The notes beneath the pieces are model-generated. The model ran no database searches. It was not told the origin of the DNA and worked only from the letters and a program-made list of their open reading frames with translations. Positions 1 to 64,000 of a DNA stretch of 64,000 nt are shown here, one piece after another; position 1 is the first letter of the stretch, and the number at the start of each line of letters is the position of its first letter. Source of the DNA: a virus; the IMG/VR virus record IMGVR_UViG_3300006802_000087, positions 1-64,000 of that record. The stretch is one strand, 5' to 3'. Made by a program: the position numbers and the translations under genes.

Positions 1-1374
1 ATTAAAGAGTCAGCGAGTAGAACTGCCGAAGAAGCAGGTGATGGAACTACAACAGCAACCGTCCTCGCCCAGTATATTTATAATGAAGGCCTTAAATACA
101 AAACTGCCGGGTTTGATGTTGCACTTCTAAAAGAAGGTATTGAATATGCACGCGATCAAGTTATTGATAATATCAGATCACAAGCATCTGAGGTAGGTTC
201 ACAAAAAGATCTTCTTAAAGTTGCAACAATATCAGCAAATGGTGAAGAAGAGATAGCAAAATTAATTGTTAATGCAATTGAAGCCGCAGGTCCAGACGGG
301 CATGTTATTGTAGAAGAGGCAAAGGGATTTAGCAGTTCCCTCACAGTTGTCGAAGGCTTCCAAATGGAACGAGGCTTTTTGTCTCCTTATTTTGTAACAG
401 ATAAAAATAAAATGGTTACAGAATTTAAAAAACCATTGATACTAATGGCTGACAGAAGTTTTACATCTATTCGAGAATTAATGAAACCACTCGAAATAGC
501 GTTGGAAATGGGAAGACCTATTGTGGTTATCGCCAATGAAATTGAAGGTGATGCAATGCAAGGTTTGGTTTTAAATAGAACAAAAGGGTCACTTCAAGTT
601 GCTGCGATTAAGTCACCAGGTTTTGGTGGGACAAGACATGACATGTTATTAGATCTAGAGTCGATTATCGGCGGTAAAGTAATAGATAGTGGTTTTGACA
701 TGACATCTTTTGAAATGGAAATGTTTGGTACATGTAAAAAAATTGTTATCCAAAAGTCTAAAACACTTATCATTAATGATGATAAAAAAACAGACACTGC
801 GCAAGACAGAATGAAAACAATTAAAGAACGATTAAATTATCCTGGGCTCACTAACGAAGAGAGGGCAGTTTTACGTTATCGACTACAACAACTTTCTGGA
901 GGTATTGCGATTTTAAGAGTAGGTGCAGCAACTGAATCAGAACTTATTGAAAGATATGACAGAGTTGATGATGCTCTCCATGCAACGCGTGCTGCAATTG
1001 AAGAAGGCGTGCTGCCAGGCGGAGGGATTGCTTTGTACGCAGCTTCAGACAATATCAAGGATATTACAAAGGACATGTTAGAAGAGGATTTTAAGACAGG
1101 ATATCAGCTCTTAAAGAATGCATGCGCGCAACCCTTTAGACAAATTTTAACGAATGCTGGGTTAAATCATACAAAAATAATGTCAAATATAAGATCAAAA
1201 AATGCAACAGGCTATGATGTAAGAAACAAAAGATTTGGAGATATGTTTGAATTAGGTGTGCTAGACCCTGCAAAAGTATCTCGTTGTGCGCTTGAAAATG
1301 CTGTGTCAGCTTCAACAATGTTGTTGCTTGCAGATTGCTCACTTATTGAAGTTAAAACAAATTTATCAGAATAG
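1..1374 (+). CDS. groEL: Chaperonin GroEL (5' end outside window)
   Basis: Frame from base 1 reads IKESASRTAEEAGDGTTTATVLA and is in frame with the 364..1374 ORF (RGFLSPYFVTD, KSPGFG, DDALHATRAAIEEGVLPGGG, GVLDPAKV). No GGM tail. Confidence 0.97.
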   Translation: MKESASRTAEEAGDGTTTATVLAQYIYNEGLKYKTAGFDVALLKEGIEYARDQVIDNIRSQASEVGSQKDLLKVATISANGEEEIAKLIVNAIEAAGPDGHVIVEEAKGFSSSLTVVEGFQMERGFLSPYFVTDKNKMVTEFKKPLILMADRSFTSIRELMKPLEIALEMGRPIVVIANEIEGDAMQGLVLNRTKGSLQVAAIKSPGFGGTRHDMLLDLESIIGGKVIDSGFDMTSFEMEMFGTCKKIVIQKSKTLIINDDKKTDTAQDRMKTIKERLNYPGLTNEERAVLRYRLQQLSGGIAILRVGAATESELIERYDRVDDALHATRAAIEEGVLPGGGIALYAASDNIKDITKDMLEEDFKTGYQLLKNACAQPFRQILTNAGLNHTKIMSNIRSKNATGYDVRNKRFGDMFELGVLDPAKVSRCALENAVSASTMLLLADCSLIEVKTNLSE

Positions 1375-1404
1375 TTATACATCGTATTGTTAATGTAGGT
1401 AAAT

Positions 1405-1734
1405 ATGTCTGAATATAAACTTCAAAGAAAAATAGCTACTGCCATTGTCACACTCAAAATTGAAAATGAAACCCATGTTCCAGACTTAATGACAAGGATT
1501 CGAATATTACCAGGCGTGGCTGTAGTTGGTCAAAAAGATAAGGTTGCAAGATTTTCAGATGGTGATGGAAGACTTAAGTTAAGCATAAAGTTTTTACCAC
1601 AATCTGAAGAGATATACTCGAGTCTTAAAGACATGTCCGGTCTAGTTAAAAAGTTACCTGGTGTAAAATCAATAGGTATTGAGAGTTTTAATAAGCGAAC
1701 AATTACAATGCAAGGTAAAAAAATAATTTTTTAA
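1405..1734 (+). CDS. Hypothetical protein
   Basis: 109 aa ORF; no GroES motifs. Confidence 0.6.
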   Translation: MSEYKLQRKIATAIVTLKIENETHVPDLMTRIRILPGVAVVGQKDKVARFSDGDGRLKLSIKFLPQSEEIYSSLKDMSGLVKKLPGVKSIGIESFNKRTITMQGKKIIF

Positions 1735-1790
1735 TGTAATTCTTGTTTTTTTTGGCTTATAATACTATTAAGCTTTCAAAGGAGGACATT

Positions 1791-2195
1791 ATGAGCTTAT
1801 ATTATAGTAAAAGTGATGATTTATTCAATACTTTTTTTGGAGATTCTAAACTTAAGTTTGGCAATTATTCAAGTTCAAAATTTAACGTGTATACAAAAAA
1901 GAACTCGACCGGTATTTTTATTGAAGTGTTGCTTCCTGGTTTTTCGAAGTCTGATATTTCATTAAAAACAAATGGTGAGACATTTACAATTGAATGTAAA
2001 AACTCAACAGTATCTAATGATCGAGAATATACTACACAACAATTTAATTCTCTAGAGAGATTTAAAAGAACATGGAACGTTCCAAAAAATTTTGACGTTG
2101 AAAACATTACAGCGTCGTATGATTCAGGCATTTTGACATTGTTTTTGCCAGAGTTTAAAAGAACTAGTTCATCTCGAACTATTAAAATTGATTAA
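1791..2195 (+). CDS. Small heat shock protein (Hsp20/alpha-crystallin)
   Basis: LPGFSKSDI, FKRTWNVP, ITASYDSGILTLFLP; GGAGG RBS before ATG 1791. Confidence 0.92.
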   Translation: MSLYYSKSDDLFNTFFGDSKLKFGNYSSSKFNVYTKKNSTGIFIEVLLPGFSKSDISLKTNGETFTIECKNSTVSNDREYTTQQFNSLERFKRTWNVPKNFDVENITASYDSGILTLFLPEFKRTSSSRTIKID

Positions 2196-2237
2196 ATTAA
2201 TTAATTTTTAAGTATAATTGCGTGGTTTGTTAAAAAA

Positions 2238-2265
2238 TGTAACGGCCGCGCAATTATTGTATAAT
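2238..2265 (+). promoter_or_regulatory. TGTAAC-N16-TATAAT promoter of the sigma gene; its -35 lies inside a 13-bp inverted repeat (2214-2257)
   Basis: tgtaac 2238, tataat 2260; arms ataattgcgtggt / gccgcgcaattat. Confidence 0.75.
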
Positions 2266-2304
2266 AATTAAGTAACCTATTAATTCTTAAGGAGAAAATA
2301 ACTT

Positions 2305-3039
2305 ATGTCACAAAACTTAGAAAGCTATTTTAGTTCAATAAAAAACAATACACGGCTATTAACAAAAGAAGAAGAAATATCTTTGGCAAAAAGAATTGAA
2401 AAAGGAGATAAACGCGCAAGAGATATTATGATTGAATCAAACCTTAGACTAGCAATATCTATTGCAAAAAAATATGCAAAATACGGTGGTAGTTTAGAAG
2501 ACTTAATTCAGGAAAGTAATATTGGTTTAATAACTGCAGTTGATAAATTCGATTGGCGAAAAGGTAATAAATTTTCTACTTATGCAACATGGTGGATTCG
2601 ACAGGCAGTTACACGTAGCTTGACGTCTGAAAGCACACTTTTAAAAGTTCCTTCTCATACACTCGCAAATTCTAGAAAGATTTGGCAATTTAAACAAGAT
2701 TACAGTGAAGAATTCGGTCGAGAACCTTCTATTGATGAAATCTGTACAGCCTTTGATCTTTCAGAAAAACATGTTAAAAATGCCATGGCTTCCTCTAAAG
2801 CAAAATTTACCTCTTCTTTAGATATGCAAATTGGTGATGAAGGAAACAGGACTTTAGCTGACATCATTCCAGATAACAATCAATCCATAGAAGAAATTAT
2901 AGACAATAAAAAAATAAAAGAATGTATATTAAACGCCCTTAAATCTTTGACAAAAAGAGAAGAACTAGTCTTAAGGTTAAGATTTGGTCTTGATGACTTA
3001 ACTGATGATGATGATAATATTTGCACAATTAACAACTAA
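2305..3039 (+). CDS. Sigma70-family factor (regions 1.2, 2, 3, 4.1; lacks region 4.2 HTH)
   Basis: LLTKEEEISLAKRI, NLRLAISIAKKY, DLIQESNIGLITAVDKFD, FSTYATWWIRQA, LTKREELVLRLRFGL then stop. Confidence 0.93.
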   Translation: MSQNLESYFSSIKNNTRLLTKEEEISLAKRIEKGDKRARDIMIESNLRLAISIAKKYAKYGGSLEDLIQESNIGLITAVDKFDWRKGNKFSTYATWWIRQAVTRSLTSESTLLKVPSHTLANSRKIWQFKQDYSEEFGREPSIDEICTAFDLSEKHVKNAMASSKAKFTSSLDMQIGDEGNRTLADIIPDNNQSIEEIIDNKKIKECILNALKSLTKREELVLRLRFGLDDLTDDDDNICTINN

Positions 3040-3065
3040 CTTATAATAACAAAAAAGGAGAAAAC

Positions 3066-3338
3066 ATGTCTATGCCTAAAGGATTTAAAAGCGAAACAGG
3101 ATATGGTACATCAAAACAATTTGAAGGGAAAACCTATCATGAAATTGCCAAAATTATGAATGAAGCCGGTTTTAAAATGAATCACTCAACAGCAAGAAAT
3201 CTATTTGTAAATGCTTTAATCAAGGTTGCTGATGAAATCACAACTCTTTACAATCAAGATCATAAAAAAGAAGATCTTAAAAAATTAGCAATCAATCCAG
3301 ATTTTCAAGAGTCAGTAAGGGATTTTATGGATACTTAG
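3066..3338 (+). CDS. Sigma region-4.2-like HTH protein
   Basis: GKTYHEIAKIMNEAGFKMNHSTARNLFVNALIKVA resembles sigma4.2; own AAGGAG RBS. Confidence 0.65.
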   Translation: MSMPKGFKSETGYGTSKQFEGKTYHEIAKIMNEAGFKMNHSTARNLFVNALIKVADEITTLYNQDHKKEDLKKLAINPDFQESVRDFMDT

Positions 3339-3342
3339 TATT

Positions 3343-3594
3343 ATGACCTTTAAAACAACATCCAACATTATCATTAATGATTTAAATTTTAGAACATCAG
3401 TTTTAGAATCACTAGATTGGGATGAGCTAGTATGCAATGATTTTTTTATATACTTAGAACAGAGTCTAGAAAACAACCTCTCAATTGAGGAATTGTTTTC
3501 AGACATTATAAGTCTTTATAATAAAAATCTGGCAATAATTATCAAGGATGTATTTGAAGAAGTATATTATAATTACTCAGAGGAGAAGTCTTGA
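3343..3594 (+). CDS. Small acidic hypothetical protein
   Basis: 83 aa ORF tightly packed after the HTH gene. Confidence 0.6.
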   Translation: MTFKTTSNIIINDLNFRTSVLESLDWDELVCNDFFIYLEQSLENNLSIEELFSDIISLYNKNLAIIIKDVFEEVYYNYSEEKS

Positions 3595-3887
3595 TAACAC
3601 TAGAAAGTATACTAAAAAGAAATAAAAAAACTTTATTGTCGTTTATTCAAAAAAATAAATTAACGTCTTATGATGATTTAATACAATATTGTAAACGACG
3701 AAAATTTATTCCTTGCAAAGAGGAAGATTATAATAAAGTTTTAGATGGTAAAAATGAAAAACAAAGATCTGATTGGAATAAGAAGAGCACTGGCGGGGAA
3801 ACTAGTAAAGCACAAAAAAAGCGAAAAGCTAGGAATAGTTCTAAAAGAAAACAAGATACACCCAAATTACCTGATAGTAATGTCTAA
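3591..3887 (+). CDS. Basic hypothetical protein
   Basis: GAGGAG RBS before TTG start. Confidence 0.55.
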   Translation: MITLESILKRNKKTLLSFIQKNKLTSYDDLIQYCKRRKFIPCKEEDYNKVLDGKNEKQRSDWNKKSTGGETSKAQKKRKARNSSKRKQDTPKLPDSNV

Positions 3888-3963
3888 TGGTAAAATTGAA
3901 GATTGGCATATTTTATCAATCGAACGAGATACTTATGCTATATAATATTTATAGGAGTTAATT

Positions 3964-4302
3964 ATGTCTCAAAGTTGGCCCAAACCAGGCGTAGGTCATG
4001 TAGGTGAATATCAAGTATCAGGTCATGTCTTGCCAATAACAGGCTCGTCTGCTATTATTAATTTAAACTATTTAGCCAGTTCAATTACTGTTTCAGCAGT
4101 AGGCGGCACAGCTGAGATTACATTTTATGATAGCGGAAGCAATGCAGTCGGACACACTGTCCCTTCAGATGGAACTATACGATTTACTGGTAAATTCAAA
4201 AAGTTTAAAGTTGCATCTCCTGGAGACGCACTGGTTGAACTTACAAACATACCTGCTTCAAGCTATAATGCACCAATATTTACTGATCTGTTTACAGGGT
4301 AA
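3964..4302 (+). CDS. Putative virion protein, paralog of 16470..16886
   Basis: GVGHVGEYQVSG motif, beta-rich; AGGAG RBS. Confidence 0.55.
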   Translation: MSQSWPKPGVGHVGEYQVSGHVLPITGSSAIINLNYLASSITVSAVGGTAEITFYDSGSNAVGHTVPSDGTIRFTGKFKKFKVASPGDALVELTNIPASSYNAPIFTDLFTG

Positions 4303-4304
4303 AA

Positions 4305-4532
4305 ATGCCCTATAAAGTCGGCGACTTAGTTACAGTCAGAGAAAGGGGAGCATTGTCGTCTGACAATGCTTTTTCTTTTGGTATTGTCATTAAAGTTGAA
4401 GATATTGCAAAAACAAAAATATTAGATGATATGTGGAATACTAAAATATTTGAAAGGAAAACTTTGTACAAAGTAATTACAAACGGTAAAATTAAAACAT
4501 TAGATAACTACTTAATCAAAGGAAAAGCATGA
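4305..4532 (+). CDS. Small SH3/KOW-like protein
   Basis: YKVGDLVTV...FGIVIKV. Confidence 0.5.
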   Translation: MPYKVGDLVTVRERGALSSDNAFSFGIVIKVEDIAKTKILDDMWNTKIFERKTLYKVITNGKIKTLDNYLIKGKA

Positions 4533-5116
4533 ATATTTTTATTCTAGATCATGATCCTGCTAAAGCAGCAGAGTACCACTGCAATAAACACGTTGTCAAA
4601 ATGATATTAGAAGCAGGACAAATGTTGTGTGCAGCTCACTGGCTTCACCTACTTAAAAATTATTATGATGGTGATATAACAGATTTTAAGAGAGTGCGTG
4701 ATATACAAACGTGGCTTTATAAAAATACACACCCTCTCGAGCAACCACCTTGGAAATTATCACATATGCGTCACCCGTGCACGATTTGGACAAATGAATC
4801 ATATTCAAACTATATGTGGCACTGGCAATTAGGCGTATCACTTTGCAAAGAATATACAAAAAGATATAAAAAGGTTCATAAATCAGAAGTAGTATTAGAC
4901 TGGCTAGGTAAAAATACACCTCGTCTAATGAAAGATAAAGGGCTCACACCTTTTGCAATTTGTATGAAAGAAGAATATAAAGTGGGAGTCGATCCTATAC
5001 AAAGTTATCGTTCCTATTATATTAAAGATAAAGTTAGATTTGCTAAATGGGAGCCAAGATCAAATACTCCTGTCTGGTTTAAAACAGGAGTTCAAAATGA
5101 AAAAAACAAGCATTAG
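4529..5116 (+). CDS. Pyrimidine-dimer DNA glycosylase / DenV-like protein
   Basis: MNIFILD...HCNKHVVKMILEAGQMLC...HPCTIW...YRSYY. Confidence 0.85.
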   Translation: MNIFILDHDPAKAAEYHCNKHVVKMILEAGQMLCAAHWLHLLKNYYDGDITDFKRVRDIQTWLYKNTHPLEQPPWKLSHMRHPCTIWTNESYSNYMWHWQLGVSLCKEYTKRYKKVHKSEVVLDWLGKNTPRLMKDKGLTPFAICMKEEYKVGVDPIQSYRSYYIKDKVRFAKWEPRSNTPVWFKTGVQNEKNKH

Positions 5117-5317
5117 CCAAGAAGAGATTAATAGACTAGTAGAGATTAGAAGCTTTTTGATTAAAAATCACAGTCGTTACAGAGATTACAAAAGCAATAA
5201 AAATGCTATCATGAAAGAAACAGATCATATTTTAGTCGTTGAAAAAGCGATTAAAGATCTAGATCAATTTTTAAAAGAATACGTAGACTTTAAATAATAT
5301 AGATGTTTTTATTATAG

Positions 5318-5350
5318 AAGCCTTGATAATTATTTTATCGAGGTTTTTTT
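5318..5350 (+). terminator. Probable intrinsic terminator hairpin
   Basis: agccttgataa / ttatcgaggtt stem followed by a T run. Confidence 0.5.
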
Positions 5351-5864
5351 GCGTTTTCTAAGAGATAAATTTAAATATATTGTTTATAGTTTTGTTTTGG
5401 GACTAAGCATCGGAATCTTTTTAAAAGGTGTTTATCAATACACTGCTAAACAACCATGCAGTTGGAAGTCTAAGCCAATCATTATTAATTGTATTGGCCC
5501 TGAACTTGAAGAAGAAACAATTCAAAGAGCAATTGAATTTTGGTCGTCTCATGGTGAACATGTTCTTTTTTATGAATATGACATGTCTAAATCAATATGC
5601 AATCAAACAACTAGACTAGATGGGTTTATTCTTCTTAAAAAAGATGATGGGTTTATAAAGGAAGATAATGTACTTGCGTCAACTAAAAGATACACAAGTT
5701 ATATTACAACAATAGTTGCTAGTGAAATATACTTTAAAGAAGGTACTTATAATATTATTCTATTACTAGAGCATGAGTTTGGTCATGCTTTTGGCTATAA
5801 TCATAAAAAAATACCCGGCAATATCATGCACCCTTATTATGACCTGATGGGTGAAAAATTTTAA
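5349..5864 (+). CDS. Membrane-anchored matrixin-like zinc metalloprotease
   Basis: N-terminal TM segment, HEFGHAFGYNH and Met-turn IMHP. Confidence 0.85.
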   Translation: MRFLRDKFKYIVYSFVLGLSIGIFLKGVYQYTAKQPCSWKSKPIIINCIGPELEEETIQRAIEFWSSHGEHVLFYEYDMSKSICNQTTRLDGFILLKKDDGFIKEDNVLASTKRYTSYITTIVASEIYFKEGTYNIILLLEHEFGHAFGYNHKKIPGNIMHPYYDLMGEKF

Positions 5865-5865
5865 C

Positions 5866-6210
5866 CTATAAATAATATTGTACAGCTAATATAGACATTG
5901 CCAGAGCAACACTGAGTACGGTTTTAAGCGTAAACATTGTTTCGCCCATAAGATACCATGTAAGCATAGGAAAAACAAAATAAGATATTGCTGCTGCTAA
6001 AAATCTAACTGACCATAAGCTTTCCACGTTTTCATACGCAATTTTTGTACCGTACCAAAAAAATAAACCTGCAGGAGTACCAAAAAGAAGAGTTGCTAAA
6101 ATTGCTTTATCTTTCCAAAATTCCCATACAAACTGTGCATTTCCAGCAAACCATCCAAATACATGTCCAAGTATAAAGAGAAATGCAGATATCATAATTG
6201 GATTAATCAT
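5866..6210 (-). CDS. Small 4-TM membrane protein (SMR/DMT-like)
   Basis: Four hydrophobic helices in 114 aa. Confidence 0.6.
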   Translation of the reverse strand: MINPIMISAFLFILGHVFGWFAGNAQFVWEFWKDKAILATLLFGTPAGLFFWYGTKIAYENVESLWSVRFLAAAISYFVFPMLTWYLMGETMFTLKTVLSVALAMSILAVQYYL

Positions 6211-7363
6211 AAGGATTGTATTTCACCACAGTTGTAAAATGTACTGTCTCAGTTCCTGCAAAGTCGCTTGCTAATTTAAGTCCCCATCCAATAACATCAC
6301 CTTCAGAAAATGTTGCTCCTTCTCCCATAAAATCAAATGTATAAACCTGCCAGGCGACGTCTCCATTTAATGCAACCTCAGCTGTTGGTGTCGAGCTGTA
6401 TGAATTAGTTGTTCCAGATCCTTTGTGAAAGGAGCATGTTAGATCTGTTGTAGAGAAGTCAGTATTTGCTTTAACTTGAACTTTAATAACCTCACCTGAA
6501 AATGGCATAATTTGAAAATTGACAGAAGAAGGTCCTACACGCTCAGTAAAAGAATCTTCTGAAGGAAAATAAATTCTATCATATCCTGTTGCTGGGTTTT
6601 GAAAAAGACCATGGTCGACAGAATATATTCCACCAAGAACAATATCACCATTTTGATCTGTTATTCCTGCTGAACCGGTTATTTGGGATATAGTTACAGA
6701 CTCACCTTTTTTACTAATAACTTTTGTCATGTCGTTAGCAGTGTACCCTGCATCAACAGCGGTTTGTTCACTTGATACGCTGTTATTAATGGTCACGTTT
6801 GCTTTTTGCGATGCACTTCTTGGGACAACATCTATATCGACTGTGACATTTCCGTATATGGTCGAAAGCGTTTTAAAAGCGAATATAAAACCTGCTGTGG
6901 TTGTTTCTTTTGTCCATATTTGTGGCTCTATATACCTGTTGCCATTATATTCTTCATCATAGGAAGTTGACCAACTTAGATCTGGGAGTGGATCACCTGA
7001 TCTTAAAGCAGCATTAAAGTTTACAATGTGTGTTTCTCCGGCATTTTGTGCAGTAATTCTTCCAATGACTTGATAGTTTTGACTATTTGCATCTGGTATA
7101 ATAGTCAAAACTTTTTGATACTCGTTTGCTGAAAAATAAGATCCATTTGCATTACCTAAGTAATACTGGTTAAATTTCATTGTATTTGAATTAAAATATT
7201 CTACAGTGTTGTAAGTTGAAACCCCTTCAACTGAAATGTCTGTGCTGATATTTGCGCTCCCAGTTACAATCAAGCCATGTATATCATCACCTGCAGTTCC
7301 GTCTATAATGACGCCTTCATTAAATCGAGCTGTTGATGCTCCCATATTTTTTATTCTTGCCAC
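6203..7363 (-). CDS. Putative tail fibre / virion structural protein
   Basis: 386 aa, G/S/T/N-rich beta composition, VTGS motifs; AGGAG RBS. Confidence 0.55.
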   Translation of the reverse strand: MARIKNMGASTARFNEGVIIDGTAGDDIHGLIVTGSANISTDISVEGVSTYNTVEYFNSNTMKFNQYYLGNANGSYFSANEYQKVLTIIPDANSQNYQVIGRITAQNAGETHIVNFNAALRSGDPLPDLSWSTSYDEEYNGNRYIEPQIWTKETTTAGFIFAFKTLSTIYGNVTVDIDVVPRSASQKANVTINNSVSSEQTAVDAGYTANDMTKVISKKGESVTISQITGSAGITDQNGDIVLGGIYSVDHGLFQNPATGYDRIYFPSEDSFTERVGPSSVNFQIMPFSGEVIKVQVKANTDFSTTDLTCSFHKGSGTTNSYSSTPTAEVALNGDVAWQVYTFDFMGEGATFSEGDVIGWGLKLASDFAGTETVHFTTVVKYNPYD

Positions 7364-7429
7364 ATTATTCTCCTAATTGTTCTAGACTTTATTTATAATT
7401 ATAAACTAGATAACCAAAGGATAAAAAAC

Positions 7430-8431
7430 ATGCGCGCTAAAAAAGGTGAATGGTTTTCTCTTAAATGGGAACCAAGAGACTATTACGAGAAAGAATCTTA
7501 TAGACAACTCAAAAACTGTCCTAAGTTTGTTTGTGCCGAAAAAGATACAGAATCGATCACCCAAGAAATAGAAGAGTTATTCCCAAATTTACGAATTACA
7601 TCAGCAAACCTAGCCGTTGTTTTTGTTAAAGAAAAATCAGGCCTAAAGGTGCCTACGCATTATATGCCTGGTGAGTTTATGCCAGGTGACAATCCAAAAT
7701 ACGATAATTGGTTGACAGACTACTATACAGTTGATAGTGATTTTACTAATCAACTAAAAAATAGAAATACTGTTCAGCAAAAAACAATTTACCTTGAGCA
7801 CACTTCTAAGGTGATTAGACATGATATGCATAGCGGAATTAATACCTACATACCTCGTGGTCTTAAGGTGTTATTAGAAAAACTAGATGAAGATACAATT
7901 AAAAATCTTAAACTTAGAATTCCTTTAAAGCTTCTGGAAGAAGGTCTTAAGCATGCACAGCAAGTTTATAAAGGAGTTTATGCATTTACCAACCTAGTTA
8001 AAATAAAACCACAGGTCGAAAAAAATGTTTATAATTTAAAAGAAATTTTAGAAGAGTTTTTAGAAAAGTCTGCCTATAGGAAATATGTTAAAATTGAAGA
8101 CTTGCCTGAAAAAGAAGTTAATCCCGCGTTGTTTTGTATTGCTATTGACAATTTTATTAAGAATGGCGTGACATATAACGAAAGCAAAGAAAAATCTGTT
8201 AGAGTCTATATGAAATACAAAAATGTTCTTTGTATTGAGGACAATGGAATAGGTATGACTCAATATGAATACGACCTGCAATCTTTACCCTATATGAAAA
8301 CCGACATTGGAGACGAAGAAGCTTCTTTGGGAATGGGAATTAATATTGCAAATGCCATTATTGAGGAACATGGTTGGACTATACAGGTCAATAAACTAGA
8401 AAGAGGTACATCAATAGAGGTAGTTTTATGA
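7430..8431 (+). CDS. Soluble sensor histidine kinase
   Basis: H-box RHDMHSG, N-box AIDNFIKNG, G1 EDNGIGM, altered G2 SLGMG. Confidence 0.88.
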   Translation: MRAKKGEWFSLKWEPRDYYEKESYRQLKNCPKFVCAEKDTESITQEIEELFPNLRITSANLAVVFVKEKSGLKVPTHYMPGEFMPGDNPKYDNWLTDYYTVDSDFTNQLKNRNTVQQKTIYLEHTSKVIRHDMHSGINTYIPRGLKVLLEKLDEDTIKNLKLRIPLKLLEEGLKHAQQVYKGVYAFTNLVKIKPQVEKNVYNLKEILEEFLEKSAYRKYVKIEDLPEKEVNPALFCIAIDNFIKNGVTYNESKEKSVRVYMKYKNVLCIEDNGIGMTQYEYDLQSLPYMKTDIGDEEASLGMGINIANAIIEEHGWTIQVNKLERGTSIEVVL

Positions 8432-8616
8432 TAAAAAAGATATTTAAGTATATTAAGTGGTTTTTTGAACCATCACCGCATGATAGAAAATGTGCTGAAG
8501 CGTGTAAAAAAATTCAATCACTAAAAATAGAGTATGTAAAAAACCCAAGCGAGACATTAAAAAATGAAATTAAAAGACTTGAAAAGTTATGTGAAGAAAA
8601 ATATACTGACGGATAG
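8428..8616 (+). CDS. Small hypothetical protein within the kinase cluster
   Basis: ATGA overlap with kinase 1; GAGG RBS. Confidence 0.5.
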   Translation: MIKKIFKYIKWFFEPSPHDRKCAEACKKIQSLKIEYVKNPSETLKNEIKRLEKLCEEKYTDG

Positions 8617-9520
8617 AGTTAGCGCTCAATCTAAAGTTTGTCTTTCTTTAGCAATAACAATAATGGGAATGTTTTTTTGTGTCCAAAGTCTTATTGTCTT
8701 TAAAGTTATTAAGTCATCATATTTGACTGCGCTATTTGGTTATGCATGCATTTTGCTGTTTACTCCGCCTTTTGCGATGTTTGTTAAAACATTTATAGAT
8801 AGAGTAAACAGCAATGAAATAAAACTTCTTGAAGAAGTGATGGAAAAAAATACTTATTTGGAGCATGCTGCTAAAATTCTTAGACATGATATGCACAGCG
8901 GAATTAACACCTATATACCTCGAGGACTTAAGTCTTTAGAGCGAAGGTTAGATAAAAGCTTAATTAAAGAAAAAAAGCTAGAGTCACCTTTGAAACTCTT
9001 GCGAGAAGGCTTAGCCCATTCACAACAAGTATATAGAGGTGTTTATGAATTTACTAACCTTGTTAGAAAAGATGCGACACTTCAAATAATACCAGTTAAC
9101 ATAAAAGAGGCACTAGAGAGTTATCTAAAAAGAACATCATACAAAGATCAGGTCTTAATTGAAAGTTTGCCTGAAGTTTGCATTAATGAGTCTCTTTTTT
9201 GTACAGCTATTGATAATCTCATAAGAAACGGTCTTAAATATAACGACAGTGATACTAAATGGGTTAAAATAAAAATGTTAGATAAAGACACAATGGCCAT
9301 CATTGACAATGGAAGAGGTATGTCTCAAAAAGATTTTGACAAATTAATGTTGCCTTATTCGAGAAAAAAGAATCAAAAAGAAGAAGGGACGGGATTAGGG
9401 CTTAATATTTGCGTAGCAATTTTAAACGAACATGGTTTTAGTATTTCTTGCGAAAAACTAGAGCAAGGAACAATGATAAGGATAAATTTCAATGATAAAT
9501 TCTATACTTTTAGTGGATGA
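8564..9520 (+). CDS. Membrane histidine kinase (2 TM)
   Basis: Two TM segments, RHDMHSG, AIDNLIRNGLKYN, DNGRGM, GTGLGL. Confidence 0.92.
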   Translation: MKLKDLKSYVKKNILTDRVSAQSKVCLSLAITIMGMFFCVQSLIVFKVIKSSYLTALFGYACILLFTPPFAMFVKTFIDRVNSNEIKLLEEVMEKNTYLEHAAKILRHDMHSGINTYIPRGLKSLERRLDKSLIKEKKLESPLKLLREGLAHSQQVYRGVYEFTNLVRKDATLQIIPVNIKEALESYLKRTSYKDQVLIESLPEVCINESLFCTAIDNLIRNGLKYNDSDTKWVKIKMLDKDTMAIIDNGRGMSQKDFDKLMLPYSRKKNQKEEGTGLGLNICVAILNEHGFSISCEKLEQGTMIRINFNDKFYTFSG

Positions 9521-9923
9521 CGAAAACTTATTTCATCTTGTCTTTGAGGACGCTTGTTCTCTTTTAGATATTACACTTAATCTCGAGTCGTTAACGTCAG
9601 CCGACGAAGCTGCTAAGCTTTTTGATCAGTGGCAAGGCAAACCTGATCTTAAACCTGATTGTGTATTTGTTGATCTTAATATAATTGGTTCATCATTTAA
9701 CGGAATTGAACTAGTTCGTAAAATCAATTACGAATACGGCAATGGCGTGGTTGTTGGAATTATCTCATCGTCAGCAGACAAAGAAGAGATGGGGAAAGCA
9801 ATACAGGCAGGTGCTCAATTTTGGATTGTTAAGTCTGATGATATTGAGCCACGTCTAGAAGAGTTTAAAAAAGATTACGATGGCTATGTCAACAGAACAA
9901 ATTCATGGAAAGTATATAAATGA
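9492..9923 (+). CDS. Single-domain response regulator (receiver only)
   Basis: ILLVDDE, VFVDLNI (phospho-Asp), ISSS, IVKS. Confidence 0.92.
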   Translation: MINSILLVDDENLFHLVFEDACSLLDITLNLESLTSADEAAKLFDQWQGKPDLKPDCVFVDLNIIGSSFNGIELVRKINYEYGNGVVVGIISSSADKEEMGKAIQAGAQFWIVKSDDIEPRLEEFKKDYDGYVNRTNSWKVYK

Positions 9924-10495
9924 AAATTAAGCTTTGTCCAGAAGATAAGAAGCAGCTGTTAGACATTGCAGAAAGCCGCAGAGTGCATTTAGAGGGAAAC
10001 ATTGTTAAGTTAATTGACCCTGAAGACGACAATGATTTTAAAGTATATCTGCAAACATGTCAAGAAAAAGACACAGATAACAGAAAGAAAAGATTGGAAA
10101 TAACGCGCCAAGTTCAAGATCAGAATAAAGAATTAGAAGAAAAGGCAAAAGAAAATGACACTTTAATGATTGATCTTAAAGAAGCACTTAAAGAAGCAGA
10201 AGGAGCAAAAGAAGCTGCTGTTAACGATCTAGACTTGATGCAGAAGAAGACTCAGTTTGAATTAATTGGTAATATAGTTAATGTGGCACTTTGGATAATT
10301 GTTGGAGTTGGTATCATGACAACTATTTTATATATGACTGCGCTATTTACAAAGGGATCTGGCGCTGATACAACACTTATTGGCAATACCTGGTCGAATT
10401 TGCTCGGTATACTACTAACAAACTCTTTTAGTATTATAGGCACCATTATGGGTGTCAAGTACGCTAGTGAAAATAGCAAGAAGGAAGAAAAGTGA
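9920..10495 (+). CDS. Coiled-coil protein with two C-terminal TM helices
   Basis: ATGA overlap with the response regulator; heptad region then two hydrophobic helices. Confidence 0.7.
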   Translation: MKIKLCPEDKKQLLDIAESRRVHLEGNIVKLIDPEDDNDFKVYLQTCQEKDTDNRKKRLEITRQVQDQNKELEEKAKENDTLMIDLKEALKEAEGAKEAAVNDLDLMQKKTQFELIGNIVNVALWIIVGVGIMTTILYMTALFTKGSGADTTLIGNTWSNLLGILLTNSFSIIGTIMGVKYASENSKKEEK

Positions 10496-12207
10496 AAATT
10501 ACAAAAAGACAATTATCACTATTAATTGAACAGTATCTTTTAAATGAAGCTGTACATGACAAGGTTGCAGCACAATTACGTATCACAGATCCAGACAAGA
10601 TAGAGCAGCTAAGAATTGCTTCTGAAATACCACACCGGCTTCAGAAACCTGAGCTTATATGGATAGGTAATTACTTTATATCCCCTGCAGGTATACAGTC
10701 AAAAGAGAAAATAGAGGATATTATTGCTTCAATAAAGTCTCTAAAGCAAAATAGAGCAGCGATTGAAAGAAAGGGCGGTTCTGCTAATCTAGAAGACTAT
10801 TCAACTCCAAGAGAAATTGATGTTGCTGTTGCATCGGCACGAGGTTATGCACATGAAACTCAATTAAATGATCAAGCAAACATAGCATATGAAGATAACA
10901 ACTGGATTCTTTGGGTGCCTCACACAAGAGAAGCTTCCTGCACCATCGGACGCGGAACTAATTGGTGCACATCAATCCCAGGAGCAGGTAATAATCTTTT
11001 TTATAATTATGTAATTGGAGAACGCGCAATACTTTTCTACCTGGTTAAGAAAAATCCGACAGAAGGTGACAGTCCAGAGACGACTCATTTTTCTTTAGGT
11101 ACTGTCGGCGGGAAAATACCTTTTGCTAAAAAAGAAGGTGAAGGTGGAGGTAGTATCGTCGTCGACGGGGCCAATCATGGCTTAACTAGGCAAAGATTTG
11201 AGTCTTTGGTAGGCCAGGATTTAGCAGATCATTTAATAAGTTTGATAGAAAATTATGCTAATAAAGGTTATCAGCACCCAAGTTCATCAAAAATATTTGA
11301 GATGCTAAGAAATCCCGCGTTATATGTCGTTGAGATGCGAGGTAAATCTGTTGATGTAAAGTTTGACTTAACAGCAGTTTTATTAAATACTTATAAAAGA
11401 GCTTTATTTGATTCTGGAAGTGAACTAACAACAGAAGATCGTGAAGCAGTTATAAAAGTCTTTACTGACACGAATGATCCTTTTCATCAAGCTATAGTTA
11501 ATTCAACAGAAATAAAACAAAAAGATATTGACGACTATAAAGATGCTATTGTACAAAAAAATGTCTTAGAGTCACAAAAATTTAGTAAAGTCATTTATGA
11601 TGGTGATCAGATCTTAGATGATACTAGCGAAGTTAAAAATCGTACAGGTAATAATAGTGTCAATACAGAATTCTGCAAAAGATTAACAGAATTAAAAAGC
11701 CAATCACTATCCGCAATATTTAAAAAAGTAGAAGATTTATCAGACGAAACAGCCAATTTATGGGATCATACTGCTATGTCAGACCTAGGTGATGGATATG
11801 TCGGGTATGCCGGAGATCTTGAAATAACAGACGTTCTTAAATATGTGTTAGAGAATGAGACAGTGGAGATACAGAACTTAGACGATAGCGTTGCAGGTGC
11901 CCTTATTGAAATATTGTTAGCATACCATGCTGATTTATTGTTTCTTCGAGGATACGGATTGATTAAAGATCCGTACTATAATGAAGGAGGATGGCATACT
12001 AATGATCATGATGCAGATGTTCAGACAATTGAAGAATTTATGAATACTGATAGGGAAAAAATGATGTGGGTCGACAGCAGTCATTGGGGATATTATCCCG
12101 GGCAGTTTTTTACAGAAGGCGAAATTAGGAGTTATTTGAGTAATAATTATAGTCAGGATGTTATTGCATACCTCAACGCGAATGTTCTAGAATTTGCACC
12201 TGCGTAA
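10492..12207 (+). CDS. Tagged virion-associated protein with GxGTxWCT domain
   Basis: MKITKRQLSLLIEQYLLNE leader; REASCTIGRGTNWCT. Confidence 0.75.
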   Translation: MKITKRQLSLLIEQYLLNEAVHDKVAAQLRITDPDKIEQLRIASEIPHRLQKPELIWIGNYFISPAGIQSKEKIEDIIASIKSLKQNRAAIERKGGSANLEDYSTPREIDVAVASARGYAHETQLNDQANIAYEDNNWILWVPHTREASCTIGRGTNWCTSIPGAGNNLFYNYVIGERAILFYLVKKNPTEGDSPETTHFSLGTVGGKIPFAKKEGEGGGSIVVDGANHGLTRQRFESLVGQDLADHLISLIENYANKGYQHPSSSKIFEMLRNPALYVVEMRGKSVDVKFDLTAVLLNTYKRALFDSGSELTTEDREAVIKVFTDTNDPFHQAIVNSTEIKQKDIDDYKDAIVQKNVLESQKFSKVIYDGDQILDDTSEVKNRTGNNSVNTEFCKRLTELKSQSLSAIFKKVEDLSDETANLWDHTAMSDLGDGYVGYAGDLEITDVLKYVLENETVEIQNLDDSVAGALIEILLAYHADLLFLRGYGLIKDPYYNEGGWHTNDHDADVQTIEEFMNTDREKMMWVDSSHWGYYPGQFFTEGEIRSYLSNNYSQDVIAYLNANVLEFAPA

Positions 12208-12218
12208 TAGGAAGATAA

Positions 12219-13946
12219 ATGAGAATAACAAAAAGACAACTAAACTTACTAATCGAACAATACCTTTTAAACGAAGCAGTGCATGATAAAGTTGCTAACC
12301 AACTAGGTATAACAGATCCTGAAAGAATAGAGCAATTGAGAATTGCTTCTGAAAAACCACACAGTTTGCAAAAGCCTGAATTGTTATGGATAGGCAAGTA
12401 TTTTACTACCTCTGAAGGTATGCAAACAAAAGAGCCGATAGAAGATATTGTGGGATCAATTAAGTCTCTAAAACAAAATAAGTCAGCTTTGATAAGGAGG
12501 GGAAGTGCCACTAATTTATCAGATTACGAATCACCAGGTCAGATTAATATTGCTGTTTCCTTATCCCGTGGATTTGTAGATATCAGTCAACTAAGTGAAC
12601 AGGTCGACGTTCTATATGAAGATGAAGATTGGACACTTTATATGCCACACTCAAGGGAAGCTTCCTGCACTATTGGGAGAGGTACCTCATGGTGCACTGC
12701 AATACCGGGGCCTGGTAATAATCTTTTTTATAACTACGTAATCGGCGGACGAGCGATACTTTACTACTTAGTCAAGAAGAAAAAAGAAGAAAATGAAGGC
12801 CCAGCAACAACTCATTTTTCACTAGGTACAATAGGGGGAATAATTCCATTTCCGAAAGAAGGGGAAGGGAGCGGTCACATTGTTGTTGATGGTAGCAATA
12901 TCGGTCTATCCAAGGCAAGATTCTTAAGTTCTGTAGGAGAGCAACTAGGCAATCAGCTGATATCAGTAATAGAGCAACATTCAAAGCAAAACAGGAACAA
13001 TCATCCAGCAAAAAACAAAGTAATGGAGATGTTAAAAAATCCTGCTTTGTATGGGGTAGAAATAAGAGGCAAGTCTATAGATGCAAGATACGATTTTACT
13101 GGAATGTTAACTAGTACGTACAGAAACATGATGGAATCGAATAAAGTAACAAAAGAGGAAGATAATTTAATAGCTGATGTATTTACTAATCCGGATAATG
13201 ATTTTCATAAATTAATTGCTGCTGCAACTGAAATCAAACAAAAAGATATCAATGCCTATGAAACAGCTGTAAAATCAAAAGATACAGCACAGATGCAAAA
13301 ATACGGCAAAATATTTGCAGACGGTGCAACTATTAAAGAAGCTGAGTATGCAATTAGAAGCATAGCCGAAGACCCGTCTTTAGATGAATCAGGAACGAGT
13401 GGTTATAGATTCTGTAAGAATTTAGATAAATTATCCGGATCGATTCCTTACTATTATTATCAAATGGTTGAAAGAATGGCAAATGACACAGCAATTGCAT
13501 GGCAGTCCAAGACACCTGATGAGGATTATGTAATAGAGACTGATTTAGAAGTTACGCCTAGTATCAGATATTATATTGAAGAGGATCCGTCTATTAATGG
13601 TATAGAAAGCATGTTAAATAAATATTTTGATGAATTTATAGAAATGCTAGGGGTTTATCACGCAAATATACTAATAGGCCAAGGATACTGTGTTGTTCAT
13701 GATCCGGAAGAACATAATAATACAGGTCAGTTACATCACGAAAACGCTGGACTGCCGGTTGCATATATCGAAGACTTTATAGAAGCAACAAGTGATGATG
13801 ATTATGCGTTGTGGTGGACCAATGATCAATACCCAGAATATCGATATGAACCCTTTACAAGTAGTGAAATACAAAACTATATGCGAGGTAACTTTTCTCT
13901 AGAGTTTGTTGATTGGTGCTCCATGCGTGGATTTACTTTTACATAG
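12219..13946 (+). CDS. Tandem paralog of 10492..12207
   Basis: MRITKRQLNLLIEQYLLNEAVHDKVA; REASCTIGRGTSWCT. Confidence 0.78.
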   Translation: MRITKRQLNLLIEQYLLNEAVHDKVANQLGITDPERIEQLRIASEKPHSLQKPELLWIGKYFTTSEGMQTKEPIEDIVGSIKSLKQNKSALIRRGSATNLSDYESPGQINIAVSLSRGFVDISQLSEQVDVLYEDEDWTLYMPHSREASCTIGRGTSWCTAIPGPGNNLFYNYVIGGRAILYYLVKKKKEENEGPATTHFSLGTIGGIIPFPKEGEGSGHIVVDGSNIGLSKARFLSSVGEQLGNQLISVIEQHSKQNRNNHPAKNKVMEMLKNPALYGVEIRGKSIDARYDFTGMLTSTYRNMMESNKVTKEEDNLIADVFTNPDNDFHKLIAAATEIKQKDINAYETAVKSKDTAQMQKYGKIFADGATIKEAEYAIRSIAEDPSLDESGTSGYRFCKNLDKLSGSIPYYYYQMVERMANDTAIAWQSKTPDEDYVIETDLEVTPSIRYYIEEDPSINGIESMLNKYFDEFIEMLGVYHANILIGQGYCVVHDPEEHNNTGQLHHENAGLPVAYIEDFIEATSDDDYALWWTNDQYPEYRYEPFTSSEIQNYMRGNFSLEFVDWCSMRGFTFT

Positions 13947-13966
13947 GGTAAATAGTCTGTTTTTAA

Positions 13967-13994
13967 TGTAATATCAATTAAAACTATATATAAT
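13967..13994 (+). promoter_or_regulatory. TGTAAT-N16-TATAAT promoter of tmRNA
   Basis: Motif ends 10 nt before the tmRNA 5' end. Confidence 0.7.
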
Positions 13995-14004
13995 AAAACT
14001 ATAC

Positions 14005-14392
14005 GGGCCCGTAATGGCTTCGACGGAATAGAATCAAGGGGAGAATGCAAGCAGGGAAGATACGCCCTTAACAGTTCAAATTTTATAGTTGCAAATAATA
14101 ACGCACACTTCGATTCAGTAGCAGTAGCTGCTTAATTGACGCCGGTATCTCTTCCGGTGCAAAACAAGAGGTTAGTCAGATGGGTGAGACGAAAAATTAT
14201 AAGGGAGTCTAGCGGACTTTGCCGACACCTAAAATGGTTATCCACGTGGTATGTGGTGGAACTCAAGGTTACCTAGAGTTGGTGGAAAGAGGTGGCTATC
14301 CTTGTTATCAGGAGAAAAACGATAACTAAGCTTGTGAACGACTCAAACTAAGACTATTGCGGACGCGGGTTCGACTCCCGCCGGGTCCACCA
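14005..14392 (+). ncRNA. ssrA: tmRNA
   Basis: 5' GGGCCCG..TTCGAC; 3' T-arm GGTTCGACTCC and CGGGTCC-ACCA; G3:U70 pair; tag ORF 14091-14135 ANNNAHFDSVAVAA*. Confidence 0.96.
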
Positions 14393-14446
14393 TTTTTTTG
14401 ATTTTTCATCATGATCTGTATAATTATAGATAAAAATGAGGTCATA

Positions 14447-15289
14447 ATGAAAATAACAAGAAGTCAATTAAGACGATTAATAGAAGGAATGATCGGATAT
14501 CCGGACAAGCCTCCTGTAAATGCAAAAAAACACCTGTCGAGCGACCAGTTTGGCCCTAAGTTAGGCGGCATGCTAAGATCAGATGACCCTGCTTTTCGTA
14601 ATCAAGGTATTAATTTAGGTGCAATCCTAGGTGATGACGTACTAGATGTTTTAGACAACATGCCAACATCTCAAATCGACTCTTTTATTGACAGTGGTGA
14701 AGGTTCCTTGGACAAAAAAGAAGCGCTATTTCAGTCAGTTTTAGAAAATGCAGAATCATTGTCACCATGGAGAGGCAAACAAGTCTCTTCATATTTAGTA
14801 ATAGGATATGGAGATGAGTTTGACTTATTAATTGACGGTGATATTCTCACAGACATTTATGAAACTATAGCTGATGGTCGAGATGCTGAGGCTAAACAAA
14901 TTGCATACGACTATTTAAATACAGAATTTTTAAATTCAAATCAAAAAATTGCAAATTGGTATAATAGTAATGTTGCCAGTGATCAAAATTTTCAAGGTTA
15001 CTCTTCTTTTGCAGACTTTTACTTTAATCAAAAATTTGACGATATTCACATTTATGGAATATTACCATATGAATTTGATGTAGCTGGGTGGAATCGATAT
15101 ACTGCAGATAAAACTTTTAGAATTTATAAGAAAGGATTACCAAGTATTACTCGTTCAACCGGTCCTGAAACTCGTAGACAAGTATATATACTTGCTAAAG
15201 CATTTGGTTTCCCATCACAAGGATTTGGTAGCCACCCCGTTGATTTTTATTTTTATGATCAGGAAAAAGGCGAAATTGTGATTGGATGA
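14447..15289 (+). CDS. Tagged hypothetical (probable virion) protein
   Basis: MKITRSQLRRLIE after GAGG RBS. Confidence 0.75.
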   Translation: MKITRSQLRRLIEGMIGYPDKPPVNAKKHLSSDQFGPKLGGMLRSDDPAFRNQGINLGAILGDDVLDVLDNMPTSQIDSFIDSGEGSLDKKEALFQSVLENAESLSPWRGKQVSSYLVIGYGDEFDLLIDGDILTDIYETIADGRDAEAKQIAYDYLNTEFLNSNQKIANWYNSNVASDQNFQGYSSFADFYFNQKFDDIHIYGILPYEFDVAGWNRYTADKTFRIYKKGLPSITRSTGPETRRQVYILAKAFGFPSQGFGSHPVDFYFYDQEKGEIVIG

Positions 15290-15390
15290 TATCATTGTTA
15301 TTTATTATATTTTAATTTTTACTAAATTCTAAAGATAATTACTAATATCGTATTAAAAAATAAACAGTTTGTAGCGGGGTTAGATCATAT

Positions 15391-15834
15391 ATGAAACTTA
15401 CAAAAAGAAAACTTAGAAAAATATTACTCAAGGAAATGGACCTCATGGGAATGGGAATTGACATGGGACAAGTAATGCAAGCTGTACAAGGATTACTTGC
15501 AGCTGGATTATCTTTGGGTGCTGTTATGGTAGCACTCTTATCAATGTTGGGACCGGTCATGTTTAATGGATTTATTGATGGTTATTACAGAGGCTTATTT
15601 TCAGAAAATGAATTTAAGCGATTTGTAGAATTGCAAAAAACTGATCCTGAAGCAGCAAAGAGATATGCCGATCGTATTATTACTACGAAAGGATATAGTG
15701 CACCATCTGAATCAGAATATGGTCAGCCTGTTCATCTAGCAACAGGTGAAGTCGATGCTAGACATGCACGTGACTATACTGCACAGCATGGTGATATCGA
15801 TTTTGACCCATATGACGATGATCTAGATTATTAA
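15391..15834 (+). CDS. Tagged protein with hydrophobic segment
   Basis: MKLTKRKLRKILLKE; LLAAGLSLGAVMVALLSML. Confidence 0.7.
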   Translation: MKLTKRKLRKILLKEMDLMGMGIDMGQVMQAVQGLLAAGLSLGAVMVALLSMLGPVMFNGFIDGYYRGLFSENEFKRFVELQKTDPEAAKRYADRIITTKGYSAPSESEYGQPVHLATGEVDARHARDYTAQHGDIDFDPYDDDLDY

Positions 15835-15890
15835 ATTTTAATTAATCAATTTACACAAGATAATTAAGGCATGAGGAAGGAGAGTTCTTT

Positions 15891-16466
15891 ATGTCTTTTT
15901 TATTGTCTGAAGGTTTGAGTTATCACATTGATAAGTCTTTACCGATTAGAGAGAGTGTATATCGTCCGGGCTCTGAGATGTTTTTTCATTTTATCTCTGA
16001 AGCGAAAAGATGTTACCGCCAAGGACTGTTTGAGGTTGATGCATATGATCATGACCTGTTAATGTCAGACATAGGAGAATACGGTCTGTGGGAAGGTAAT
16101 GTCGTCCCCTTAGATTATCCTATTCCTGCTGAGTTAGATACTCTAAATGAATCTGAGGAATTCGTGCCTAACTTAAATGATGCTGAATACAAAGGTAAAA
16201 AAGTAAAACTTAATAAGCCTCAGCGAGGTGGTTCAAAAAAGTTTTATGTCTATGTCAAGAATCCTAAGACAGGTAAGATTAAAAAAGTATCTTTTGGCGC
16301 AAAAGGCATGTCAGTCGGTCTCAAAGATCCCAAGCGTAGAAAATCATTTGCAGCTCGTCATAAGTGTAGTGAAAAGAAAGATAAGACTAAGGCAGGTTAT
16401 TGGGCGTGTCGAATTGGTAGATACCCGCATCTTTTTGGCGGAAAAACAAAATATACATGGTGGTAA
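15891..16466 (+). CDS. Conserved large-phage protein (acidic N-half, basic C-domain)
   Basis: AEYKGKKVKLNKP, KKVSFG, RKSFAARHKC, AGYWAC. Confidence 0.7.
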   Translation: MSFLLSEGLSYHIDKSLPIRESVYRPGSEMFFHFISEAKRCYRQGLFEVDAYDHDLLMSDIGEYGLWEGNVVPLDYPIPAELDTLNESEEFVPNLNDAEYKGKKVKLNKPQRGGSKKFYVYVKNPKTGKIKKVSFGAKGMSVGLKDPKRRKSFAARHKCSEKKDKTKAGYWACRIGRYPHLFGGKTKYTWW

Positions 16467-16469
16467 GAT

Positions 16470-16886
16470 ATGGCACTAAATCATCAAGTACTTCGTGGGT
16501 TAGGTTATGTTCCTTCATATCAAGCATCTGCTGTACCTTTTTTGACTAGCTCTTTAACAATCCCCGTATCAACATCTGAACCGATTGTGATTAATTTTAA
16601 TACTGTCACAAGATTTATTACAGTTACGAATACAAACGCTATTGATGATCCAAATTATCCATTGCGTTTTGGATTTTCTAGAAATGGTATCAAAGGTGTA
16701 GAAAACAATAATTATATTGTTTTAAACAATGGCGACTCATTTGAAGGAGCGTTTAAAGTTACTAGTATTTTTTTATTAAGTGACTCTTCTGTTTATTCAT
16801 CGTCGGGTTCTATAGTTGCAGGATTGACTGATATACAGTCTTCACATTTAAGCCACAATTGGTCAGGTTCAATAGGGGTGGGATAA
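16470..16886 (+). CDS. Putative virion protein, paralog of 3964..4302
   Basis: GLGYVPSYQASAVPF; C-terminal AGLTDI. Confidence 0.6.
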   Translation: MALNHQVLRGLGYVPSYQASAVPFLTSSLTIPVSTSEPIVINFNTVTRFITVTNTNAIDDPNYPLRFGFSRNGIKGVENNNYIVLNNGDSFEGAFKVTSIFLLSDSSVYSSSGSIVAGLTDIQSSHLSHNWSGSIGVG

Positions 16887-16887
16887 T

Positions 16888-18423
16888 ATGGGATTTACTA
16901 ACTTACATGGAAAACAAGGAAAATCAACAAATAATCCTACAATTGGTTTTGGTGGCGTAGAAGTAAGTCAGCTGGTGCCGGTTGCACAAGGAGACTTCAT
17001 ATACGGAATACAGACGCCTCAAACTTTTGTAACTGCATCTTTTGTAGGCTCTTCTGTTACAGCTGCAAATGGCATGGCAGTATTAAATTGTGGCACTGAT
17101 GTATCCGGCTCTGCGGTATTAAATTTAAGAAGAGGTATCAAATATAGGCCCGGCCAGGGTTCAATTATGAGAGCTACAGCTCTTTTTGATACACCGGTAG
17201 AAGATAATCTGCAATTGATCGGTCTAGCAAACAACGAAACCGGTTACTCATTTGGTTATCAAGGAACAGACTTTGGGATACTCCACAGAGAAACAGGTCA
17301 GCTAGAAATAAGAAAGCTAACCATAACTGCCGGTGCAACAAATGGGGAGACAGTTACGGTTACTTTAGACGGTGACGCATTTACTTTTGATATTGATATT
17401 GAAGGGACTACTTCAACTACACAAACAGCTTATAAGTTGTCTTTGGAAGATTATACTCAGCTAGGAGAGACGGGATTTCTGGTTGATGTTGTGGGTGCTG
17501 ATGTGTATTTTATTTCTGGTAGGTGTAATCCTGATTTGACTGGAACGTATTCTATTTCAGGAACCGGTACCATCGCCGGAACTTTTACACGTGTATTAGC
17601 AGGTGCTAATCATGAAGAAACGTTTATTCCGACTGGTTCTTTTAATATTGATAAACTAGACGGTACCGGTCCGTCAGGGATGATCATAAATCCTCAAAGA
17701 GGAAATGTATATGAAATTGACTTTCAGTATCTCGGTTTTGGCAACGCAAGATTCGCCGTTGAAGATCCCAATACAGGAAGATTTACTAATTGTCATATGA
17801 TTAAAAACGCAAATAATCGTATAACTCCGGTCCTTAAAAATCCTAATGTTCAAATTAGATTAGAATCTTCAAATAGCGGAAACACTAGTGATGTGTCAGT
17901 CAAGTCTGCATCTATGTCAGGTTTTATTTCTGGAGAGATAATAAAATTAGATCCAAAATTTGCTCAAAGTTTTGCTTTTACGAATCTTAATAAATTAACC
18001 TATCACCCGCTAGCAATGATTAAAACAAATAGAATTCATAAAAATCAATCTTGTTTTGGAGAGTTTGATATATTAAGGTTGGCAGGTTCAAATGAAGTAA
18101 GTTCGAAAACTTTAATTATTGGATTCTTTTTGGGTGCAGAAATAACAGGAAATGTTAACTACCAATTTGTTAACGATGAAAATAGTATTGTTTCAATAGC
18201 AACTTTAGACCCAACAACAAACTCACCTCCGAATACAATTAGTAATTTAAGTGATATTGTTCCTTTCCATGAAATTGTTGTAGGTCCTTTGGCGGGTGTA
18301 TCTGAAGATTTGGACAAACTTGAATTTATATTTCCTCCTGGTGTTCCGCTTTTAATTGCTGTTAAAGCTACAAATACTGGTGTTAATGGCTCAGTTTCTA
18401 TTAACTGGTTTGAACAGCAATAA
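16888..18423 (+). CDS. Putative structural protein (beta-rich)
   Basis: 511 aa; KYRPGQG, FNIDKLDGTGPSG, IDFQYLGFG. Confidence 0.6.
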   Translation: MGFTNLHGKQGKSTNNPTIGFGGVEVSQLVPVAQGDFIYGIQTPQTFVTASFVGSSVTAANGMAVLNCGTDVSGSAVLNLRRGIKYRPGQGSIMRATALFDTPVEDNLQLIGLANNETGYSFGYQGTDFGILHRETGQLEIRKLTITAGATNGETVTVTLDGDAFTFDIDIEGTTSTTQTAYKLSLEDYTQLGETGFLVDVVGADVYFISGRCNPDLTGTYSISGTGTIAGTFTRVLAGANHEETFIPTGSFNIDKLDGTGPSGMIINPQRGNVYEIDFQYLGFGNARFAVEDPNTGRFTNCHMIKNANNRITPVLKNPNVQIRLESSNSGNTSDVSVKSASMSGFISGEIIKLDPKFAQSFAFTNLNKLTYHPLAMIKTNRIHKNQSCFGEFDILRLAGSNEVSSKTLIIGFFLGAEITGNVNYQFVNDENSIVSIATLDPTTNSPPNTISNLSDIVPFHEIVVGPLAGVSEDLDKLEFIFPPGVPLLIAVKATNTGVNGSVSINWFEQQ

Positions 18424-18430
18424 AGAAGTT

Positions 18431-18805
18431 ATGATGATGCGTCGAAAAAGAAAAAAGAAAAAGTTATGGAGTAAACAGTCTCTTTACGAAAGAAAAGACG
18501 GAAGTAAAGTTCTCATGGACAGCACGTGGGAAGTTGCAATGGCTAAAAGGTTAGATCATCTTAAAATAGTGTGGGAAAGACGAGAAGATATGAAGCTACC
18601 CTATCTGTCAAAGACAGGACGAAAAAGAAACTATATTCCTGATTTTTACCTACCTGATCATGATATATATATTGAGGTGAAAGGTTACTGGACAGATGCT
18701 GCAAGGTATAAAATGAACGCTGTTCAAGATGCAAACCTAGTAAAAATTGTTATACTGGAATCATTAGAAGCAGTTAACAAATTTACAAGATGGAAGTTAA
18801 AATGA
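18431..18805 (+). CDS. PD-(D/E)xK (TnsA-N-like) endonuclease
   Basis: DSTWE...YIPDFYLPDHDIYIEVKG. Confidence 0.82.
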   Translation: MMMRRKRKKKKLWSKQSLYERKDGSKVLMDSTWEVAMAKRLDHLKIVWERREDMKLPYLSKTGRKRNYIPDFYLPDHDIYIEVKGYWTDAARYKMNAVQDANLVKIVILESLEAVNKFTRWKLK

Positions 18806-19521
18806 AAATAACAAGAAGACAATTAAGACGATTAATAAACGAAGTCCGAATAAAACCAAGCATTCCTAATATACCTAGTGATGATGCCTTAGGTAAGGTT
18901 GATGACTTGGCGCGACAGGAAGAATTTCAACCTAGCGCTGATTCTTTAGCAGGTGCTTTTGGATATCCTGAAGATCGTAGTTATTCGGCCGATTTAAAAG
19001 GTTACGATAATCTTGAAGCAGAGATGGGTCGATATAAAATTGAAAAATATCTACCCGGATTCCTTAATTTACCCGAGGATGTAATTGAAGTAGTAGCGGA
19101 ATTTGTGTTCTTGTCTGAAGTTCCCGTATTACATATACAACTTGATGAAGACATGGTTGAGCATGAATTAGGTGAAGACACTTATCATAGAGGCACACAC
19201 TTTCAAGAAGTGCAAAAGCCGGAAAATGCTGAAATAGTCGCGATGACTAATGATTTTCGCGAGAACCCTAAAGCTCATGATGTTAAGTTTTATTATATCT
19301 ATGCAGCTCATGGCTCTTACAATGGATCAGATCCGTTTGCAAGAATAGACCCGCATGGAATGGGCGACGCTCAAACAGGTTTTCATGATGGTTTCAGAGA
19401 AGAATATCAAAAAGTTACTACAAACCGCGCGCATAGAATTTCAAGTTTAGCAGTAGAGGAATCGTTTATTGAAATGATGAGAGCCTTGAGGCCTGATCAC
19501 GAAGAAGAAGTAATTAATTGA
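18802..19521 (+). CDS. Tagged hypothetical protein
   Basis: MKITRRQLRRLINE. Confidence 0.75.
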   Translation: MKITRRQLRRLINEVRIKPSIPNIPSDDALGKVDDLARQEEFQPSADSLAGAFGYPEDRSYSADLKGYDNLEAEMGRYKIEKYLPGFLNLPEDVIEVVAEFVFLSEVPVLHIQLDEDMVEHELGEDTYHRGTHFQEVQKPENAEIVAMTNDFRENPKAHDVKFYYIYAAHGSYNGSDPFARIDPHGMGDAQTGFHDGFREEYQKVTTNRAHRISSLAVEESFIEMMRALRPDHEEEVIN

Positions 19522-19528
19522 GGTGAAC

Positions 19529-20965
19529 ATGAAAATAACAAGAAGACAATTAAGAAGATTAATAAATGAAACAATGTTACAGCCAACTTTCTTTTTAAAT
19601 ATGAAAGCGCGCCAAGAGTTTCTACCTAAGATCGTAGCAGATCCGAATGTACACCCAAAGATTAAGGATCTGCTAAAGAGTGGAGAAGAATCACAGACCA
19701 ATCAAGGTGTAGAACTTTTGAAGTCTTTGAATCCCGAGTACATAGAAGAATTAGAATCTTATGAGTCACACCAAGATTCAATAGAATACGATAGAGAATT
19801 TGAAGACCAACGAGACAATCTGTTTTTTACCCGCATAAAGAGTATCGTTGACAAATATAAGTATGACATGGGCATTCCACTTAAGTCGGATATTTTAACG
19901 GTTGAAAACATATCCAAAGATACAGCAGCAGGTAGTTATACTGATCGTTCCAGTGGGCGTCGTGCAAAAAGGTTTACGCACAAAAGACTTCACGGTGCAG
20001 CAATTTATGCTACTGACAAAGCGACGCTTGAGCGAATAGCGCGAGAGCTAGACTCAGAAAAAGACATGGGTGGAGAACAGGCATACCATGGTGTTGGCGG
20101 AGCAGGCCAACCTCTACTTCCTTACATAAACGATTATTATCTGACAGCACTTGATTCAAATCTTAAATATAAAAATGAAATGCACAAGAAGGGAAAGTAT
20201 GAGTTAAAAGTTTTTCCAGCTACTCCTGATCAAAGAATATATAAGCAACCGACACATCGCAAACTAAATGTGAGTATGTATGAGACGAAAATAAAAAGAA
20301 GACAATTAAGAAAATTAATATCAGAGTTTTTACATGAGAACACAAACACACAAAGATATCAAAACACTCCGTTAAGATCAAGAACTGTAGATAGTTTAAT
20401 TAAAGACATTGAAATCGCTAAAAAAGAGTTTGGTAAAGTTAAGAAGCAAGATGGAAAGCATAGTTTATTTGACCTGGCTATGACAATGTTAGTTACAAGT
20501 GACACTTCTTATAGTAAAGGCGGCGGTGAAGGAAAAATGATAATAAATTTTGGTACCAGCTCAAGTACTCCAAGAAAAGTAGTAGCTCAGTTAGTTAAAT
20601 ATCAAGATAAAAATGGAAAAGAGTTCGAATCAATTGGCGTAAGGGATTTTAAATCAAACAAAGACTATGAGTTAGTCGACTTAAATAAATCTGGCCCTTA
20701 TATAGATATACTGTTTGGTATTGACGGTTTACAAACAGTTTTTAAAGATAAAGGTAGATATACTAAAGTTTATAATCATCTATACAAAGAGTTTGAAAGA
20801 AACAATATTGAACCAAAACAGTTTGAAACGCCTGGTGAAAAATTTAGAAGAGAAAAAGAAGCAAATTTTGTTAAAGACAAGGATTATTATCTAGGTAAAA
20901 ATCCCCATAAAAGACCGTGGTATTTAAAAACAGGAATTCCGGATGGTGTGACAGACCTGTTTTGA
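19529..20965 (+). CDS. Tagged protein with a second internal tag
   Basis: MKITRRQLRRLINE and internal KIKRRQLRKLISEFLHE. Confidence 0.75.
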   Translation: MKITRRQLRRLINETMLQPTFFLNMKARQEFLPKIVADPNVHPKIKDLLKSGEESQTNQGVELLKSLNPEYIEELESYESHQDSIEYDREFEDQRDNLFFTRIKSIVDKYKYDMGIPLKSDILTVENISKDTAAGSYTDRSSGRRAKRFTHKRLHGAAIYATDKATLERIARELDSEKDMGGEQAYHGVGGAGQPLLPYINDYYLTALDSNLKYKNEMHKKGKYELKVFPATPDQRIYKQPTHRKLNVSMYETKIKRRQLRKLISEFLHENTNTQRYQNTPLRSRTVDSLIKDIEIAKKEFGKVKKQDGKHSLFDLAMTMLVTSDTSYSKGGGEGKMIINFGTSSSTPRKVVAQLVKYQDKNGKEFESIGVRDFKSNKDYELVDLNKSGPYIDILFGIDGLQTVFKDKGRYTKVYNHLYKEFERNNIEPKQFETPGEKFRREKEANFVKDKDYYLGKNPHKRPWYLKTGIPDGVTDLF

Positions 20966-21006
20966 TCTGTAAATCAAATTAAAAAATAGAATACAAAGAG
21001 ATAAAA

Positions 21007-21438
21007 ATGAAAATAACAAGAAAACAATTAAAAAAATTAATATCAGAGGCATATCAGCCCCCTATGGGCAGATCAGTTAGCGGAATTGCAAAGATTGACA
21101 TGCAACCAGGTAGAGGATATGTTATTGAAGATAAACATGGAAATATTACAGAAACTGATAATCCTGTTATGATCTTAAATGAGCTTATGAGTCAAGGACA
21201 TGATAGAGTATACGATAAAATGACAGAAGAGGTTGAAGATATTGAGACATATATCGAACAACTTGAAATGTTTATGGGAGACTTTGTAGAATATAGAGAT
21301 ACGGATGTCGATCCTTTGCTTGCTCATGACCCGCTAGATATTATGTCAAGAGACTTTGACAAAGATTATGATGTTGACTTGGATGTTTTCGATGAAGAGA
21401 GTGAAGAAGAATCTAGTTTTGACGATGATTGGATATAA
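21007..21438 (+). CDS. Tagged acidic protein
   Basis: MKITRKQLKKLISE. Confidence 0.75.
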   Translation: MKITRKQLKKLISEAYQPPMGRSVSGIAKIDMQPGRGYVIEDKHGNITETDNPVMILNELMSQGHDRVYDKMTEEVEDIETYIEQLEMFMGDFVEYRDTDVDPLLAHDPLDIMSRDFDKDYDVDLDVFDEESEEESSFDDDWI

Positions 21439-21450
21439 GAGATTAATGCA

Positions 21451-21936
21451 ATGAAAATAACAAGACGACAATTAAAAAAAATATTAATGAGAGAGTTTAG
21501 AGACACAGGATCGTATCGTAACTTTGACTTTGGATCATCATCAGGCGGAGGACAAATACCTCCTACACAACCGCCTAACGGCGGCGGTGGCGGAGGTGAT
21601 GACGGTGGAGGCTTCGGAGGTTTCAGCGGAAGAAATAACAATCCTTGTGGGTTTGGAAGCCCAAAAGGTGATTACTATTACGATTTAGTATTTAATACTT
21701 TTGGTTCGTGGATGTCATCTAATATGAAGACTAATCCAAATGATAATGAATACGATAACTACTTAAGTCATTTAAAGCGGATATATCCAGAATTCACAAT
21801 GGATATGGTTTCTAATGAGTATAATGAATTTTTTGAATTAATCATGACAGCAATTGCTGAATATGCATGTGCAAATAATATTGAAGATGTTGAATCAATA
21901 TACTTTAATCCTATCCCTGCAATATTAGATTTTTAA
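21451..21936 (+). CDS. Tagged protein with Gly/Pro-rich linker
   Basis: MKITRRQLKKILMRE; PPNGGGGGGDDGGG. Confidence 0.72.
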   Translation: MKITRRQLKKILMREFRDTGSYRNFDFGSSSGGGQIPPTQPPNGGGGGGDDGGGFGGFSGRNNNPCGFGSPKGDYYYDLVFNTFGSWMSSNMKTNPNDNEYDNYLSHLKRIYPEFTMDMVSNEYNEFFELIMTAIAEYACANNIEDVESIYFNPIPAILDF

Positions 21937-21993
21937 CTTTAATTTGTAAATTTTATAAAATTATCTATAATAAACTATTGAAGGAGTTAATAA

Positions 21994-22413
21994 ATGACCA
22001 GTGCGGCAGGGATAATAATTATTAGAAACGTTAATAATCACCCAGAATTCTTAGGATTAATAGCATTAAAAAAAGATAGAAAAAGAGTTGGTGGGACATA
22101 TGATATTCCGAAAGGCCATGTTGAATCAGGAGAAGATCTTTTAGAAGCAGCTAAAAGAGAATGTTTTGAAGAGTGTGGTTTAAACCCAAAAATTATTAGT
22201 GAACCATATTCAAATGGAAAAATAACTGTGTGGCTAGGAATAGTTGATGAAGAAGATGAAGTTATAATAAAAACAAATCCTGGAACAGGATTGCTAGAAC
22301 ATGAAGGTTATGTGTGGTTAATACCAGAAGATATGAGACGTAACTGTTTAAGTTATTTACTAGATCATATCCGATGGGCTGAAAAAAGAGCATGGGAATA
22401 TTTTAAATTATGA
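21994..22413 (+). CDS. NUDIX hydrolase
   Basis: Nudix box PKGHVESGEDLLEAAKRECFEECGL. Confidence 0.92.
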   Translation: MTSAAGIIIIRNVNNHPEFLGLIALKKDRKRVGGTYDIPKGHVESGEDLLEAAKRECFEECGLNPKIISEPYSNGKITVWLGIVDEEDEVIIKTNPGTGLLEHEGYVWLIPEDMRRNCLSYLLDHIRWAEKRAWEYFKL

Positions 22414-22784
22414 AAATTACTAGAAGGCAATTAAGAAAGATAATAAGCGAAAACTTTAAAGGAAGCAAATTTACTGATGAAATAGGTCGATATTTTAGTG
22501 TTGAAAAAGCTGTGTCATTCGCAGAAAAAAATAAAGATAAATATTTTATTCCTAATTTTCCAGTAGAGAATATTAAGCATGATTTAAAATACTGGCAAGG
22601 CGATGAAAAAAGAATGATGAATGCTGACACTAGTTTTCCTTTATTAGTAATTATAGAAAATGGATGTCTAAGCGTAGCAGATGGCTTAAACAGGCTTTAT
22701 AAAGCAGTCAACGTGGAAGAAAAAGAAACCATAGATGTGTACATTGTACCTAAAGAAGAACTGTTGGAGTTTGAAATAGAATGA
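22410..22784 (+). CDS. Tagged ParB/Srx-like domain protein
   Basis: MKITRRQLRKIISE; ADTSFPLLV...VADGLNRLYKA. Confidence 0.65.
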   Translation: MKITRRQLRKIISENFKGSKFTDEIGRYFSVEKAVSFAEKNKDKYFIPNFPVENIKHDLKYWQGDEKRMMNADTSFPLLVIIENGCLSVADGLNRLYKAVNVEEKETIDVYIVPKEELLEFEIE

Positions 22785-23632
22785 AGATCACAGGAAGCAC
22801 ACCGTTAATCGCAATTGACGATGATGGACGAATTTGGGCAAAGTTAGAAACTCATAACAGAACCGGTTCTGTTAAAGACAGAATGATAGAATATATTTGC
22901 GATCGTGCATTAGCAGAAGATAAAATTATTCCTGGAGAAACCAAACTGATTGAGGCTACTAGTGGTAATACCGGAATCGCATTAGCTTCTTATGCTGCTT
23001 CTATAAATTGTCAGTGTGAGATTATCATGCCTTGCAATATGTCTCAGAAACGAAAAGACATGATGAAGGCATACGGCGCAGAAATAATTGAAGTTGGACC
23101 TAATGAATTCCAAAAAGCAATAGAATTAAGAGATAATAGATTAAACGAGTTTAATTCTAGTTATTTTTCACCCTTACAATTTAGTAACCCATTAAATGTT
23201 GAGTGCCATTACACCACAACAGCACCAGAAATCCACAGTAATATAAAAGAAACACATTTAAATTGGCATACTTTTGTACATGGCGCAGGAACAGGTGGTA
23301 CAATGATGGGAATAAAACAGTATATTGACAACAAAGGATTAAAAGTTAAATGTGTTTTAACACAACCTGTTGAAGATAATGCAACACACGGTATCCAGGG
23401 AATTAATGACGGAGCAGATTTTTTACTTGATAGAAATTTAATGGATGAAACTATTTCTATTAAAACAGAAGATGCTATTTTAAGAATGAAGAGATTTTGG
23501 AAAGAGAGCGGAATACTTATAGGTATTAGCAGCGGTGCAAATATTTTAGCTGCTGAAAAGTATGTTGAAAAATATGACCCGAAAGGTGTCGTAGTAACCA
23601 TACTTTGTGACAGAGGAGAGCGATATTTATGA
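22781..23632 (+). CDS. cysK: PLP-dependent cysteine synthase (CysK/CysM family)
   Basis: AKLETHNRTGSVKDR, EATSGNTG, GAGTGGT, GISSGAN, CDRGERYL. Confidence 0.9.
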   Translation: MKITGSTPLIAIDDDGRIWAKLETHNRTGSVKDRMIEYICDRALAEDKIIPGETKLIEATSGNTGIALASYAASINCQCEIIMPCNMSQKRKDMMKAYGAEIIEVGPNEFQKAIELRDNRLNEFNSSYFSPLQFSNPLNVECHYTTTAPEIHSNIKETHLNWHTFVHGAGTGGTMMGIKQYIDNKGLKVKCVLTQPVEDNATHGIQGINDGADFLLDRNLMDETISIKTEDAILRMKRFWKESGILIGISSGANILAAEKYVEKYDPKGVVVTILCDRGERYL

Positions 23633-24636
23633 GTAGAGTAACAGTAATGATTGGCGCAATGAAGCCAATGACAGCAGGCCATTATCGTCTTATTACAGAG
23701 GCAGTTTCTGATTCACAATGCCCAGAAGGAGAAACGCCTGCCAATGAAACTTATGTTTTGGTTTCCATGCAAGATCGCATTAAAAAGAATGAATTCCCAG
23801 TTCGTGGAGAAACAGCACTATCAGCACTTAGAGACATCTATATGGATCCACAAGCAGCTCTTTTTCAATTTGGTGAAGACAAGTATGTTAAATTAGTTTT
23901 TTGCCACTCCCAAAAATTTGGAAAAGAAAATCCAGAAAGAGTGGCTGAAATGAGAGAAATTATTTCAGGTATTCGTGAATCATTAGGTTCTCGAGGTTTG
24001 ACAAATGTATCTGTTGATGTTGAAGAAGTTAGAAGCGGACCTCCTGATGTACTTATGGGTTTAGCTGAGTCTAGACCGGAAGATCATTTTATTCTATATA
24101 CAGGTGATGATGATCTTAAAAAATATCAGTATTTTAAAAAATACGCAACCAACGTTGACTTTGCTGGGTTTGAAAGATTCGAAGGCGGCATGTCAGGTAC
24201 TGAAGTACGTTCACTTTTTCAAACAGATTCTGATACTGAAGGTTTTGACACAGATAGATTTGGATCTGCTTTCCCTCAAGGAGTTGACGTATCTAGAGTA
24301 AGACAAAGATATAGAACAGATGCAGGGTTAGACCCCCTCAAAGAAATTAAAAGAGCAGACAAAGGTACACCTGACTATTCTAGATATTTACAAGAAATGA
24401 TCGATGAATTACAACACATTAAAGTCTCATATAATTCTAGAAAAAAAGAGGGAAAGCAATATAGAAAAGAAGCTTCACTAATCCAAAATACAATTTCAGA
24501 ATTAAAGAGACAAAAAAGAAAAAACGATAGATTGAATGAAATTGAAAATGACAATACATTAAATGAAAACAAAGGTATTGACGATCGTCAAGTTTTAAAA
24601 GAATGGTTTAAAAGACTTTATAAAAACTCATACTAA
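23629..24636 (+). CDS. Cytidylyltransferase-like (HIGH-class) nucleotidyltransferase
   Basis: GAMKPMTAGH, YTGDDD, MSGTEVR. Confidence 0.7.
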   Translation: MSRVTVMIGAMKPMTAGHYRLITEAVSDSQCPEGETPANETYVLVSMQDRIKKNEFPVRGETALSALRDIYMDPQAALFQFGEDKYVKLVFCHSQKFGKENPERVAEMREIISGIRESLGSRGLTNVSVDVEEVRSGPPDVLMGLAESRPEDHFILYTGDDDLKKYQYFKKYATNVDFAGFERFEGGMSGTEVRSLFQTDSDTEGFDTDRFGSAFPQGVDVSRVRQRYRTDAGLDPLKEIKRADKGTPDYSRYLQEMIDELQHIKVSYNSRKKEGKQYRKEASLIQNTISELKRQKRKNDRLNEIENDNTLNENKGIDDRQVLKEWFKRLYKNSY

Positions 24637-24669
24637 GTTGTTATAATACTAAAAGACAAAGGAGGCTCT

Positions 24670-25161
24670 ATGTCACTAGTTATTAATGATACAGCTTATT
24701 GGAAAGATGCTGACGGGAAAGAGCACGATGACCAATTCATTAAAAAAGAAATTAAAGACTATGTTGCAAGAGGTGGAAAGATATTTGTGGGTTCTGACAG
24801 TATGCTTTTTCCTAATAAGTGCAATTTTGCTGCAGTGATTGCATTTCACGATAGAGATTTAAACATTGCTAGGTATTATTTTAAAAAGATAAAAGCTCAG
24901 TCTAAAAAGTATAGAGAGCTTCAAAAAAAGATATTAGAAGAAGTTTCTCTAGCAATTCAAACTGCTCAGTTTGTTTTAGAAATATGCCCCGAAGCAGATA
25001 TCGAATTACACATTGACATAGGCACAAAAAAGAAAAACGAGACTGCAAAGTTTTTTAAAATGATCAAAGGCTGGGTAACTGGAACTGGGTTTGATTTAAG
25101 GGTCAAACCAAACAGTTGGGCGTCTAGTTTAGCAGACGGTCACACAAAAGGAAAAAGATGA
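24670..25161 (+). CDS. RNase H-like YkuK family protein
   Basis: IFVGSDS, EEVSLAI, ELHIDIG, KPNSWASSLAD. Confidence 0.82.
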   Translation: MSLVINDTAYWKDADGKEHDDQFIKKEIKDYVARGGKIFVGSDSMLFPNKCNFAAVIAFHDRDLNIARYYFKKIKAQSKKYRELQKKILEEVSLAIQTAQFVLEICPEADIELHIDIGTKKKNETAKFFKMIKGWVTGTGFDLRVKPNSWASSLADGHTKGKR

Positions 25162-25577
25162 CAATATCAATTAAAAAAAATAAAAATTATCAGAATTCAT
25201 ATGGAAAACTATTCAAGACGATGGGGATAACAGGGACTTTATTAGGTACACCCTTAGGAGACAATGATAAGACAAATCAACTATTCGAAGAGATCGTTAA
25301 AGAAACAATTCAGAGAATTATTTGTGATAAACTTTTGCTGATATCTCCAAGAGCTATTAAGAGATTAGACTATTTTCCTACATACTTTTTAGAAAATGGA
25401 CAAAAGAAAATCAAGTCTATCAGAGTCAAAAAGAGAGTCTGGAAATCCTTTGTAGAAATATCTAGCGAAGACATTAAAAAATCAGGAATTAAAGGCGAAG
25501 AATTTATTAATTTTTTAAAAAACAAAAGATGTAGAAAAGTAAAAATAGATAACGATAAATTTGAAAATATCATTTAG
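25158..25577 (+). CDS. Hypothetical basic protein
   Basis: 139 aa ORF, ATGA overlap. Confidence 0.55.
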   Translation: MTISIKKNKNYQNSYGKLFKTMGITGTLLGTPLGDNDKTNQLFEEIVKETIQRIICDKLLLISPRAIKRLDYFPTYFLENGQKKIKSIRVKKRVWKSFVEISSEDIKKSGIKGEEFINFLKNKRCRKVKIDNDKFENII

Positions 25578-25609
25578 TTATTGTATACTTTCTTTACCCA
25601 GGAGGATAA

Positions 25610-27241
25610 ATGAAAGATTATGATATGTTTTTTCCCTACGTTAAACCTAGAAAAGAACAGCGAGATGCAATTGAGTTCGCAATCAAAGCAATTAAAGATA
25701 GTGACAAACGATTTGTGATTGTTGAAGCCGGTACAGGAGTAGGTAAGTCAGCTATTGGATTAACACTTTCTCGTTACCTAGCAAATAATATTCCTGATAG
25801 TGAAGGCTATGATCAAGGTGGTTATTTTTTAACAACACAAAAAATTCTGCAAAAACAATATGAGAAAGACTTTGGTGGAAGTAAAGGTGAGATGAAATCA
25901 ATATACTCATCTTCAAACTACAAATGTAAGTTTTATCCTCAAAACGATTGTAGAACTACGCATGAAATGATGCGATCGCTAGATGCATCAAAAAATAAAG
26001 CGTTATTCAAGTGTTGTGGCGGTGGTTGCACCTATAAAATTGCAAAGAAAAACTTTCTCGAGTCAAAGGAATCAGTAACAAATTTTCCATATTTTTTGAC
26101 AGAAGCAACTTTTAGTGGTGGAATTACTCCTAGAAAAGTTTTGGTTATCGATGAGGCTCATAATACAGAATCAGTCCTAAGTAGTTTTGTTGAAGTATCT
26201 GTAAGTCAATACTTTGCTGAAAGAGTTGTCAAGTGTAAATGGCCTGATAAAGTAACATCAGTAAACTTTGTTAAGTGGATAGAGAACGTATATCATCCTA
26301 AATTACAATCACAAATTATGTTCTTTGAGAAACAGATTGAAGATCTTGGGATTAAAGATAAAATTAAAGATATGGCAAATATTTCTAAAAAATATGATAT
26401 GATGAAAAGTCATTCAGATAAGTTAGATAAGTTTTTAAAAGACTACGATAAAGATAACTGGGTTATGGAGAAACAAGAAACAGAAAAGCGAGGCTCTATA
26501 AAGGTTGTTTATAGAGCAATTGATATATCAAACTATGCTGAAGAGTACTTGTTTAGACTCGGGCAAAAAATTGTTTTGATGTCTGCTACGATTTTAAATG
26601 CCGATGCATTCGCAACTTCGCTAGGTATTCCAAAAGACCAGTATGAATCAATCAGCATTCCTTCACCTTTCCCAAAAGAAAACCGTCCTATTATTAATGC
26701 ATCAGTAGGAAGCATGAGTGCAAAAGCTATTGAAGGTACGCTCCCTCAACTTAAAGAAGCAGTTAAAGCAATCATGGAAGAACACGGAAAAGAAAAAGGA
26801 ATTATTCATTGTCACACTTATCGAATTGCAAATTATCTAAAAAAGAACATTAAAGGAAAGTTAGGAAAGAGAATTCTTATACACGATAGTAGTAACAGAG
26901 ATAACATTCTTAAAAAACATATGACTTCAAAAGAGCCGACTGTATTGTTATCGCCGTCCATGACAGAGGGCGTAGATCTCAAGGGCGACTTAAGTCGTTT
27001 CCAGGTTATTTGCAAAGTTCCTTATCCTTGGTTAGGTGATCCAATTGTGAAAAAACGTATGCATAAGTTTCCTGATTGGTACCCGCTTAAGACTGCCATG
27101 ACTATAGTCCAATCAGTAGGTAGAAGTATTAGAAACAGCGAAGACACAGCTGTGACTTATATACTTGATAGTGACTGGCAAAACTTCTATAACAAAAACA
27201 AAAGATTATTCTGCGAAGATTTTAAAAGATTGATTGTATAA
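25610..27241 (+). CDS. DinG/XPD-family SF2 helicase
   Basis: EAGTGVGKS, Cys cluster, DEAH, MSAT, EGVD, QSVGRSIR. Confidence 0.92.
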   Translation: MKDYDMFFPYVKPRKEQRDAIEFAIKAIKDSDKRFVIVEAGTGVGKSAIGLTLSRYLANNIPDSEGYDQGGYFLTTQKILQKQYEKDFGGSKGEMKSIYSSSNYKCKFYPQNDCRTTHEMMRSLDASKNKALFKCCGGGCTYKIAKKNFLESKESVTNFPYFLTEATFSGGITPRKVLVIDEAHNTESVLSSFVEVSVSQYFAERVVKCKWPDKVTSVNFVKWIENVYHPKLQSQIMFFEKQIEDLGIKDKIKDMANISKKYDMMKSHSDKLDKFLKDYDKDNWVMEKQETEKRGSIKVVYRAIDISNYAEEYLFRLGQKIVLMSATILNADAFATSLGIPKDQYESISIPSPFPKENRPIINASVGSMSAKAIEGTLPQLKEAVKAIMEEHGKEKGIIHCHTYRIANYLKKNIKGKLGKRILIHDSSNRDNILKKHMTSKEPTVLLSPSMTEGVDLKGDLSRFQVICKVPYPWLGDPIVKKRMHKFPDWYPLKTAMTIVQSVGRSIRNSEDTAVTYILDSDWQNFYNKNKRLFCEDFKRLIV

Positions 27242-27265
27242 TTATATCTTATTAAGGAAGTTACA

Positions 27266-28108
27266 ATGAAAATATCTAAACGCAGTTTAAGTATCTTAAT
27301 AGAACAATTTCTCTTTGAAGACGAAGATAGATTTAACTTTGGAACAGGAAAAGAAGTACCTTCAGCGAAAGGAGCTATGGGTGCTTTATACTTCATGAAA
27401 AATCAGTTTCAAGACGGAACAAACTATCTCTTAATGGATAATGAAAGCCTTTATTCACTAGCAGGTGGAGTTAGTAACAAAGAAAATATAAATGAGATGA
27501 GTAGCTTTATGCACAATATGCTTTTCTTAATTTGTTTGAGTGTGATGTCACAAAACAAAATATCAAAACAAGATATTAGAAGAACAGTTGTTATTACTAG
27601 TCTGGAAAGATCAGCAGAAGCTCAATTACAAGCGATGAAAAATAAAGTTAAAATAGCCAAAGATAACGGTCAAGATCCAATTGAAACTGTTGGAAATTTA
27701 TATTCTCCAGAAGGAGATACCAGCATGACTCAAGCAGGATTTGAAAATGCAAAAAAAATTATAAGTTTAATTGATCAGGGCGATGATGAGCAAGCGTTAA
27801 GTCTGCTTTCTCAAACACCTGTTTCTCCACATGCTTCAAACAATGCTTTCGATTTTAGAAGCGAAGGAGGTAGAGGGGAAAAAATTGTAAATGCTATTGA
27901 AAACTTAAAGAAAAACGGTGTTTTTAATCAAAACTTAAACTATAAAGTAGAAGATAAAGGAACAAGAAATCAGCATATACACGTTGCCGCAATTAGTGAC
28001 CCGATCACAGAAAAAGGAAAAAATATTTTGGCAAAGCTTAGAGAAGCAAAAAATGAAGCTGCTGCTGAAAATGCATTTAAATACATGGAAAAAGTAGGCG
28101 CAATTTAA
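27266..28108 (+). CDS. Tagged M15-like zinc peptidase (probable peptidoglycan hydrolase)
   Basis: MKISKRSLSILIEQFLFE; ITSLERSAEAQ, SPHASNNAFDF, HIHV. Confidence 0.68.
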   Translation: MKISKRSLSILIEQFLFEDEDRFNFGTGKEVPSAKGAMGALYFMKNQFQDGTNYLLMDNESLYSLAGGVSNKENINEMSSFMHNMLFLICLSVMSQNKISKQDIRRTVVITSLERSAEAQLQAMKNKVKIAKDNGQDPIETVGNLYSPEGDTSMTQAGFENAKKIISLIDQGDDEQALSLLSQTPVSPHASNNAFDFRSEGGRGEKIVNAIENLKKNGVFNQNLNYKVEDKGTRNQHIHVAAISDPITEKGKNILAKLREAKNEAAAENAFKYMEKVGAI

Positions 28109-28369
28109 AATTATGTAACCCTTAAATATTTTTGTTATAATAAAAATATAGCAGGAGGCAATATGAAAAATAAGATTTTAACAGCAATAATTTTAATCCC
28201 AATACTTTTTTTAGGTTACACAGCTAATTTTTTGTATAAACTAGAAACAGGTAAGCTTCCTCCAGAAGTAGCTAGTGAGTATATCATCACAATACCTACT
28301 GACTGCACGAACAGCCAGTTCCAAAAAAATCTTTCTAAAAAGAAAGAAGAAAAATTAATGTAGGAAAAT

Positions 28370-28579
28370 ATGTCAAATAATATTCGCCCGGGTGATAAAG
28401 TATATATGACTCATCATATGAGTAACAAAGGAATTGTCACAGAAGTTTTTTACAGACCAATTAGTGCAAATATTGGTCCGGGTACGCTGTCAAAACAAAT
28501 GTGGGTAAGATTTCAAAGTCAATTAACAGGTGAAATTGTAACAGCAAAAAGACAAGACGTCACAAAAGATATTACATAA
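28370..28579 (+). CDS. Small SH3/KOW-like protein
   Basis: IRPGDKVYM...KGIVTEV. Confidence 0.55.
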   Translation: MSNNIRPGDKVYMTHHMSNKGIVTEVFYRPISANIGPGTLSKQMWVRFQSQLTGEIVTAKRQDVTKDIT

Positions 28580-28632
28580 ATTTTGAAGATTACACTATGA
28601 CGATATAATTAGTATTATTAGTTGAGTAGTGT

Positions 28633-28872
28633 ATGAGTAAAAAGAAAAACAGCGCAATTAAAGATTTATATTTAGATCGTCCTACATCTCACGGTGGTTG
28701 GCCTAAAGGTCACGATGGATCTTATAGAGACAACAAAACACCCGTCAATAAACAGATCGCTGATTATCTTAAAGCGATGGGCCTTATTGATGACTCGAAT
28801 GAAAGAGCAAGACTGTCTGAGACAAGATTAAGGCAAATGATACGCCAATCAATTAGGAGACTTTTAAAATGA
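28633..28872 (+). CDS. Small protein with C-terminal tag-like helix
   Basis: LDRPTSHGGWP; ends LSETRLRQMIRQSIRRLLK. Confidence 0.65.
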   Translation: MSKKKNSAIKDLYLDRPTSHGGWPKGHDGSYRDNKTPVNKQIADYLKAMGLIDDSNERARLSETRLRQMIRQSIRRLLK

Positions 28873-29089
28873 CTTCTAATATTAACGAGAGATTTGAGAG
28901 ACTAAAAGAATTGCGTGAAACTCTTTGCAAAAAAAATGAAAAATGGAACGAAGTATTTGACTTGAGAGACTGGTTAATTAATAATCTTAGAGAAGTCATA
29001 GAGCAATCTAAATCTGATCTTGTTAAAAAAGAAGACATAATTAACAAGCTTGAAGATTTGATATGCGTTGTTGAACCCGAGGAATAAAA

Positions 29090-30325
29090 ATGAAAAATAC
29101 TATATACTACGATAGCTTAATTCCTATATATAGAAAACAAATCATGCTTGAACAAAGAGGCACTTCTTTAGTACAAGAAGGCGTTTTTATTGAGGCAGGA
29201 AAAGTATTTTTAGAAGATGCAATTAAAAATTTAATGGCATCTGGCGCTGTTGTTCTAACTGGAGGATTGCCTGCTGATACTGTTGTAGAAATAATGTATG
29301 CAATTGAAAGAACAAAATCGGCAATTGACATGTACAATGGTATTATTAATGCAAAAGACAATAGCAAAATTCATATGATAAACTTTATGAATGCAATGGA
29401 TCACGCTATTCTAGAAAACAACATAAAAGAGTTGACAAGGATCGGTATTAATACAGCAATTAATTTAAGCAGAGAGTTAGACACGATTGCAGGGGAAGGC
29501 ACCTCAGGTGATATCGCACATGATGTAAAAGTCATAATTGATGATTTAAGAAAAGATTTTTTAGAGTTTTTTAAAGTTAAATTAGCAGCTTTAGCAGACT
29601 GGGTTTCTGCATTTATTCCTGATGATGGCGGAAATATAAGTGCTTTTTTAAAGATAACGATGTTTTCAATTATCGAAGATGCATCTAAGTACCCATTACA
29701 AACTTTTATTGATTTGACTAAGCATCTACCGGGTGAAGGTTCAAAAATAATTTTTGATGAAGCTAAGCTTGAATCTTTTTTAATTAATCTTTGCAATCAA
29801 GTTGCTGACGGAATAGAAGACATGCGAGGTGGTAAGATCGATCAAGGAATTGATTATTTAAAAGATTATACTAAACAAGCATACGATTATATGCCTGATT
29901 GGGTTGCTGACACAAATAAAAAATACGGTTTAGCTTCGCAAAAGCTAGCTAATAGATTTGCAGGTGAAGATTCAAGCCTCGGAAAGGCTTCTAGGGCTTT
30001 CTTTGATCCGATATATAGAATAGACACCGCTGATGAACTTTTTGATAAAACAATTGATGAATTCCCAAACTATATTAGAAATGAATTAATTCCAAATATC
30101 GGAGATGCTGTTGATATATACGCTAAGTTTATGAAATATACTATTGCTTTTCTTGGTTTGCTTGAAGCAACAACGACAGGTACGCTAGAAAAAACTTTTA
30201 GATTAAACCAGGATTTATCTAACACTCCAAAACCATTAGCTTTAGACATGACTTATGATGATGCGCTAATGACTGAAATTAGAAAATCTTTAAGAGGACA
30301 ATCAAGCCGCCGGAGGCTTAGATGA
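29090..30325 (+). CDS. Large helical hypothetical protein
   Basis: 411 aa ORF; C-terminal MTEIRKSLRGQSSRRRLR. Confidence 0.7.
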   Translation: MKNTIYYDSLIPIYRKQIMLEQRGTSLVQEGVFIEAGKVFLEDAIKNLMASGAVVLTGGLPADTVVEIMYAIERTKSAIDMYNGIINAKDNSKIHMINFMNAMDHAILENNIKELTRIGINTAINLSRELDTIAGEGTSGDIAHDVKVIIDDLRKDFLEFFKVKLAALADWVSAFIPDDGGNISAFLKITMFSIIEDASKYPLQTFIDLTKHLPGEGSKIIFDEAKLESFLINLCNQVADGIEDMRGGKIDQGIDYLKDYTKQAYDYMPDWVADTNKKYGLASQKLANRFAGEDSSLGKASRAFFDPIYRIDTADELFDKTIDEFPNYIRNELIPNIGDAVDIYAKFMKYTIAFLGLLEATTTGTLEKTFRLNQDLSNTPKPLALDMTYDDALMTEIRKSLRGQSSRRRLR

Positions 30326-30645
30326 CAAACGATAGTAACGGCTGGGGTGAATATTCCAAACTTGTTCTAAAAGAACTAGAGACACTAGCACAAGGTATCA
30401 AAGATCTCAATGAAAGCCTCAACGACATGAAAAAAGAAATGGCTGAGATTCGAGCAAAAGAAGACAAGATCTTGGAATTAAATCGCTGGAAAGAACGGAT
30501 TGATGAGGTTGCCTCACCCACACAACTTAAAGAGCTAAAACAAGAAGTGGAAGACTTAAAGATGTTCCGCACCAAAGCTGTCACTGTTTTTGCTGTTATA
30601 CAATTTTTGATGGCAGCAGTAGTATTCGCCCAGAGGGTTTTATAA
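30322..30645 (+). CDS. Coiled-coil protein with C-terminal TM (holin/XhlA-like architecture)
   Basis: NGWGEYSKLVLKELE; hydrophobic C-terminus. Confidence 0.6.
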   Translation: MTNDSNGWGEYSKLVLKELETLAQGIKDLNESLNDMKKEMAEIRAKEDKILELNRWKERIDEVASPTQLKELKQEVEDLKMFRTKAVTVFAVIQFLMAAVVFAQRVL

Positions 30646-32681
30646 TGAGAAAAGTGAAAATAACAGAATCAAAAATAAGAAAGTTAATCAGTAACTTGCT
30701 AAATGAGTCTATTAGCGATGATGAGATTAATCAACGTATAATTGGTATTAAGGCACAGGGGTTAGCTAAAAACCCAGCTTTTGAAGCACTTCATAATTTA
30801 ACAAAGGAACTGGTATCAGATCAACAGATGAAAAATTTGATTGATGCATCTGTCTCTGTTAAATCACATACTGGAGAAGTCCCAGTATGGAACAGTCATG
30901 GTTTTGATCATAGTGACTATTGGAAATTTGTTGTTAATGTTGACCCGGCAAACAGAAGCAGCTCGGGAGGTGGATTGGCTGGAAGCTATACATATCCTAA
31001 AATTACTGAAAATTTCCGCACAGACCAAAAGCCTTTAAATTATATCTTAGAAGATATGAGGAATAGTACTTTAACACCACCAACTAGCTATTCTGGCGCG
31101 TCTATAACAATAGCAGACCAGGATATACTAACTTTCTTAGAAGACACTTCATATGTAAAATCTGTTGCTGACGGACATGAAGCTTTTGCTGCACTATTAT
31201 TTGCAAAATACCTAGACAAGAATTTCACCGTTACTCCTTCCACACAAAAAGGAATGGATTGTATTTCTGATGACGGAACCATTTCTATCGAAGTAAAAGG
31301 TTCTCAGAAGCCAGAACCTCAAACAAATTTCTCTGGTTCACTTCCCAAGTATTCAACTAATCATTTCTATTTATTCTTAGCTACAGACAGAAGTTATATA
31401 GTTAGATCTGACCTGTTAAGAAGATTTTATATGCTCTCTCAATTTAATGAAGAAGATCAAGAAGAGTCTTTTTATAGAAGATTAGTAGGAGATGGATCTT
31501 TGGCAGCCCCAGACTCATTTCCTAGACTAGGTACACTAAGAGACTTTATGATAACTGCTTCCCCAAGTGATGAAGCTTTTGACGCCATTAAAACACAAAG
31601 CTATAGCGAATTTAATGAGGCAATCAACGATCCGAACACACCGCAAGAAATTAAAGTGTTATATTATAAAATGTTGTCAGAAGTAGAAAGTCAAACTGAA
31701 ACATTGGCAGCAACTTTAATCCAGTCATTGTTTGGGTTTGAGGGAACAGAAAGAATTAATCCTCCCGATCTTAGTTTTCTAGGATTGCAAGTCTATTTAA
31801 GACCAGTGTTGAAAGGCGTAAAAAGCCAGCAAGATCCTTCTATTCCTGCTTTGACAACGGGCCTAGGCGATGGTGAAGAAAGAAGTCAAGTCTATACGCA
31901 AGGAGGAACTCTTCACCCTAATTATGTGACTTATATAAGAAGTCAAGTCAATAGTTTAGTAGAGAGAATAAAAAGCAAGTACAACTATTCTAGTGTCAAC
32001 AGAAGCTTTAAGATAAAAATACTTGCATACATTGTTACGTCAGTAAGAGAAAAAATTAATCAACTTGCCCAACAAGTTTATGCTGATATAATAGCAACAT
32101 ATGATAGTAACAATGTAACTGCAGATGTACTTAGGTCACTAAAAGATGAAGCCTTAGAGAAAAATAGCGAATATAAAGATTCTGTAGCTGCACACAAAGC
32201 TGATAAAGCCGCAAGAGAAGCAGCAATAAATGCATTGGCAGCCAGCCTATCCAATTGGTCAACAATGACTAAAGTAGCAAAAAATAAAGCAATCAAAGAT
32301 GCAGATATTAAGAAAAGTTATCCTATTCGTAAAAAGAAAAAACGTCCAACTAGCGGATATCGTTTAATTTTAATGTTACGAGATGCCGAAAAGACAGGGA
32401 CACCAATTTCAGGAACAGAATTTGGTGAAGCATTTGTAGAATCAATTACTGCTGAAATTGAACGACTCAAGGAAGAATTAACTGCTAGCATAGCTGAAGA
32501 AGCTAGTAATCTAGAGTCGACACCGATGTCGACTAGACTTTTTGAAGAAAAGGACACAAACTTATATCAATCCATACTTTCAGACCTGCAAGAAGCCTCT
32601 CGTCAGCAGCGCAGAAAACAACTCTCTAACTTAGACGAACAAAAACTGCGCGAACTCATAAGACAGACAATGCGAAAATAA
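30645..32681 (+). CDS. Large doubly tagged protein with possible PD-(D/E)xK nuclease domain
   Basis: KITESKIRKLISNLLNE; GMDCISDDGTISIEVKGS; ends LDEQKLRELIRQTMRK. Confidence 0.65.
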   Translation: MRKVKITESKIRKLISNLLNESISDDEINQRIIGIKAQGLAKNPAFEALHNLTKELVSDQQMKNLIDASVSVKSHTGEVPVWNSHGFDHSDYWKFVVNVDPANRSSSGGGLAGSYTYPKITENFRTDQKPLNYILEDMRNSTLTPPTSYSGASITIADQDILTFLEDTSYVKSVADGHEAFAALLFAKYLDKNFTVTPSTQKGMDCISDDGTISIEVKGSQKPEPQTNFSGSLPKYSTNHFYLFLATDRSYIVRSDLLRRFYMLSQFNEEDQEESFYRRLVGDGSLAAPDSFPRLGTLRDFMITASPSDEAFDAIKTQSYSEFNEAINDPNTPQEIKVLYYKMLSEVESQTETLAATLIQSLFGFEGTERINPPDLSFLGLQVYLRPVLKGVKSQQDPSIPALTTGLGDGEERSQVYTQGGTLHPNYVTYIRSQVNSLVERIKSKYNYSSVNRSFKIKILAYIVTSVREKINQLAQQVYADIIATYDSNNVTADVLRSLKDEALEKNSEYKDSVAAHKADKAAREAAINALAASLSNWSTMTKVAKNKAIKDADIKKSYPIRKKKKRPTSGYRLILMLRDAEKTGTPISGTEFGEAFVESITAEIERLKEELTASIAEEASNLESTPMSTRLFEEKDTNLYQSILSDLQEASRQQRRKQLSNLDEQKLRELIRQTMRK

Positions 32682-32744
32682 AAATGTAATATGCATATCT
32701 TTTGTTTATAATATAAGAGTAAATATTAAACAAGGGACTAACAC

Positions 32745-33542
32745 ATGTATTTAACACGCGAAGACTGCCTAGAGATCATTTCTGGCATGCAAGATTTTGA
32801 ATCACGACTTAAACAACTCTTTGGAGACTTTAATTACGACTTACACGAAAACTTAGGTAGGCGCAATATGCTACTCAGTGCTGTCCAAGAAAAAGAAACA
32901 GCACGAGTTCTACGGAAAAAGTTTAAATCAGTATTGGACGACGGTACCCCTGGTAAGCCCGACGTTGTTATCTATGACATTGACAAAGAACTCGAATGTA
33001 AATTAACATCGGGCAGCAGAAGTAATGGCACAGTATCATATTCGTTCCAGACAGACTACGCAACAATACAAAACAAAGAGAAGTTAGACTACATCTTTCT
33101 TGTTGCCAATGACGACTTTACAGAATTCTGCGCACTCTTCTTTGAAGGCTTGACGGCTGATGATTATTTTCCACCCGCTAGCGGAAGTCGTGGTAAATCC
33201 CGAATGAACAAACATAACGCCATGAAAAAAGTCAGACCACTTGTGGGGAATGTTGTTAATATCTCTGAAGAAAGAGTTGAGCAACTTTATGCAGCAATTG
33301 TAGGCAAACGCGCAGAAAAAGAGGCACGATTAAAGTCTCTACAAGAACGTTTAGAAAGTGCCTCTGATAACGCCGTCAAGTTTAAAGAAAAGACTGAACA
33401 AATCATTTTTAACGAAACAGAGCGATATGATAACGCAATTTCAAAGCTTTATGATAGCATTAGCTATTGGGCCAACAATCCAAAATACAGTCTAGAGTTT
33501 GAAAAAGTTGGTCAGGATAAAACAACCGAAGAGGCTGCATAG
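32745..33542 (+). CDS. Restriction-endonuclease-like PD-(D/E)xK protein with coiled-coil tail
   Basis: GKPDVVIYDIDKELECKLT; preceded by TGTAAT-N16-TATAAT. Confidence 0.6.
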   Translation: MYLTREDCLEIISGMQDFESRLKQLFGDFNYDLHENLGRRNMLLSAVQEKETARVLRKKFKSVLDDGTPGKPDVVIYDIDKELECKLTSGSRSNGTVSYSFQTDYATIQNKEKLDYIFLVANDDFTEFCALFFEGLTADDYFPPASGSRGKSRMNKHNAMKKVRPLVGNVVNISEERVEQLYAAIVGKRAEKEARLKSLQERLESASDNAVKFKEKTEQIIFNETERYDNAISKLYDSISYWANNPKYSLEFEKVGQDKTTEEAA

Positions 33543-33683
33543 TGAAAACAATTGTGAGGTATGTACAATTCGGTAATCGGTCTTATAAGGTGACTGAGAC
33601 GCACTGGAGAGGACCGGGAGGTTCAATCATGATTTCTAGAAAGTCAGAACCTCTCTATACAATAGAAGACATCAAGGTAAGCA

Positions 33684-34007
33684 ATGAAATACGATCACAC
33701 AGCAATAACAGTTCAAACCGAGTCACTACTGAAAAGTAATGTCAAGTGGTATTGTGATAAATACAAAGCCAAAGTCTTGCATCAAGATGATACCTGGGCA
33801 TTACTTTCTGTGTGGGGAACCAAGATTGCTTTTGTTCTACCAGAACAACATCCGCCTCATATCGCATTTCGTCTAGATAGAACACAATGGGAAGAGTTTA
33901 AAGCAGAAGGAAAACAATTTAAAAAGCATAGAGACGGTAGTGAGTCATTTTACGAGAAAGATCTGTGCGGAAATTACATGGAGTTTATATTTTGGCCAAA
34001 AGAATAG
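33684..34007 (+). CDS. VOC/glyoxalase family protein
   Basis: YDHTAITV, HIAF, FYEKDLCGNYMEFI. Confidence 0.8.
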   Translation: MKYDHTAITVQTESLLKSNVKWYCDKYKAKVLHQDDTWALLSVWGTKIAFVLPEQHPPHIAFRLDRTQWEEFKAEGKQFKKHRDGSESFYEKDLCGNYMEFIFWPKE

Positions 34008-34294
34008 AACAGATAAAAAGAGCTTGGAATAAATTCATGCTGCCTATAGATGTTGACAAAGAGAAAGATGATAAATCTTTGGCGGCATTTCTTAAAATAG
34101 TCGATGTCATGACAAATATTGGTTACGGAATATTTGCAATTGTAGCAACAATATCAATATACCTTTTTATAACTAAAGAGCTTTTATGATTAATTTATTT
34201 AAAAAAATTAAATCTCAAAGAAGAGAATATACAAAAGCTTTATTTATTATAATTGTACTTTATATTTATATATTATTAAATTTTAACAGGATGC

Positions 34295-34534
34295 ATGTAT
34301 ATGAAAGTAAAAAATAAAAGACTTATTGAATTGTTTAAGATAATAAAAGAGATTAATAGTAGTGACAATATTATTAATGTTAGGGGAGGTCGAGGATATG
34401 GATTTGGACACCCGTATCCTGTCAAGAATGGCGCAAGGCCAGTACTAGGACCGGTTGACGGTGAGACAAAAGTGCAACAAGACAAGGAGCCGGTTAAAAT
34501 AAGCAAGGCGTTTAAAAATAAAAAAAGGAAATAA
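34295..34534 (+). CDS. Small basic protein with tag-like N-terminus
   Basis: MKVKNKRLIELFKIIKE. Confidence 0.5.
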   Translation: MYMKVKNKRLIELFKIIKEINSSDNIINVRGGRGYGFGHPYPVKNGARPVLGPVDGETKVQQDKEPVKISKAFKNKKRK

Positions 34535-34729
34535 TATGTTTGACTGGTTAGAATTATACTGTCATAAAAAAGGCTATAATATTATAGATAATTGCATATA
34601 CAAAAATGACACACAAATAGGCACAATACACTTTAAAGATAAATACATACAGGTCGGAAATAACCGATTCAAACCCGGAGACTTCGCTTTGCTATTAATG
34701 GAAGACTTCGACATATTAGGAGAAGAATA

Positions 34730-35335
34730 ATGACAATTTACAGAACAGAATACGATACCCGACTTTTATATTCACAGTCATACATGGCTGATGAGAGCAT
34801 GCATGTAACAACTGATATGCATGCTGTTATGTGGACATATCCAGGTGCCACTAGTCCAACAACAACGAGAGTACGCTTAACATTTATCTATAACAAAGAA
34901 GCAAAAGGTATTTCACCAGTTCAAGGTTTACTAGAACAGTGGAAGTCAGAGGGGTGGTCTGTGATGGATGAATACTGCGATGGTTATCTAGACTTTGAAT
35001 CAGTAGACGACTTTCGTGCACACTTACTGGAAATGACTAGAAGTTTTCTCTTAGGAGTTCCATTTGGCGCAGAAGTAGAGGGGGATGTATCACCTGGTCC
35101 TAAAAAGCCTTCGCCGAACAAAGAAGTAAGAATTCCAAAAATGCCTGGATTTACATCAAGAATTGATAAAATTATTAAAAAGTCAGACGAAAAGCCATCA
35201 GCTGTGAAATCTCCTGACGAGGATGATATATATGCTAGTAGTGGTAAATCTGCTAAAGAGGATATCAAGCCTGTTGTTAAGAATGAAGATGTCAAAGATC
35301 CGAATGACGAAGATGACGACGATGATTGGATTTAA
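34730..35335 (+). CDS. Hypothetical protein with acidic tail
   Basis: 201 aa; ends DDDDDDWI. Confidence 0.65.
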   Translation: MTIYRTEYDTRLLYSQSYMADESMHVTTDMHAVMWTYPGATSPTTTRVRLTFIYNKEAKGISPVQGLLEQWKSEGWSVMDEYCDGYLDFESVDDFRAHLLEMTRSFLLGVPFGAEVEGDVSPGPKKPSPNKEVRIPKMPGFTSRIDKIIKKSDEKPSAVKSPDEDDIYASSGKSAKEDIKPVVKNEDVKDPNDEDDDDDWI

Positions 35336-35349
35336 TAGGGAGTAATAAA

Positions 35350-36615
35350 ATGGGCGGAGCAGCTGGACATATGAGGCATCCGTATGACTTAGATAGAGTC
35401 AGTGACGGGCCAGGATTAATTCAAATATTTGAAGACTTAAAAAGTTATGCAATGACTTCAGCACAAGATATCAACGTTAAGATTGACGGTGTTAATGTTT
35501 CTTTTAAGTTGGTAGGTAATGAATTCGCAGTTGACAGAGGTTCAACAAAAGAAATCGATGTGAGTGGTGTTACTCTGGCTCGTCTTCCTGAAAGATTTGG
35601 CGAGGGACACGGAATGATACCTGCTATTACAAATCTTTTAACAATACTTAACGAGGCTTTACCTAGTATCCAGCAAGAAATAAACGCACTTGGCCTCTCG
35701 TCAAACCCACACTATTTTCTAAACACTGAATATGTATTAGGTACAACTAATGCAACTTCTTACAATAACAATTTTATTGCTATTCATGGTGTTAATGCTT
35801 TTTATGCAAAGTACAAAAATCCAACTAAAGCAATGCTAGCAAAAAATCCAGGAATGGAGCCAATTATGCTCAGACCTGGATTGCCTCCTGCAGGATCCAG
35901 CAAATCTACAGAAGTGCAATACAACCCTGCAGTAATGCAATCCCTCATCCAAAAACTGAAGCCTTATGCATCCCAACACGGGTTTGATGTATATGGACCG
36001 GTGCCGACAAAAATTAAGCAAGGTGTAAATATAAACTATTCTGTTGCGCTATCTACTCCTTTTGAAGTCAACATTACTGATGAGTATTCTGATATGTACG
36101 GTCAGTTCGAACATTTACAAGGGCAGCCGATTAGTAGTTGGTTATCTGAGATAGACGAAAAACCTGCAAGATATAATGCACCTACTTATGATCGATCTTA
36201 TCGTACCACTGACGGCAAGCGTATTAACCCATATCATAAGAACACTTATCTAAGAATATTAGAGAAAGCTGAGCCTGTCGACTCATTTATTGTTGCTGAT
36301 GAATCGGGTGATGATGTCCGACAAGTAATTAACGGGGCGGTAATGTTACATGCAACACGACTTTTAGGGAATGCTTTTCTGGCAGGTTTAACGTCTGATA
36401 TTGGTGACATGGTAAGTGATGAAGCTAATCATGAGGGAGTCGTAATTAGAGATGATCAATTCTCTCCTTACCCGTTTAAGATAACAGGAGAGTTTATTGT
36501 AACAGGTATGTATGGTGTCATTGCACAGAAGATGCAACAAAATGAATCTATAATAAGAAAAATGGTGCGACAAAAAATTCGACGCACCTTGTTAGAATCA
36601 ATAAGAAGATACTAA
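35350..36615 (+). CDS. RNA-ligase-fold nucleotidyltransferase-like phage protein, C-terminally tagged
   Basis: GGAAGHMRHPYD, VKIDG (motif I), HEGVVIR (IV), FKITGEF (V); ends NESIIRKMVRQKIRRTLLE. Confidence 0.68.
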   Translation: MGGAAGHMRHPYDLDRVSDGPGLIQIFEDLKSYAMTSAQDINVKIDGVNVSFKLVGNEFAVDRGSTKEIDVSGVTLARLPERFGEGHGMIPAITNLLTILNEALPSIQQEINALGLSSNPHYFLNTEYVLGTTNATSYNNNFIAIHGVNAFYAKYKNPTKAMLAKNPGMEPIMLRPGLPPAGSSKSTEVQYNPAVMQSLIQKLKPYASQHGFDVYGPVPTKIKQGVNINYSVALSTPFEVNITDEYSDMYGQFEHLQGQPISSWLSEIDEKPARYNAPTYDRSYRTTDGKRINPYHKNTYLRILEKAEPVDSFIVADESGDDVRQVINGAVMLHATRLLGNAFLAGLTSDIGDMVSDEANHEGVVIRDDQFSPYPFKITGEFIVTGMYGVIAQKMQQNESIIRKMVRQKIRRTLLESIRRY

Positions 36616-36619
36616 TTAA

Positions 36620-37291
36620 TCATTCGAGATGTTTCATAGCGACAGGCCACAAGTCAGTCGCTATTTTTTTGCACGCCTCAGCGACATCCCTGATCTCTTT
36701 TTGTGCGCCATCATGTGTTCTTAGCTTGATAAACTTAATCAAATTATTTAGATTTGTAGTACCATAATACTCAGTGTAGAGATTTTGAGGTAATACACCG
36801 CGGGCTTGTTCTCTGCAGACGCCTGCCTCAATAAGCCTATTAAAAAGATCCAAGCTTTTTACATGATGTCTTTGAATTTCTTGGCTAGCAGTTGTTTTAT
36901 CAAAAGCCATCTCCGGATTAATTAATTGTTCTTCATTAGACGCTTGACGATTTGATTTATGTTGCGTTCTAAATTGCTGGGGCTCATAAAACTGTAGATT
37001 TAATTCTGTGTATCTTCGACTGATTTCGTTGTAAGACCATGTTCGATGACGATGGTGCTGAGAGCGAATGAAGAGAGGAACACAAAACCTAAAAGTAACA
37101 ACATTATGCTCCAGCGTGCTCGTGTGCTGATGTTTGATAAGATATCTGATAAGCTTTTCGTCTCTTTCATCTATTTCCTCTTTTTGTTTTCCGAAACTAA
37201 CACGGGCAGAATTGACAATTGTAAGGTCGTCACCCATGTGTTGAATATATTCAACACAACCAATGTTATCATCATATAGATTAATTTTCAT
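36620..37291 (-). CDS. thyX: FAD-dependent thymidylate synthase
   Basis: IVNSARVS, HRHRTWSYNEISRRY, EQARGVLP, AQKEIR. Confidence 0.96.
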   Translation of the reverse strand: MKINLYDDNIGCVEYIQHMGDDLTIVNSARVSFGKQKEEIDERDEKLIRYLIKHQHTSTLEHNVVTFRFCVPLFIRSQHHRHRTWSYNEISRRYTELNLQFYEPQQFRTQHKSNRQASNEEQLINPEMAFDKTTASQEIQRHHVKSLDLFNRLIEAGVCREQARGVLPQNLYTEYYGTTNLNNLIKFIKLRTHDGAQKEIRDVAEACKKIATDLWPVAMKHLE

Positions 37292-37377
37292 ATTTACTCC
37301 GATATTAAATTAAAGATAATTTTAACATGTTTAACTTTAATTTATAATTGTATTTTAAAGATTTAAAGGAGAAAAAC

Positions 37378-38301
37378 ATGTTAAGATATATCTTGATATT
37401 TTTAATAGGGTGCACAACAGACGTATCAATATCAAAAACCTACAAAAGTAGTGACGATACAAGCATCGCAAGAGATGACACTACTACATCAACAGAGACT
37501 GCTAATGATCCCAAGGATACTGGAGAAAGTACTTTAAGTCAAGATTTAAGTAATACTGTTGCCTATGTTGAAATGGGTCTTATGCAAGCATCCTGTCCTT
37601 ATTGTATGGGTTTGCAGCAAGAGATTAATATAACAGCCAAGGCAAGGTTTCATCAGCCTACAACTGGTGAACATACTTCTTGGCTCCCGTCACAGAGCGG
37701 ATGTCGAGACTATTACGCTTCATCTGTAACTAGTCCAAATATCAACGCTAATGGAATTGTAACATTAATCAATGATTTTGGTGATAGCGTTCAACTCCAA
37801 CAATCAGCCGATCAAACCGGTGTAATATATGAAAGCAATTTCTTTCTTGAATCTAATTTTAGAAGAAACTCATATCATACACTTAAAGTTAATAATAAAA
37901 CAGCACAGGATGTAATTCAGACACTTAGAGGTTTTGACTATGTTGAACCATATACAATGCTCTATGTTGATCCTAGCTATGCTTTCCAAGCACCCATCAA
38001 TCGATACGGAAACAACTTATTTACTTGGGGTCCCAGTGGTGACAACAATAGTTTTTTTACAATTCACATTTCAGTCTACAGCTATGATGGAAGCCAGTAT
38101 TATGGAACAGTTATTTGCAGATCAGAAGACGTGGGATCGATGTCAATCCCGGGATCTTATTTTCAACAATATCAGCAAGGAAGTCTAGTATCAATTCATC
38201 TTATGCGCCACAGAATATTTAAAAAAGAATATGAAGACTTTTACGGAACGATTGAAGGTTATAGTTGGTGGGAAGTTATTGGAACGGGTTATATTCAATA
38301 G
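37378..38301 (+). CDS. Putative lipoprotein
   Basis: MLRYILIFLIGC lipobox-like signal, D/T-rich linker. Confidence 0.65.
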   Translation: MLRYILIFLIGCTTDVSISKTYKSSDDTSIARDDTTTSTETANDPKDTGESTLSQDLSNTVAYVEMGLMQASCPYCMGLQQEINITAKARFHQPTTGEHTSWLPSQSGCRDYYASSVTSPNINANGIVTLINDFGDSVQLQQSADQTGVIYESNFFLESNFRRNSYHTLKVNNKTAQDVIQTLRGFDYVEPYTMLYVDPSYAFQAPINRYGNNLFTWGPSGDNNSFFTIHISVYSYDGSQYYGTVICRSEDVGSMSIPGSYFQQYQQGSLVSIHLMRHRIFKKEYEDFYGTIEGYSWWEVIGTGYIQ

Positions 38302-38347
38302 GAATTTATATTTTCTTAAAGATATATAATTATACGACAGAGGCTCT

Positions 38348-38863
38348 ATGAGAATATCTAGGAAAAATCTTAAAAATTTAATTGAAACATATCTTTACGA
38401 GCAGGAAGAAGACGCTGAAGAGTTGGAGGCTGATGCTGAAGTTGAAGAAGAACCGGAAGAGTCCGAAGACACTGAAGAAACTGATGCTGAAGAAACTGAT
38501 GCTGAAGTTGAAGAAGAACCGGAAGAAGAATTCAAGCCTGTCAAAGGGATACAAATTGAAATTGATGGTAGAGTTCGAACTATAGATTTTATCTTAGATA
38601 AAGGGTCGAAAGAATTAAACTATAAAGTTGACGGTCAGACTGTACCGAACAAAGACATGTCTTCTTTTGTATCTTTAGCTGCTCTAGGATTAATGCAAAC
38701 TAAAGATAAAAATAAACAAGACAATCTTTTAAAAATAATGAAGTTAAATAAAGAATTTAGTTCAGCATCTATTGAAAGAGCAAAGCAGATGATTAAACAA
38801 AAATTAGATACAGAAAGGCTAGGTTTTGGAATTAAAGATATTAAAAAAGCATTAGGCGACTAA
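38348..38863 (+). CDS. Tagged protein with acidic repeat
   Basis: MRISRKNLKNLIETYLYE; DAEVEEEPEE twice. Confidence 0.72.
   Translation: MRISRKNLKNLIETYLYEQEEDAEELEADAEVEEEPEESEDTEETDAEETDAEVEEEPEEEFKPVKGIQIEIDGRVRTIDFILDKGSKELNYKVDGQTVPNKDMSSFVSLAALGLMQTKDKNKQDNLLKIMKLNKEFSSASIERAKQMIKQKLDTERLGFGIKDIKKALGD
38430..38526 (+). repeat. 31-bp intragenic direct repeat
   Basis: ctgatgctgaagttgaagaagaaccggaaga at 38430 and 38496. Confidence 0.85.
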
Positions 38864-39389
38864 GGATTAAAGTGTGCCTCCTATTAGAAAACTCACATTA
38901 AATGATTTGTTTAATTTAAAAAGAAGAGAGACTAAAAAAAAAGTTGAGGCAAATCCTGGCGATTTAATTAAAATTTACATAGACAATCAGGAAATAATAG
39001 TAATTGTTATTTCAATGGATGAAAATTCTTTAGAGGTCAATGATCCTAGCGGTAAAATAAAATGGATATCTAGATTTGTAAAGTATAAAAAAATTTAGTA
39101 TTATATGTTCAACATTAAGAGGTTGAACAAAACATGACCAAATCAAAAGATAAAGAATTAAAAAAACTTGATGCTTATAAACCCGGTGATTTCTGCTATT
39201 ATCTAGACAATTATAATAAAATATCTTTTGCTGAAATTAAACATGTCAGACAGACTGATTCAGGTGAATATTACTATGAAGTAATCGATCAAAAACAGTA
39301 TAGATTTATAACTGTTGAACATCGATATTGTGCTGATGAAGAAAAATTACTTAAAAAGAAAAAGAGGTCAGATCTGCAAGGAGAGTATA

Positions 39390-39794
39390 ATGGAAAATAA
39401 TGACATAAATATAGGTAAAATAATAGGTGAATCGATAGTCGATGTCCTTCGTCACAAGGTTAAGCAAGAAAATATTGCTGATGTAGTAAAAGAAAAATTA
39501 GACGATGCAATCAAGCATCGTAGTGATATCATTAAAGAGACAACGGAAAAGTTTTCTGAAACGTTTAAAAAACTTGCTAAAGACGAAGAAATAAATCATC
39601 CTTCGCACTACGGTGGAGATACTACTTATGAAGTGATTAAAGTGCTTGAAGCATGGGAATTAGGTTTCCACCTAGGTAACGTTATAAAATATGTAGTCAG
39701 AGCAAACAAAAAAGATCCTAAAAAAGAATTACAAGATCTAAGAAAAGCGCAATGGTACTTAGAAAGATATATTGAAAGTAAAATTGTAAAGTAA
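39390..39794 (+). CDS. DUF3310-like protein
   Basis: INHPSHY, FHLGNVIKYVVRA, DLRKAQWYL. Confidence 0.85.
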   Translation: MENNDINIGKIIGESIVDVLRHKVKQENIADVVKEKLDDAIKHRSDIIKETTEKFSETFKKLAKDEEINHPSHYGGDTTYEVIKVLEAWELGFHLGNVIKYVVRANKKDPKKELQDLRKAQWYLERYIESKIVK

Positions 39795-39845
39795 AATGTA
39801 ACACTTTATTATGGTGTATATAATAAAAAAGTCAATGGAGGAACA

Positions 39846-40076
39846 ATGACAGACGAACTTAAAAAATTTATTGATAAATATAAGGCTATCGAAAACGAAA
39901 TCAAGTCTTTACAAGAAGATAAAAAGATTCTGATTGAAGATCTTAAAGATAATCATGGTATTTCACCTAAGGTCATTCGAAAAGCGATACAAGTTGCAAA
40001 AATTCGAACAGGAATGGGCGATGAAATTGTTCAACTTGACAATATCGTAGAACAATTAGAAGGGAGCATTGTATGA
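39846..40076 (+). CDS. GapR/DUF2312-like (T4 DsbA-like) DNA-binding protein
   Basis: ELKKFIDKYKAIENEIKSLQEDKK...GISPKVIRKAI. Confidence 0.65.
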   Translation: MTDELKKFIDKYKAIENEIKSLQEDKKILIEDLKDNHGISPKVIRKAIQVAKIRTGMGDEIVQLDNIVEQLEGSIV

Positions 40077-40559
40077 TTGAATCATCACGTGAGGTAACTG
40101 TGAAAGGTTACGCAAATAAAAAACACAAATTCTCTATTGAACGTACTAAAGTCGGCGGTCATGAGAGTGTTCATGTTAAAAAGAACGGAAATATTGTTGT
40201 GACATGCACACCAAAAGAATTTATCAAACTTAAAATATTATTTTGTGAGGACTAAAAATGTCAAAATGGAAAGAGATTAATCGATATAGAATAGGCAACA
40301 CTGAAGGGAAAACAGAAGAAATCCTCCTAGAAAAAGATAGTGAAGGTAATTTTAGAGTAATCAACGATTATGGAAATAAATCTTTTGAATTTGAGAGAAT
40401 GTCAGGACATGAATTTTTTAGAAAGGTTGATAGAGATATTTCCGAAGATTTAGAACGAGAATTTAACCATATTTGGAACACAGATGTTGAAGAACCAACT
40501 GTCTATGACGACAATAACAATAATTGCATAGGCGATATTCCAGGAGACGAGGATTAATT

Positions 40560-41135
40560 ATGGGAAACTTTACAACAGCGAAGGCAGTTACTTTTTTAGA
40601 TATTGAAACAACACATTTAGACCCTAAAAAGTCTACAGTCTTAGAAATATCATTTATTACTGATTGGGAAGATGGAAATACAGATACTTGGACAACAAAG
40701 ATCAAACCCAAGCCTATTGAATTAGAGTTTGCTTCGAAGGAAGCACTCGAAATATGCGGATATACCGACGAGGAATGGGAAGATGCACCGTCATTTGAAG
40801 AAGTTGCTGATACAATTGCAAATAAACTAAGATTTGGCCCACTTGTCGCACACAATATTGATTTTGATATTAGTCACCTCACAGCTGTCTTTGAAAGATA
40901 CGGTTACAAAAGGTGGACTCGAGAAGCTAAAGAAGGTGACAAAACTTATAGCTTTGGCTATCCTAAGATCGATACTTGTGCATTGTCATACCTATTCCTT
41001 CCGACAGATCGACAAAACTTAGACTCACTGAGAGAGCATTTTGATATATCAAAAGATGGAGCTCATACTGCAGCAAAAGATGTGGAAGACTGTCGAACAG
41101 TATTTTATAATATTATCTCTGAAACAACCAAATAG
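40560..41135 (+). CDS. DEDDh 3'-5' exonuclease
   Basis: DIETT, AHNIDFD, IDT, HTAAKDV. Confidence 0.9.
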   Translation: MGNFTTAKAVTFLDIETTHLDPKKSTVLEISFITDWEDGNTDTWTTKIKPKPIELEFASKEALEICGYTDEEWEDAPSFEEVADTIANKLRFGPLVAHNIDFDISHLTAVFERYGYKRWTREAKEGDKTYSFGYPKIDTCALSYLFLPTDRQNLDSLREHFDISKDGAHTAAKDVEDCRTVFYNIISETTK

Positions 41136-41149
41136 TCTAGGAGATTTCA

Positions 41150-42397
41150 ATGTTAGTGACTGATAGAGTTTTAGACATGCTTGACGCAATATCAAGCGCA
41201 AAAGGCACGAATGCCAAAAAAGAATTACTTGAATTATATTTGGATCACTACCTTTTCCAAAGATTGATTAAATATACATTTGACCCATATCGATCTTTTC
41301 ATGTGGTAAAAGTTCCAAAAGTAAAGAAAGAAAATAGAAAGCCGATCAATCCACAACTGGCCTGGGAAAACTTTTTAACAAATGCAGACGCTTGCTCTAG
41401 ACGAGAAGTAACAGGAAACGCTGCAATTAACTTAATGCACCACACATTTATGCACAGTAGCGAGCAACAAGAAAAATGGATGCGAAAAATCTTGAAGAAA
41501 AATCTAGCTATCGGAGTTTCTACAAAGACAATCAACAAGGTTTTACCGGGACTTATCCCGACTTTTGATGTTGCACTTGCACAAAAGTTTGAATATAAAC
41601 GAATGAGTCAATGGGTTTATGTCGAGCCGAAACTAGACGGCATTCGTTGTCTAGCAGTAGTAGATGGTGAAGATGTAAAGCTCTTCACACGAGCCGGTAA
41701 ACTCATTACAAACTTTGACGACACTGTCGGAAAAGAACTGGCCCGATTACCTTCTGGCGCTTACGATGGTGAAATTATGAGCAATGATTTTACAGATCTG
41801 ATGCGCCAGGTTTATCGAAAAGAAAACAAAGATGTAAGTGATGTATACTTTGCAATCTTTGATTATTTGACGCCAGAAGAGTGGCGAAAAAAAGGAACGA
41901 CAAATTCGCTAAAAACTAGAAAAAATATTTTGAAGTCCTTTATAAACTCAGCCCATAAATCAGAAAACTTAAAATACTTAAAGCAAGTTAGGTATGTACT
42001 CTTTCCAGATCCCACAGAAGCTCAGCTTAAAAGTGAACATGACAGAAGGGTTGAACAGGGTTATGAAGGTATCATGATCAAAGATACTGATGCACAATAT
42101 TGTTTTGGTAGAGACTGGTCAGTAATGAAATACAAAGCATTTTTTGATGCTGATGTTAAAGTTATTGGTTTGCAGGAAGGCACAGGAAAACACCAGGGAA
42201 AACTAGGCAGTTTCTTGGTAGATTATAAAGGTGTAGAAGTTAACGTAGGTTCTGGATTAAATGATGAACTGAGAGAACAAATCTGGAATGATCAAAACAA
42301 TATTATTGGTAGAACAATAGAAGTGAGATACCAAGAAGAAACACCTGACGGTTCTTTGCGATTTCCAACATTTGTATGTTTTAGGAATGATAAATGA
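41150..42397 (+). CDS. ATP-dependent DNA ligase
   Basis: EPKLDGIR, DGE, EGIMIK, VGSGL, SLRFP. Confidence 0.95.
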   Translation: MLVTDRVLDMLDAISSAKGTNAKKELLELYLDHYLFQRLIKYTFDPYRSFHVVKVPKVKKENRKPINPQLAWENFLTNADACSRREVTGNAAINLMHHTFMHSSEQQEKWMRKILKKNLAIGVSTKTINKVLPGLIPTFDVALAQKFEYKRMSQWVYVEPKLDGIRCLAVVDGEDVKLFTRAGKLITNFDDTVGKELARLPSGAYDGEIMSNDFTDLMRQVYRKENKDVSDVYFAIFDYLTPEEWRKKGTTNSLKTRKNILKSFINSAHKSENLKYLKQVRYVLFPDPTEAQLKSEHDRRVEQGYEGIMIKDTDAQYCFGRDWSVMKYKAFFDADVKVIGLQEGTGKHQGKLGSFLVDYKGVEVNVGSGLNDELREQIWNDQNNIIGRTIEVRYQEETPDGSLRFPTFVCFRNDK

Positions 42398-42875
42398 CAA
42401 TACAGGACGCAATTAAGCATGTAGAGAATAATAAGGCAGTCAATCGATTTACTTATATAATTCCTAGAAACAATCAAGATCCTTTTAGAAAAGACGAATT
42501 AATGACAATAGAGTCTATTAATGAAAATCAAATATCTATAAGAAGACATGCTGACTGGTACGTGTATTCAATCAAAGCTGATTTAATAAAACACTTTAAG
42601 CTAATATGAATAATCAAATTATCAAAGGGAACCTTGTCAAGATAATATCAAACATAACTCTTCGAGGAGAATTTGGGATTGTTGTTTCTGTCTCTGGTAG
42701 AAGGCAAGGATATGCACACAATACTAAATATATTAATCAGTATTGGGTTACTGGAAGTTTCGGTACACTTGTTCTATATTCTCCTGATATTGCAAAATTA
42801 AATTAAAACAACACAAAAGTGTAAAGCCACACATACTATGTTATACTATATTAAACCTAATACAAAGGAGAAGGT

Positions 42876-43911
42876 ATGGATGAAAAAGCCAAAAAAGACT
42901 TCGTCAAATACACGACGGAAGGTTTCCCAATCAAACTCAACGACAATCAAGTTGATGAATTCTTAGGTCTTTACATAAACTACGTAAATCAATCAGATAA
43001 TAACTTTTTTGCAGAAGCTATCCCAGGCGGAGCATTAATGCATGCAGGTATGAGAACTGAAGTATGTAAAATCATGTATGACTTTGTCAATAGCAAAATC
43101 ATTGTCTTGACTAGTCTTGTTAATGAAGACCGGTTTGAAGAGGGAGAATTCTCTGAATTCGAGAATAAACAAATACTCGGTATGGCTTGTATGGGCCTCT
43201 TTACTTTTTGCAAGACATTTAAAGAAATGATCATGGAAAACGTTTTTAACAAACAAGACGCCTTGCCTACTGAAAAGATTATTTCAAATAATACTAAATA
43301 TACACCCTGGTCTCTATGAGGATAACATGTCATTTTATAATGAAGTCATTATTGATAAAGACGATATCGTCTTTTGCAACACAAAAACAAAAGGAAAACA
43401 TTTTATAGAGAAGGCTGAACCCGGATCTCATTATTTGGTAACGTCAGTTTATACAAATAATTTCGGTACAAAAAAATATTTTTTGGTCGACAGCGGGTCT
43501 AATGAAAGGTTCTCAACCGAATCATGTTTGCAAAAGGTGACGTCACTTTTAAAAGAAAAAATTGCTAAATCAGATATCGAGAAAAACTTAATTGCAAAGT
43601 TTAAGACAGCAAAAATAGGATGGCAAGACAAAACATATGTACCTGTTTTTGGTTCACATATTTATGACTATTCAGGTCACCCAGTTCTAACATCTAGAGA
43701 TCACCAAGCTGTACTTATCCAAAAGATGGATGGGGAAAAAATCTGGGTAGGCAAATCAATGGTTCATTGCAACGACATTAAATTGCTGATGTCATCTTCT
43801 CTACCTCCCGATATTGAAAAGAAAGGTGATCGATCTGAGACAATTACATTTCGTGTACCTACTTGGTTTGCTGATAAAAAAGGATTTATTGGATTCGATG
43901 GATCAGAATAA
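42876..43911 (+). CDS. Two hypothetical proteins (42876..43319, 43327..43911)
   Basis: Good RBS; promoter TGTAAA-N16-TATACT at 42820. Confidence 0.6.
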
Positions 43912-44115
43912 ATGGGAAGACTTAGTGATTAGGCTAGTTAATTCTCTAAGAAGAAGAGAAGATATTATAGAATTAATATGTAAAAACTATCCAAGTCATA
44001 GTAAGATTGAAATAATTAATAACGTCGATAAGGCAATTGAAAATTTGATTAACGAAGGTAAAATTCATATCAAATCTAACCTTCGTATTATTGACTTAAC
44101 CAGATAGGAGATCTC

Positions 44116-44871
44116 ATGAAAATTAATGTTAAAGTTAAGGATGTACCATTCGGAACTTCGATACAGGATGTAACTGTTCCTGATGTATTAAAGAAAAAAG
44201 TCCGAACCGGTCTAGACTATTTTGATTGTGTCTTAGGTGGTGAAGGCTTCACACCCTCAATGGTAACACTCTTTACCGGAACTCCCGGCGCTGGTAAAAC
44301 AACAATGATGATGACACTTGCAAACGCAATCCAAGGTAATGGAGGTCAAGTAGTCTTTAATACAGCAGAAGAGTCACTGTATCAAATTAAAATGACAGCC
44401 GATCGTCTAAAACTTAGACATAAATTTCTTGTGGGCGGAGAAGATACAATAACTACTTTACTTGAAGGTTGTGACAAGATAAGAAGTCAAACACCTGAAA
44501 GACCGTTCTTTCTTATTGTCGATTCACTTCAGTGTATGAATGATGGTAAGTTTAAATCTGGAAGAATTACGTCAGCAACTTCAGAAAGATCCCTAGGCCT
44601 TCTTACAAATTATGCAAAAGAGCATGCATGCAATGTCATTGTTATTGGGCAAGTGACTAAAGACGGAAAAATGGCAGGTTCTAATAAACTCAAACACATG
44701 GTTGACAGTCACATCCATCTTTCAGTAGAAAGTAAGGATCCGGATTTAATGGGTTGCAGAGTTTTAGAAACACAAAAGAATCGTTTTGGTGGTTCAGGAC
44801 ATCTTATATTTCTAAAGCTTAGAAGAAGCGGGTTTACTGAAGTTGCTAGGTTGAGTGATTCTGGAGTATGA
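44116..44871 (+). CDS. RadA/Sms-like ATPase (no Zn finger or Lon-like domain)
   Basis: GTPGAGKT, AEES, IVDSLQ, GQVTKDG, HMVD, KNRFG. Confidence 0.88.
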   Translation: MKINVKVKDVPFGTSIQDVTVPDVLKKKVRTGLDYFDCVLGGEGFTPSMVTLFTGTPGAGKTTMMMTLANAIQGNGGQVVFNTAEESLYQIKMTADRLKLRHKFLVGGEDTITTLLEGCDKIRSQTPERPFFLIVDSLQCMNDGKFKSGRITSATSERSLGLLTNYAKEHACNVIVIGQVTKDGKMAGSNKLKHMVDSHIHLSVESKDPDLMGCRVLETQKNRFGGSGHLIFLKLRRSGFTEVARLSDSGV

Positions 44872-45237
44872 GATGCATGATCAAGAAGACTTCGATAATC
44901 TGCCTAAATGGGTGGTAACATTCGTTTTAATAGACGATAAAGAAACAAAGCTAACTGATGAAGTTTACGGAAGAAATCCATTCCAAGCTTACTATAATGC
45001 AATGATGTTGTTGCAAATTAAAACAAAAACTAAAAACTTTATTATAAAAAGTATCGATCCAAAAAGAGAGGAATAACATGGAAAAGAGAAAGAAGATTAA
45101 TCAATGTACGTTAGAAGAATTAAATGAGAGATTGTCAAACTTATCAAAGCACGACAAGACTTTGAATTCACTTTATGCCGGCCACTTATTGGCAAGAATT
45201 AAATTCTTACAAAGCCAAGAAAAAAATAAATAAAAAG

Positions 45238-45265
45238 TGTAATTGCTAAAATATGTTGGTATAAT
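45238..45265 (+). promoter_or_regulatory. TGTAAT-N16-TATAAT promoter of the tRNA cluster
   Basis: Motif 45 nt upstream of tRNA-Leu. Confidence 0.7.
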
Positions 45266-45309
45266 ATAAACATATAAATAAGATCTTTTAAATTGTTAGA
45301 TTAATAAAA

Positions 45310-45393
45310 GCCTTGATGGTGAAATTGGTAGACACGCAAGACTTAAAATCTTGTTTCCGCTAGGAAGTACCGGTTCGATTCCGGTTCAAGGCA
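45310..45393 (+). tRNA. tRNA-Leu(UAA), CCA not encoded
   Basis: GCCTTGA/TCAAGGC acceptor, CAAGA-CTTAAAA-TCTTG, long variable arm, GGTTCGATTCC. Confidence 0.93.
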
Positions 45394-45397
45394 TTAT

Positions 45398-45474
45398 GCA
45401 CCCGTAGCTCAGCTGGATAGAGCATCCGCCTTCTAAGCGGACGGTCACAGGTTCGAATCCTGTCGGGTGTACCA
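45398..45474 (+). tRNA. tRNA-Arg(UCU)
   Basis: TCCGC-CTTCTAA-GCGGA; ends ACCA. Confidence 0.96.
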
Positions 45475-45666
45475 CTTTGATATAACCGGGAATACGCTCC
45501 TCGTCCCCAGTTTTTATTTATGAGATGTTAGGACTATCTCGGTTATATCTTTTTTTAAAGAATGCAAGGGGGCTTCCTGAGGCGGGTCAGTCTTAAACGA
45601 TGGTAATCCCAGGTGTACCGATAATCGCGAAGATATGTCGGAGATATCACGCCCTTGCTTCTATGA

Positions 45667-45743
45667 TGCGGGATGGAGCAGTTGGTTAGCTTGTCGGGCT
45701 CATAACCCGAAGGTCGGGGGTTCGAATCCCTCTCCCGCACCCA
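45667..45743 (+). tRNA. Initiator-type tRNA-Met(CAU)
   Basis: TCGGG-CTCATAA-CCCGA with three consecutive G:C pairs; ends CCA. Confidence 0.93.
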
Positions 45744-45774
45744 TTTTAAACAAACGAGTAACAAGAGAAAACAA

Positions 45775-46056
45775 ATGAGAATTTTAATATTACTATCTTA
45801 TATAGGCTGTACACAGCACGTTCATACAAAAGACATTAACAAAGTCAATGTGGGAATGTCATATGATACCACAACACGAATCTTAGGGGAGCCTAATAAA
45901 GTGGTAAATAATTCTATAAGGGTATATCAAGGTACAGAAACTGCATACAATCATGAAGTTTTATTGTACAGATCACACTCAAATGCATCTGAGTCTCTTA
46001 GAGATTGTTATCTGATATTTACAGATAAAGTTTTAAGAGAAGTGAATTGTTTTTAA
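45775..46056 (+). CDS. Small lipoprotein, SmpA/OmlA(BamE)-like
   Basis: LLSYIGC; KVNVGMSYDTTTRILGEP. Confidence 0.65.
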   Translation: MRILILLSYIGCTQHVHTKDINKVNVGMSYDTTTRILGEPNKVVNNSIRVYQGTETAYNHEVLLYRSHSNASESLRDCYLIFTDKVLREVNCF

Positions 46057-46064
46057 TGTTATTT

Positions 46065-46137
46065 GGGCACTTGGCGCAGCGGTTAGCGCAGGGAACTCAT
46101 AATTCTTTGGTCGTAGGTTCAAATCCTACAGTGCCCA
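46065..46137 (+). tRNA. tRNA with CAU anticodon, probably Ile2 (lysidine, reads AUA)
   Basis: GGGCACT/AGTGCCC acceptor; CTCATAAT..TTGGTCG body resembles ileX. Confidence 0.85.
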
Positions 46138-46245
46138 CTTTACTATCAATGCTCTGGGTTAGGTTAAAACTGCCGGTCGGATTAGGGCATTGATATAAAA
46201 CTCCTTGGTTAATCCGACCGGCACCCTTTTTAATTGGAGATAAAA

Positions 46246-46542
46246 ATGACAGAACAAGAATACGAAAACGCAGTTAAAGACAAAAACGTCGTAGTACAAT
46301 TTTCAGCAAATTGGTGCGGCCCATGCAAGACTGTAACACCAATTTTAGAAAATCTAACTAGTCAGCTAGATGTTGATTATCTTAAAATTGATATTGGTGA
46401 GTCGCCTGAGCTAGCGAGAAAGCTAGGGATACGAAGCATTCCGCATATCTTATATATTAAGGATGGCCTAGTTGAAGAAGAAGTGACAGGTGCCAGACCA
46501 AGCGATCACTTTTTAAAATTGTTAAAGGAGAGTTACGGATAA
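46246..46542 (+). CDS. trxA: Thioredoxin
   Basis: WCGPC, IRSIP. Confidence 0.92.
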   Translation: MTEQEYENAVKDKNVVVQFSANWCGPCKTVTPILENLTSQLDVDYLKIDIGESPELARKLGIRSIPHILYIKDGLVEEEVTGARPSDHFLKLLKESYG

Positions 46543-46616
46543 TGATATCTATTTTATCAGTTATAACTTTTGTATTCGTATTCGTATGGGGATGGCTTAA
46601 GCTTTTCGGAGAATAA

Positions 46617-46898
46617 ATGAACGACAAACCTTACACACACCTTCAAGTTTCTACTAACTCTTTTATTAGAACATTTGAGTCAGATGTTAATCCCGAAGAT
46701 TTGGTCTGGCATCGTGATGAAAGAGAAAGACTAGTCTACGTTATCCACGTTGGTTCTGGTTGGTCTTTCCAGCGAGATAACCAGTTACCACAAAAAATGG
46801 TTTCAAATGAAACTGTAATAAGAATTAAAGCTGAGGAGTACCATCGTATCATTAAAGGTGAAGGTGTATGTGTGCTCTATATTGAGGAGAAATTTTAA
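46617..46898 (+). CDS. Cupin-like conserved phage protein
   Basis: LVWHRD...YHRIIKG. Confidence 0.6.
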   Translation: MNDKPYTHLQVSTNSFIRTFESDVNPEDLVWHRDERERLVYVIHVGSGWSFQRDNQLPQKMVSNETVIRIKAEEYHRIIKGEGVCVLYIEEKF

Positions 46899-47387
46899 TG
46901 TCGACAATCAAAAATTATTTAACCACTGCATGGACTTGGGTATATGATAGAACTCCGCTCTGGATTATTCTCTTGTTTGGATATGCAACATTCATGGGTG
47001 TTCTAAATGAAAGCACACAAGCATCAAGAACTAATCAAGAAACAATCAACTGTAAAACAGCATGTACACCAAGCGCTTCAGAATATCTTTCTCAAAAAGA
47101 ATTTGATAAATGCTGGTGTTACAAAGACAAAAACACACTCATTAGACTCCAAGATGTCACTCCAACAACGAATTAACTCAATGGCTGGTGGTTGTCATGT
47201 CGATATTAATAATCTAGAAGTGATAAGAATAATACCACGGCTAGATATATGCGTCATTAAAATACTCGATATGCCAGTTGCAATTTCACTTAATGAATAT
47301 AAAAAGTTAACACAAAATGTAATTAAATAAATTACACTATATACTAATAATACACAACAATAATACAACACACAAAAAGGAGACAAT

Positions 47388-47693
47388 ATGTCAGCAAACT
47401 TAGCACTTATGTGCAAATCTCAAAACTATACAAAAAGTAATAACGGAGAATACCGAGTAGGAAACTGGGTTATTTCAGAGTCGAAGCGCAAAGAATTACT
47501 AGGTGCCAACGTTATTCTTACAACAACACAGCGATCACCTGCTTATTTAGGTGGTAAAATCGTAGGTTTCAATCCTACACAAAATGGAAAGAAATGTGAA
47601 GTAATCTTTAAAGAAGACAGCACACTTTCTGGAAATACAGACGCAGTAGGTCATCGAGGCTGGGGTACCGGTCGAAGTGTCTGCTATATTTAA
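47388..47693 (+). CDS. Hypothetical early protein
   Basis: Own promoter at 47318; AAGGAG RBS. Confidence 0.65.
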   Translation: MSANLALMCKSQNYTKSNNGEYRVGNWVISESKRKELLGANVILTTTQRSPAYLGGKIVGFNPTQNGKKCEVIFKEDSTLSGNTDAVGHRGWGTGRSVCYI

Positions 47694-47706
47694 AAAAGGA
47701 GAAGAT

Positions 47707-48094
47707 ATGAAATTAATGTTAATTCCATTCGCATTTCTTTTAGCTTGTTCGGGCAAAACGTCAGAATCAGTTAATACTCAGAATGCAAAAACAGAGACAA
47801 CAGAAACAACAGAAACGAAATCAGATGAAAAATCAAGTGAGGCAACGTCTGATCAAAGTACTTCTGACAATACAGAAGAAAAAACACAAACGGTTGAAGA
47901 AACCAAGGAAGAGACTAATGACTAGTTTGCTTATGACATTATTTTTAGCTTGCGGCGATAAAGAAGAAGAACAGGATACAGCAGTTGAAGAGGTTGAAGA
48001 TACTGAAACAACTGAAAATACTGAAGCAGAAGATACATCAGAGTCGTCTGACCCTGTAGAAGAAGAAGACACAGCAACAGAAACAGCTGAATAA
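47707..48094 (+). CDS. Two small acidic lipoproteins (47707..47925, 47918..48094)
   Basis: FLLAC and LFLAC lipoboxes followed by E/T/D-rich tails. Confidence 0.7.
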
Positions 48095-48985
48095 TATAAA
48101 AGCTGTTGATTAATTAACAATACAAAACTAGGAATATATTATGGCTGAAATTATCGACATACGTGAGGCAATTAAAGCAAGACAAAATGAAAGATTAGAG
48201 AAAGTTAAATCAGATCTAGATCATGAAATTGACTTATTGGATCTTTCAATTGACGAAATATTAACTAGTTTTGTATTTCCGTTTGTTTTACCTTCACTAT
48301 ATGAAAACAATTCTGAAAAAGATTTGGAGTTTGAAAATGATTATTGCGTATTTCTACTTAATCAAATATCAAACTCTTTTAAAGATAAAGATATTCAAAA
48401 TGACATCAAAAATTTAATCAACAAAATCAATTTAAAAGGAATAGAAAAATGACACACGGTCTTAAAGATAGAGTTGTCCTTAAAGAACAGGACATTAAAA
48501 GAGCAGGGTTTAAAGTAAAAGGAACAATTGTTAAGCTTTATAAAGGAAAGAGAGGTTCTATTAAAACTTGCGGTGTTTTATGGGACAATGAATGGCCTGT
48601 TACAAACAGCAAGGTAAAGAATGATCGATATACATCGGGTAAGGTTTTTTATTATAAACCTGAAGACCTAGATATTGTTGACACTTGGAGTTTGGACTAA
48701 TGTCAAATCGCTGGGACGATGATAAGATCATTGACATTACTCCTAGGGTAAATAAAAATGGCAATTCTTTGCATCAGGATGATATACCTATTGAGATAAA
48801 TAGACGTATTTCTGAAAGAATTCAGAGAGAACATAGAGAAAAGACAAGAAAACTATATGTCGACTCTATGTTGACAATCTTATTCTCGCTCCAGCTTATA
48901 ATAGTTTTGGTAATATTTTTATTTTTACTTTAATTATTAAGTTTTCGAATGATAATTATAATGAACAGCAAGGATGGTTGTAATT

Positions 48986-49675
48986 ATGAGATTATCTCGA
49001 AAACAATTAAGAGAAGCTATTTCTCTTCAAATGAAAAATCATATTTTTGAGACATCAAAAGATCGGATTGATATTGACAAAGACACAAAAATAGATGACG
49101 CAGCGCCTGGCAGATCAATAAGCGATTTAGGTCTACCATCAATTGACATAGAAGATTCTGATGATAGAGATGAAATTGAAGGTATGATGTTTGATGATGA
49201 AGAAATGTCGCATACAGAGTCTGAAACAGATTGGAATCCTATGTCAAGCATTAAATTTCCAGTTCCGGGAGACAGACCTTCATTCCACGATCCTAGAGGT
49301 AGAACACCAGATCAAATTAGAGCGGATGTACACGGTATAGCTGATGAGTTAGAAAGCAGAATTCCTAAGAAGCCAGGCAAGTCTAAGAACCAAAAAGAAG
49401 GAGAGTTTATTGAAGAGCTGGAAAAGCTTTTAGGTAAGACAGGCCCACTCGGCCCTGACGACTTTCATACTGATCCTGAGTTTGGACCTTTAACACCTCC
49501 ATTCGACACGGGTTTGCCTGATATACCAGCGCCATCAATGGAAGACACAGTTGAGTTAGATCCGGATCGATTTAGAAAAGGACTACCGAATGACAATGAT
49601 CCTACCAAGCCTTTAGACGAGGCAATTCGCAGAGTTATCAGAAGAGAAATTCGCAAAAGACTTCAAAGAATGTAA
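48986..49675 (+). CDS. Doubly tagged acidic/Pro-rich protein
   Basis: MRLSRKQLREAI...IFE; ends LDEAIRRVIRREIRKRLQRM. Confidence 0.72.
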   Translation: MRLSRKQLREAISLQMKNHIFETSKDRIDIDKDTKIDDAAPGRSISDLGLPSIDIEDSDDRDEIEGMMFDDEEMSHTESETDWNPMSSIKFPVPGDRPSFHDPRGRTPDQIRADVHGIADELESRIPKKPGKSKNQKEGEFIEELEKLLGKTGPLGPDDFHTDPEFGPLTPPFDTGLPDIPAPSMEDTVELDPDRFRKGLPNDNDPTKPLDEAIRRVIRREIRKRLQRM

Positions 49676-49974
49676 AATCATTTCTGCTTCTGTATAATAC
49701 AATATAACATTAAACATAGGCAGAAAAATGAAAGGTAAAATTGGTTCTCTGTGTGAGAGTACTCAATACATATCAGGCTGGCATTTGTCTGATAGTATCA
49801 AAGACCCGGGATGGCTCACAACACACATCGAGCCCAGAACACAATTTATAATTACAGATATCAAAGAGTGTAATGAAACAGGTATTATTGAAATTGTTTT
49901 ATTTTTCAATAATTCTTTATTCACTGCGCAATTTAATAATCGAGATGATCAATATTTTCCATGGAGAGTGTTAA

Positions 49975-50241
49975 GTGAACAATAAATGGTATGTTTATAT
50001 TGTCGAATGTGCTGACGGATCTTTTTATACCGGCATCACAATAGACTTAGATCGTCGTCTTAACGAACATAACTATTCGTTTAAACTAGGCGCTAAATAT
50101 ACACGTAGTCGAAGACCGGTAAGACTAGTCTATAAAGAAGAAAAACTTGATCGATCTGACGCGTCTAAAAGAGAAGCACAGATCAAACGCTATACGCGCA
50201 ATAAAAAACTCGAATTAGTCAATTCACAGAAACAACAATAA
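49975..50241 (+). CDS. GIY-YIG nuclease (YhbQ-like)
   Basis: YVYIVECADGSFYTGIT..RRLNEHN, AKYTR. Confidence 0.92.
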   Translation: MNNKWYVYIVECADGSFYTGITIDLDRRLNEHNYSFKLGAKYTRSRRPVRLVYKEEKLDRSDASKREAQIKRYTRNKKLELVNSQKQQ

Positions 50242-50298
50242 AATGTAAACTCGAGCCTATCTTGTTATAATAATATAAACAAATAGCAGGTAAGAGAA

Positions 50299-50907
50299 AT
50301 GGAATGTAAAGACAAATTAAAATTGTATTCTTTTAAAGAACTTGATCAGGTAATTCAAGACAATATAATATCTGAATATATAGAAAATTATTCTTATGGC
50401 TGGTGGCTCGAAGATGTAATTAACAAAATTGAAAACGAGTCGAAATGTTACAGGCTTAAAAATTTTGAGTTTTCATGTAGGGGATTTTTCGCAGACAAAA
50501 GTAATGTAAAATTTACCGGTGAGCTCAGTCTTCTTGATGGATTAGAAACAATTTATCACTTAAAAGATACAGAGTTTAACATGCACCAGGAATGCATTGA
50601 TACACTCAAGTTATCTCAACAAAAGAAAATAGATATTAAGTTTTTGTTTAATGACAATGCTCCGTCATATGAATTTAATATAAATTCTAGACTAGAACCG
50701 GTTCAGTTTAATAAAATAAAATACTTGTTGACACATTCTACTTTTATGTTAGATATCTGGTACAACGCAATCATAGATAGATGGTACGAATATATTATTG
50801 ATGCACAACCTGAAGATTTTGCATCTTTTCAAAATAAGACTGAGTTAATAAATGACTTAAATACATGTGGAAAAGTATTTGACATCAATGGGAAAAGACA
50901 CAAATAA
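50299..50907 (+). CDS. Divergent paralog of 60383..60943
   Basis: YSFKEL, FEFSCRGF, FTGELS, GKVFD. Confidence 0.6.
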   Translation: MECKDKLKLYSFKELDQVIQDNIISEYIENYSYGWWLEDVINKIENESKCYRLKNFEFSCRGFFADKSNVKFTGELSLLDGLETIYHLKDTEFNMHQECIDTLKLSQQKKIDIKFLFNDNAPSYEFNINSRLEPVQFNKIKYLLTHSTFMLDIWYNAIIDRWYEYIIDAQPEDFASFQNKTELINDLNTCGKVFDINGKRHK

Positions 50908-51230
50908 GAGAATACATACAAATGTTCAACGGAGAAAACATGGAAAAACACATTATCACAATCGAAATAACATCTAACATTGACCCAAGTACTTTGTTAT
51001 CATTAGCAATTACATGTGCTGAACAATTAGCACAAGAAATAGAAGATCATGGTAATGATGTAACTTTTGATGACAATGACGTAGTAGTAGAATCAGACAT
51101 TGTCGACGATTGACACTGGTTTGGTGTAGGTCTGGCATTCTGAGGAGTGAGCAGACTGAGGTTGGGCTACGGTATTTATTTATGTAACAACAGTAATTGC
51201 CTAGTATAATAGTACTATTAGGAGGCAATA

Positions 51231-51854
51231 ATGACAAGCTTATTTCATAATAAAGATTTTTATTATAATGATCTAACAAAATCAATTACAGATTCGATAT
51301 GGGATTTAATGGCCAAAGGTATTGATGAGTTTATGGAATACGAGCCATGGGAATATCCTATTTTGTTATCTGAAGACTATGACGAACGTTTAGTATGCTG
51401 GGAGTACAGGATAGCTCGTGCACCCGTGAATAAAGACTTTAATCGTGACTTCGACATCTGGGCCTCAGCAGGCTATAACGAATCAGGTGAACTAAGTATT
51501 GCAATAACTGTCATACTTCCAAAAGGAAAATGGATCAAGAAACACAATGTTAGCTATCCTGAATTGTTTGGTGTTATTGCTCATGAACTTCATCACTTAT
51601 CACAGAATGCATCAGGCATTGATACCAGTGCAGAAGATATCGAATGCGAAAGACTACAATACTTTCTAAGTCAGTCAGAGATAGAAGCATTTCATATCGG
51701 CTTTCGGGCACAATGTGCCTTGTCAGGTGAAGATATGGAAGTGGCAATTAGAAATTATCTGCAATTGCATAAGTTATCTTGTGCTCAAATAGATGAGATA
51801 TCTAGCGCGTGGATATCTCCATCGTTTACATTATCAGAAAGAAATATCATTTAG
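51231..51854 (+). CDS. HExxH zincin-like protein
   Basis: AHELHH...EIEAF. Confidence 0.6.
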   Translation: MTSLFHNKDFYYNDLTKSITDSIWDLMAKGIDEFMEYEPWEYPILLSEDYDERLVCWEYRIARAPVNKDFNRDFDIWASAGYNESGELSIAITVILPKGKWIKKHNVSYPELFGVIAHELHHLSQNASGIDTSAEDIECERLQYFLSQSEIEAFHIGFRAQCALSGEDMEVAIRNYLQLHKLSCAQIDEISSAWISPSFTLSERNII

Positions 51855-53224
51855 CACAAGACGTCTCGCGCCCTACGTCATCTCGCGCCCGGGAACTTTA
51901 TTAACGGAGAAAAAATGGAAACAACAATAGCACATATCGTAATCGAGCGACTAAATCACAGTTTGAAAAAGAAAATCATATTCCCTGACAATATAAAGGG
52001 AGACTTAATGAAGGAACATGCATGGGCAATGTTTTCCCAAACCGGCCCAAAGTTAATCGTCAATCATAAAGAGCTTTTTGAAAACGTGTGCAAAGAAGTC
52101 GATCATGCAATTGCTGAAGGTGTCGTTGTTTGGGATGGTTCCGGAAAGATAACAATCTTGAACGGGAGTTTATAATGACAAATGTTCTACCAATAATCAA
52201 GTTCACCACAAAGGTGGCTCAAAAGAATGTGGCAGTAAATGTGTATCATATCTCTTATATTAGCGGTCCGCACAAATCCAGTAAATACCCGAATCATAAA
52301 TCTTATTATGAACTAGTTATGTCTAATGGAAACTTATTCCGGATTGGCGAAGAAGATGCCGTTCGAATCGAAGCAGCTATTACAAAAGTGCAACAGCCCA
52401 TATAGTATTGTATAATATAAAGGCGAGGAGGAAATGAAATATGAAAATAATAACGGCAAACAAAAATCATAAAATAGGAAGTATTATCCGATATGGAGGT
52501 CGTGTTTTTCAGATACTAACGATAAACAATCGGATTATGATTGCTCATTCGTATGATGAACATCATGGGATTGATGATACAATCTTTGTAACACAATCAA
52601 CAGGAAAAGTCTTTGCAACCAAATCCGTAAGACGAAAAGTGTAACCGTACTTTACATACTGTATAATATAAAAGAACCAACTAACCAAGGAAATACAATG
52701 AAATACATTGAATATAAAACAGAAAGCTTAAAGCTCAATAATGAATCATCACCCGGTGGCCTTAATGTTGAATTGAGAGTTACTGATGAAGGTCAGGTCA
52801 TTATTCAAATCGGTCATACGTGCACACTTAGACTTGATAACGATGATGCAGATCAATTAGCCATGGCAATCAAAACAGCCCAATCAATTGCTGAGCAATT
52901 GTCGAATGGTACGAACCCAAAAGAACTGATCAATACAAGTGTATCGATTCGATACAATTGCATCGATGGATCGATACAAACACTCAATAAAATGTAACCA
53001 GTACAACCATTATATATAATATAACCACAACAACAACCAATGGAGGATCTAATGGATCACTACAAATTCTTTCTTCAATCACTTAGTTGGGATGAATTCC
53101 AAACATATAAATCAAATGTAAATGAAGACAACCTTACACCTGAGCAACAACAAACTCTAAAAGAAGAGTCAGCACGTCGGTCAGAATCATTCAATAAATA
53201 CATGTCATTCTAAGGAGATAACAT

Positions 53225-53479
53225 ATGAATCTTTATGTAATCAGGCAAAGCGTTAATAACGATTGGGACACTTATGATAGTGCAGTCGTTATTGCAAAAT
53301 CAGAAGAAGAAGCAAGAACAGTTCATCCAGACGGTAATCGATGGATCGATGGCAAATGGGAAGGTTATTCCAGTGCTAGCACTTGGTGCAATCCGGAAGT
53401 TGTCGAAGTCGAGCTTATCGGGACGACAACTTCCGGTGCTAGCGGAACTGTAATAATATCATCATTCAATGCAGGATAG
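53225..53479 (+). CDS. Conserved small phage protein
   Basis: YDSAVVIAKSEEEAR...SFNAG. Confidence 0.65.
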   Translation: MNLYVIRQSVNNDWDTYDSAVVIAKSEEEARTVHPDGNRWIDGKWEGYSSASTWCNPEVVEVELIGTTTSGASGTVIISSFNAG

Positions 53480-54263
53480 GAGGACAAATAATCATGAAAC
53501 TCTCTAAAGAACTCCAACATTGGGTCGACATTGACGATGCTTGTGACATTGAGTCGATCAGGGGAAGATCGGTAATCGTATCATATCACGATACATCAAA
53601 CCCAGAACTGGAACTGCCGTTTATAATCGATCGAATTAAATCCCTTTATGCTGCAGGTGGAGCTGTTGAGGCAATCCACATTATTCCTGAAACCGGTTTA
53701 AAACTTAATCGATCTAGTACAAACCATGACGACTGTCAAGGTATACCAGACGATAAGCTGGTCATAAAATGTAACACAACAAACAACACATTATAATATA
53801 ACTACACAACAACCAAGAGGTAAAACATGTACAAACTAGAACAAATAATTGAAAACGCAGTTCAACAATATATTGAGGAAAGCGACGTCGTTGAAATCGG
53901 TGCAACCGGTCTAGAAGAACTCGGCCTTGACTTTCGATGTGGCCGCATTCTTATATCAGTCGATGAAGGCTTTGTTGCAGCCTGTAGTCCTAGATCGATT
54001 GAGTACTACGGTGGGTGGGAATATATCGACTCAGAATACAAGCTCGATGCTGGTGACTACCGTTTTTACGACAAAGAGGCCAGTCGAGTCGAGTCAGTCA
54101 TTCAGTATTATCTCGAGCTCTTGGAAGAAGGGTATCAATACGAAGACGGAAAGGGCTTCGTTAACTCTGATGGACTAACTCCACGAGAAGTTTTAGCTGC
54201 CAAAAGTGCAACAGCTGAAGAAAAATAATATACTAAAACCACATAACAACCAATGGAGGTATT

Positions 54264-54767
54264 ATGGGCGGCAAAGCTCTTAATGGAAAACAAATCACAA
54301 ACGAAGAAGCACACCAACTTTTTGAACGACTAGTCTTAGATAACAACTTAGGATGCAAAGTTGAAAAGATCCTGCTTTGTGGATCAGCTCGTCGTGGAAA
54401 GGGCAAGTGCGGAGATCTAGACATTGTGTTTATCGATGGAGGCGAAGAAGAAAATCTCTTGAAGAAGTGGCTAGTCGACAACTATGGTGTCAAAAAGAAC
54501 GGAAAGCCACAGACAACAATCCTATATGAAGGTGTCCAAGTAGAGTTCTATGAGGCAACACAGGAGTCATGGGGATCCAATGTTTTAATGTGGACAGGAT
54601 CAGCATTCAATAATGTCCGCCTCAGAAGAAAGGCAAAGAAACGAGGCCTCAAGTTAAGTCAACATGGACTGTTCAATGAGCAAGGTGACAATGTGGCTGC
54701 TGGGATGACAGAGAATGACATCTATGAATACTTAGGCTATGAATATGTTGAACCACAAAAACGATAA
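54264..54767 (+). CDS. Minimal DNA polymerase X-family nucleotidyltransferase
   Basis: GSARRG..CGDLDIV, WTGS..NVRLRRKAKKRGLKLSQHGLF, EPQKR. Confidence 0.88.
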   Translation: MGGKALNGKQITNEEAHQLFERLVLDNNLGCKVEKILLCGSARRGKGKCGDLDIVFIDGGEEENLLKKWLVDNYGVKKNGKPQTTILYEGVQVEFYEATQESWGSNVLMWTGSAFNNVRLRRKAKKRGLKLSQHGLFNEQGDNVAAGMTENDIYEYLGYEYVEPQKR

Positions 54768-54774
54768 TAAATAA

Positions 54775-54869
54775 ACTCCGTGGTTGGTAGTTGATCCCAG
54801 TATTCGATCGATGAGATTATCGGCTGGGATTGGTGTCATAGGTGGTACCTATGGCGGACAGGGTGGGTA
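54775..54869 (+). ncRNA. Structured intergenic element, copy 1
   Basis: ACTCCGTGGTTGG, two hairpins, GGACAGGGTGGGTA. Confidence 0.6.
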
Positions 54870-55280
54870 TATATCAATCACAAGCAATCAAAGGAAATAA
54901 AATGGAATTAATACACTCAATCATTGTATTGTCAATGTTTATGACAGCAGTTCTTGGCCCTATCTTTTTTGCGCTAAGAGACTTTAAAGAGGCAGACACG
55001 GAAACCAAGAAGACAAGAACACACTTCATGAAGGGATAAGTATGAAAACATCATTAACACAATTGCAAATAAGCTTGGATGGCATCAACTGGACTGTAGC
55101 TGGAGAAGCGAAGTCTAATGTAAGTCGAGAAATGCTCGAGCTTAAAAGGTTGGAATGGGATCTAAGGAACAAACATCGAAAGACACCGGGTTTTAAGTTG
55201 CAATATGCCGAAGTAAAACAAACAAAAATGTAACTCTATTGCACACCATGTATAATATAACCACAACCAATGGAGGCAAA

Positions 55281-55472
55281 ATGGAAACACAACAAAAGAC
55301 AAAGGTTTCAATCGCATTGATCTTGGACTTATTGGCGATCACATTAATAATACTTCGACTTACTGGAGTTATTCAGATTGATTGGGTTTGGGTTCTATCA
55401 CCATGGTGGATACCTTTAACTTTGGCAGCAGGAATAACAGTAGCATCAATTGCAGACGAATGGATAAAATAA
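55281..55472 (+). CDS. Small 2-TM membrane protein
   Basis: LRLTGVIQIDWVWVLSPWWIP. Confidence 0.7.
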   Translation: METQQKTKVSIALILDLLAITLIILRLTGVIQIDWVWVLSPWWIPLTLAAGITVASIADEWIK

Positions 55473-55821
55473 TGAAACTGAAAATCAATTCAAAACATAT
55501 TGAGTGGGTAGACCATGTATTCGCTTCTAGCTCAAGTCATAACATCTCAGCGTGTTATGCAGATGTAGGGAAAGCAAGGATCAAGAAGAAACTGATAGAG
55601 GCTGTCAGTGCAGGGGATCTACCGCGAGAAGTTGAAGTCACCGGTGAGGTAAATCTTTCTTTTAAGATTGCCAGCTATCAAAATGATGGCTTCTGGTTTC
55701 GATCAACTTCTACACACAAAGACAAGATCTGGAAACTTTGGATCGAAGCTGAAGAGGCAATATGCGGACCAAAGCCATCACTACCTGAAATCATAAAACA
55801 AAAACACAAAAAGGGAAAGAA

Positions 55822-56781
55822 ATGAACTCAGAAATGATTCTCCTTGCAGGGAATGCCGTCCCTGTCTTGGCCGATTCAATCGCTAAACAATTAGGTCTTA
55901 GACTCTCTGAGGCAAATGTATCTCGTTTTTCTGACGGAGAGATATCTGTCGAAATCGATTCAAATGTGAGAGGAAGGGACGTCTTTATTGTTCAGTCAAC
56001 ATCTCAGCCAGCCAATGATCACTTGATGGAGTTGCTCATTATGGTCGATGCGTGTAAAAGAGCCAGCGCTGGTCGAATCACAGCTGTGATACCATATTAT
56101 GGCTATTCCCGACAAGATCGCAAAGTCAGGTCTCGTGCTCCAATCACGGCAAAACTAATAGCAGATATGATAACTGTAGCCGGTGTATCTCGCGTTCTCA
56201 CAATGGACTTGCACGCTGGGCAGATCCAGGGCTTTTTTAATATGCCTGTCGATAATCTGTTTGCTTCAGGCATCTTGTCTGAAAGAATGCAACAAATCTT
56301 AAACGCCGACTGTGTTGATAACACTGACTGTGTTGTCGTTTCTCCTGACGCAGGTGGTGCTGAGCGCGCGAGATACTTTGCAAAAAGGCTCGGAGCAGAC
56401 ATGGCAATCGTTGATAAACGAAGAAGTGAACCTAATCAATCAGAAGTCATGAACATTGTGGGTGATGTGAATGGAAAGACAGCAATTATTGTTGATGACT
56501 TGGCTGACACAGCGGGAACTCTCTGCAAGGCAGCTACAGCTCTCAAAGAACAGGGAGCAATAGAAGTTTATGCTTGTTGCACACATCCCGTTTTATCCGG
56601 TCCCGCATTCGAAAGAATAGCGCAGTCAGATATCAAAAAAATCTTAGTAACAGACACAATCGATCGATTAAAAAGTCAGAATAAATCAGATAAAATTGAA
56701 ACAGTATCAACAGCTTCTTTATTCGCAGACGCGATTGAAGCCATTCACAAGAACTCGTCTATCTCTCGCTTATTCGGATGA
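55822..56781 (+). CDS. prs: Ribose-phosphate pyrophosphokinase
   Basis: FSDGE, PYYGYSRQDR, DLHAGQIQGFF, VSPDAGG, IVDDLADTAGT. Confidence 0.97.
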   Translation: MNSEMILLAGNAVPVLADSIAKQLGLRLSEANVSRFSDGEISVEIDSNVRGRDVFIVQSTSQPANDHLMELLIMVDACKRASAGRITAVIPYYGYSRQDRKVRSRAPITAKLIADMITVAGVSRVLTMDLHAGQIQGFFNMPVDNLFASGILSERMQQILNADCVDNTDCVVVSPDAGGAERARYFAKRLGADMAIVDKRRSEPNQSEVMNIVGDVNGKTAIIVDDLADTAGTLCKAATALKEQGAIEVYACCTHPVLSGPAFERIAQSDIKKILVTDTIDRLKSQNKSDKIETVSTASLFADAIEAIHKNSSISRLFG

Positions 56782-57167
56782 TAGACAAACAAAAGGGGAG
56801 ACAATGAAAACAATCTTAACAGTAAAAGAAGCAGTATATGGATTCGAATCTTATTATGTTGTAAAATACACAGACGGTTCTTCGAAGATAATACATTATC
56901 TTACCAAAGAGCTTGAAAAACATCTCGAGGAGTAAATAAATGTTGTCAATAAAAACTTTAAAATATGTTAAGGAAATAATCAATCTTCACGACGACGTTG
57001 GAGTTTGGGCAATAACATCTAAAATGGTCTTTGACTATATTAAGAATAAAGATAAAAGTATAACAGAAGAAGAAGTAAAACAATGTTTTGATGTATTATC
57101 AAAAAATAATAAAATTGTGTTTGATGAGACTCGATCTTTTGTTCGACCTGTTAACTTAAAAGAATAA

Positions 57168-57280
57168 ACTCCGTGGTTGGTGTTTAAGTCTGCACAGCAA
57201 TGATAAGGCTGACTCTGAAACATGAGACATAAGAAGGGCAGACGGAGAGAGAGCTGGTTACTCTCGGGACAGGGTGGGTA
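57168..57280 (+). ncRNA. Structured intergenic element, copy 2
   Basis: ACTCCGTGGTTGG, GTCTGC/GCAGAC stem, GAGAG/CTCTC hairpin, GGACAGGGTGGGTA. Confidence 0.6.
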
Positions 57281-57612
57281 TATAACACCAACACACAAAA
57301 ATGTAACAGTACAAAACCAATAATATAATATAACCATAACCAATCAAGGAGATAACTTATGAAAACACCATCAACAACCAAAACCCTAATCTTTGGGATT
57401 GCAATCGGTATCTACACTGACTGGGGATTATTGCTAACAGACCTTATCAAAGGTTTTACTTTTACAACTGACTTAGTTGCTGAACAGTTTAATCTAGACA
57501 AAGAAAAACAGACAGTTCCAGAATATAAAGAAGAAAGTACATCACAAAATGTAACAGTACAAAACCAATAGTATAATATAACCACAACCAATCAACCAAA
57601 CATGGAGGCAAT

Positions 57613-57921
57613 ATGCCAAAACAAAACACACTCCCTAAATACTCAAATGATCCGAACTTTGTGGGATACCCATTCTTTTATGTTGTCGAAGACTATAAAT
57701 GTGAATGTCATGAATGTGCTACTGAATCCCGCGATGAAGGTAAGACAGTGACACCACATGTCAACTATGATGACCCACAACTCTATTGTTTCACATGCTC
57801 AGAACAAATTGAAGCTTCAAATGGTGCTCATGAAACTGATGAAGATGAAGACGACGGGAATGATGATGACTTCGTTCTTGAAGGTCGACGACTTCTCCGC
57901 GACCGATGCTTTTACATCTAA
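57613..57921 (+). CDS. Acidic Zn-finger-like protein
   Basis: CECHEC...CFTC; D/E-rich. Confidence 0.6.
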   Translation: MPKQNTLPKYSNDPNFVGYPFFYVVEDYKCECHECATESRDEGKTVTPHVNYDDPQLYCFTCSEQIEASNGAHETDEDEDDGNDDDFVLEGRRLLRDRCFYI

Positions 57922-59204
57922 AATGTAACACTGACACACATAGTGTATAATATAAAAGAACCAATCAACCAAGGAAATAATATGACAAAAAAACTTAAAA
58001 CACCTGATGTATACTATCGAGTTCGATTAGCATGCCCAGGTCGAAACCTGGCAATAGAATATATCGATGGTACTGATGAAGCTGCCGGCAGGTATTATGA
58101 GACATGGCGACTTATCGACTTGGATACAGGTGAAGTATTCGCAAAGGATGTCGTTCCACACGAAGTATTGTCCGTTGCATCTGAAATGACTAGTCAAAGC
58201 TCATATGAGAATATCACAGGAGAGTTTGAATATATTCGCGAAGCCAGACAATACCGTTTATTCAAAGATCTACCTCTCAAAGAGCGAATGAAGTATATCC
58301 TGTCACATGCTCAAGACTTAGAGAAAGACTTCAACAATGACGGTATTGATGCTGATCCGATCGAAGTAGCAACACAAGAAATGAACGATATGTATAATGA
58401 AACCCCGTGCTTCTATCATGACTCTGAAAAGAATGAATGGGTCTTAGATACAGACATGTACTAGAGGTGATGAATGAATACAAAAAACTATACATTGCGA
58501 TGGCTCTTTCATGGTAAAGAACCACAGTCCCATGAAATGGCGAATGCCACACTCCAGTCAGTACAAACTTATATCAACATCCTCAAAGGCTGGGGTTGCA
58601 TGCACTTCAAGTTAGTTGATGACACCGGGCATGAATATGAGATCTCGAGAATGGGCACAATAAAGGCATTACAAAATGTGTAACACTGACACACATAGTG
58701 TATAATATAAAAGAACCAACCAAGGAGACACAATGCCAAACATTCAAGAAACACCTAGGACATTCAAGGATGTCAAAGTAGGCGAAAACTTTTTGATGAG
58801 TGACGGTAAGTATACAAAACAGAGCTCGAGAACAGCAACAAGCTGGCGATCGGGTGGAACGATATATATCACTTCAAGTCAAAAGATTCGACAAGTAAAA
58901 CATTCATGGGGATGGGGAGTTTAATATGAAAATAACAGTAGACAAAACATACAAAGTTGGTGACACAGTACGGTATGAGACTTTCACTGGAGAATTGAGG
59001 ACTGTCAAAGTTACTGAAAAGGATGATGAGATCAAGAACAGCCGAGCAGGTTTTAGTGGCACTGATGTGCACACCCTTCAATCGGTCTGGGGACTAAACG
59101 ATCAAATACTCAGAGTATATTGTCAAGAACAAAAACGCTGGAAAATGTAACATTGTCACACACTGTGTATACTATATCCATAACCAACCAACCAAGGAAA
59201 CACA

Positions 59205-59938
59205 ATGAGATACTTCTCACTTGATTACCGTTCACCTCCATCTGGAATGGGTCAAATTATCGACAGTACACAATACAAGAGGGTCGGAGACAAATGGAAC
59301 ATGATCTTGGTAGACTATGGAGATAATCCGCATGAAGATCCAACCTATACTCAGACCAAGTACTTTCACTCTGAGCAAGCAGCACAAGAAGGGTGGCCAG
59401 GCCCAATCATACCAGAGATCATCCAGTATCTCCGTGATCAAGGGGTCACTCATGTACATGACGCGGAGCTCTCATATGACTTTTTTGCAACAGGTGAGTT
59501 CGGTTACTTCCCGATCGACCAATGGGCCGAGATCATGATGAACATGTTCAAATAAACAAGCAAAATCGCTTAATCACAGGAGTCTACATGTCAAATCTAG
59601 ATAAACTTACTTACTTCTCAATCGATTATCGATCACCACCCAGCGGATTAGGTCAGATTGTTTTCCCGGGTGGGAGTGATAAACCTGCTGATCTCGTTCT
59701 TGTCACTTATAAAGGCAATGGTGATGTTGCAAATCCGTTTTACAAAGCCACCCAGCACTTTCCTGAAGATCTGTTCGAAGAGGGCGGCAGAGAGTGGCTA
59801 GCTGAAAAGCTTCTTGGCTATGGTGTCACTCATGTTTATGATCCAGAACTGGGAGACCAGTGGGGAATGTCTCAGCATCTTGGCGAGCATTACTATCCCA
59901 TTGCGATCTGGTTTAACCGAACCTTTGGTGCATTATAA
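59205..59938 (+). CDS. Tandem paralog pair (59205..59555, 59588..59938)
   Basis: YFS(L/I)DYRSPPSG(M/L)GQI, GVTHV.D.EL, Y(F/Y)PI in both. Confidence 0.8.
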
Positions 59939-60382
59939 AATGTAACACCACAAAACCGGTAGTATAATATAACCATAACCCACGGAGGCACCATGAAAAC
60001 TTACATATTCCCCACACTCAATACTCAGGCAATCACAAGAAATGTTAATGAGATCCTCTCTGATGCTGAGTCATCTGTTCGAACTCGAACTTTTGGCGAC
60101 TTACTCGTGGCGGCACAGATTGCCAAGAAAGAAGCAGACAAGTGGTTGTCACCCGAGTCATTGATCGCTAATGAGGGACTTGCTTCTCACTTCATATCTA
60201 GAGATTGGGCAAATCTGCAACAGATCTCAGATGTTTTACACCACTTCTTGCTGACAGGTGAAGTTTCTATCAAGGCAATGGATCAAGAAGACATTGATAA
60301 AGAACTGAAACGCTTACACTAAAATGTAACACCACAAAACTAACAGTATAATATAAAAGAACCAACAACCACCGGAGGCAAT

Positions 60383-60943
60383 ATGCCAGAGCTTCACACA
60401 ATCAAAACATTCACATTCTCAGAACTTCCAGAAGACATTCGACAAGAAGTCATTGAAGCCTACGAGGTGCCTGATAACTGGGACGAATGGGTTATCGATG
60501 CAATCAACGAAGAAGCTGCTGAGCTCGGTATCGAAAACTTCGACTTCCAATACTCAGGCTTTTGGTCTCAAGGCGACGGAGCTTCTTTCACCGGCACATT
60601 ATCAACAGAACTCCTGACTTCGCTTTTGAAAGAGGAAGTCAATGAAGAACTCAGTTTCAATATAACTACATGCACGGCTCAAATCGACCGCAAGTCATAC
60701 CCACATTATGTACATGAAAACATGGTCTATGCTAGTTTCGACAGTGGAGATGAGCCTGTCACAGACGAAGACCGTGATGCTATTCTCACAGCATTGGAAG
60801 CATGGAAGAATGCATTATGCTCCAAATGGTATCGGCAACTTCGAGAATCATATGACGCAGAATATGAAGAAGAGAGAATCGCTGAAGAGTTTGAAGGCAC
60901 TCGTTTTCTGAGAAATGGTAAGGTATTCGACTTTAACTTTTAG
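60383..60943 (+). CDS. Conserved acidic phage protein (SGFWSQGDGASF family)
   Basis: FTFSEL, YSGFWSQGDGASF. Confidence 0.75.
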   Translation: MPELHTIKTFTFSELPEDIRQEVIEAYEVPDNWDEWVIDAINEEAAELGIENFDFQYSGFWSQGDGASFTGTLSTELLTSLLKEEVNEELSFNITTCTAQIDRKSYPHYVHENMVYASFDSGDEPVTDEDRDAILTALEAWKNALCSKWYRQLRESYDAEYEEERIAEEFEGTRFLRNGKVFDFNF

Positions 60944-60947
60944 TTAG

Positions 60948-61042
60948 ACTCCGTGGTTGGAGTGGTGGCAGTATTCGCTCATTGATCAGCGGCTGCAACC
61001 ACGGTGACACAGGTGGTAACTGTGGCAGGAAAGAGGTGGGTA
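60948..61042 (+). ncRNA. Structured intergenic element, copy 3
   Basis: ACTCCGTGGTTGG, GTGGTGGCAGT/GCTGCAACCAC stem, CACAG/CTGTG hairpin, GGAAAGAGGTGGGTA. Confidence 0.6.
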
Positions 61043-61959
61043 ACCAACCAAGGCTAACAAAAAATGTAACACCACACAACTGGTGGTATAATATAAAAGT
61101 AACCAACCAACAAGGAGTTCAACATGAAAGTTAAGTTTCATATCAGAGTTTACACAAACCCAGGTGGTCCCCGTGCGCATTGGAAAGATCAGGAGTTTGA
61201 AGATGTGGATCACATCGGAACAGTGGTCGGAAAACGAAGAGTTCGAGAAGACTATTGGACTCGGTTCGACTATGAAGTTGAGTATCAAACTGAGGACGGT
61301 AAAACTTTATACCGATGGGTACCCGACTACAATGTTGTAAAGATCGACGAAGCAAATGTGTAACCACACAAAACAGTTAGTATAATATAACCACAACCAA
61401 CCAAACAGGAGTTCATATGAACATATACAGCAACATTCTCAACCGTTACTTCGATTACAAAGGCCAAGCTTGGCAAGTTATCGGACATTGTGAAGACAGA
61501 TACGGGCAGACTTTTCGAAAGGTGATCAACATGAAAACAGCAGAGGAAATATACCTAGGCTACGAAGAGTTTTGGAAGGTGACACCCCGAGGCTACTCAC
61601 ACAACGGAAATGTAACAGCATAAAACCAATAGTATAATATAACCACAAAAACTAACCAAGGAAATAATATGATTATCACACTATTAGCACACCATATCGA
61701 ATGGGACACCGACGGAAACAATGATGTTGCGCGATCACTGCCGTCTAAGGTAGCAGTTGAAGTCGACTTAGTCGAAGATTCCGAAGCAGGATCGATTAAT
61801 GACCAGATCTGCAACCAGTTATCAGACTTAGTCGGCTTCTGTGTTTTGGACTACAAACTGGAAGGATACTCAGCTGAGGCTGATTATGCTCTTCAAATGA
61901 CCGGCACAAAATCGGAAGCATAATAAAACCATAACCAATCAACCAATACAGGAGGCAAT

Positions 61960-62208
61960 ATGCCAAAATACCAAGGACACAAAAACTGGAACCACTGGAA
62001 CATCGAACTCTGGATCAGCAATGAATATGATGTTTACAAACGAGTTCAATACCTTCTCGGCCGCAAACATATCTCAAAGAACGAGATCGCATCAGTCTTG
62101 TTAGGAGAGCTCCGCAATCGCTGGGGTGAGACAACACCAGACGGAGCACCTCTCACATACACAGGGATCCGAGCACACTTGACCGGTGTCGACCGCGACG
62201 ACTACTAA
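61960..62208 (+). CDS. Conserved small phage protein
   Basis: YQGHKNWNHWNIELWISNE...TPDGA. Confidence 0.65.
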   Translation: MPKYQGHKNWNHWNIELWISNEYDVYKRVQYLLGRKHISKNEIASVLLGELRNRWGETTPDGAPLTYTGIRAHLTGVDRDDY

Positions 62209-62730
62209 TACAAAAAGTGTAACACCACAAAACCAATAGTATAATATAAAAGAACCAACAACAACCAACACCCAAAAGGAGTCATTATGACTACAACAAT
62301 CAGTATCAAAACAGGAAACTACGTGAAGTCTATTCAGTCAAGAGAGGCAGTCTATCGAATCAAAGCCGTAACAGCTGACACTGTCACCCTCAAGAGAGTT
62401 AACGGTCGCCTTAACGGTGAGTATGAAGTTCCTCGATCGACCTTCTCTAAATACTTCCACGCAGCAGCATAAGAGTTCACATGAGTCAGGAAAGAGCAAT
62501 CATCATTGAGGTCGAGTCCCTCCTCCACGAGGGACAATCACCGGCTGTCATAAAGAGAGCAATAGAAAAGAAATACATCAAGAGCTTCTCCCAAAAAGAC
62601 TGGGAGCGCATCATGATCCAGGCACAGCTAAGAAGAGCATTCACACGGCCAGTACCATAATGCAAAAGAACACCAAAGTGTAACAGAACAGAGCCAAGTA
62701 TATAATATATCTACAACCAAAGGAGACCGC

Positions 62731-62940
62731 ATGTTTATCAAACTCACAAAGGTAACACAAACAACAACAGGATACGGTGTGTCTCTCAAAGTAGACAGCA
62801 TCCAAACAGATATCTGGATCAACACCTCCCATATCATTACAATGTATATATCAGGCCTGACATATGTCAACACCACTCATGAGACGATCAAAGTGTTAGA
62901 GACACCTGAGCAGATCATTGCTCTCATGAGCGCCGAGTAG
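62731..62940 (+). CDS. FlbD-like small protein
   Basis: MFIKLT...IWINTSHI...VLETPEQII. Confidence 0.6.
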   Translation: MFIKLTKVTQTTTGYGVSLKVDSIQTDIWINTSHIITMYISGLTYVNTTHETIKVLETPEQIIALMSAE

Positions 62941-63180
62941 GAGAGAGGTAACCATGACAGGAAGAGTCATCTACAGATTCGCAAGAGAGATCCTCCGAGA
63001 GCCACTCATCCTCGCTCGGGTATCACTGCGCCAGGAGTATCACTATACTCGACAACTTTTAAGGCAGCGACTGCGCCGCTGTGGCCGTATGGCCACAGTC
63101 AGGGAGGTGCTGAGTCGGCATGTGGAGAATGCAGAGACTCGGGACAAGGGCATATTCTTTTAACTCCTCTGTGCGGGGTG

Positions 63181-63199
63181 GGAAATGATAATCATTATC
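63181..63199. promoter_or_regulatory. Fur-box-like site
   Basis: GGAAATGATAATCATTATC, 17/19 match to GATAATGATAATCATTATC. Confidence 0.55.
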
Positions 63200-63389
63200 A
63201 ATTGGGTTCGGACTAAGTGCGCGAGATGAAAGTGAGTTATTCGATCGACTTGACTTAAACATACGAACGACCGACAGCACTTTTATGAACTCTCCCCGGG
63301 GCGGGTTGCCGCAAATCCTCACAAAAATGTAACGGCTCTTCACACCCTGTATAATATAATCACAACCCATCCAACCAAGGACAACAACC

Positions 63390-64000
63390 ATGAAACTTAA
63401 CGTTAAAATCGAAGATATCGCTTTTGGTACTTCAATCCAAGATATCGCTGTACCGGCTCTCCTTCAAAAGCGCATTCCTAGTGGCCTCGGCTTCTTTGAT
63501 TATGCACTCGGCGGGAAAGGCTTTACTCCCTCTCTCTGCGGTCTCTTTACTGGAACACCCGGAGCAGGCAAAACTACAATGATGCTCACTCTGGCTAATG
63601 CACTCCAAGGACATGGAGCTCAGGTGATCTTCAACACGGCAGAGGAATCGCTCTATCAGGTAAAGATGACAGCCAATCGACTTAAACTCCGTCATCCATT
63701 CTGTGTCGGCGGTGAGTCTAATGTTCCTAGCCTCCTCAAAGGCTGCGATACAGTGCGCGAGGCTCATCCCGATCGCCCCTTCTTCCTCATCGTCGACTCT
63801 CTGCAATGTATGGATGACGGGCACTTCAACAGCGGTCGTATCACCACAGCAACAGCAGAACGCAGTCTGGCCCAACTCACCTCATATGCCAAGGAAAACG
63901 GGTGCAATGTGCTGGTCATCGGGCAGGTAAACAAGGACGGCAAGATGTCGGGATCGAATAAGCTCAAGCACATGGTGGATATGCACATTCACCTCTCTGT
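63390..64000 (+). CDS. Second RadA/Sms-like ATPase (3' end outside window; absent from ORF track)
   Basis: Manual translation MKLNVKIEDIAFGTSIQD...GTPGAGKTTMM...AEESLYQ...IVDSLQC...GSNKLKHMVD. Confidence 0.92.
   Translation, partial: MKLNVKIEDIAFGTSIQDIAVPALLQKRIPSGLGFFDYALGGKGFTPSLCGLFTGTPGAGKTTMMLTLANALQGHGAQVIFNTAEESLYQVKMTANRLKLRHPFCVGGESNVPSLLKGCDTVREAHPDRPFFLIVDSLQCMDDGHFNSGRITTATAERSLAQLTSYAKENGCNVLVIGQVNKDGKMSGSNKLKHMVDMHIHLS

What the first reader, a model, noticed from the sequence alone, without database searches (positions are those of the whole stretch)
2305..3338. Split sigma70: the -35-reading region 4.2 appears to be a separate gene with a rewired recognition helix
Seen: the sigma has an RpoD-like region 2.3/2.4 (FSTYATWWIRQA) and region 4.1 (LTKREELVLRLRFGL), then stops in an acidic tail where the 4.2 HTH should start. 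A 90-aa ORF begins 26 nt later, in another frame with its own AAGGAG RBS, and carries the missing piece: GKTYHEIAKIM..NHSTARNLFVNALIKV versus canonical TLEEVG..VTRERIRQIEAKALRKL. Known: sigma4.2 reads -35 and binds the beta flap; T4 divides these roles between gp55 and gp33. Inference: this is a two-part sigma. The core alone could read -10-only promoters; with the partner it could read the non-canonical TGTAAC -35 found 33 times in this window.
Basis: partly seen in the sequence, partly recalled or inferred. Interest (0 to 1): 0.88.

Follow-up and report, generated by a model that had tools for sequence, protein, structure and literature searches.

The report
Phage sigma factor split inside domain 4
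A large uncultured water phage, like hundreds of its relatives, encodes a host-like RNA polymerase sigma factor that stops just before its -35-reading helix-turn-helix; the next gene is a small helix-turn-helix protein predicted to complete that domain as a second subunit, although relatives also carry a free-standing canonical copy of the missing piece elsewhere in the genome.

Summary
The 244-aa RpoD-like sigma (2305-3039) has regions 1.2, 2, 3 and 4.1. It ends where E. coli sigma70 residue 570 would be, so region 4.2 is missing. A 90-aa ORF (3066-3338) follows after 26 nt, in another frame, with its own AAGGAG.

It is not a frameshift. In 78 of the 80 best sigma relatives in IMG/VR the sigma is truncated at the same point and the small gene comes next, in all three frame relations and often overlapping. 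Three independent assemblies bridge the junction without indels. No fused form was found.

The small protein has no significant sequence match to sigma region 4. Its predicted fold is a helix-turn-helix. In a read-through model it packs on the sigma's 4.1 helices and forms a complete sigma-4 domain (Z 8.5-8.9 to solved sigma-4).

Complication: every near-complete relative also encodes an unlinked Cys-rich mini-protein with a canonical 4.2 HTH. The true -35 reader is therefore not settled.

The TGTAAC-N16-TATAAT promoters are real (28 against 0.9 expected), but which holoenzyme reads them is untested.

This scan has found the same system before on other DNA. I rate it a new variant of the known two-subunit sigma factors.

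The parts
2238..2265 (+). Promoter of the sigma operon: TGTAAC, 16-nt spacer, TATAAT. It is preceded by an A-tract. The -35 box lies in the loop of an inverted repeat (arms 2216-2225 and 2246-2255, 9 of 10 complementary).
   Evidence: Read directly. It is one of 28 such sites against 0.86 expected. The same element stands upstream of the sigma gene in L001-L006 and L010.
2305..3039 (+). RpoD-like sigma factor with regions 1.2, 2, 3 and 4.1 but no region 4.2 (244 aa). RBS AAGGAG at 2289-2294.
   Evidence: Pfam r1_2, r2 and r3 above cut-off. PHROG 351, sigma factor, E 1e-63. Best NCBIfam models are RpoD and RpoS. Aligns to E. coli sigma70 354-570.
2935..3003 (+). Region 4.1 remnant (residues 211-233, LTKREELVLRLRFGL). 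These are the two helices that in a whole sigma pack against the 4.2 HTH.
   Evidence: Sigma70_r4 positions 1-22 of 50. R226, F227 and G228 are invariant in 41 relatives.
2992..3036 (+). Acidic C-terminal tail (DDLTDDDDNICTINN) in place of region 4.2.
   Evidence: The tail is 6-56 aa long and net negative in 56 of 64 distinct relatives. A small hydrophobic motif (NIYEI, EFNV or NFPIT) recurs in it.
3040..3065 (+). Intergenic spacer of 26 nt with RBS AAGGAG at 3055-3060.
   Evidence: In relatives the spacing runs from -23 to +38 nt, most often -4, -1 or 0 to 4, which fits translational coupling.
3066..3338 (+). 90-aa partner protein (here 'A'). It has an invariant, predicted-disordered N-terminal motif (MPKGFK..GY.T.K), a helix-turn-helix, and two C-terminal helices with an invariant P.FQ motif.
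   Evidence: 296 homologues of 90-107 aa. 306 clusters at 50% identity, nearly all stand-alone. AF2 model with pLDDT 80.5. One copy per genome.
3132..3230 (+). Helix-turn-helix of the partner (residues 23-55). Helix 24-33 is followed by a turn with a 5-residue insertion and then the recognition helix, which starts at KMNHSTARN.
   Evidence: hhalign maps residues 21-61 onto sigma 4.2, with R44 at the place of sigma70 R588; P = 0.078, not significant. KMNHSTARN is unchanged in 20 of the 21 related loci (KMNHSTAMN in L021). In the read-through model this stretch superposes on the 4.2 part of solved sigma-4 domains.
1405..1734 (+). Conserved 109-aa ORF upstream of the sigma gene. It has a weak ACT-like Pfam hit and may belong to the same module.
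   Evidence: tblastn finds it upstream of the sigma gene in 19 of 21 loci at 35-79% identity. Pfam ACT_4 E 6e-4, below cut-off.

Best explanation
The phage makes a two-subunit sigma factor that is cut inside domain 4. The 244-aa body carries everything needed to bind core RNA polymerase and read the -10 element (regions 1.2-3), plus the two 4.1 helices. The co-translated 90-aa protein supplies the helix-turn-helix, which packs on those helices. The -35-reading, beta-flap-binding domain is therefore assembled from two polypeptides.

The partner's conserved basic N-terminus and the sigma's acidic tail probably hold the halves together. The composite factor then directs host core polymerase to phage promoters of the type AAAA-TGTAAC-N16-TATAAT.

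Shown here:
- the truncation
- the strict linkage of the two genes
- the conservation of both
- the reality of the promoter class

Inferred:
- that the two proteins bind
- that the partner contacts DNA
- that this pair, rather than the host sigma or the unlinked Cys-rich region-4 protein, reads TGTAAC
For: 1. The truncation lies exactly at the 4.1/4.2 boundary.

2. Linkage. In 21 of 23 loci found through the small protein, and in 78 of the 80 best loci found through the sigma, a truncated sigma is directly followed by the small gene. Sigma identity falls to 34%. All three frame offsets occur, and 19 of 64 distinct pairs overlap by 1 or 4 nt. The only two full-length sigmas in the set lack the small gene.

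3. No fused form. The top 150 of 306 clusters are nearly all stand-alone proteins of about 85-110 aa, and the search among longer proteins found nothing.

4. Fold of the partner alone. It is an HTH plus two helices. The best structural neighbours are weak (Z about 4) but almost all LuxR/GerE-type HTH domains, aligned from their second helix onward.

5. Read-through model. I folded L009 from region 4.1, with the stop read as Q, through the partner (pLDDT 67.5, pTM 0.64). All listed Foldseek hits are sigma factors or isolated sigma region 4 (2h27_D TM 0.82, rmsd 2.1). VIA-align gives AlgU Z 8.9 (rmsd 1.8, 77 aa) and sigmaE region 4 on -35 DNA Z 8.5 (rmsd 1.6, 69 of 69 aa, model range 16-126, so across the break).

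6. Co-fold of sigma residues 190-244 with the partner. ipSAE is 0.50 against a best control of 0.00, which the tool calls 'weak support'. That mark was reached by 58 of 80 solved complexes and 2 of 110 mismatched pairs, but scores of 0.60 or under by only 7 of those 80 and by both mismatches. The runs share at least 93% of contacts and the partner's pLDDT is at least 66. Sigma-4 is a solved fold, so the pass may come from memory.

7. Sub-threshold sequence hints all point the same way. Sigma70_r4_2 is the Pfam family hit by most family members (7 of 102, best E 0.006). hhalign places the HTH on 4.2.

8. The partner lacks any equivalent of the 4.1 helices, and the sigma keeps exactly those, so the two are complementary.
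Against: - There is no significant sequence similarity between the partner and region 4.2: Pfam, PHROG and NCBIfam give nothing, the PDB profile search finds no sigma, and hhalign gives P = 0.078.
- The partner shows no profile similarity to the phage lineage's own canonical 4.2 protein.
- The alignment to 4.2 needs a 5-residue insertion in the HTH turn.
- The read-through model rests on six sequences and on a fold that AlphaFold knows well. The co-fold result is only 'weak support'.
- All four relatives that are at least 90% complete, and 9 of 15 large relatives, encode elsewhere a small Cys-rich protein with a Pfam-significant Sigma70_r4 match over the 4.2 part. This could be the real missing piece.
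- The recognition helix is invariant, while the sixth base of the -35 box varies between clades.
- The sigma operon itself depends on a TGTAAC promoter, so another holoenzyme must read that class first.
- There are no expression or binding data.
Confidence: 0.5

Rival explanations
1. The unlinked Cys-rich mini-protein ('B') is the true trans-acting region 4.2 of the truncated sigma. B is about 81 aa, has four invariant Cys, and carries the HTH TLQDIGDIFKVTRMRICQIEK. On this reading the adjacent 90-aa protein is an accessory: a tether, a beta-flap co-factor in the manner of T4 gp33, or a regulator of assembly.
For: - B has a significant Sigma70_r4 match over positions 18-49 (38 bits in G006, 31-40 bits in eight other relatives' small ORFs).
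- It is present in all 4 sigma-bearing records that are at least 90% complete.
- Conversely, the three most complete B-bearing records (61-84% complete) all carry the 90-aa gene.
- Its HTH is nearly identical to RpoD 4.2, changed only at the equivalents of sigma70 E585 (M) and R588 (C). That is what a relocated fission product with altered specificity would look like.
Against: - B is never adjacent to the sigma gene. In G006 it lies about 165 kb away.
- B seems to carry its own equivalent of the second 4.1 helix (NCCILLL or NCVILAS before the HTH; in G012 the Pfam match starts at position 6). It therefore does not need the sigma's 4.1 helices, and the retained 4.1 would be redundant.
- B was not found in the 75.8 kb held for this genome, nor in G005, which is 70% complete. 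Incompleteness may explain both.
- This reading leaves the strict coupling and complementary shape of the adjacent protein unexplained.
Confidence: 0.2
2. The truncated sigma works alone, relying on the perfect extended TATAATATAA -10 region as sigma70 lacking region 4.2 can. The 90-aa protein is an ordinary DNA-binding regulator of LuxR/GerE-like shape that merely shares the operon. It could be a repressor or activator acting at the TGTAAC box or at the inverted repeat over the sigma promoter.
For: - The partner alone resembles LuxR/GerE HTH domains (Z about 4) and has no significant sigma-4 sequence signal.
- A diverged homologue without the N-terminal motif stands in L022, with no sigma region 2 on that 62-kb contig.
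- The -10 element of the promoter class is a perfect consensus.
- The sigma promoter's -35 box sits in the loop of a conserved inverted repeat that could be an operator.
Against: - LuxR/GerE domains need a first helix, which the partner lacks and the sigma retains.
- The pairing is near-absolute (78 of 80) with frequent start/stop overlap, over divergence down to 34% identity. That is more than operon sharing usually gives.
- The -35 box is as conserved as the -10 (T 1.00, G 0.96, T 0.96, A 1.00, A 1.00), so something reads it in the promoter complex.
- The L022 contig is only 41% complete.
Confidence: 0.15
3. The break is an artefact or recent decay: a sequencing frameshift, or a pseudogene with a chance downstream ORF.
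For: None beyond the first impression that a sigma ends early.
Against: - The same break is found in 78 of 80 relatives with different spacings and frames.
- Both products are strongly conserved, with 21 invariant columns among 39 partner sequences.
- Contigs of three other runs bridge the junction with no differences.
Confidence: 0.01

Closest known systems
Two-subunit (split) sigma factors: B. subtilis SigO-RsoA (YvrI-YvrHa) and Tn916 Sig7-Sig8, as summarised in bioRxiv 10.64898/2026.10.01.756105
   Same: Promoter recognition is shared by two separately encoded, adjacent, co-expressed polypeptides that together make up the sigma domains.
   Different: - Those pairs are ECF-like and are divided between domains: sigma-2 on one protein and sigma-4 on the other.
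- Here a primary-like sigma with regions 1.2-3 is cut inside domain 4, between the 4.1 helices and the 4.2 HTH.
- The second piece has no recognisable sigma sequence.
- Association with RNAP has not been tested here.
Phage T4 gp55 plus gp33 (and SPO1 gp34 plus gp33) late-transcription factors
   Same: A phage-encoded sigma lacking a functional -35 reader works with a small second phage protein.
   Different: - From my own knowledge, not tested here: gp55 is a minimal sigma-2-like protein; gp33 binds the beta flap and the sliding clamp and does not read DNA; T4 late promoters have no -35 element.
- Here the sigma is RpoD-like, the partner is an HTH, and the promoters have a strongly conserved -35 box.
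- The partner matched no PHROG family at E <= 1.
Sigma-70 region 4 and LuxR/GerE-type HTH domains (for example E. coli sigmaE region 4 on -35 DNA, 2h27; GerE, 1fse)
   Same: The composite of the sigma's 4.1 helices and the partner's HTH superposes on whole sigma-4 domains (Z 8.5-8.9, rmsd 1.6-1.8 A). With the partner's C-terminal helices it also superposes on LuxR-type domains (Z about 8).
   Different: - The domain is built from two chains.
- There is a 5-residue insertion in the turn.
- The recognition residues differ: H-S-T-A-R-N in place of R-E-R-I-R-Q.
- No Pfam match above cut-off.
Free-standing Cys-rich sigma region-4 mini-proteins of the same phage lineage (L197:1375-1620 and about 245 IMG/VR stretches)
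   Same: A small phage protein carrying a -35-type HTH, conserved throughout the lineage that has the truncated sigma.
   Different: - It has a canonical 4.2 sequence that is Pfam-significant, a four-Cys N-terminus, and is unlinked and monocistronic.
- It has no profile similarity to the 90-aa partner.
- Its function is unknown.

Membership tests
Sigma-70 family, primary-like (RpoD/RpoS type): the 244-aa protein | Region 2 (core binding, -10 recognition) | tested here: met
   PF04542, 73.6 bits against a cut-off of 24. The FSTYATWWIRQA block is invariant in 41 relatives.
Sigma-70 family, primary-like (RpoD/RpoS type): the 244-aa protein | Regions 1.2 and 3 | tested here: met
   PF00140, 35.7 bits, and PF04539, 43.1 bits, both above cut-off.
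Sigma-70 family, primary-like (RpoD/RpoS type): the 244-aa protein | Complete region 4, including the 4.2 helix-turn-helix | tested here: not met
   Only positions 1-22 of 50 of PF04545 match, at 20.6 bits against a cut-off of 24.1. The alignment to E. coli sigma70 ends at residue 570 of 613.
Sigma70_r4 / Sigma70_r4_2 (Pfam): the 90-aa protein | Profile score above the curated cut-off | tested here: not met
   The window's protein has no hit at E <= 1. Of 102 family members, 7 hit r4_2 (best E 0.0056) and 2 hit r4, all below cut-off. hhalign against a 6-sequence sigma-4 profile gives P = 0.078.
Sigma70_r4 / Sigma70_r4_2 (Pfam): the 90-aa protein | Sigma-4 fold: HTH packed on the two 4.1 helices | tested here: inconclusive
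   Met only in a predicted read-through model (Z 8.5-8.9, rmsd 1.6-1.8 A over 69-77 aa). The model rests on a shallow alignment and a fold AlphaFold knows well. The partner alone gives Z about 4 to LuxR-type HTH domains.
Two-subunit sigma factors (SigO-RsoA, Sig7-Sig8) | Two adjacent genes whose products together contain the sigma domains | tested here: met
   Adjacent in 78 of 80 and in 21 of 23 loci. However, the division lies inside sigma-4 and not between sigma-2 and sigma-4.
Two-subunit sigma factors (SigO-RsoA, Sig7-Sig8) | Both subunits associate with RNA polymerase and both are required for initiation | not testable with these tools
   This needs pull-downs and in vitro transcription. 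The co-fold of the two phage proteins gave only weak support: 0.50 against a best control of 0.00.
T4 gp33-like co-activators | Sequence membership in a known phage family | tested here: not met
   The 90-aa protein matched no PHROG family at E <= 1. tblastn found no match in 50,697 phage records.
LuxR/GerE-type HTH: the 90-aa protein | Four-helix domain with its own first scaffold helix, and a Pfam GerE-type match | tested here: not met
   No such Pfam hit. The model has no helix before the HTH: residues 1-20 are predicted disordered. The structural likeness starts at the second helix of LuxR domains.

The most novel reading that the evidence does not exclude
The truncated sigma is a universal body that can dock either of two trans-acting -35 modules. 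One is the co-translated 90-aa HTH protein. The other is the unlinked four-Cys protein with a canonical but re-specified 4.2 helix (TRMRICQ). The phage could then switch or gate promoter specificity, perhaps by metal or redox state, by exchanging a quarter of a sigma factor rather than the whole factor.
Probability: 0.13. Interest if true: 0.85.

Novelty: new variant of a known kind. Interest (0 to 1): 0.64.

Why it matters
Sigma factors are the textbook single-chain promoter readers. The few natural two-subunit sigmas known to me are divided between domains. A primary-like sigma cut inside its -35-reading domain would show that domain 4 can assemble in trans. It is conserved across hundreds of large aquatic phages (more than 580 IMG/VR stretches).

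It would give a natural model for modular promoter specificity and for phage takeover of host RNA polymerase. It would also offer small orthogonal parts for synthetic transcription control.

It assigns a testable function to two sizeable protein families that have no annotation: the 90-aa partner, and possibly the Cys-rich region-4 mini-protein. It also links them to a sharply defined promoter class.

Tried and rejected
- Profile searches of the small-protein family against PDB sequences found no sigma or HTH protein. The hits were designed repeats, uteroglobin fusions and GerD.
- Foldseek on the small protein alone: nothing with E <= 0.001 in PDB. In BFVD the only convincing row is an uncharacterised 72-aa phage protein.
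- hhalign of the small family against a sigma-4 profile: the expected register, but P = 0.078. Against the Cys-rich region-4 family: no alignment.
- Search for fused forms among longer proteins: none. The tool itself rates this as weak evidence.
- ESM Atlas: the protein's own unnamed viral clusters, plus one 71-aa viral cluster with Sigma70_r4 on 19% of members at 0.87. This is a lead only.
- Exact-pattern scan of IMG/VR for AAATGTAAC-N16-TATAATAT: 85 stretches, nearly all single matches on unrelated contigs. It did not help decide whether phages without the sigma pair use this promoter.
- Covariation between the recognition helix and the -35 box cannot be done. The helix is invariant, while the box varies only at its sixth base, or more widely upstream of the sigma gene in distant clades.
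- A second promoter class: none was visible among the 78 exact TATAAT sites of the window. TTGTTA-N16-TATAAT is not enriched. I first read the promoter of the Cys-rich gene as host-like and withdrew that, because it fits TGTTAA-N16-TATAAT, the same register as the main class.
- Expression: no RNA holder is listed among the public runs.
- Nearest cultured phages: none are close. The helicase is at most 37% identical to any phage record. The host is not identified.
Full report
**What is there**

The window is part of a 75.8-kb IMG/VR virus record that CheckV estimates at 37% complete, so the phage is of roughly 200 kb. It has 33-37% G+C over most of its length. Helicase, ligase and virion proteins are recognisable, but no cultured phage is close.

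ORF 2305..3039 encodes a 244-aa sigma factor. Pfam regions 1.2, 2 and 3 are above cut-off. Of region 4 only model positions 1-22 of 50 match, at residues 211-233. The best NCBIfam models are RpoD and RpoS. phmmer aligns residues 20-234 with E. coli sigma70 354-570 of 613. The protein therefore stops at the 4.1/4.2 boundary and ends in an acidic tail.

After 26 nt, in another frame and behind AAGGAG, ORF 3066..3338 encodes 90 aa with no Pfam, PHROG or NCBIfam family.

**It is neither an error nor decay**

Both proteins have hundreds of metagenomic homologues. Sigma relatives down to 60% identity are nearly all 241-267 aa, and relatives of the small protein are 90-107 aa.

In 21 of 23 IMG/VR loci found through the small protein, a truncated sigma lies directly upstream. 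Sigma identity runs from 74% down to 34%, and the spacing from -62 to +38 nt. In the G+C-rich outlier L021 the spacing is 150 nt, with one inserted ORF.

In the reciprocal search, 78 of the 80 best sigma loci have a sigma ending 6-56 residues after the RFG motif, followed by the small gene (hmmsearch E 1e-28 to 1e-39). The two exceptions have a full canonical 4.2 and no small gene.

Among 64 distinct pairs all three frame relations occur. Nineteen pairs overlap by 1 or 4 nt and many others are 0-4 nt apart, which is the signature of translational coupling.

A profile search of 1.8 billion representatives found 306 clusters. The 150 listed are nearly all stand-alone proteins of about 85-110 aa, and none is the C-terminus of a sigma. 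A search restricted to longer proteins found nothing. Contigs from three other sequencing runs cover the junction without a single difference.

**Is the small protein the missing region 4.2?**

Sequence says 'perhaps':
- Profile searches of PDB sequences find no sigma.
However, P is only 0.078.
- Scanned one by one, the Pfam family hit by most family members is Sigma70_r4_2, but that is only 7 of 102, all below cut-off.

Structure says more:
- The AlphaFold model of the protein alone (pLDDT 80.5) has a disordered, yet invariant, N-terminal 20 residues. Helix 24-33, a long helix 40-61 and two short helices follow.
- Its neighbours are weak (Z about 4) but nearly all LuxR/GerE-type HTH domains, aligned from their second helix onward. 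The protein therefore looks like such a domain without its first helix.
- The sigma retains precisely that helix.

In several relatives the two genes are in frame and separated by a stop codon plus one further codon. I folded such a natural read-through: L009 from region 4.1, with the stop read as Q, through the partner, using six sequences. The model has pLDDT 67.5 and pTM 0.64, and the linker is disordered.
- Every listed Foldseek hit is a sigma factor or an isolated sigma region 4. TM normalised to the target is 0.74-0.82 and rmsd 2.1-2.4 A for 4g6d_A, 2h27_D and 1ku7_A. Probabilities are 0.9-0.98, but E-values are 0.3-2.
- VIA-align against 48,161 chains ranks AlgU (Z 8.9, rmsd 1.8 A, 77 aa), E. 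coli sigmaE region 4 on -35 DNA (Z 8.5, rmsd 1.6 A, 69 of 69 aa, model range 16-126, so spanning the break) and WhiG (Z 8.3). Dozens of sigma-4 and LuxR-type domains follow.

An independent co-fold of sigma residues 190-244 with the partner scored 0.50 against 0.00 for the best of three controls. The tool rates this as weak support. That mark was reached by 58 of 80 solved complexes and 2 of 110 mismatches, but scores of 0.60 or under by only 7 of the 80 and by both mismatches. The runs agree in at least 93% of contacts, and the partner's pLDDT is at least 66.

Both predictions may lean on the many solved sigma-4 structures. They show compatibility, not binding.

**The complication**

I tested this.
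- In G006, the 237-kb record with the closest sigma (74% identity), an 81-aa ORF about 165 kb from the sigma gene matches Sigma70_r4 positions 18-49 at 38.4 bits, above cut-off.
- It has four invariant cysteines followed by TLQDIGDIFKVTRMRICQIEK. That is RpoD 4.2 changed at the equivalents of E585 and R588.
- Such a protein is present in all four sigma-bearing records that are at least 90% complete, and in 9 of 15 large ones.
- Conversely, the three most complete records found through it (61-84% complete) all carry the 90-aa gene.
- It is not in the 75.8 kb held for this genome, which is no evidence of absence.
- It shows no profile similarity to the 90-aa family.

The lineage therefore conserves three players: the sigma body, the adjacent HTH protein, and an unlinked canonical region-4 mini-protein.

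I still favour the adjacent protein as the obligate partner, for three reasons:
- It is co-translated with the sigma body.
- It lacks exactly what the sigma retains.
- The Cys-rich protein seems to carry its own equivalent of the second 4.1 helix.

The assignment is not settled, and the two small proteins may be alternative modules.

**Promoters**

AAAA-TGTAAC-N16-TATAAT-ATAA is a real promoter class. There are 28 sites with at most one mismatch, all on the + strand, against 0.86 expected. Nearly all (26 of 28) lie roughly 30-60 nt upstream of an ORF with a ribosome-binding site; two precede RNA genes.

The class serves:
- the sigma operon (2238)
- the tmRNA (13967)
- the tRNA cluster (45238)
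- replication-region genes
- an array of some 20 small genes at 49.6-63.4 kb

The class is enriched and strand-biased in five relatives, including distant clades, where the consensus is TGTAA plus a variable sixth base.

Read as xTGTAA-N17, the box keeps the T and G of TTGACA.

I saw no second promoter class. The sigma gene itself depends on this class. The host holoenzyme must therefore be able to fire these promoters at least weakly. A plausible logic is a positive-feedback takeover, in which the phage factor outcompetes host sigma and prefers TGTAAC over TTGACA.

**Comparison with what is known**

Split sigmas are known. According to bioRxiv 10.64898/2026.10.01.756105 they include SPO1 gp33/gp34, T4 gp55/gp33, B. 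subtilis SigO-RsoA and Tn916 Sig7-Sig8. According to the same preprint, SigO-RsoA and Sig7-Sig8 together supply regions 2 and 4 from two proteins; to my knowledge none of these factors is cut inside a domain.

Here a primary-like sigma is cut within domain 4, and the second piece is not recognisable by sequence. My literature searches found no description of this arrangement, though the library is incomplete. Within this scan the same system has been reported several times on other genomes, with similar verdicts.

I class it as a new variant of a known kind.

Noticed in passing
L197:1375-1620 (G006, a close relative); not found in the 75.8 kb held for this genome: A family of free-standing proteins of about 80 aa. 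They have four invariant Cys (C3, C14, C19, C31, with a CRYW motif) and an invariant canonical sigma 4.2 HTH changed to TRMRICQIE. About 245 IMG/VR stretches carry it. It is present in all four near-complete relatives, is unlinked to the sigma gene, and has its own TGTTAA-N16-TATAAT promoter.
   Followed up: partly
window 1405-1734: A 109-aa ORF with a weak ACT-like Pfam hit is conserved just upstream of the sigma gene in 19 of 21 related loci, at 35-79% identity. That is as conserved as the sigma itself, so it may belong to the same transcription module.
   Followed up: partly
window 2216-2255: An inverted repeat (AATTGCGTGG and CCGCGCAATT, 9 of 10 complementary) brackets the -35 box of the sigma promoter. 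Analogous repeats flank the box in L001-L005 and L010. It could be an operator for autoregulation or the terminator of the upstream hsp20 gene.
   Followed up: partly
window 13967-14392: A phage-encoded one-piece tmRNA (Rfam RF00023, 103 bits) with tag peptide ANNNAHFDSVAVAA, directly behind a TGTAAT-N16-TATAAT promoter.
   Followed up: partly
window 45238-46138: A cluster of four tRNA genes (Leu-taa, Arg-tct and two Met-cat) behind a promoter of the same class.
   Followed up: no
window 1-2195: GroEL (open at the window's 5' end) and an Hsp20 family protein stand just upstream of the sigma operon on the same strand. Hsp20 is kept there in only 6 of 21 related loci.
   Followed up: partly
window 7430-9923: Two paralogous histidine-kinase-like proteins (PHROG 857 and 10912) followed by a stand-alone response-regulator receiver (PF00072). 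This looks like a phage-borne two-component set without a DNA-binding output.
   Followed up: no
window 3591-3887 and L021:3276-3665: A small protein with a conserved ..YDD(L/V)..YC.. core and a lysine-rich tail lies downstream of the sigma pair in 10 of 21 loci, including the most distant, G+C-rich one.
   Followed up: partly
L022:2953-3216: A diverged homologue of the 90-aa protein that lacks the MPKGFK..GY.T N-terminal motif. It stands on a 62-kb contig (41% complete) with no sigma region 2. The N-terminal motif may therefore be the sigma-tethering part.
   Followed up: partly
L008, L009, L011, L013, L014, L017 (junctions near 2995-3003): In several relatives the sigma stop codon, one further codon and the partner's ATG are in the same frame. 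Stop-codon read-through would give a fused sigma there. Other relatives use other frames, so this is not a general feature.
   Followed up: partly

Follow-up and report, generated by a model that had tools for sequence, protein, structure and literature searches.

Two-component systems are regarded as a hallmark of cellular life. Phages exploit or perturb the signalling of their hosts, but to our knowledge none is known to operate a complete His-Asp circuit of its own. Exact-phrase literature searches returned no published description of a complete, dedicated phage His-Asp circuit with its own output protein. We know of no output for RR468, the single-domain cognate receiver of the class I HisKA kinase HK853 of Thermotoga maritima. 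These two proteins (PDB 2C2A and 3DGE) pair a kinase built of DHp and CA domains with a stand-alone receiver encoded adjacent to it. Other single-domain receivers act by protein contact, e.g. CheY-FliM, DivK-DivL, Spo0F and Rcp1/RphyB (PDB 3ilh and 4zyl). Staphylococcal LytSR with Cid/Lrg is a two-component system tied to holin/antiholin-like proteins and murein hydrolase activity; it is cellular, LytS being a multi-TM 5TM-Lyt sensor and LytR a LytTR DNA-binding transcription regulator (PMC2996381). In the lysis inhibition of phage T4, which involves the holin T and the antiholins RI and RIII, superinfection triggers direct antiholin-holin binding with no phosphotransfer (PMC11413866).

Two kinases, a receiver and a membrane protein in one gene cluster

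The locus that we compare with these systems lies in the window, i.e. the whole 64,000-nucleotide stretch of DNA analysed here, which comes from an uncultured jumbo phage. Five co-oriented ORFs on the + strand overlap successively by 4, 53, 29 and 4 nt. They encode a soluble histidine kinase, HK1 (7430..8431, 333 aa), a small protein (8428..8616, 62 aa), a 2-TM histidine kinase without a sensor domain, HK2 (8564..9520, 318 aa), a complete stand-alone receiver, RR (9492..9923, 143 aa), and CCTM (9920..10495, 191 aa), a coiled coil ending in a 2-TM hairpin; CCTM in turn overlaps the gene at 10492 by 4 nt. An earlier note on this DNA had described the five overlapping ORFs at 7430-10495, a sequence common to both kinases, a soluble kinase with an unrecognised N-domain and an altered G2 box, a second kinase with 2 TMs and almost no external part, and a complete receiver lacking a DNA-binding domain, and the analysis bore out each of these points. 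All five ORFs are present, the 17-mer RHDMHSGINTYIPRGLK is identical in HK1 and HK2, TM prediction gives no segment in HK1, and Pfam and Atlas matches to the HK1 N-domain are at noise level only. The note had also called the tagged genes downstream virion genes; their MKITKRQL-type N-terminal tag is present, and they have no annotated PHROG or Pfam match that would give them a virion identity.

Both kinases contain a HATPase_c domain that scores above the Pfam cut-off of 26.4 bits (HK1, E=1.2e-10, 42.3 bits; HK2, E=7.3e-16, 59 bits), an N box (DNLIRNGLKYN) and a G1 box (DNGRGM) that are conserved in the kinase alignment, and an invariant RHD motif in the helix directly upstream of the CA domain. 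Among solved structures, HK853 matches the kinase core best by sequence and is the closest relative of HK2 (E=6e-12), and the core fold of HK1 matches class I kinases (Z=15.1 to 8f71 and 13.7 to HK853). The phage proteins resemble HK853-RR468 in having a probable DHp-CA kinase with an adjacently encoded stand-alone receiver. They differ in that the H-box, RHDMHSGIN, is divergent and the H-box region of both kinases is undetected by Pfam HisKA (PF00512), and in that the phage set is viral, has two kinases sharing one receiver, and includes a dedicated third membrane protein.

HK2 has predicted TMs at residues ~27-45 and 48-66 with a loop of ~9 residues between them, no HAMP, PAS or GAF domain, an H-box His (His108) ~35 residues past TM2, and complete N, G1 and G2 boxes. 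With two TMs, a loop of <25 aa, no cytoplasmic input domain and a length of <400 aa, it is a minimal membrane histidine kinase of intramembrane-sensing architecture. BceS/LiaS-type kinases are alike in all of these features; unlike them, the phage kinases are accompanied by no BceAB-type ABC transporter, LiaF-like gene or DNA-binding receiver in the cluster or related loci, and the two groups have no sequence relationship past the generic kinase core.

HK1 consists of an orphan alpha/beta N-domain (residues ~1-85), putative DHp helices carrying the H-box at His131, and a CA domain. Its AF2 model has a pLDDT of 78.8, falling to only ~60 in the DHp region of the monomer. The N-domain is conserved and confidently folded in the model; among 1.84 billion representative proteins, only 14 carry it. 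On the kinase core tree the HK1-type kinases group together in one clade (support 100/92); a recent duplication of HK2 is ruled out as the source of HK1, which belongs to an old, fast-evolving paralogue clade. The G2 box reads SLGMG in HK1 vs GTGLG in HK2, and the first Gly is also missing in all of the five aligned HK1-type orthologues. Because of this altered G2 box and of core branches that are 3-4 times longer than those of HK2, HK1 may be mainly a phosphatase or modulator rather than a kinase. A rival reading would deny HK1 the role of a second input and make it a degenerate paralogue, acting mainly as an RR phosphatase or as a non-catalytic heterodimer partner of HK2. The ATP-lid (residues 289-298) is indeed the least confident stretch of the model, and the identical DHp H-box helix would allow heterodimers. 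However, the H-box His, N box and G1 box are retained and invariant in 28 HK1-type proteins, dN/dS for HK1 is 0.10-0.23, and the N-domain has the conservation and fold expected of a sensor, so we consider this rival reading distinctly unlikely.

RR matches Pfam Response_reg with 42.8 bits (E=6.7e-11) against a cut-off of 30.2 bits. It has a full acidic pocket (D9, D10, D61), in which Asp61 is the phospho-acceptor, and an aromatic switch residue, W111; D9, D10, D61, S92-94, W111 and K114 are invariant in 29 homologues. RR is the most conserved gene of the module, with 79% mean column identity in the homologue alignment (A1) and, relative to its counterpart in the related locus L001, 92% protein identity at 78% nucleotide identity. 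Pfam and NCBIfam match the receiver part only and give no output domain, and past beta5 there is nothing but alpha5 and a tail of ~15 aa. The nearest solved structures are 3ilh and 4zyl. Like the CheY-type receivers, RR is a receiver of ~140 aa with no other domain, an intact S93/W111 switch pair and a conserved alpha4-beta5-alpha5 face; unlike them, it is a member of a subfamily specific to phages, whose C-terminal tail is invariant. The invariance of this face and tail indicates, at the level of sequence conservation, a conserved protein partner.

The 62-aa ORF starts in an ATGA overlap with the HK1 stop. L001 has a 75-aa ORF at the same position and with the same ATGA overlap, whose C-terminal half is homologous and likewise ends in TDG; L002 and L003 have no space for a counterpart, and the only PHROG match is weak (E=5e-4). 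It is probably a real small gene limited to a sub-lineage. Upstream of HK1, the 66-nt divergent intergenic region (7364..7429), read directly from the sequence, contains a perfect 14-bp palindrome, TTTATAATTATAAA (7392-7405), which puts TATAAT on both strands and makes the region a candidate bidirectional promoter or operator for HK1 and the divergent gene at 6203-7363. The genome's strong promoter class, AAATGTAAC-N14/15-GTATAATATAA, was not found in this region. Further away, the gene at 5866..6210 (- strand) encodes a 114-aa multi-TM protein of a family, FAM11, that is a recurrent neighbour of the kinase, RR and CCTM trio: it adjoins the trio in five relatives (L001, L002, L004, L015 and L039) and lies within 3 kb of it in 11 of 62 unique loci. 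The only homologues from cultured sources are found in Flavobacterium phages, as SMR-like 'multidrug transporter' genes with an unrelated context. FAM11 may be an accessory membrane component, its membership of the module being uncertain.

Distribution, selection and origin of the module

The trio is syntenic and translationally coupled in all of the 40+ long related viral loci, and the kinase is encoded in at least 595 IMG/VR stretches. The kinase-RR junction overlaps or spans at most 20 nt in 47 of 52 arrangements, and the RR-CCTM junction does so in 40 of 48; in some relatives RR and CCTM are separated by other genes, over distances of up to 1.7 kb. Values of dN/dS across HK1, HK2 (0.07-0.12), RR and CCTM are ~0.04-0.23, with synonymous sites saturated, and point to purifying selection on all four genes. 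Because it recurs in hundreds of viral contigs under such selection, the module is not a chance arrangement. Since the H, N and G1 boxes are intact in both kinases, the receiver quintet is complete, the fold is class I, and the trio is present in every long locus with tight junctions and dN/dS of 0.04-0.23, this is very probably a functional, self-contained phage two-component system.

The kinases of the family come in several architectures, being 2TM only, soluble PAS, 3xPAS, 2TM+PAS, 2TM+GAF+PAS, TM-periplasmic-TM or of the HK1 type. These architecture classes are interleaved on the core tree, which needs 12 changes where the minimum is 5, and the input domains have accordingly been swapped freely while the output stayed constant.

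Alternatively, the module might be an operon acquired recently from a host and lacking any role specific to phages. Four matches (L083-L086) were obtained in a scan of 185,579 species genomes. One of them, L085, is on a Bacteroidota MAG contig with cellular flanks (T9SS cargo, CreD) and carries a related locus, ordered kinase, RR and a head-coil-kinase fusion, with an RR that is 69% identical. However, this copy is isolated: 60 genomes sampled from the same family lack it, and on the tree its kinase falls within the phage clade. L083 is demonstrably a phage contig in a MAG and is flanked by phage genes; the MAG contigs L084 and L086 are unclassified. The best NCBIfam score was 55 bits vs a cut-off of 250 bits, so that no curated cellular family exceeded about a fifth of its cut-off. 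The divergence within phages is deep and under purifying selection, and CCTM comprises at least 6,776 protein clusters, with Atlas neighbours that are 100% viral. Capture of a host operon is therefore largely refuted already and very improbable; the survey of viral versus cellular contigs that the earlier note had proposed did not find intact host operons as the closest homologues. By sequence comparison the circuit is phage-owned, with many inputs leading to one receiver, and it is shared by thousands of uncultured aquatic phages.

Proposed signal flow from the kinases to the receiver

HK1 and HK2 have the same H-box helix, which does not vary across the family, and alpha-1 of the receiver (LFHLVFED) is likewise invariant. 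Paralogous kinases that serve different receivers normally diverge at their specificity positions, and the invariance of these two surfaces argues that both kinases feed the one receiver. The phages that share the surfaces range in GC from 35% to 48%, which argues for a closed cognate pair rather than for host targeting. The suggestion of a self-contained phosphorelay therefore holds as far as a self-contained unit maintained by phages is concerned, but not for a relay in the strict sense: a His-Asp-His-Asp phosphorelay was rejected, as the cluster has two kinases and one receiver, i.e. a plain two-kinases-to-one-receiver scheme.

The same surfaces bear on whether the module acts on host signalling. 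The earlier note had raised the draining of phosphate from host pathways, and in a broader form the phage kinases would phosphorylate or dephosphorylate host regulators, or RR would drain phosphate from host kinases, and so reprogram the cell. RR resembles phosphate sinks in having no output domain, and two kinases with distinct inputs could hit host pathways. Known sinks, however, accompany a second receiver that bears an output, and none is present here. Surfaces that target the host should track the host, whereas the specificity helix and receiver alpha-1 are invariant across hundreds of phages that, from their GC range, probably have different hosts, and the dedicated, co-conserved CCTM gene would be left unexplained. 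In favor of interference, other phage proteins are known to perturb host two-component systems, PIT4 being an example (PMC10714779). On balance we regard interference with host signalling, including the draining of phosphate, as improbable.

We favor instead a phage-owned many-to-one circuit in which RR acts on CCTM to cause a lysis-linked membrane change, a reading to which we give a probability of about 0.5. HK2 presumably reads a membrane or envelope cue and HK1 a cytoplasmic cue via its orphan N-domain. Each kinase would autophosphorylate on the His of the identical H-box and hand the phosphoryl group to Asp61 of RR. Lacking a DNA-binding domain, RR-P would act by protein contact, most likely with CCTM at its cytoplasmic head and basic stalk; the CCTM gene is translationally coupled to RR. 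As the stalk is predicted to run as one helix into TM1, it could carry the change into the polar 2-TM hairpin. What the circuit controls is most likely an alteration of the host inner membrane that bears on lysis timing; CCTM would act in the manner of a holin, an antiholin or a regulator of holins. The phosphotransfer, the binding of RR to CCTM and the effect on membrane or lysis are steps that we infer.

The membrane hairpin protein and a possible link to lysis

CCTM has a small N-terminal head (residues 1-37), a basic coiled-coil stalk whose length varies by lineage and which forms one continuous helix with TM1, and TMs at 119-137 and 161-179 that form a tight hairpin, followed by a charged C-terminal tail. 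The AF2 model (pLDDT 82.6) has a helix at 38-144. The TM helices are Gly/Ser/Thr-rich, the hairpin is predicted to be N-in/C-in, and TM2 is polar and nearly invariant, with small-xxx-small motifs (alignment A2). No match to CCTM was found in Pfam, PHROG, NCBIfam, the PDB or a fold search. Its protein clusters are all metagenomic or viral, none has a Pfam domain, and where sources name them, which is rare, the labels are automatic and either generic or mutually inconsistent. CCTM matches no described holin family; it has the 2 TMDs and charged tail of class II holins, together with a 115-aa cytoplasmic N-domain that is atypical of them.

CCTM could also sit on the input side, as a membrane co-sensor or scaffold for the kinases in the manner of LiaF for LiaS or BceAB for BceS, with RR-P acting on a phage or host target elsewhere (e.g. 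a protease adaptor, the transcription machinery, the motility apparatus or a host kinase). Intramembrane-sensing kinases of known systems depend on accessory membrane proteins, and HK2 has that architecture; the polar, nearly invariant TM2 is what would be expected of helix-helix contact in the membrane; and bacterial stand-alone receivers have many kinds of target. However, loci whose only kinase is fully soluble (L022 and L083) retain CCTM with a conserved hairpin, the CCTM gene is coupled to RR and not to the kinase, and the 2TM-only kinases are tracked by another small 2-TM protein, FAM6. In L085, HisKA+HATPase_c takes the place of the hairpin in a fusion with the CCTM head and coil (44% identity), which lie N-terminal to the kinase core, i.e. 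in the position of the input or signalling helix of kinases, which is the place of a module that receives a signal. Counting weakly against an output role, a single-sequence search found no direct fusions of a sensor to the hairpin. On balance, placing CCTM on the input side is unlikely, and the retention of CCTM with soluble-only kinases and the head-coil-kinase fusion favor action of RR on the CCTM head; that CCTM is on the output side of RR is reasonably likely.

The earlier note had also suggested that the cluster times lysis or senses membrane state, and here the relatives and the phage itself differ. Among 31 de-replicated relatives, an endolysin-type gene lies within 3 kb of the trio in 11 and not in the other 20; with one endolysin gene per genome of 150-200 kb, ~3-6% would be expected. 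These 11 loci are spread over several kinase clades and differ in arrangement. The recurrent neighbours include a GH19+PG_binding endolysin (phrog_181, E=7e-67), a second endolysin-like family and holin-like small TM proteins. In contrast, no recognisable endolysin or holin was found near the cluster, nor in the 75.8 kb of this genome examined (~37% of it), so the link to lysis is drawn from the relatives. Lysis timing, suggested by the gene neighbourhoods of those relatives, is accordingly a tentative assignment for the controlled process.

The proposed logic is shared with T4 lysis inhibition (PMC11413866), in that sensory input would retune lysis by membrane-protein contact; the two systems have no homology, and the lysis role of CCTM comes only from the neighbourhoods of its relatives. 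With LytSR and Cid/Lrg (PMC2996381) the module would share the tie of a two-component system to holin-like proteins. RR, which unlike LytR lacks a DNA-binding domain, would act at the post-translational level; homology between the proteins does not extend past generic domains, and Pfam gave no match to the 5TM-Lyt, His_kinase or LytTR domains in the proteins of the window. In its most specific form, which we hold to be doubtful, the circuit would be a phage-only pathway in virulent jumbo phages in which modular kinases generate RR-P, RR-P grips the head or stalk of CCTM, and CCTM gates or blocks a membrane lesion, so that lysis is timed by phosphorylation; the present locus would be a two-input version (envelope and cytoplasmic).

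Phages with this module probably sense the state of the infected cell, by means of a circuit from one of the larger phage gene families of aquatic metagenomes that lack characterisation. If it controls lysis, it would be a new, tunable mechanism of lysis timing, on which burst size and the dynamics of phages and hosts in lakes and oceans depend. With a frozen interface between kinase and receiver and with exchangeable sensors, the circuit is a natural, compact chassis in which different sensors have one common output, and it makes the question of what phages sense during infection directly testable.

Organisation and transcription of the cluster

The earlier note had read this cluster as a self-contained phosphorelay that might time lysis, sense superinfection or membrane state, or drain phosphate from host signalling, and this interpretation is partly supported. 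The five overlapping ORFs were confirmed, i.e. the soluble kinase HK1 (7430-8431, 333 aa), a small ORF (8428-8616, 62 aa), the two-TM kinase HK2 (8564-9520, 318 aa), the stand-alone receiver RR (9492-9923, 143 aa) and CCTM (9920-10495, 191 aa), a coiled-coil protein with a two-TM hairpin; the successive overlaps are 4, 53, 29 and 4 nt. Pfam detected HATPase_c in HK1 and HK2 and Response_reg in RR, and no domain in the 62-aa ORF or in CCTM. The features reported for the individual proteins also held. HK1 lacks a predicted TM segment, HK2 has two TM segments joined by a loop of ~9 residues and almost no external sensor, both kinases contain an identical 17-mer (RHDMHSGINTYIPRGLK), and the difference between their G2 boxes (SLGMG in HK1 vs GTGLG in HK2) is real and common to all of the HK1-type orthologues aligned. 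The receiver is complete, with D9, D10, D61, S92-94, W111 and K114 invariant in 29 homologues; it resembles single-domain CheY-type receivers, the closest solved pair being HK853-RR468. The start of the 62-aa ORF overlaps the HK1 stop in an ATGA. In the closest related locus, L001, a 75-aa ORF has the matching position and ATGA overlap and is homologous to it in the C-terminal half, and in two further relatives, L002 and L003, there is no space for a counterpart; the 62-aa ORF is probably a real small gene that is lineage-specific.

As had been noted, the cluster runs straight into tagged genes, for which the virion role given in the note is putative: the ORF at 10492, whose start precedes the CCTM stop by 4 nt, has the N-terminal tag MKITKRQL. 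This tag, MKIT[KR][RSK]QL..LI, heads at least 10 otherwise unrelated ORFs of the genome (10492-12207, 12219-13946, those at 14411, 18790, 19523, 21007, 21451, 22410 and 48974, and one at 73606 in G000, the same record beyond the window) and may be a packaging or processing signal. The tagged genes at 10492 and 12219 are full-length paralogues, and in L001 a tagged 255-aa gene (9346-10113) is inserted between RR and CCTM. There was no convincing terminator between the cluster and the two downstream tagged genes, so they may be co-transcribed.

Upstream, the 66-nt divergent intergenic region between HK1 and the minus-strand gene at 6203-7363 contains a perfect 14-bp palindrome, TTTATAATTATAAA (7392-7405), with TATAAT on each strand, which may be a bidirectional promoter or operator. 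A scan for the sigma-70 consensus did no better than shuffles. A strong promoter-like class, AAATGTAAC-N14/15-GTATAATATAA, has ~30 copies between 45260 and 63350 in the window and between 64276 and 73192 in G000, in a region of 42-47% GC, and each copy precedes a short gene whose leader is rich in C/A and whose ribosome-binding site is GGAG; the region looks like an early-gene array. The class has no copy before the cluster, where only a weak AT-rich ATAATTA element is common to other genes at 1-45 kb.

Kinase inputs and the kinase-receiver interface

Alignment of 18 HK2-type and five HK1-type kinases revealed an invariant H-box helix (YLEH..K..RHDMHSGIN.Y.PRG), together with the N and G1 boxes. 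HK1 and HK2 resemble class I HisKA kinases: the best solved sequence match was HK853 (E=6e-12), and the AF2 HK1 model (pLDDT 78.8) could be superposed on DHp-CA structures of class I kinases (Z=15.1 for the RpBphP2 kinase domain, Z=13.7 for HK853-RR468). The divergent H-box of both kinases was not detected by Pfam HisKA, so that strict family membership is only putative for this feature. HK2 has no cytoplasmic sensor domain, and in this, as in its two TM segments and short loop, it has the architecture of the intramembrane-sensing kinases.

The N-terminal domain of HK1, which the earlier note could not recognise, stayed that way, as Pfam and Atlas gave nothing convincing. Residues 1-85 form an alpha/beta domain that is modelled confidently (pLDDT ~90). 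Among 1.84 billion representatives, an exhaustive HMMER search recovered this domain just 14 times, in each case as the N-terminus of a kinase of HK1 architecture or of a fragment. Pfam searches on 28 members returned DUF3006 alone (3/28, E=0.002), Atlas scores were below 0.8, and a fold search with the whole HK1 model gave matches that were filled by the kinase core. We read the domain as a putative orphan sensor. HK1 itself is an old paralogue that evolves fast, rather than a recent duplicate of HK2, because in the catalytic-core tree the HK1-type sequences group in a single long-branched clade (100/92) that lies outside the rest.

The N-termini of the related kinases are diverse, comprising 2TM only (~295-320 aa), soluble PAS, three PAS, 2TM+PAS, 2TM+GAF+PAS, TM-periplasmic domain-TM and the HK1 N-domain. 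These input classes are interleaved on the core tree, requiring 12 changes against a minimum of 5, which indicates that sensor domains have repeatedly been exchanged or lost. Unlike the inputs, the H-box helix and receiver alpha-1 (LFHLVFED) are invariant. In studied systems these are the surfaces that set kinase-receiver specificity, and a frozen interface combined with swapped inputs is the pattern expected if many sensors, HK1 and HK2 among them, feed one receiver. The same invariance argues against the suggestion that the module drains phosphate from host signalling, since surfaces that target host regulators would vary from host to host. One further candidate input is a two-TM protein of 66 aa, FAM6 (L032:3872-4072 and 42 other loci), with a GFCP....GKCG motif, which is encoded co-oriented and immediately upstream of the kinase. 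It occurs only beside kinases of the minimal 2TM-only class, is absent from the window, and might be a co-sensor.

Distribution of the module and its membrane protein

Scanning IMG/VR with HK2 gave at least 595 confirmed stretches, some on contigs of 150-250 kb. When the window proteins were mapped onto 80 of these loci, the order kinase-RR-CCTM was present in every long locus, with identities to the window proteins of 52-70% (kinase), 63-92% (RR) and 43-78% (CCTM); the flanks of the trio were unrelated. HK1-type kinases were restricted to the nearest relatives L001-L003 and to L023, where the gene lies on the opposite strand. In 47 of the 52 distinct kinase-RR arrangements the two genes overlap or lie no more than 20 nt apart, and the same holds for RR and CCTM in 40 of 48. 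Comparison with the three nearest relatives gave dN/dS values of 0.04-0.23 for all four genes, at saturated synonymous sites. In a collection of 5.8 billion proteins the CCTM profile matched at least 6,776 clusters at 90% identity; no Pfam domain was present among those listed, and the names given by their sources were automatic labels, either generic or at odds with one another. In the Atlas, the neighbours of CCTM were 100% viral.

The earlier note had held that closest homologs in intact, recently transferred host operons would refute its reading; the low scores against curated families and the few matches in species genomes do not bear this out. For NCBIfam, the best kinase score was 54.9 bits and the best receiver score 33 bits, each against a cut-off of 250. 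A motif scan for the RR family in one genome per species (185,579 species) gave four matches, L083-L086, each a MAG contig that carries the module and each assigned to a different phylum. L083 is a mis-binned phage contig, because its flanks have strong PHROG matches (E down to 4e-130). L085 (4100-7481 of CANIVF010000058.1, a Bacteroidetes MAG) has cellular flanks, i.e. two proteins with T9SS C-terminal sorting domains, a CHU_C-type Ig protein and CreD (E=2e-146), with no PHROG matches. Its module comprises a 3xPAS kinase and an RR that shares 69% identity with the phage one; the gene that follows RR codes for a fusion, with the CCTM head and basic coil (44% identity over residues 10-104) leading into a kinase core (HisKA 25.4 bits, HATPase_c 72.4 bits) in place of the membrane hairpin. 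Sampling 60 further genomes of that bacterial family turned up no member of the RR family, and the L085 kinase nests inside a phage clade (99/97). Most simply, a Bacteroidota genome would have captured the phage module once, a direction of transfer that is only probable because the core tree is midpoint-rooted.

The AF2 model of CCTM (pLDDT 82.6) consists of a small head (1-37), a single helix (38-144) running as a cytoplasmic stalk into TM1, a tight turn and TM2. Across the alignment the head is conserved, followed by a basic segment (RRKRLEITKQVQ.QNKEL) and then a lineage-variable coiled-coil insert (0-60 residues); TM2 is polar and nearly invariant (WSN..GILLTNSFSI.GTIMG), with a charged tail after it. 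A PDB profile search gave chance coiled-coil matches only, and Foldseek had no match at E<=0.001. Longer proteins in which the hairpin is fused to a sensor were sought but not found, which by the search tool's own rating is weak evidence. CCTM is not simply the intramembrane partner of a membrane kinase, as the conserved protein is kept in L022 and L083, where the sole kinase is fully soluble. In kinases, an N-terminal coiled coil ahead of the DHp domain is the entry point of input signals. Taken with the soluble-only loci, the L085 fusion suggests that the head and stalk act as a portable unit for receiving signals, with either a membrane hairpin or a kinase as the part that it drives. We infer that phosphorylated RR (RR-P) would bind the CCTM head or stalk, from where the signal would run down the continuous helix into the membrane; the coupling of the RR and CCTM genes, the invariant alpha4-beta5-alpha5 face of the receiver and its invariant C-terminal tail all fit such binding.

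Lysis genes, genome context and related systems

Clustering all ORFs of 85 loci identified the families that recur beside the trio. These include a PG_binding_1+GH19 endolysin (phrog_181, E=7e-67), a second endolysin-like family (phrog_3000; phrog_33083, E=3.5e-10), a 141-aa protein at the Phage_holin_4_1 threshold (21.9 vs 22.2 bits), two-TM proteins of 87 and 66 aa, a 115-aa multi-TM family with a window member at 5866-6210, and a YceI-like (lipid or polyisoprenoid-binding) protein (L070:6284-6808 and six other loci; Pfam E=1.6e-43), which directly adjoins the trio in GAF-PAS kinase lineages. An endolysin-type gene lies within 3 kb of the trio in 11 of the 31 loci that remained after de-replication and extend at least 3 kb to either side, a count to be read as an enrichment and not as a probability because the loci are not phylogenetically independent. 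The 11 belong to several kinase clades and differ in arrangement; with one endolysin gene per genome of 150-200 kb, a few per cent would be expected by chance. The proposal of lysis timing thus finds contextual support among the relatives, but the endolysin and holin-like neighbour families have no homologue in the 75.8 kb of this genome, for which the lysis reading is therefore borrowed.

Two neighbours in the window were considered as lysis genes and rejected. The first (5349-5864) encodes an M10-like (matrixin-like) zinc metallopeptidase with HExxHxxGxxH and an N-terminal TM anchor (Pfam 31.8 bits), conserved upstream of the module in L001 and L002; it has no homologue in cultured phages and could be an envelope-acting enzyme. 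The second is the 4-TM protein at 5866-6210, whose cultured homologues are SMR-like and lie among nucleotide-metabolism genes, an unrelated context. A 386-aa protein of no recognised family also neighbours the cluster.

CheckV estimated the 75.8-kb record as ~37% complete, implying a genome near 200 kb. The window has a GC content of ~35% and genes almost all on one strand, and encodes a DNA helicase, an ATP-dependent ligase, a protein matching phrog_1645 ('virion structural protein'), four tRNAs and one tmRNA. The latter (14005-14392; Rfam RF00023, 103 bits; predicted tag peptide ANNNAHFDSVAVAA) immediately follows the pair of tagged paralogues. The window opens (1-3039) with a group of genes for GroEL (phrog_5725, E=3e-112), for Hsp20 and for an RpoD-like sigma factor (phrog_351, E=1e-63). 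PADLOC found no defence or anti-defence system. Against cultured phages, blastn with the cluster region gave no relative, and tblastn gave no more than generic HATPase matches for HK2 and none for RR. The best cultured-phage match of the helicase is only 37% identical, so the lineage remains uncultured.

Exact-phrase searches across about 8 million papers found no relevant account of a phage-encoded two-component system or histidine kinase, and a comparative survey of jumbo phages discusses only a different receiver that is not kinase-linked (PMC7824862). The nearest analogues in the proposed logic, neither of them homologous and both different in mechanism, are (i) T4 lysis inhibition, in which the antiholins RI and RIII act on the holin T (PMC11413866) and which is not known to use phosphotransfer, and (ii) LytSR with Cid/Lrg, where LytR acts on transcription (PMC2996381). 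The window is distinctive in having a second, soluble kinase with an orphan sensor domain and no lysis genes nearby. The module as a whole appears to be a viral two-component system of many-to-one design, which ends in a novel membrane-hairpin protein.

Follow-up and report, generated by a model that had tools for sequence, protein, structure and literature searches.

Why should a dozen otherwise dissimilar proteins of one virus begin with the same short peptide? The question arises from the window analysed here, the first 64,000 nucleotides of the IMG/VR virus record IMGVR_UViG_3300006802_000087. An earlier note had described a portable N-terminal tag on about 13 proteins of this window and had read it as a candidate capsid-targeting and cleavage signal. 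Translation and a tag HMM bear out 12 of these open reading frames (ORFs), which begin with M(K/R)(I/L)(T/S)(K/R)xQLxx(L/I)I..E. Their scores of 14.9-29.5 bits are circular, because the HMM was built from the same 12 sequences. The shared peptide comprises 14-16 residues and is common to many unrelated proteins of an uncultured marine T4 relative.

Every tag on the contig lies on the + strand at a start codon, the sole internal copy being a weak one at 20285, and a regular expression applied to the 75.8-kb contig in all six frames gave 15 matches, each at a + strand ORF start. The ORFs at 10492..12207 (571 aa, GTG start, tag MKITKRQLSLLIEQYLLNE, 20.3 bits) and 12219..13946 (575 aa, 23.8 bits) have paralogous bodies. 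Only one other such pair, 74224/74833, was found, and the bodies are mostly unrelated, as had been claimed. Downstream lie 14447..15289 (280 aa, 25.8 bits), 15391..15834 (147 aa, with a hydrophobic body and a weaker tag, MKLTKRKLRKILLKE, of 14.9 bits), 18802..19521 (239 aa, 26.8 bits), 19529..20965 (478 aa, 24.6 bits), 21007..21438 (143 aa, 28.1 bits), 21451..21936 (161 aa, 21.6 bits, the tag reading ILMRE without an [LI]xE ending) and 22410..22784 (124 aa, 29.5 bits, with a ParB-like body assigned to phrog_17560). The internal copy (TKIKRRQLRKLISE, 13.6 bits) belongs to the 19529 ORF, which is possibly a fusion of two tagged genes. The remaining window tags open the ORFs at 27266..28108 (280 aa, 20.8 bits), 38348..38863 (171 aa, 22.8 bits, very acidic body) and 48986..49675 (229 aa, 18.5 bits), and four further tags lie past the window at 73606, 74224, 74833 and 75555. 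Two of the original assignments fared less well. The + strand ORF at 30645..32681 (678 aa) reads MRKV-KITESKIRKLISNLLNE, an offset and diverged variant whose start may instead be the GTG at 30654; it is below detection by the tag HMM and is kept as doubtful. The weak tag proposed at 34295 was not found by the HMM and is dropped.

The scan of the genome and its relatives that had been suggested extended the tag from these contig copies to at least 119 IMG/VR stretches, with 441 tagged ORFs that fall into 302 unrelated body clusters; a single genome of 288 kb carries about 29 tagged genes. Pfam and PHROGs searches of tagged proteins and tag-only peptides gave no family, with weak N-terminal matches to phrog_7338 and phrog_8171 only. 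A PDB sequence search with three large bodies gave no match, and the ESM Atlas returned viral hypothetical proteins only. Because most bodies lack a detectable family (about 6 of 149 body representatives have any Pfam domain), many of them could be extremely divergent, and the tag might then be a conserved start shared by one rapidly evolving family of paralogues rather than a portable element; the tandem arrangement of tagged genes, with 244 of 321 neighbouring pairs adjacent, would fit such an origin. However, the tagged ORFs span 30 to 575 aa (median body about 110 aa), the domains that were found (ParB-like, YkuD, LysM, HNH, AAA_33 and EF-hand) are unrelated known folds, and both conservation and information content collapse abruptly past residue 16, so that a single family is hardly credible. 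In an AF2 model of the 10492 ORF, the tag forms a helix at residues 5-19 with a break at residue 20, and the model as a whole has no fold match in the PDB. Its low-TM matches in BFVD, including a PA5oct 'structural protein' and PcfJ-like proteins, were too weak to use.

Conservation of the tag begins exactly at the ATG. Across the 119 loci, 460 of 469 HMM matches (98%) have an ATG or GTG start, and an RBS-like motif precedes 70% of the tags compared to 15% of random positions. The upstream DNA is unrelated, with 32% identity versus 62% inside the tag. A plain DNA repeat was rejected on account of this unrelated upstream DNA and the varying synonymous codons. A related explanation is that conservation acts mainly on the nucleic acid, as in a translation-initiation or recombination cassette that spreads between genes and yields the peptide as a by-product; a modular cassette idea has been put forward for T4-type phages (PMC2839356). 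The codons of the tag are skewed to A-ending forms (ACA 75% vs 39%, AGA 79% vs 39%, GAA 87% vs 67%), which allows nucleotide-level constraint or copying in part, and third-position identity is about equal to first-position identity. But A-rich codons are common near starts anyway, every synonymous codon is used somewhere at the conserved positions, and substitutions are conservative in the protein (K/R, I/L/V, T/S). Together with the sharp onset of conservation at the start codon, this makes a cassette very unlikely. Hundreds of unrelated bodies carry the portable tag, which lies at protein starts and is under selection at the level of the peptide.

The carriers are an uncultured marine lineage of T4-like jumbo phages. 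Of 33 tag-bearing contigs, 22 have a Peptidase_S77 gene, which encodes a prohead protease of the gp21 type, among them every contig with an estimated completeness of at least 71%, and a Gp23-type capsid protein was present in all five contigs tested. The contig studied here (G000) is a 37%-complete fragment that has neither gene, and the closest contig found to it is also without head genes; both genes are present in relatives. It has 18 genes in common with the genome G002, which encodes both the S77 protease and Gp23, and its receiver protein is 91% identical to the receiver of the S77-positive G017. No cultured carrier was found by tblastn with a tagged protein and the 30-aa tag, a search of limited sensitivity for so short a motif, and a literature search with the motif string returned no paper. 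In the head modules of four genomes, the second gene downstream of the protease is conserved, encodes about 140 aa and starts with the tag-like MAK(I/V/M)(S/K/T)RxxLKxL(I/V)KE, a resemblance that scores only 2-5 bits. PHROGs gave no match for the accessory genes of the relatives' head modules.

A known precedent for such a label is the capsid-targeting sequence of T4, which is borne by otherwise unrelated internal proteins. It is removed by the gp21 prohead protease (PMC9026906, PMC3012670, PMC12373910), which cuts after L/I-X-E (PMC9026906), and the three tagged internal proteins of T4 are injected and inhibit restriction enzymes of the host (PMC12373910). The two systems are alike in that a short peptide with an (L/I)-x-E end opens proteins that are otherwise unrelated, that the cargo is Cys-free and that the genes lie in variable arrays off the core head genes; to judge from the relatives of the contig, a T4-type head with S77 protease and Gp23 capsid protein is probably shared as well. 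They differ in the peptide itself, which is strongly basic and 14-16 residues long here (MKITKRQLRRIIKE) in contrast to the 10-residue MKTYQEFIAE of T4, and in a second L-x-E that often follows about 8 residues later. Direct homology was rejected: the tag has no detectable homology to MKTYQEFIAE, and T4 IPII, IPIII, gp22 and gp24 gave no score in the tag HMM. What the tags share is the general form of an M-K start and a hydrophobic-hydrophobic-x-E end. Scale is another difference: here a genome has as many as about 29 tagged genes and the body families exceed 300, whereas T4 has 3 and some 10 are reported for the T-even phages together. The bodies here are, moreover, mostly acidic, and their function is predicted from sequence.

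The end of the tag can be compared directly with sites cut by gp21. The claim that the tags usually end in hydrophobic-x-E holds widely: among 403 unique tags, E14 is present in 93% and [LI]-x-E14 in 91%, at positions outside the pattern used to fetch the tags. A second [LI]xE occurs at residues 17-27 in 52% of tags, and the window tags end in LIE, LINE or LISE, often with LLNE, FLFE or YLYE further on. In the family of the 10492 ORF, the tag is retained by 33 homologues, and E19 does not vary among 35 homologues. The residue following E14 is mostly Glu, which is absent from the T4 sites compared. When six capsid proteins of tag-bearing genomes are aligned with T4 gp23, its cut site FLTE|A falls opposite VLRE|S/A, LLRE|A and LIHE|A, and by homology the L/I-x-E specificity of the protease is probably conserved in the carrier lineage.

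The bodies behind the tag have a signature of their own. The ratio of observed to expected [LI]xE is 0.96 (CI 0.86-1.07) in tagged bodies versus 1.21 (1.17-1.26) in untagged genes, a moderate depletion that is smaller when set against acidic controls only (1.14). It is confined to offset +2, and it is expected if the proteins must survive the protease. The corresponding [LI]xD ratio is 1.29 in tagged bodies versus 1.13 in untagged genes; in T4, processing fails if the cut position holds Asp. Cys is absent from 85% of body clusters versus 35% of controls, and likewise from T4 IPII, IPIII, gp67, gp68, gp21 and gp22. TM-like segments occur in 1.8% of bodies compared to 11.8% of controls.

The bodies are mostly acidic, with a median pI of 4.7 and enrichment in A, D, E, G, P and Q, whereas T4 IPII and IPIII are basic, so that some of them may be expendable core proteins and not injected cargo. 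In its general form, this alternative states that the tag does target the prohead core and is clipped, with most tagged proteins being core or scaffold accessories, comparable to T4 gp67, gp68 and gp22, that are degraded or expelled before DNA packaging. Small, acidic bodies would fit (T4 gp67 and gp22 have pI values of 4.1 and 4.6), as would extreme cases such as the 38348 ORF and the tag-like start of the core-like gene in the head module. However, the T4 scaffold is rich in [LI]xE (16 in the 269 aa of gp22) where the tagged bodies are depleted, and 302 unrelated families with enzyme domains (YkuD, LysM, HNH, AAA_33 and ParB-like) suit cargo better. We regard an expendable role for most tagged proteins as improbable.

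Promoter-like elements divide the genes of the contig in a further way. Class A elements, which are early-like, have the form TGTAA-N15-18-TATAAT, and class B elements read TATAATTATA without a -35 box. By the earlier note, a tag equally common on early genes would refute its reading. This is not the case: none of the 38 class A elements stands directly before a tagged gene, and the exceptions that lie behind early-like promoters are the 22410 gene (class A promoter at 21945) and the doubtful 30645 gene. Of the seven class B elements, four have a tagged gene directly downstream, and a fifth opens an operon whose last two genes are tagged. On the + strand, the element at 7394..7403 heads the unit 7430-13946 with its two terminal tagged genes, that at 14419..14428 stands immediately before the 14447 gene and heads the tagged and structural gene cluster 14447-21936, those at 27237..27246 and 38325..38334 immediately precede the genes at 27266 and 38348, and a copy with one mismatch at 48951..48960 (GATAATTATA) precedes the 48986 gene. 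The late promoter of T4 is TATAAATA, and by analogy with T4 the class B elements may be late promoters. An 8-mer enrichment search upstream of the G002 genes recovered ribosome-binding sites only.

The main tagged cluster encloses two untagged + strand genes with links to the head. The first, 16470..16886, is a homologue of the gene next after the prohead protease in the relatives' head modules (E 5e-16) and has a paralogue at 3964-4302 with the same head-module match. The second, 16888..18423, encodes a 511-aa virion structural protein (phrog_1645, head and packaging, E 6.8e-26); its tblastn matches are annotated as virion structural in T4-like cyanophages, and no homologue was found among five large carriers.

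The tag is a basic amphipathic helix. A Tat or Sec signal peptide was rejected, as no hydrophobic h-region follows the basic part: the stretch from residue 13 to 30 is charged or polar (K, E and E, followed by a part rich in G/D/E/P). Such a helix is a generic protein- or nucleic-acid-binding shape, and it might dock on a partner outside the capsid, such as the phage GroEL, a host hub protein, DNA, or a protease adaptor via an N-terminal degron, with I-x-E being simply part of the helix. A GroEL homologue is encoded on the contig, and the tagged arrays of G002 lie 60-120 kb away from its head module, both of which would suit another partner. Docking of this kind would account neither for a loss of [LI]xE at one offset only, accompanied by a gain of [LI]xD, nor for the scarcity of Cys. 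It also gives no reason why the tag is confined to phages with an S77 protease or why tagged genes avoid early-like promoters, and we consider it unlikely.

All computational tests that were run agree with capsid targeting, while the lack of detectable homology to the T4 tag and the acidity of most bodies weigh on the other side. The gp21-type protease of a T4-like lineage, the L/I-x-E end of the tag, the L-x-E capsid site, the [LI]xE depletion, the Cys-free soluble bodies and the separate promoter class therefore point to a new sequence variant of T4's capsid-targeting peptide, and a greatly expanded one. On balance, M-K-I-T-(K/R)-R-Q-L-(R/K)-x-(I/L)-I-x-E is probably the capsid-targeting propeptide of this lineage of jumbo phages. 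As in T4, it most likely serves as an address-and-clip label for capsid loading, though its sequence is another and its use far more extensive. In the proposed mechanism, the basic N-terminal helix would dock the new protein onto the acidic scaffolding core during prohead assembly. The gp21-type protease would then cut after the Glu of I-x-E (residue 13-14), or alternatively or additionally after the second (L/I)-x-E at about residue 18-22, and so free the body inside the head. The body would be ejected with the DNA into the next host, and some acidic bodies may instead be degraded or expelled like T4 core proteins. A bolder proposal, which we would sooner doubt than accept, is that the carriers, an abundant marine lineage, pre-package a very large and fast-turning-over set of proteins and inject it with the DNA; the set would reach about 30 proteins in one genome and, over the lineage as a whole, hundreds of families without relation to each other.

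Other systems resemble parts of this scheme. Encapsulin cargo-loading peptides and microcompartment encapsulation peptides are short, portable amphipathic helices that direct unrelated cargo to the interior of a shell; they differ in that the compartments are cellular, the peptide is not known to be clipped and, in encapsulins, it is usually C-terminal. In the phiKZ-like giants SPN3US and 201phi2-1, head and ejection proteins bear propeptides that are processed by the phages' own prohead protease (PMC5694885, PMC7411985). Many head-internal proteins are likewise loaded into a jumbo prohead and trimmed after Glu, with propeptides that are long, are not known to share a short tag and use another cleavage motif. 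These phages belong to another lineage without a T4 gp23/gp21-type head.

A short defined tag with a matching protease could serve as a protein-packaging handle in capsid engineering. If the tag works as in T4, it would label hundreds of uncharacterised protein families of ocean phages as capsid cargo and would provide a sequence-only way to choose candidate injected effectors in uncultured viruses. With the packaged set readable through one 14-residue tag, a large block of viral dark matter would become a catalogue of candidate first-strike effectors for host takeover or anti-defence. The head-loading system of T4 would, if this is true, have been re-coded and greatly expanded in its jumbo relatives.

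Translation places the tag, a shared N-terminal peptide of the form M(K/R)(I/L)(T/S)(K/R)xQLxx(L/I)I..E, at the protein start of the ORFs beginning at 10492, 12219, 14447, 15391, 18802, 19529, 21007, 21451, 22410, 27266, 38348, and 48986, as an earlier note had listed. Two other copies on that list are doubtful. The copy at 30645 can be kept as an offset, diverged variant that is in register if translation starts at the GTG at 30654, but it is not seen by the tag HMM, and the weak tag proposed at 34295 receives no support from that model and is dropped. The window makes up the first 64 kb of a 75.8-kb viral contig, estimated by CheckV to be 37% complete, which carries further tagged ORFs past the window at 73606, 74224, 74833, and 75555. 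When all six frames of the contig were searched with a regular expression, 15 of 15 matches fell on the starts of plus-strand ORFs and nowhere else. The bodies, that is, the proteins minus the tag, are indeed mostly unrelated; the only paralogue pairs are 10492/12219 and 74224/74833. On the contig, none of the bodies belongs to a Pfam family and almost none to a PHROG family. A tag-like internal copy, TKIKRRQLRKLISE, lies at 20285 (residue 253 of ORF 19529-20965). This copy suggests that two tagged genes may have been fused; if a protease cuts there, one ORF would give two products.

A logo was derived from 403 unique tags, in which residues 1-4, 7, 8, and 12 are preset, being part of the pattern used to retrieve one or more copies from each locus. 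The resulting consensus is M K I T K R Q L R (R/Q) I I K E E. E14, present in 93% of the 403 unique tags, and E/A/S15 lie outside the fetching pattern, and the hydrophobic-x-E ending described previously is borne out by [LI]-x-E14 in 91% of them. Past residue 16 the information content collapses and the sequence becomes linker-like and rich in G, D, E, P, A, and S; a second [LI]xE occurs within residues 17-27 in 52% of tags, with a peak at 22. Tags in the window have LIE13 or LI(N/S)E14, followed by LLNE, MLNE, FLFE, or YLYE at 18-19. In the family of the 10492 ORF (35 members, 23-91% overall identity) the tag is retained and E19 (LLxE↓A) is invariant. An AF2 model of this ORF (mean pLDDT 82.8) is helical over residues 5-19 and breaks at residue 20. 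The model matched none of the solved folds; only low-TM matches to viral proteins were returned, one of them a jumbo-phage "structural protein", and these are not relied on.

Conservation begins exactly at the ATG, and DNA identity is 32% upstream, 62% in the tag, and 30% over codons 25-40. Every synonymous codon occurs at the conserved tag residues, and therefore selection acts at the peptide level. Usage within the tag is nonetheless skewed to A-ending codons, so some nucleotide-level constraint or copying is possible.

A degenerate DNA pattern for tag residues 1-12 was used to search IMG/VR and returned at least 119 tag-bearing stretches on contigs of up to 367 kb, often with many clustered copies. 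Scanning of relatives with the tag HMM gave 441 tagged ORFs of at least 12 bits in about 1 Mb of IMG/VR loci among the matches listed. In the loci among the matches listed, 98% of 469 HMM matches (at least 10 bits) begin at ATG or GTG, an RBS-like motif precedes 70% of tagged ORFs compared to 15% of random positions, and neighbouring tagged pairs lie on the same strand in 320 of 321 cases and are directly adjacent in 244. Tag-stripped proteins from these loci form 302 BLAST clusters with a median length of 110 aa, and about 6 of 149 body representatives contain a Pfam domain (YkuD, LysM, AAA_33, HNH, tRNA-ligase CPD, or EF-hand). A 5.8-billion-protein collection contains hundreds more tagged proteins, none of which has a name; many come from marine data, Tara among them. 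GTDB prokaryote genomes yielded only 19 stretches, nearly all on MAG contigs resembling mis-binned phage, one of them 306 kb long and bearing at least 18 copies. Searches for a cultured phage carrier, whose sensitivity is limited for a motif this short, gave none; the tag has no Pfam or PHROG model, and a literature search for the motif string returned no matching paper.

The T4 prohead protease gp21 cleaves after L/I-X-E (PMC9026906). In the T4 sequences that we fetched, IPII and IPIII begin with the capsid-targeting sequence, MKTYQEFIAE↓A, and gp22, gp24, gp67, gp68, Alt, and gp21 have comparable short starts ending in (L/I)xE. Six capsid proteins of tag-bearing genomes have VLRE↓S/A, LLRE↓A, or LIHE↓A at the position that aligns to the known T4 gp23 cut site, FLTE↓A, and from these alignments we infer that the L/I-x-E specificity may be conserved in this lineage. 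The residue after E14 is mostly Glu, which is not so at the T4 sites compared. The second (L/I)xE site, which in the window tags is followed by A, V, or T, may be the cleavage site used.

Proteins that have to withstand such a protease are expected to avoid its motif. Sites were counted in tagged bodies, starting at residue 27, per cluster and with bootstrap confidence intervals, using untagged genes of the same loci as the control. The observed/expected ratio of [LI]xE is 0.96 (CI 0.86-1.07) in tagged bodies versus 1.21 (1.17-1.26) in untagged genes, and that of [LI]xD runs in the opposite direction (1.29 versus 1.13). In T4, processing is blocked when Asp occupies the cut position. The contrast occurs at offset +2 only, and it is smaller against acidic controls alone (1.14). 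Cysteine is absent from 85% of body clusters versus 35% of controls, in every length bin, and likewise from T4 IPII, IPIII, gp67, gp68, gp21, and gp22. Segments resembling TM helices occur in 1.8% of tagged bodies versus 11.8% of controls. The bodies are mostly acidic (median pI 4.7), unlike the basic T4 IPII and IPIII, which would fit the alternative that some tagged proteins may be expendable core proteins; however, the T4 core protein gp22 abounds in [LI]xE sites, in contrast to the tagged bodies.

Peptidase_S77, the gp21-type protease, and a Gp23-type capsid protein are both encoded by each of the five large carriers examined (242-367 kb). S77 is also present in 17 of 28 further carriers and in every contig estimated to be at least 71% complete. 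Neither gene is on the present, 37%-complete contig, which shares 18 genes with the S77- and capsid-positive contig G002, including those for the sigma factor (44% identity), a helicase (51%), and GroEL. Of the 365 genes called in G002 (288 kb, 96% complete), about 29 are tagged; they form arrays at 52-60, 88-90, and 105-109 kb. The head module of G002 lies at 171-183 kb. The complete 367-kb contig G001 has one or two tagged genes only.

A tag-like start, MAK(I/V/M)(S/K/T)RxxLKxL(I/V)KE, is found on a conserved protein of about 140 aa two genes past the protease in four genomes, but it scores only 2-5 bits with the tag HMM, so the likeness is suggestive at most. In G002 (173942-175672, minus strand; locus L160), the capsid gene is immediately preceded by one for a 576-aa protein, a candidate scaffold by position only. 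This protein starts with MGSNIYQEAIAE↓A, close to the T4 capsid-targeting sequence (MKTYQEFIAE↓A) and the T4 gp22 start, and contains an internal TPRIRRLIEAE. The main tagged cluster of the window (14447-21936) contains a virion structural protein (phrog_1645) and a paralogue of the gene directly after the protease in related head modules. The small paralogues at 3964-4302 and 16470-16886 match this post-protease gene of related jumbo phages (E ~1e-15), and their family has no PHROG or Pfam entry.

Other genes of the window include a phage GroEL (Cpn60) homologue (1-1374) and a sigma-70 factor (2305-3338), which has a truncated region 4 match and a separate ORF of 90 aa behind it. A unit at 7430-10495, headed by a TATAATTATA element at 7394, encodes two HATPase_c histidine kinases, a receiver domain that stands alone, and a partner of 191 aa, and leads directly into tagged genes 10492 and 12219. 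That receiver shares 91% identity with the one in the S77-positive, 237-kb contig G017 (locus L061). Across 54000-64000 and on to contig position 75823, GC content climbs to 40-45%, from about 34%, and gene 63390-64142 is paralogous to 44116-44871; region 54000-75823 could be mosaic, or a chimera in which the assembly joined two related phages.

Judged by promoter class, the tag is not equally common on early-like genes. The contig has 38 early-like TGTAA-N15-18-TATAAT promoters before small genes, tRNAs, and tmRNA, and none of the 38 directly precedes a tagged gene. They run from 1735 to 63328 in the window and on to contig 70390, almost one per small gene at 49-70 kb, with an unusual -35-like ATGTAA(C), and differ from the TATAATTATA class, in which no -35 box is present. 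Seven elements of the latter class, [TG]ATAATT[AG]TA, were found on the contig: four lie 13-19 nt 5' of tagged genes, one heads the operon ending in 10492 and 12219, one is 5' of the weak 34295 ORF, and one is 5' of an untagged gene. By analogy only, the TATAATTATA class may be late. Two genes break the separation from early-like promoters: 22410 and the doubtful 30645 belong to units that have such a promoter upstream. The tmRNA (14005-14392, plus strand; Rfam RF00023, 103 bits; ARAGORN tag peptide ANNNAHFDSVAVAA) lies between two tagged gene clusters with a predicted early-like promoter at 13967, and tRNA-Leu, tRNA-Arg, and two tRNA-Met genes occupy 45310-46138. Genes 73606, 74224, 75555, and untagged 73212 share a conserved upstream element, TTTCCGGAGAAATTT...TAGATAATTAT, not seen at 74833. 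Its fuller form at contig 73150-75555, AAAATTTC(T)CCGG(A/G)(G/A)AAATTT...TTTTAGATA(A/G)TTAT, includes a TTCCGGAA-like palindrome and is a possible activator site.

In T-even phages, internal proteins that are otherwise unrelated share an N-terminal leader, which directs their packaging and is removed by gp21; T4 Ip1-3 are injected and inhibit type IV restriction. The present tag likewise sits on otherwise unrelated proteins and is predicted, from sequence alone, to direct packaging and be clipped. It differs in being longer, strongly basic, and not alignable, in its frequent second site, in the acidity of the bodies that bear it, and in scale: tens of tagged genes per genome and hundreds of families, compared with three in T4 and some 10 that have been reported for the T-evens. 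The capsid-targeting and cleavage reading of the earlier note keeps the [LI]xE ending, the conserved cut site, the [LI]xE depletion, the Cys-free bodies, and the promoter class in its favor, but homology to the T4 tag is not detectable by sequence. On this evidence, we slightly favor the prediction that the tag is a prohead-targeting propeptide clipped by the S77 protease. The tagged proteins would then be cargo of the head, and their delivery as a full "injected arsenal" is a distinctly more tentative prediction.

Follow-up and report, generated by a model that had tools for sequence, protein, structure and literature searches.

A proposed plus-strand RNA module with a candidate anti-leader strand at the ends of early genes in marine T4-type giant phages

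We found that a structured, non-coding element present in three copies in the window (the whole 64,000-nucleotide stretch analysed here, from a 75.8-kb IMG/VR phage record) belongs to a large family, with >100 distinct copies, found in contigs from marine metagenomes and in four IMG/VR records of related phages. The element folds into a three-way junction. Its closing helix, P1 (∼10 bp including G·U pairs), joins a 13-mer, ACTCCGTGGTTGG, to a C/A-rich, leader-like strand just past a G-rich stretch, and encloses a hypervariable stem (P2), a covarying 5-bp stem (P3) and the junction sequence GGGAHAGGGYGGGY. The 13-mer is the exact mirror of the leader shared by the early genes (a C/A tract plus GGAG). 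The reading we favour, tentatively and as still short of probable, is a plus-strand, cis-acting gene-end or intercistronic RNA module with a self-masked anti-leader, a predicted role, related to the promoter-early stem-loop (PeSL) cassettes of T4-type phages (Arbiol et al. 2010, PMC2839356; Comeau et al. 2014, PMC4122927).

The 13-mer occurs exactly three times in the window, versus 0.46 occurrences expected with up to two mismatches. The copies start on the plus strand at 54775, 57168 and 60948, where a sequence-only reading of this DNA had already placed them. That reading had also put each copy just after a stop codon, and the gaps are indeed 7 nt (copy 1, TAA at 54765–67), 0 nt (copy 2, TAA at 57165–67) and 4 nt (copy 3, TAG at 60941–43). 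Its 3′ ends (54869, 57280 and 61042) came too early because the 3′ strand of the closing helix P1 follows the G-rich motif; the true element extends ∼12–16 nt further, to ∼54881, 57296 and 61053. The A/T-rich run with stop codons likewise belongs to the conserved module. The covarying hairpin, UGGU in its loop, the G-rich 3′ motif and the CAGTATTCG..CGGCTG common to copies 1 and 3 were all found as first described, and a structured non-coding element is supported; the family is far larger than the three copies first counted. A fourth, truncated copy lies outside the window, at 69017 of the record. The features are as follows.

54765–54881, plus strand: copy 1, whole module (stop codons, 13-mer, P2, P3, G-rich junction, P1 3′ strand)
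54775–54787, plus strand: copy 1, invariant 13-mer, the anti-leader and P1 5′ strand; alternatively the local hairpin P0
54795–54829, plus strand: copy 1, variable stem P2, closing helix UCCCAG/CUGGGA
54835–54855, plus strand: copy 1, P3 hairpin, 7-bp stem with one U·G pair, loop GUGGUAC
54856–54869, plus strand: copy 1, G-rich junction J3/1 (GGACAGGGTGGGTA)
54872–54881, plus strand: copy 1, P1 3′ strand, C/A-rich and leader-like
57165–57296, plus strand: copy 2, whole module, from the TAA stop of the ORF at 56940–57167 to the P1 3′ strand
57168–57180, plus strand: copy 2, invariant 13-mer
57188–57243, plus strand: copy 2, P2, complex ‘type 0’ insert
57249–57265, plus strand: copy 2, P3, GAGAG / loop CUGGUUA / CUCUC, equal to the family consensus
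57266–57280, plus strand: copy 2, G-rich junction J3/1
57284–57296, plus strand: copy 2, P1 3′ strand (AACACCAACACAC)
57302–57329, plus strand: early promoter TGTAAC-N16-TATAAT directly 3′ of copy 2
60941–61053, plus strand: copy 3, whole module, from the TAG stop of the ORF at 60383–60943 to the P1 3′ strand
60948–60960, plus strand: copy 3, invariant 13-mer
60968–60996, plus strand: copy 3, P2, GCAG..CUGC
60997–61005, plus strand: second perfect 13-mer partner (CAACCACGG), internal, in copy 3 only
61008–61024, plus strand: copy 3, P3, CACAG / GUGGUAA / CUGUG
61025–61042, plus strand: copy 3, G-rich junction, variant GCAGGAAAGAGGTGGGTA
61044–61053, plus strand: copy 3, P1 3′ strand (CCAACCAAGG), 9 of 10 positions pairing with CCGUGGUUGG by inspection
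61065–61092, plus strand: early promoter directly 3′ of copy 3

A promoter follows copies 2 and 3 and the fourth copy but not copy 1, which leads directly into the RBS and ATG (54903) of a small membrane-protein ORF. The promoter after copy 2 is followed by a C/A-rich leader and an ATG at 57359. In its minimum-energy fold copy 1 has a P1 of 10 bp with two G·U pairs, and in copy 3 the internal partner CAACCACGG competes with the family-type P1. The type 0 insert of copy 2 is the most frequent P2 type in the metagenomes.

Family-wide comparison supports each helix. P1 averages 10.0 contiguous bp in 99 copies versus 6.3 with shuffled tails, appears in the minimum-energy fold of 91 of 96 distinct members and contributes about –11 kcal/mol; GUGGUUGGUG is paired in 84–100% of 89 distinct tails. 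Pairing begins 5–6 nt into the motif. The 5′ strand is invariant and the 3′ strand variable, the latter lying 80–170 nt downstream of the conserved 13–18-mer, either adjoining the –35 box of the next early promoter or 5–25 nt ahead of the next RBS. P3 has 19 distinct stems, four of its five core pairs covary and pairing holds in 82% of cells versus 35–54% when slid, covariation and pair counts here being made on a hand-built structure and parsed segments. RNAalifold run on a MAFFT alignment did not recover P1 and P2, because of misalignment. The P3 loop has the 7-nt consensus YUGGUUA, and every variant keeps at least four G-runs. P2 comprises 77 distinct sequences; in nearly all, a helix of ≥6 bp closes the stem and ends flush at the junction. 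The 13–18-mer can also fold on itself as a weak alternative hairpin, P0 (–5 to –6 kcal/mol, UGGU tetraloop), whose positions –2 and +18 covary (A-U 48, U-A 33, non-pairs 15). An internal U·U of P0 is replaced by U-A in copy 3 and in copy-1-type variants; in copy 3 ACUCC can pair with GGAGU through the AGU after the 13-mer. P0 is much less stable than P1. The P3 loop also resembles an anticodon loop (U at position 2), with the T arm absent; ARAGORN and Rfam found no tRNA- or tmRNA-like gene at the elements.

Full copies, including all three in the window, form class A. In class B the 13-mer motif is accompanied by a GC hairpin and a U-run, lacks a P1 partner and stands ahead of plain intrinsic terminators; in one variant (L346) the motif stands ahead of a bare P1 hairpin. 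In 600 kb of retrieved DNA the 3′ motif has 119 real occurrences, and every one is preceded by the exact 13-mer. The constancy of the 13-mer in metagenomes is partly built in, the scan query having been an 18-mer; free of this bias are only the copies in the window, the relative G004 and any second copy on an already detected contig. In G004 P3 and the G-rich module occur once without the 13-mer, in a 5′ UTR. The core stays the same even in a phage with only 43% identity in the flanking protein, and the commonest upstream protein has distant homologues at 39–48% identity. The closest relative, IMG/VR phage record G003 (helicase 79% identical), encodes a Gp23 capsid protein (216 bits).

The RNA module is apparently undescribed. 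Rfam 15 gave no match on the elements at the gathering threshold or at E ≤ 10, in line with the first impression that no known family was present. Megablast and blastn against a cultured-phage collection left the element unmatched, and it was not found in 185,000 prokaryote genomes, where the 18-mer gave six chance matches in unrelated MAGs. A literature search with the motif on both strands returned only one chance match, in an insect paper. Two 14-mer scans of viral contigs gave mostly noise, and a 3′-motif pattern scan of viral contigs found only the two known IMG/VR copies. Weak R1 model matches (window position 47170, G002 and G003) lie inside coding sequence and were rejected as chance.

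The elements sit at gene ends. A co-oriented ORF stops 0–11 nt ahead of the element in 111 of 118 contexts, and stop codons in several frames precede the motif; some copies follow a tRNA gene (L123). The next feature is an early promoter in 54 of 94 contexts and an SD-start without promoter in 31 of 94, so that the element runs into the next gene. All four copies of the record lie inside a 16.5-kb early array of ∼30 promoters with small ORFs. Between 50 and 64 kb intrinsic terminators do not exceed chance. Class A copies, those of the window included, have no U-run after P3 or P1 (some class B copies have one) and do not show the GC-rich hairpin plus U-run of an intrinsic terminator; they have no terminator of their own, and about one third need read-through to express the next gene. 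The flanking genes are diverse (52 downstream and at least 25 upstream families), too much so for a gene-specific riboswitch, which we rejected. The 31 P2 types combine freely with upstream gene families: type 0 follows five such families, and upstream family 0 precedes 12 P2 types.

This layout resembles that of PeSL cassettes, which are intergenic and lie in arrays of small early ORFs in T4-type phages (PMC2839356, PMC4122927). Copies followed by a promoter share the order of stop codon, structure, A-rich stretch, sigma70-like early promoter and SD, and the element further resembles PeSL in its many repeats per genome and its apparent tie to modular shuffling of ORFans. An ORFan-rich array of a T4-type phage is what we observed (∼30 promoters with small ORFs; Gp23 in G003), the stem-loop, promoter and SD order holds in the 54 promoter contexts as against the 31 promoter-less ones, and the free P2 combinations are consistent with cassette shuffling. 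PeSL stem-loops, however, are terminators of simple form (Gn-loop-Cn and similar; PMC2839356, PMC4122927). The present element is instead a three-way junction without a U-tract; its 13–18-nt 5′ strand, the mirror of the leader, is invariant, and a loop and a G-rich junction are conserved. A third of its copies are promoter-less and need read-through, and ∼26 of the 30 promoters in the array lack such a structure.

Against 26 early leaders the 17-nt motif gave a mean duplex energy of –16.9 kcal/mol, versus –9.4 ± 1.7 kcal/mol for 300 shuffled motifs (0/300 as low as observed), with its CUCC always on the Shine-Dalgarno of the leader. The proposal that the 5′ end is antisense to early ribosome-binding leaders, SD included, is thereby confirmed. 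The 13-mer is complementary to all 26 leaders, yet its main partner is in cis, at –17.6 kcal/mol as strong as a leader.

This complementarity, far beyond composition, speaks for an anti-leader riboregulator, in which the 13-mer would be selected to pair with the shared C/A-rich SD leaders and would time or shut off early translation, either as a stable trans-acting 3′-UTR-derived fragment or by 5′–3′ fold-back within one mRNA, with P1 as a regulated self-mask. Having to match ∼30 targets keeps a strand from drifting, and this would account for the invariant 5′ and the variable 3′ strand of P1. Class B copies, lacking the P1 partner, have the architecture of a 3′-UTR anti-SD or sRNA module, and all four copies of the record lie within the array using this leader. 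Precedents exist: the icaR mRNA of Staphylococcus aureus reportedly uses 3′-UTR anti-SD pairing, hok mRNA folds back, and in both, as here, the SD region of a 5′ leader has its complement in a short motif close behind the stop codon. Those mRNAs each have a single partner, however, while the motif here faces ∼30 leaders and is mostly hidden by a cis pseudo-leader within a larger conserved fold. The trans-sRNA idea of the sequence-only reading keeps its leader complementarity but loses its free seed, since P1 pairs the 13-mer in cis in 91 of 96 minimum-energy folds of class A, with a partner equal in strength. Leaders adjoining an element show no special match once the P1 strand is discounted. 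The P3 loop and the G-rich stretch are no more leader-complementary than their shuffled versions, which disposes of a multi-site anti-leader. A discrete stable RNA is hypothetical. Trans shut-off or hok-like fold-back is possible only if P1 opens, and we regard the riboregulator as a doubtful, though serious, explanation.

The conserved parts could instead belong to a protein- or ligand-binding or catalytic domain (a sponge for a host or phage RNA-binding protein, an RNase III or P site, a self-cleaving ribozyme or a G-quadruplex-containing fold) with the junction as the active part and P1 only as its closing stem. Conservation in junction strands and one loop while stems covary is typical of aptamers and ribozymes, and the module without 13-mer in G004 and the persistent G-runs fit as well, but no Rfam ribozyme or riboswitch matches at E ≤ 10. 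Against an HDV-like double pseudoknot (CUCCG with CGGAG) stand the uncompensated A/U/C changes in that pairing and the hypervariable hairpin at the P3/L3 position (77 sequences; no Rfam match), and against a CsrA-type GGA sponge the absence of the first GGA in ∼35% of copies; we consider such a domain quite unlikely. Very unlikely, in our view, is a mainly DNA-level, PeSL-type recombination cassette, in which the 13–18-mer and promoter are crossover points for small early genes, the fold is only a generic stem-loop attenuator and gene conversion keeps the identity. The layout, the multi-frame stop codons and the combinatorial association of P2 types with upstream genes suit it, but 18 bp of identity is short for homologous exchange, and gene conversion leaves unexplained the covarying P3 stems with fixed loop, the fixed G-rich junction, the G·U-tolerant P1 and the identity across phages with 43% protein identity. 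Integron attC sites, too, are structured repeats that directly adjoin the end of a cassette ORF and whose ends pair around a variable centre; the phage element differs in lacking an integrase context and conserved RYYYAAC/GTTRRRY core sites, in having a promoter for each cassette, and in a 5′ end that is much better conserved than its 3′ end. The earlier suggestion of a minus-strand RNA with decoy ribosome-binding sites drew on the leader-like reverse complement of the 13-mer, with its GGAG. It is extremely improbable: G·U pairs on the plus strand (101 of 987 P1 pairs, ∼10%, and several P3 pairs) would be A·C on the minus strand, the elements are co-oriented with flanking genes, no start codon stands at SD spacing on the minus strand of the three window copies, and no phage-type minus-strand promoter lies nearby.

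Under the favoured gene-end reading, the module, co-transcribed on the plus strand, would mark the ends of early gene units as the structured counterpart of the stem-loop in PeSL terminator/promoter cassettes. The closed junction may act as an RNA-level boundary, protecting or processing the 3′ end and serving as an attenuator but not as an efficient terminator, with the anti-leader and pseudo-leader strands presumably neutralising each other. Comparable RNase III processing sites between phage T7 early genes were reportedly described by Dunn and Studier. Those are single irregular hairpins of about two helical turns that leave a protective 3′ hairpin on the upstream message. Like them, the present elements are multi-copy, partly sequence-conserved irregular structures between early cistrons, just after stops; unlike them, P1 is only ∼10 bp, a coaxial P1–P2 stack has to be assumed and cleavage is hypothetical. 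Neither the fixed 13-mer nor the conservation of the loop and the G-rich junction would be needed in a simple stabiliser or attenuator. The P3 loop and this junction probably bind a candidate factor, and the 13–18-mer may double as a site where cassettes cross over during shuffling.

P1 starts 5–6 nt into the motif and the stop lies 0–11 nt upstream, so that cleavage or a ribosome at termination could open the helix. The anti-leader, once free, would bind real leaders at about –17 kcal/mol and thereby cover their SD. Opening by ribosomes fails for the ∼30% of copies whose used stop lies 6–11 nt upstream and for those after a tRNA gene. The downstream SD is not paired to the motif in 21 of 31 folds of promoter-less copies, which led us to reject classic translational coupling as a general explanation. 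In its boldest form the module would be a bistable riboregulator: the junction stores the anti-leader, terminating ribosomes or processing release it to pair with ∼30 early leaders, and the P3 loop and G-rich junction dock some factor. This we hold to be unlikely; if true, it would be a built-in, RNA-only timer or feedback on early-gene translation in abundant marine T4-type giant phages.

Overall, these copies define a large RNA family of abundant, uncultured marine giant phages with a core shared at ∼43% protein identity. T4-type terminator/promoter cassettes can carry an elaborate RNA fold, one tied by exact complementarity to the signature ribosome-binding leader of early genes. If that complementarity is used, it would provide simple, testable global translational control by an element within the messages themselves; if not, early gene units could still be annotated, and the shuffling of cassettes followed through marine phage metagenomes, with the module as a clean marker.

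The source record is 75.8 kb long (estimated completeness 37%, G+C 38%), and the window is its first 64 kb. Some 30 near-identical early promoters (TGTAAC-N16-TATAAT) are spread across 52.6–69.1 kb of the record, each of which leads into a C/A-rich leader, GGAG and one small ORF. The three copies of a structured element that the sequence-only reading had placed after stop codons, at 54775, 57168 and 60948, are present at these positions on the plus strand; the co-oriented ORF upstream of each ends in a stop codon 7, 0 and 4 nt away. Their 13-mer, ACTCCGTGGTTGG, has three exact occurrences in the window, far more than expected by chance. A fourth, at 69017 of the record, belongs to a shortened copy with one hairpin and without the G-rich motif. 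All four elements of the record fall within the promoter array.

Promoter array and ORFs preceding the copies
52640-63355 of the window, on to 69104 of the record: early promoter array, AAAATGTAACA-N16-TATAATATAA
54264-54767, plus strand: ORF before copy 1, Pol X-like fragment, 167 aa
plus strand: ORF before copy 2, 75 aa, behind the PRPP synthetase gene
plus strand: ORF before copy 3, 186 aa

The 167-aa ORF (54264-54767) covers just the thumb and some of the palm of a Pol X enzyme (DNA polymerase beta-like), and the PRPP synthetase gene (55822-56781), within the early array, is complete. An early promoter lies within ~10 nt 3' of copies 2, 3 and 4; directly downstream of copy 1 is the RBS of the next ORF. 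Simple terminator-like sites in the array show no excess over chance. The phage carries its own sigma factor gene (2305-3039, phrog_351), and given this the array promoters may not be host-sigma promoters.

We collected family members by an 18-mer scan of metagenome contigs (the matches listed came from marine samples) and from the related IMG/VR phage records G001-G004, which together yielded at least 126 distinct copies. At least ~100 have the full form (class A), with the order motif, 1-4 nt, variable stem P2, YGGNG, hairpin P3, GGGAHAGGGYGGGY, 2-8 nt and the 3' strand of the closing helix P1 (CAYCAAC...). In class B an ordinary GC hairpin comes after the motif, in some copies with a U-run behind it, and one copy (locus L346) consists of nothing but the P1 hairpin. 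Across the 600 kb of DNA fetched, the exact 13-mer stands upstream of 119/119 real G-rich motif occurrences, a co-occurrence that is unbiased for second copies only, as contigs were picked by the 18-mer. One class A copy in G004 is unchanged in motif, P3 and junction, even though this record's version of the commonest upstream protein shows just 43% identity. The same record also holds a P3-like hairpin with GGGATAGGGTGGGTA but without 13-mer or P1 (L385:1490-1550; G004 31888-31940), in a 5' UTR, between a promoter-like site just upstream and an SD 5 nt downstream; the G-rich module is therefore able to exist alone.

The element proved longer than first described: the start positions stood, while the 3' ends did not, and extending the fold by 15-20 nt revealed the missed helix P1. 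In the extended fold, a C/A-rich strand immediately 3' of the G-rich motif is the partner of GUGGUUGGUG in the 13-mer, and P1 closes a predicted three-way junction. P1 has a mean of 10.0 contiguous pairs (6.3 with shuffled tails; ~10% of pairs are G·U), is present in the MFE of 91/96 copies and contributes about -11 kcal/mol. In copy 3 the 13-mer also finds a perfect partner inside the element (60997-61005), which gives an alternative fold. The covariation reported for P3 was borne out on the larger set, with 19 different stems, compensatory changes at 4/5 core pairs and the loop CUGGUUA in 70/91 copies. P2 is highly variable (77 different sequences among the copies listed), the extremes being 7-bp hairpins and branched inserts of 97 nt, and its closing helix ends flush at the junction in almost all copies. 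Four to five complex P2 inserts of 60-97 nt recur (e.g. L249:190-260, L264, L250) with their own conserved inner sequences (e.g. GCGCAAGGACG..GTCGACGAGGCAGC), and could be structured modules in their own right.

Alternatively, the motif can fold locally into a small hairpin, P0 (AAAC-U-CCG, loop UGGU, UGG-U-GUUU; -5 to -6 kcal/mol). The second base before the motif covaries with the base directly after GGTGTT (A-U 48, U-A 33, other 15), and the internal U·U becomes U-A in copy 3 of the window and in copy-1-type variants. P0 and P1 are mutually exclusive, and the strand therefore bears two structural constraints, which helps to explain its invariance.

A same-strand ORF (at least 40 codons) stops 0-11 nt before the motif in 111/118 distinct contexts, and stop codons often close two or three frames there; a few copies come after a tRNA gene (L123). 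Downstream, a promoter comes first in 54/94 contexts, its -35 box 13-24 nt past the G-rich motif, that is, directly after P1. In 31/94 contexts no promoter stands between the element and the next SD and start codon, so the full form is probably not an efficient terminator; folds of copies lacking a promoter mostly leave the genuine SD free. At several loci of the G001/G002 lineage (L123:1620-1800, also L280, L258, L347), several ATCTCGCG-type boxes replace the TGTAAC promoter after the element, possibly another promoter or operator class. A gene-specific regulator was ruled out by the diversity of flanking protein families (at least 25 upstream, 52 downstream).

The proposed antisense relation to the early leaders is real: the 17-nt motif pairs with 26/26 leaders of the record, CUCC on the SD, at a mean of -16.9 kcal/mol (-9.4 +/- 1.7 for shuffled motifs, -8.4 for random windows). 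This favours a functional anti-leader regulator, our second-ranked reading, which we nevertheless consider rather unlikely, because P1 masks the motif in nearly all MFE structures and the cis partner is equally strong (-17.6 kcal/mol). Moreover, leaders adjoining an element show no special match to it, and the P3 loop and G-rich junction have no significant leader complementarity. The 5' strand is a genuine anti-leader, but in the predicted folds it is normally masked in cis. Our first-ranked, still tentative, interpretation is a gene-end boundary module that acts in cis and masks its own anti-leader.

An RNA domain that binds a factor or is catalytic seems improbable, and a mainly recombinational cassette a little more so. 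The latter would suit the free combination of P2 types with upstream gene families, a pattern that crossovers at the conserved motif would produce. The earlier idea of a minus-strand RNA is very improbable: G·U pairs and constant co-orientation with genes put the structure on the plus strand.

PeSL (promoter-early stem-loop) cassettes of T4-type phages contain simple stem-loops that act as terminators (PMC2839356, PMC4122927). Where a promoter follows, the element matches their layout of stem-loop, A-rich stretch, early promoter and SD, but its fold is a conserved three-way junction that carries an anti-leader strand, and the promoter is missing from a third of the copies. A Gp23-type capsid protein is encoded by the closest relative, G003 (202 kb, helicase identity 79%), which places the phage in a marine T4-type lineage; cultured phages are all distant (best helicase identity 37%). 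Other genes in the window specify a tmRNA, whose tag is ANNNAHFDSVAVAA, and four tRNAs (Leu-TAA, Arg-TCT, two Met-CAT), at 14005-14392 and 45310-46138, as well as a GroEL-like chaperonin fragment (364-1374, phrog_5725). Rfam gave no match on the elements at the gathering threshold or at E<=10, as the first reading had anticipated, and ARAGORN made no prediction there. Nothing similar was found in cultured phages, 185,579 prokaryote species genomes or the searchable literature. Overall, it is well supported that the element constitutes a new RNA family of marine T4-type phages.
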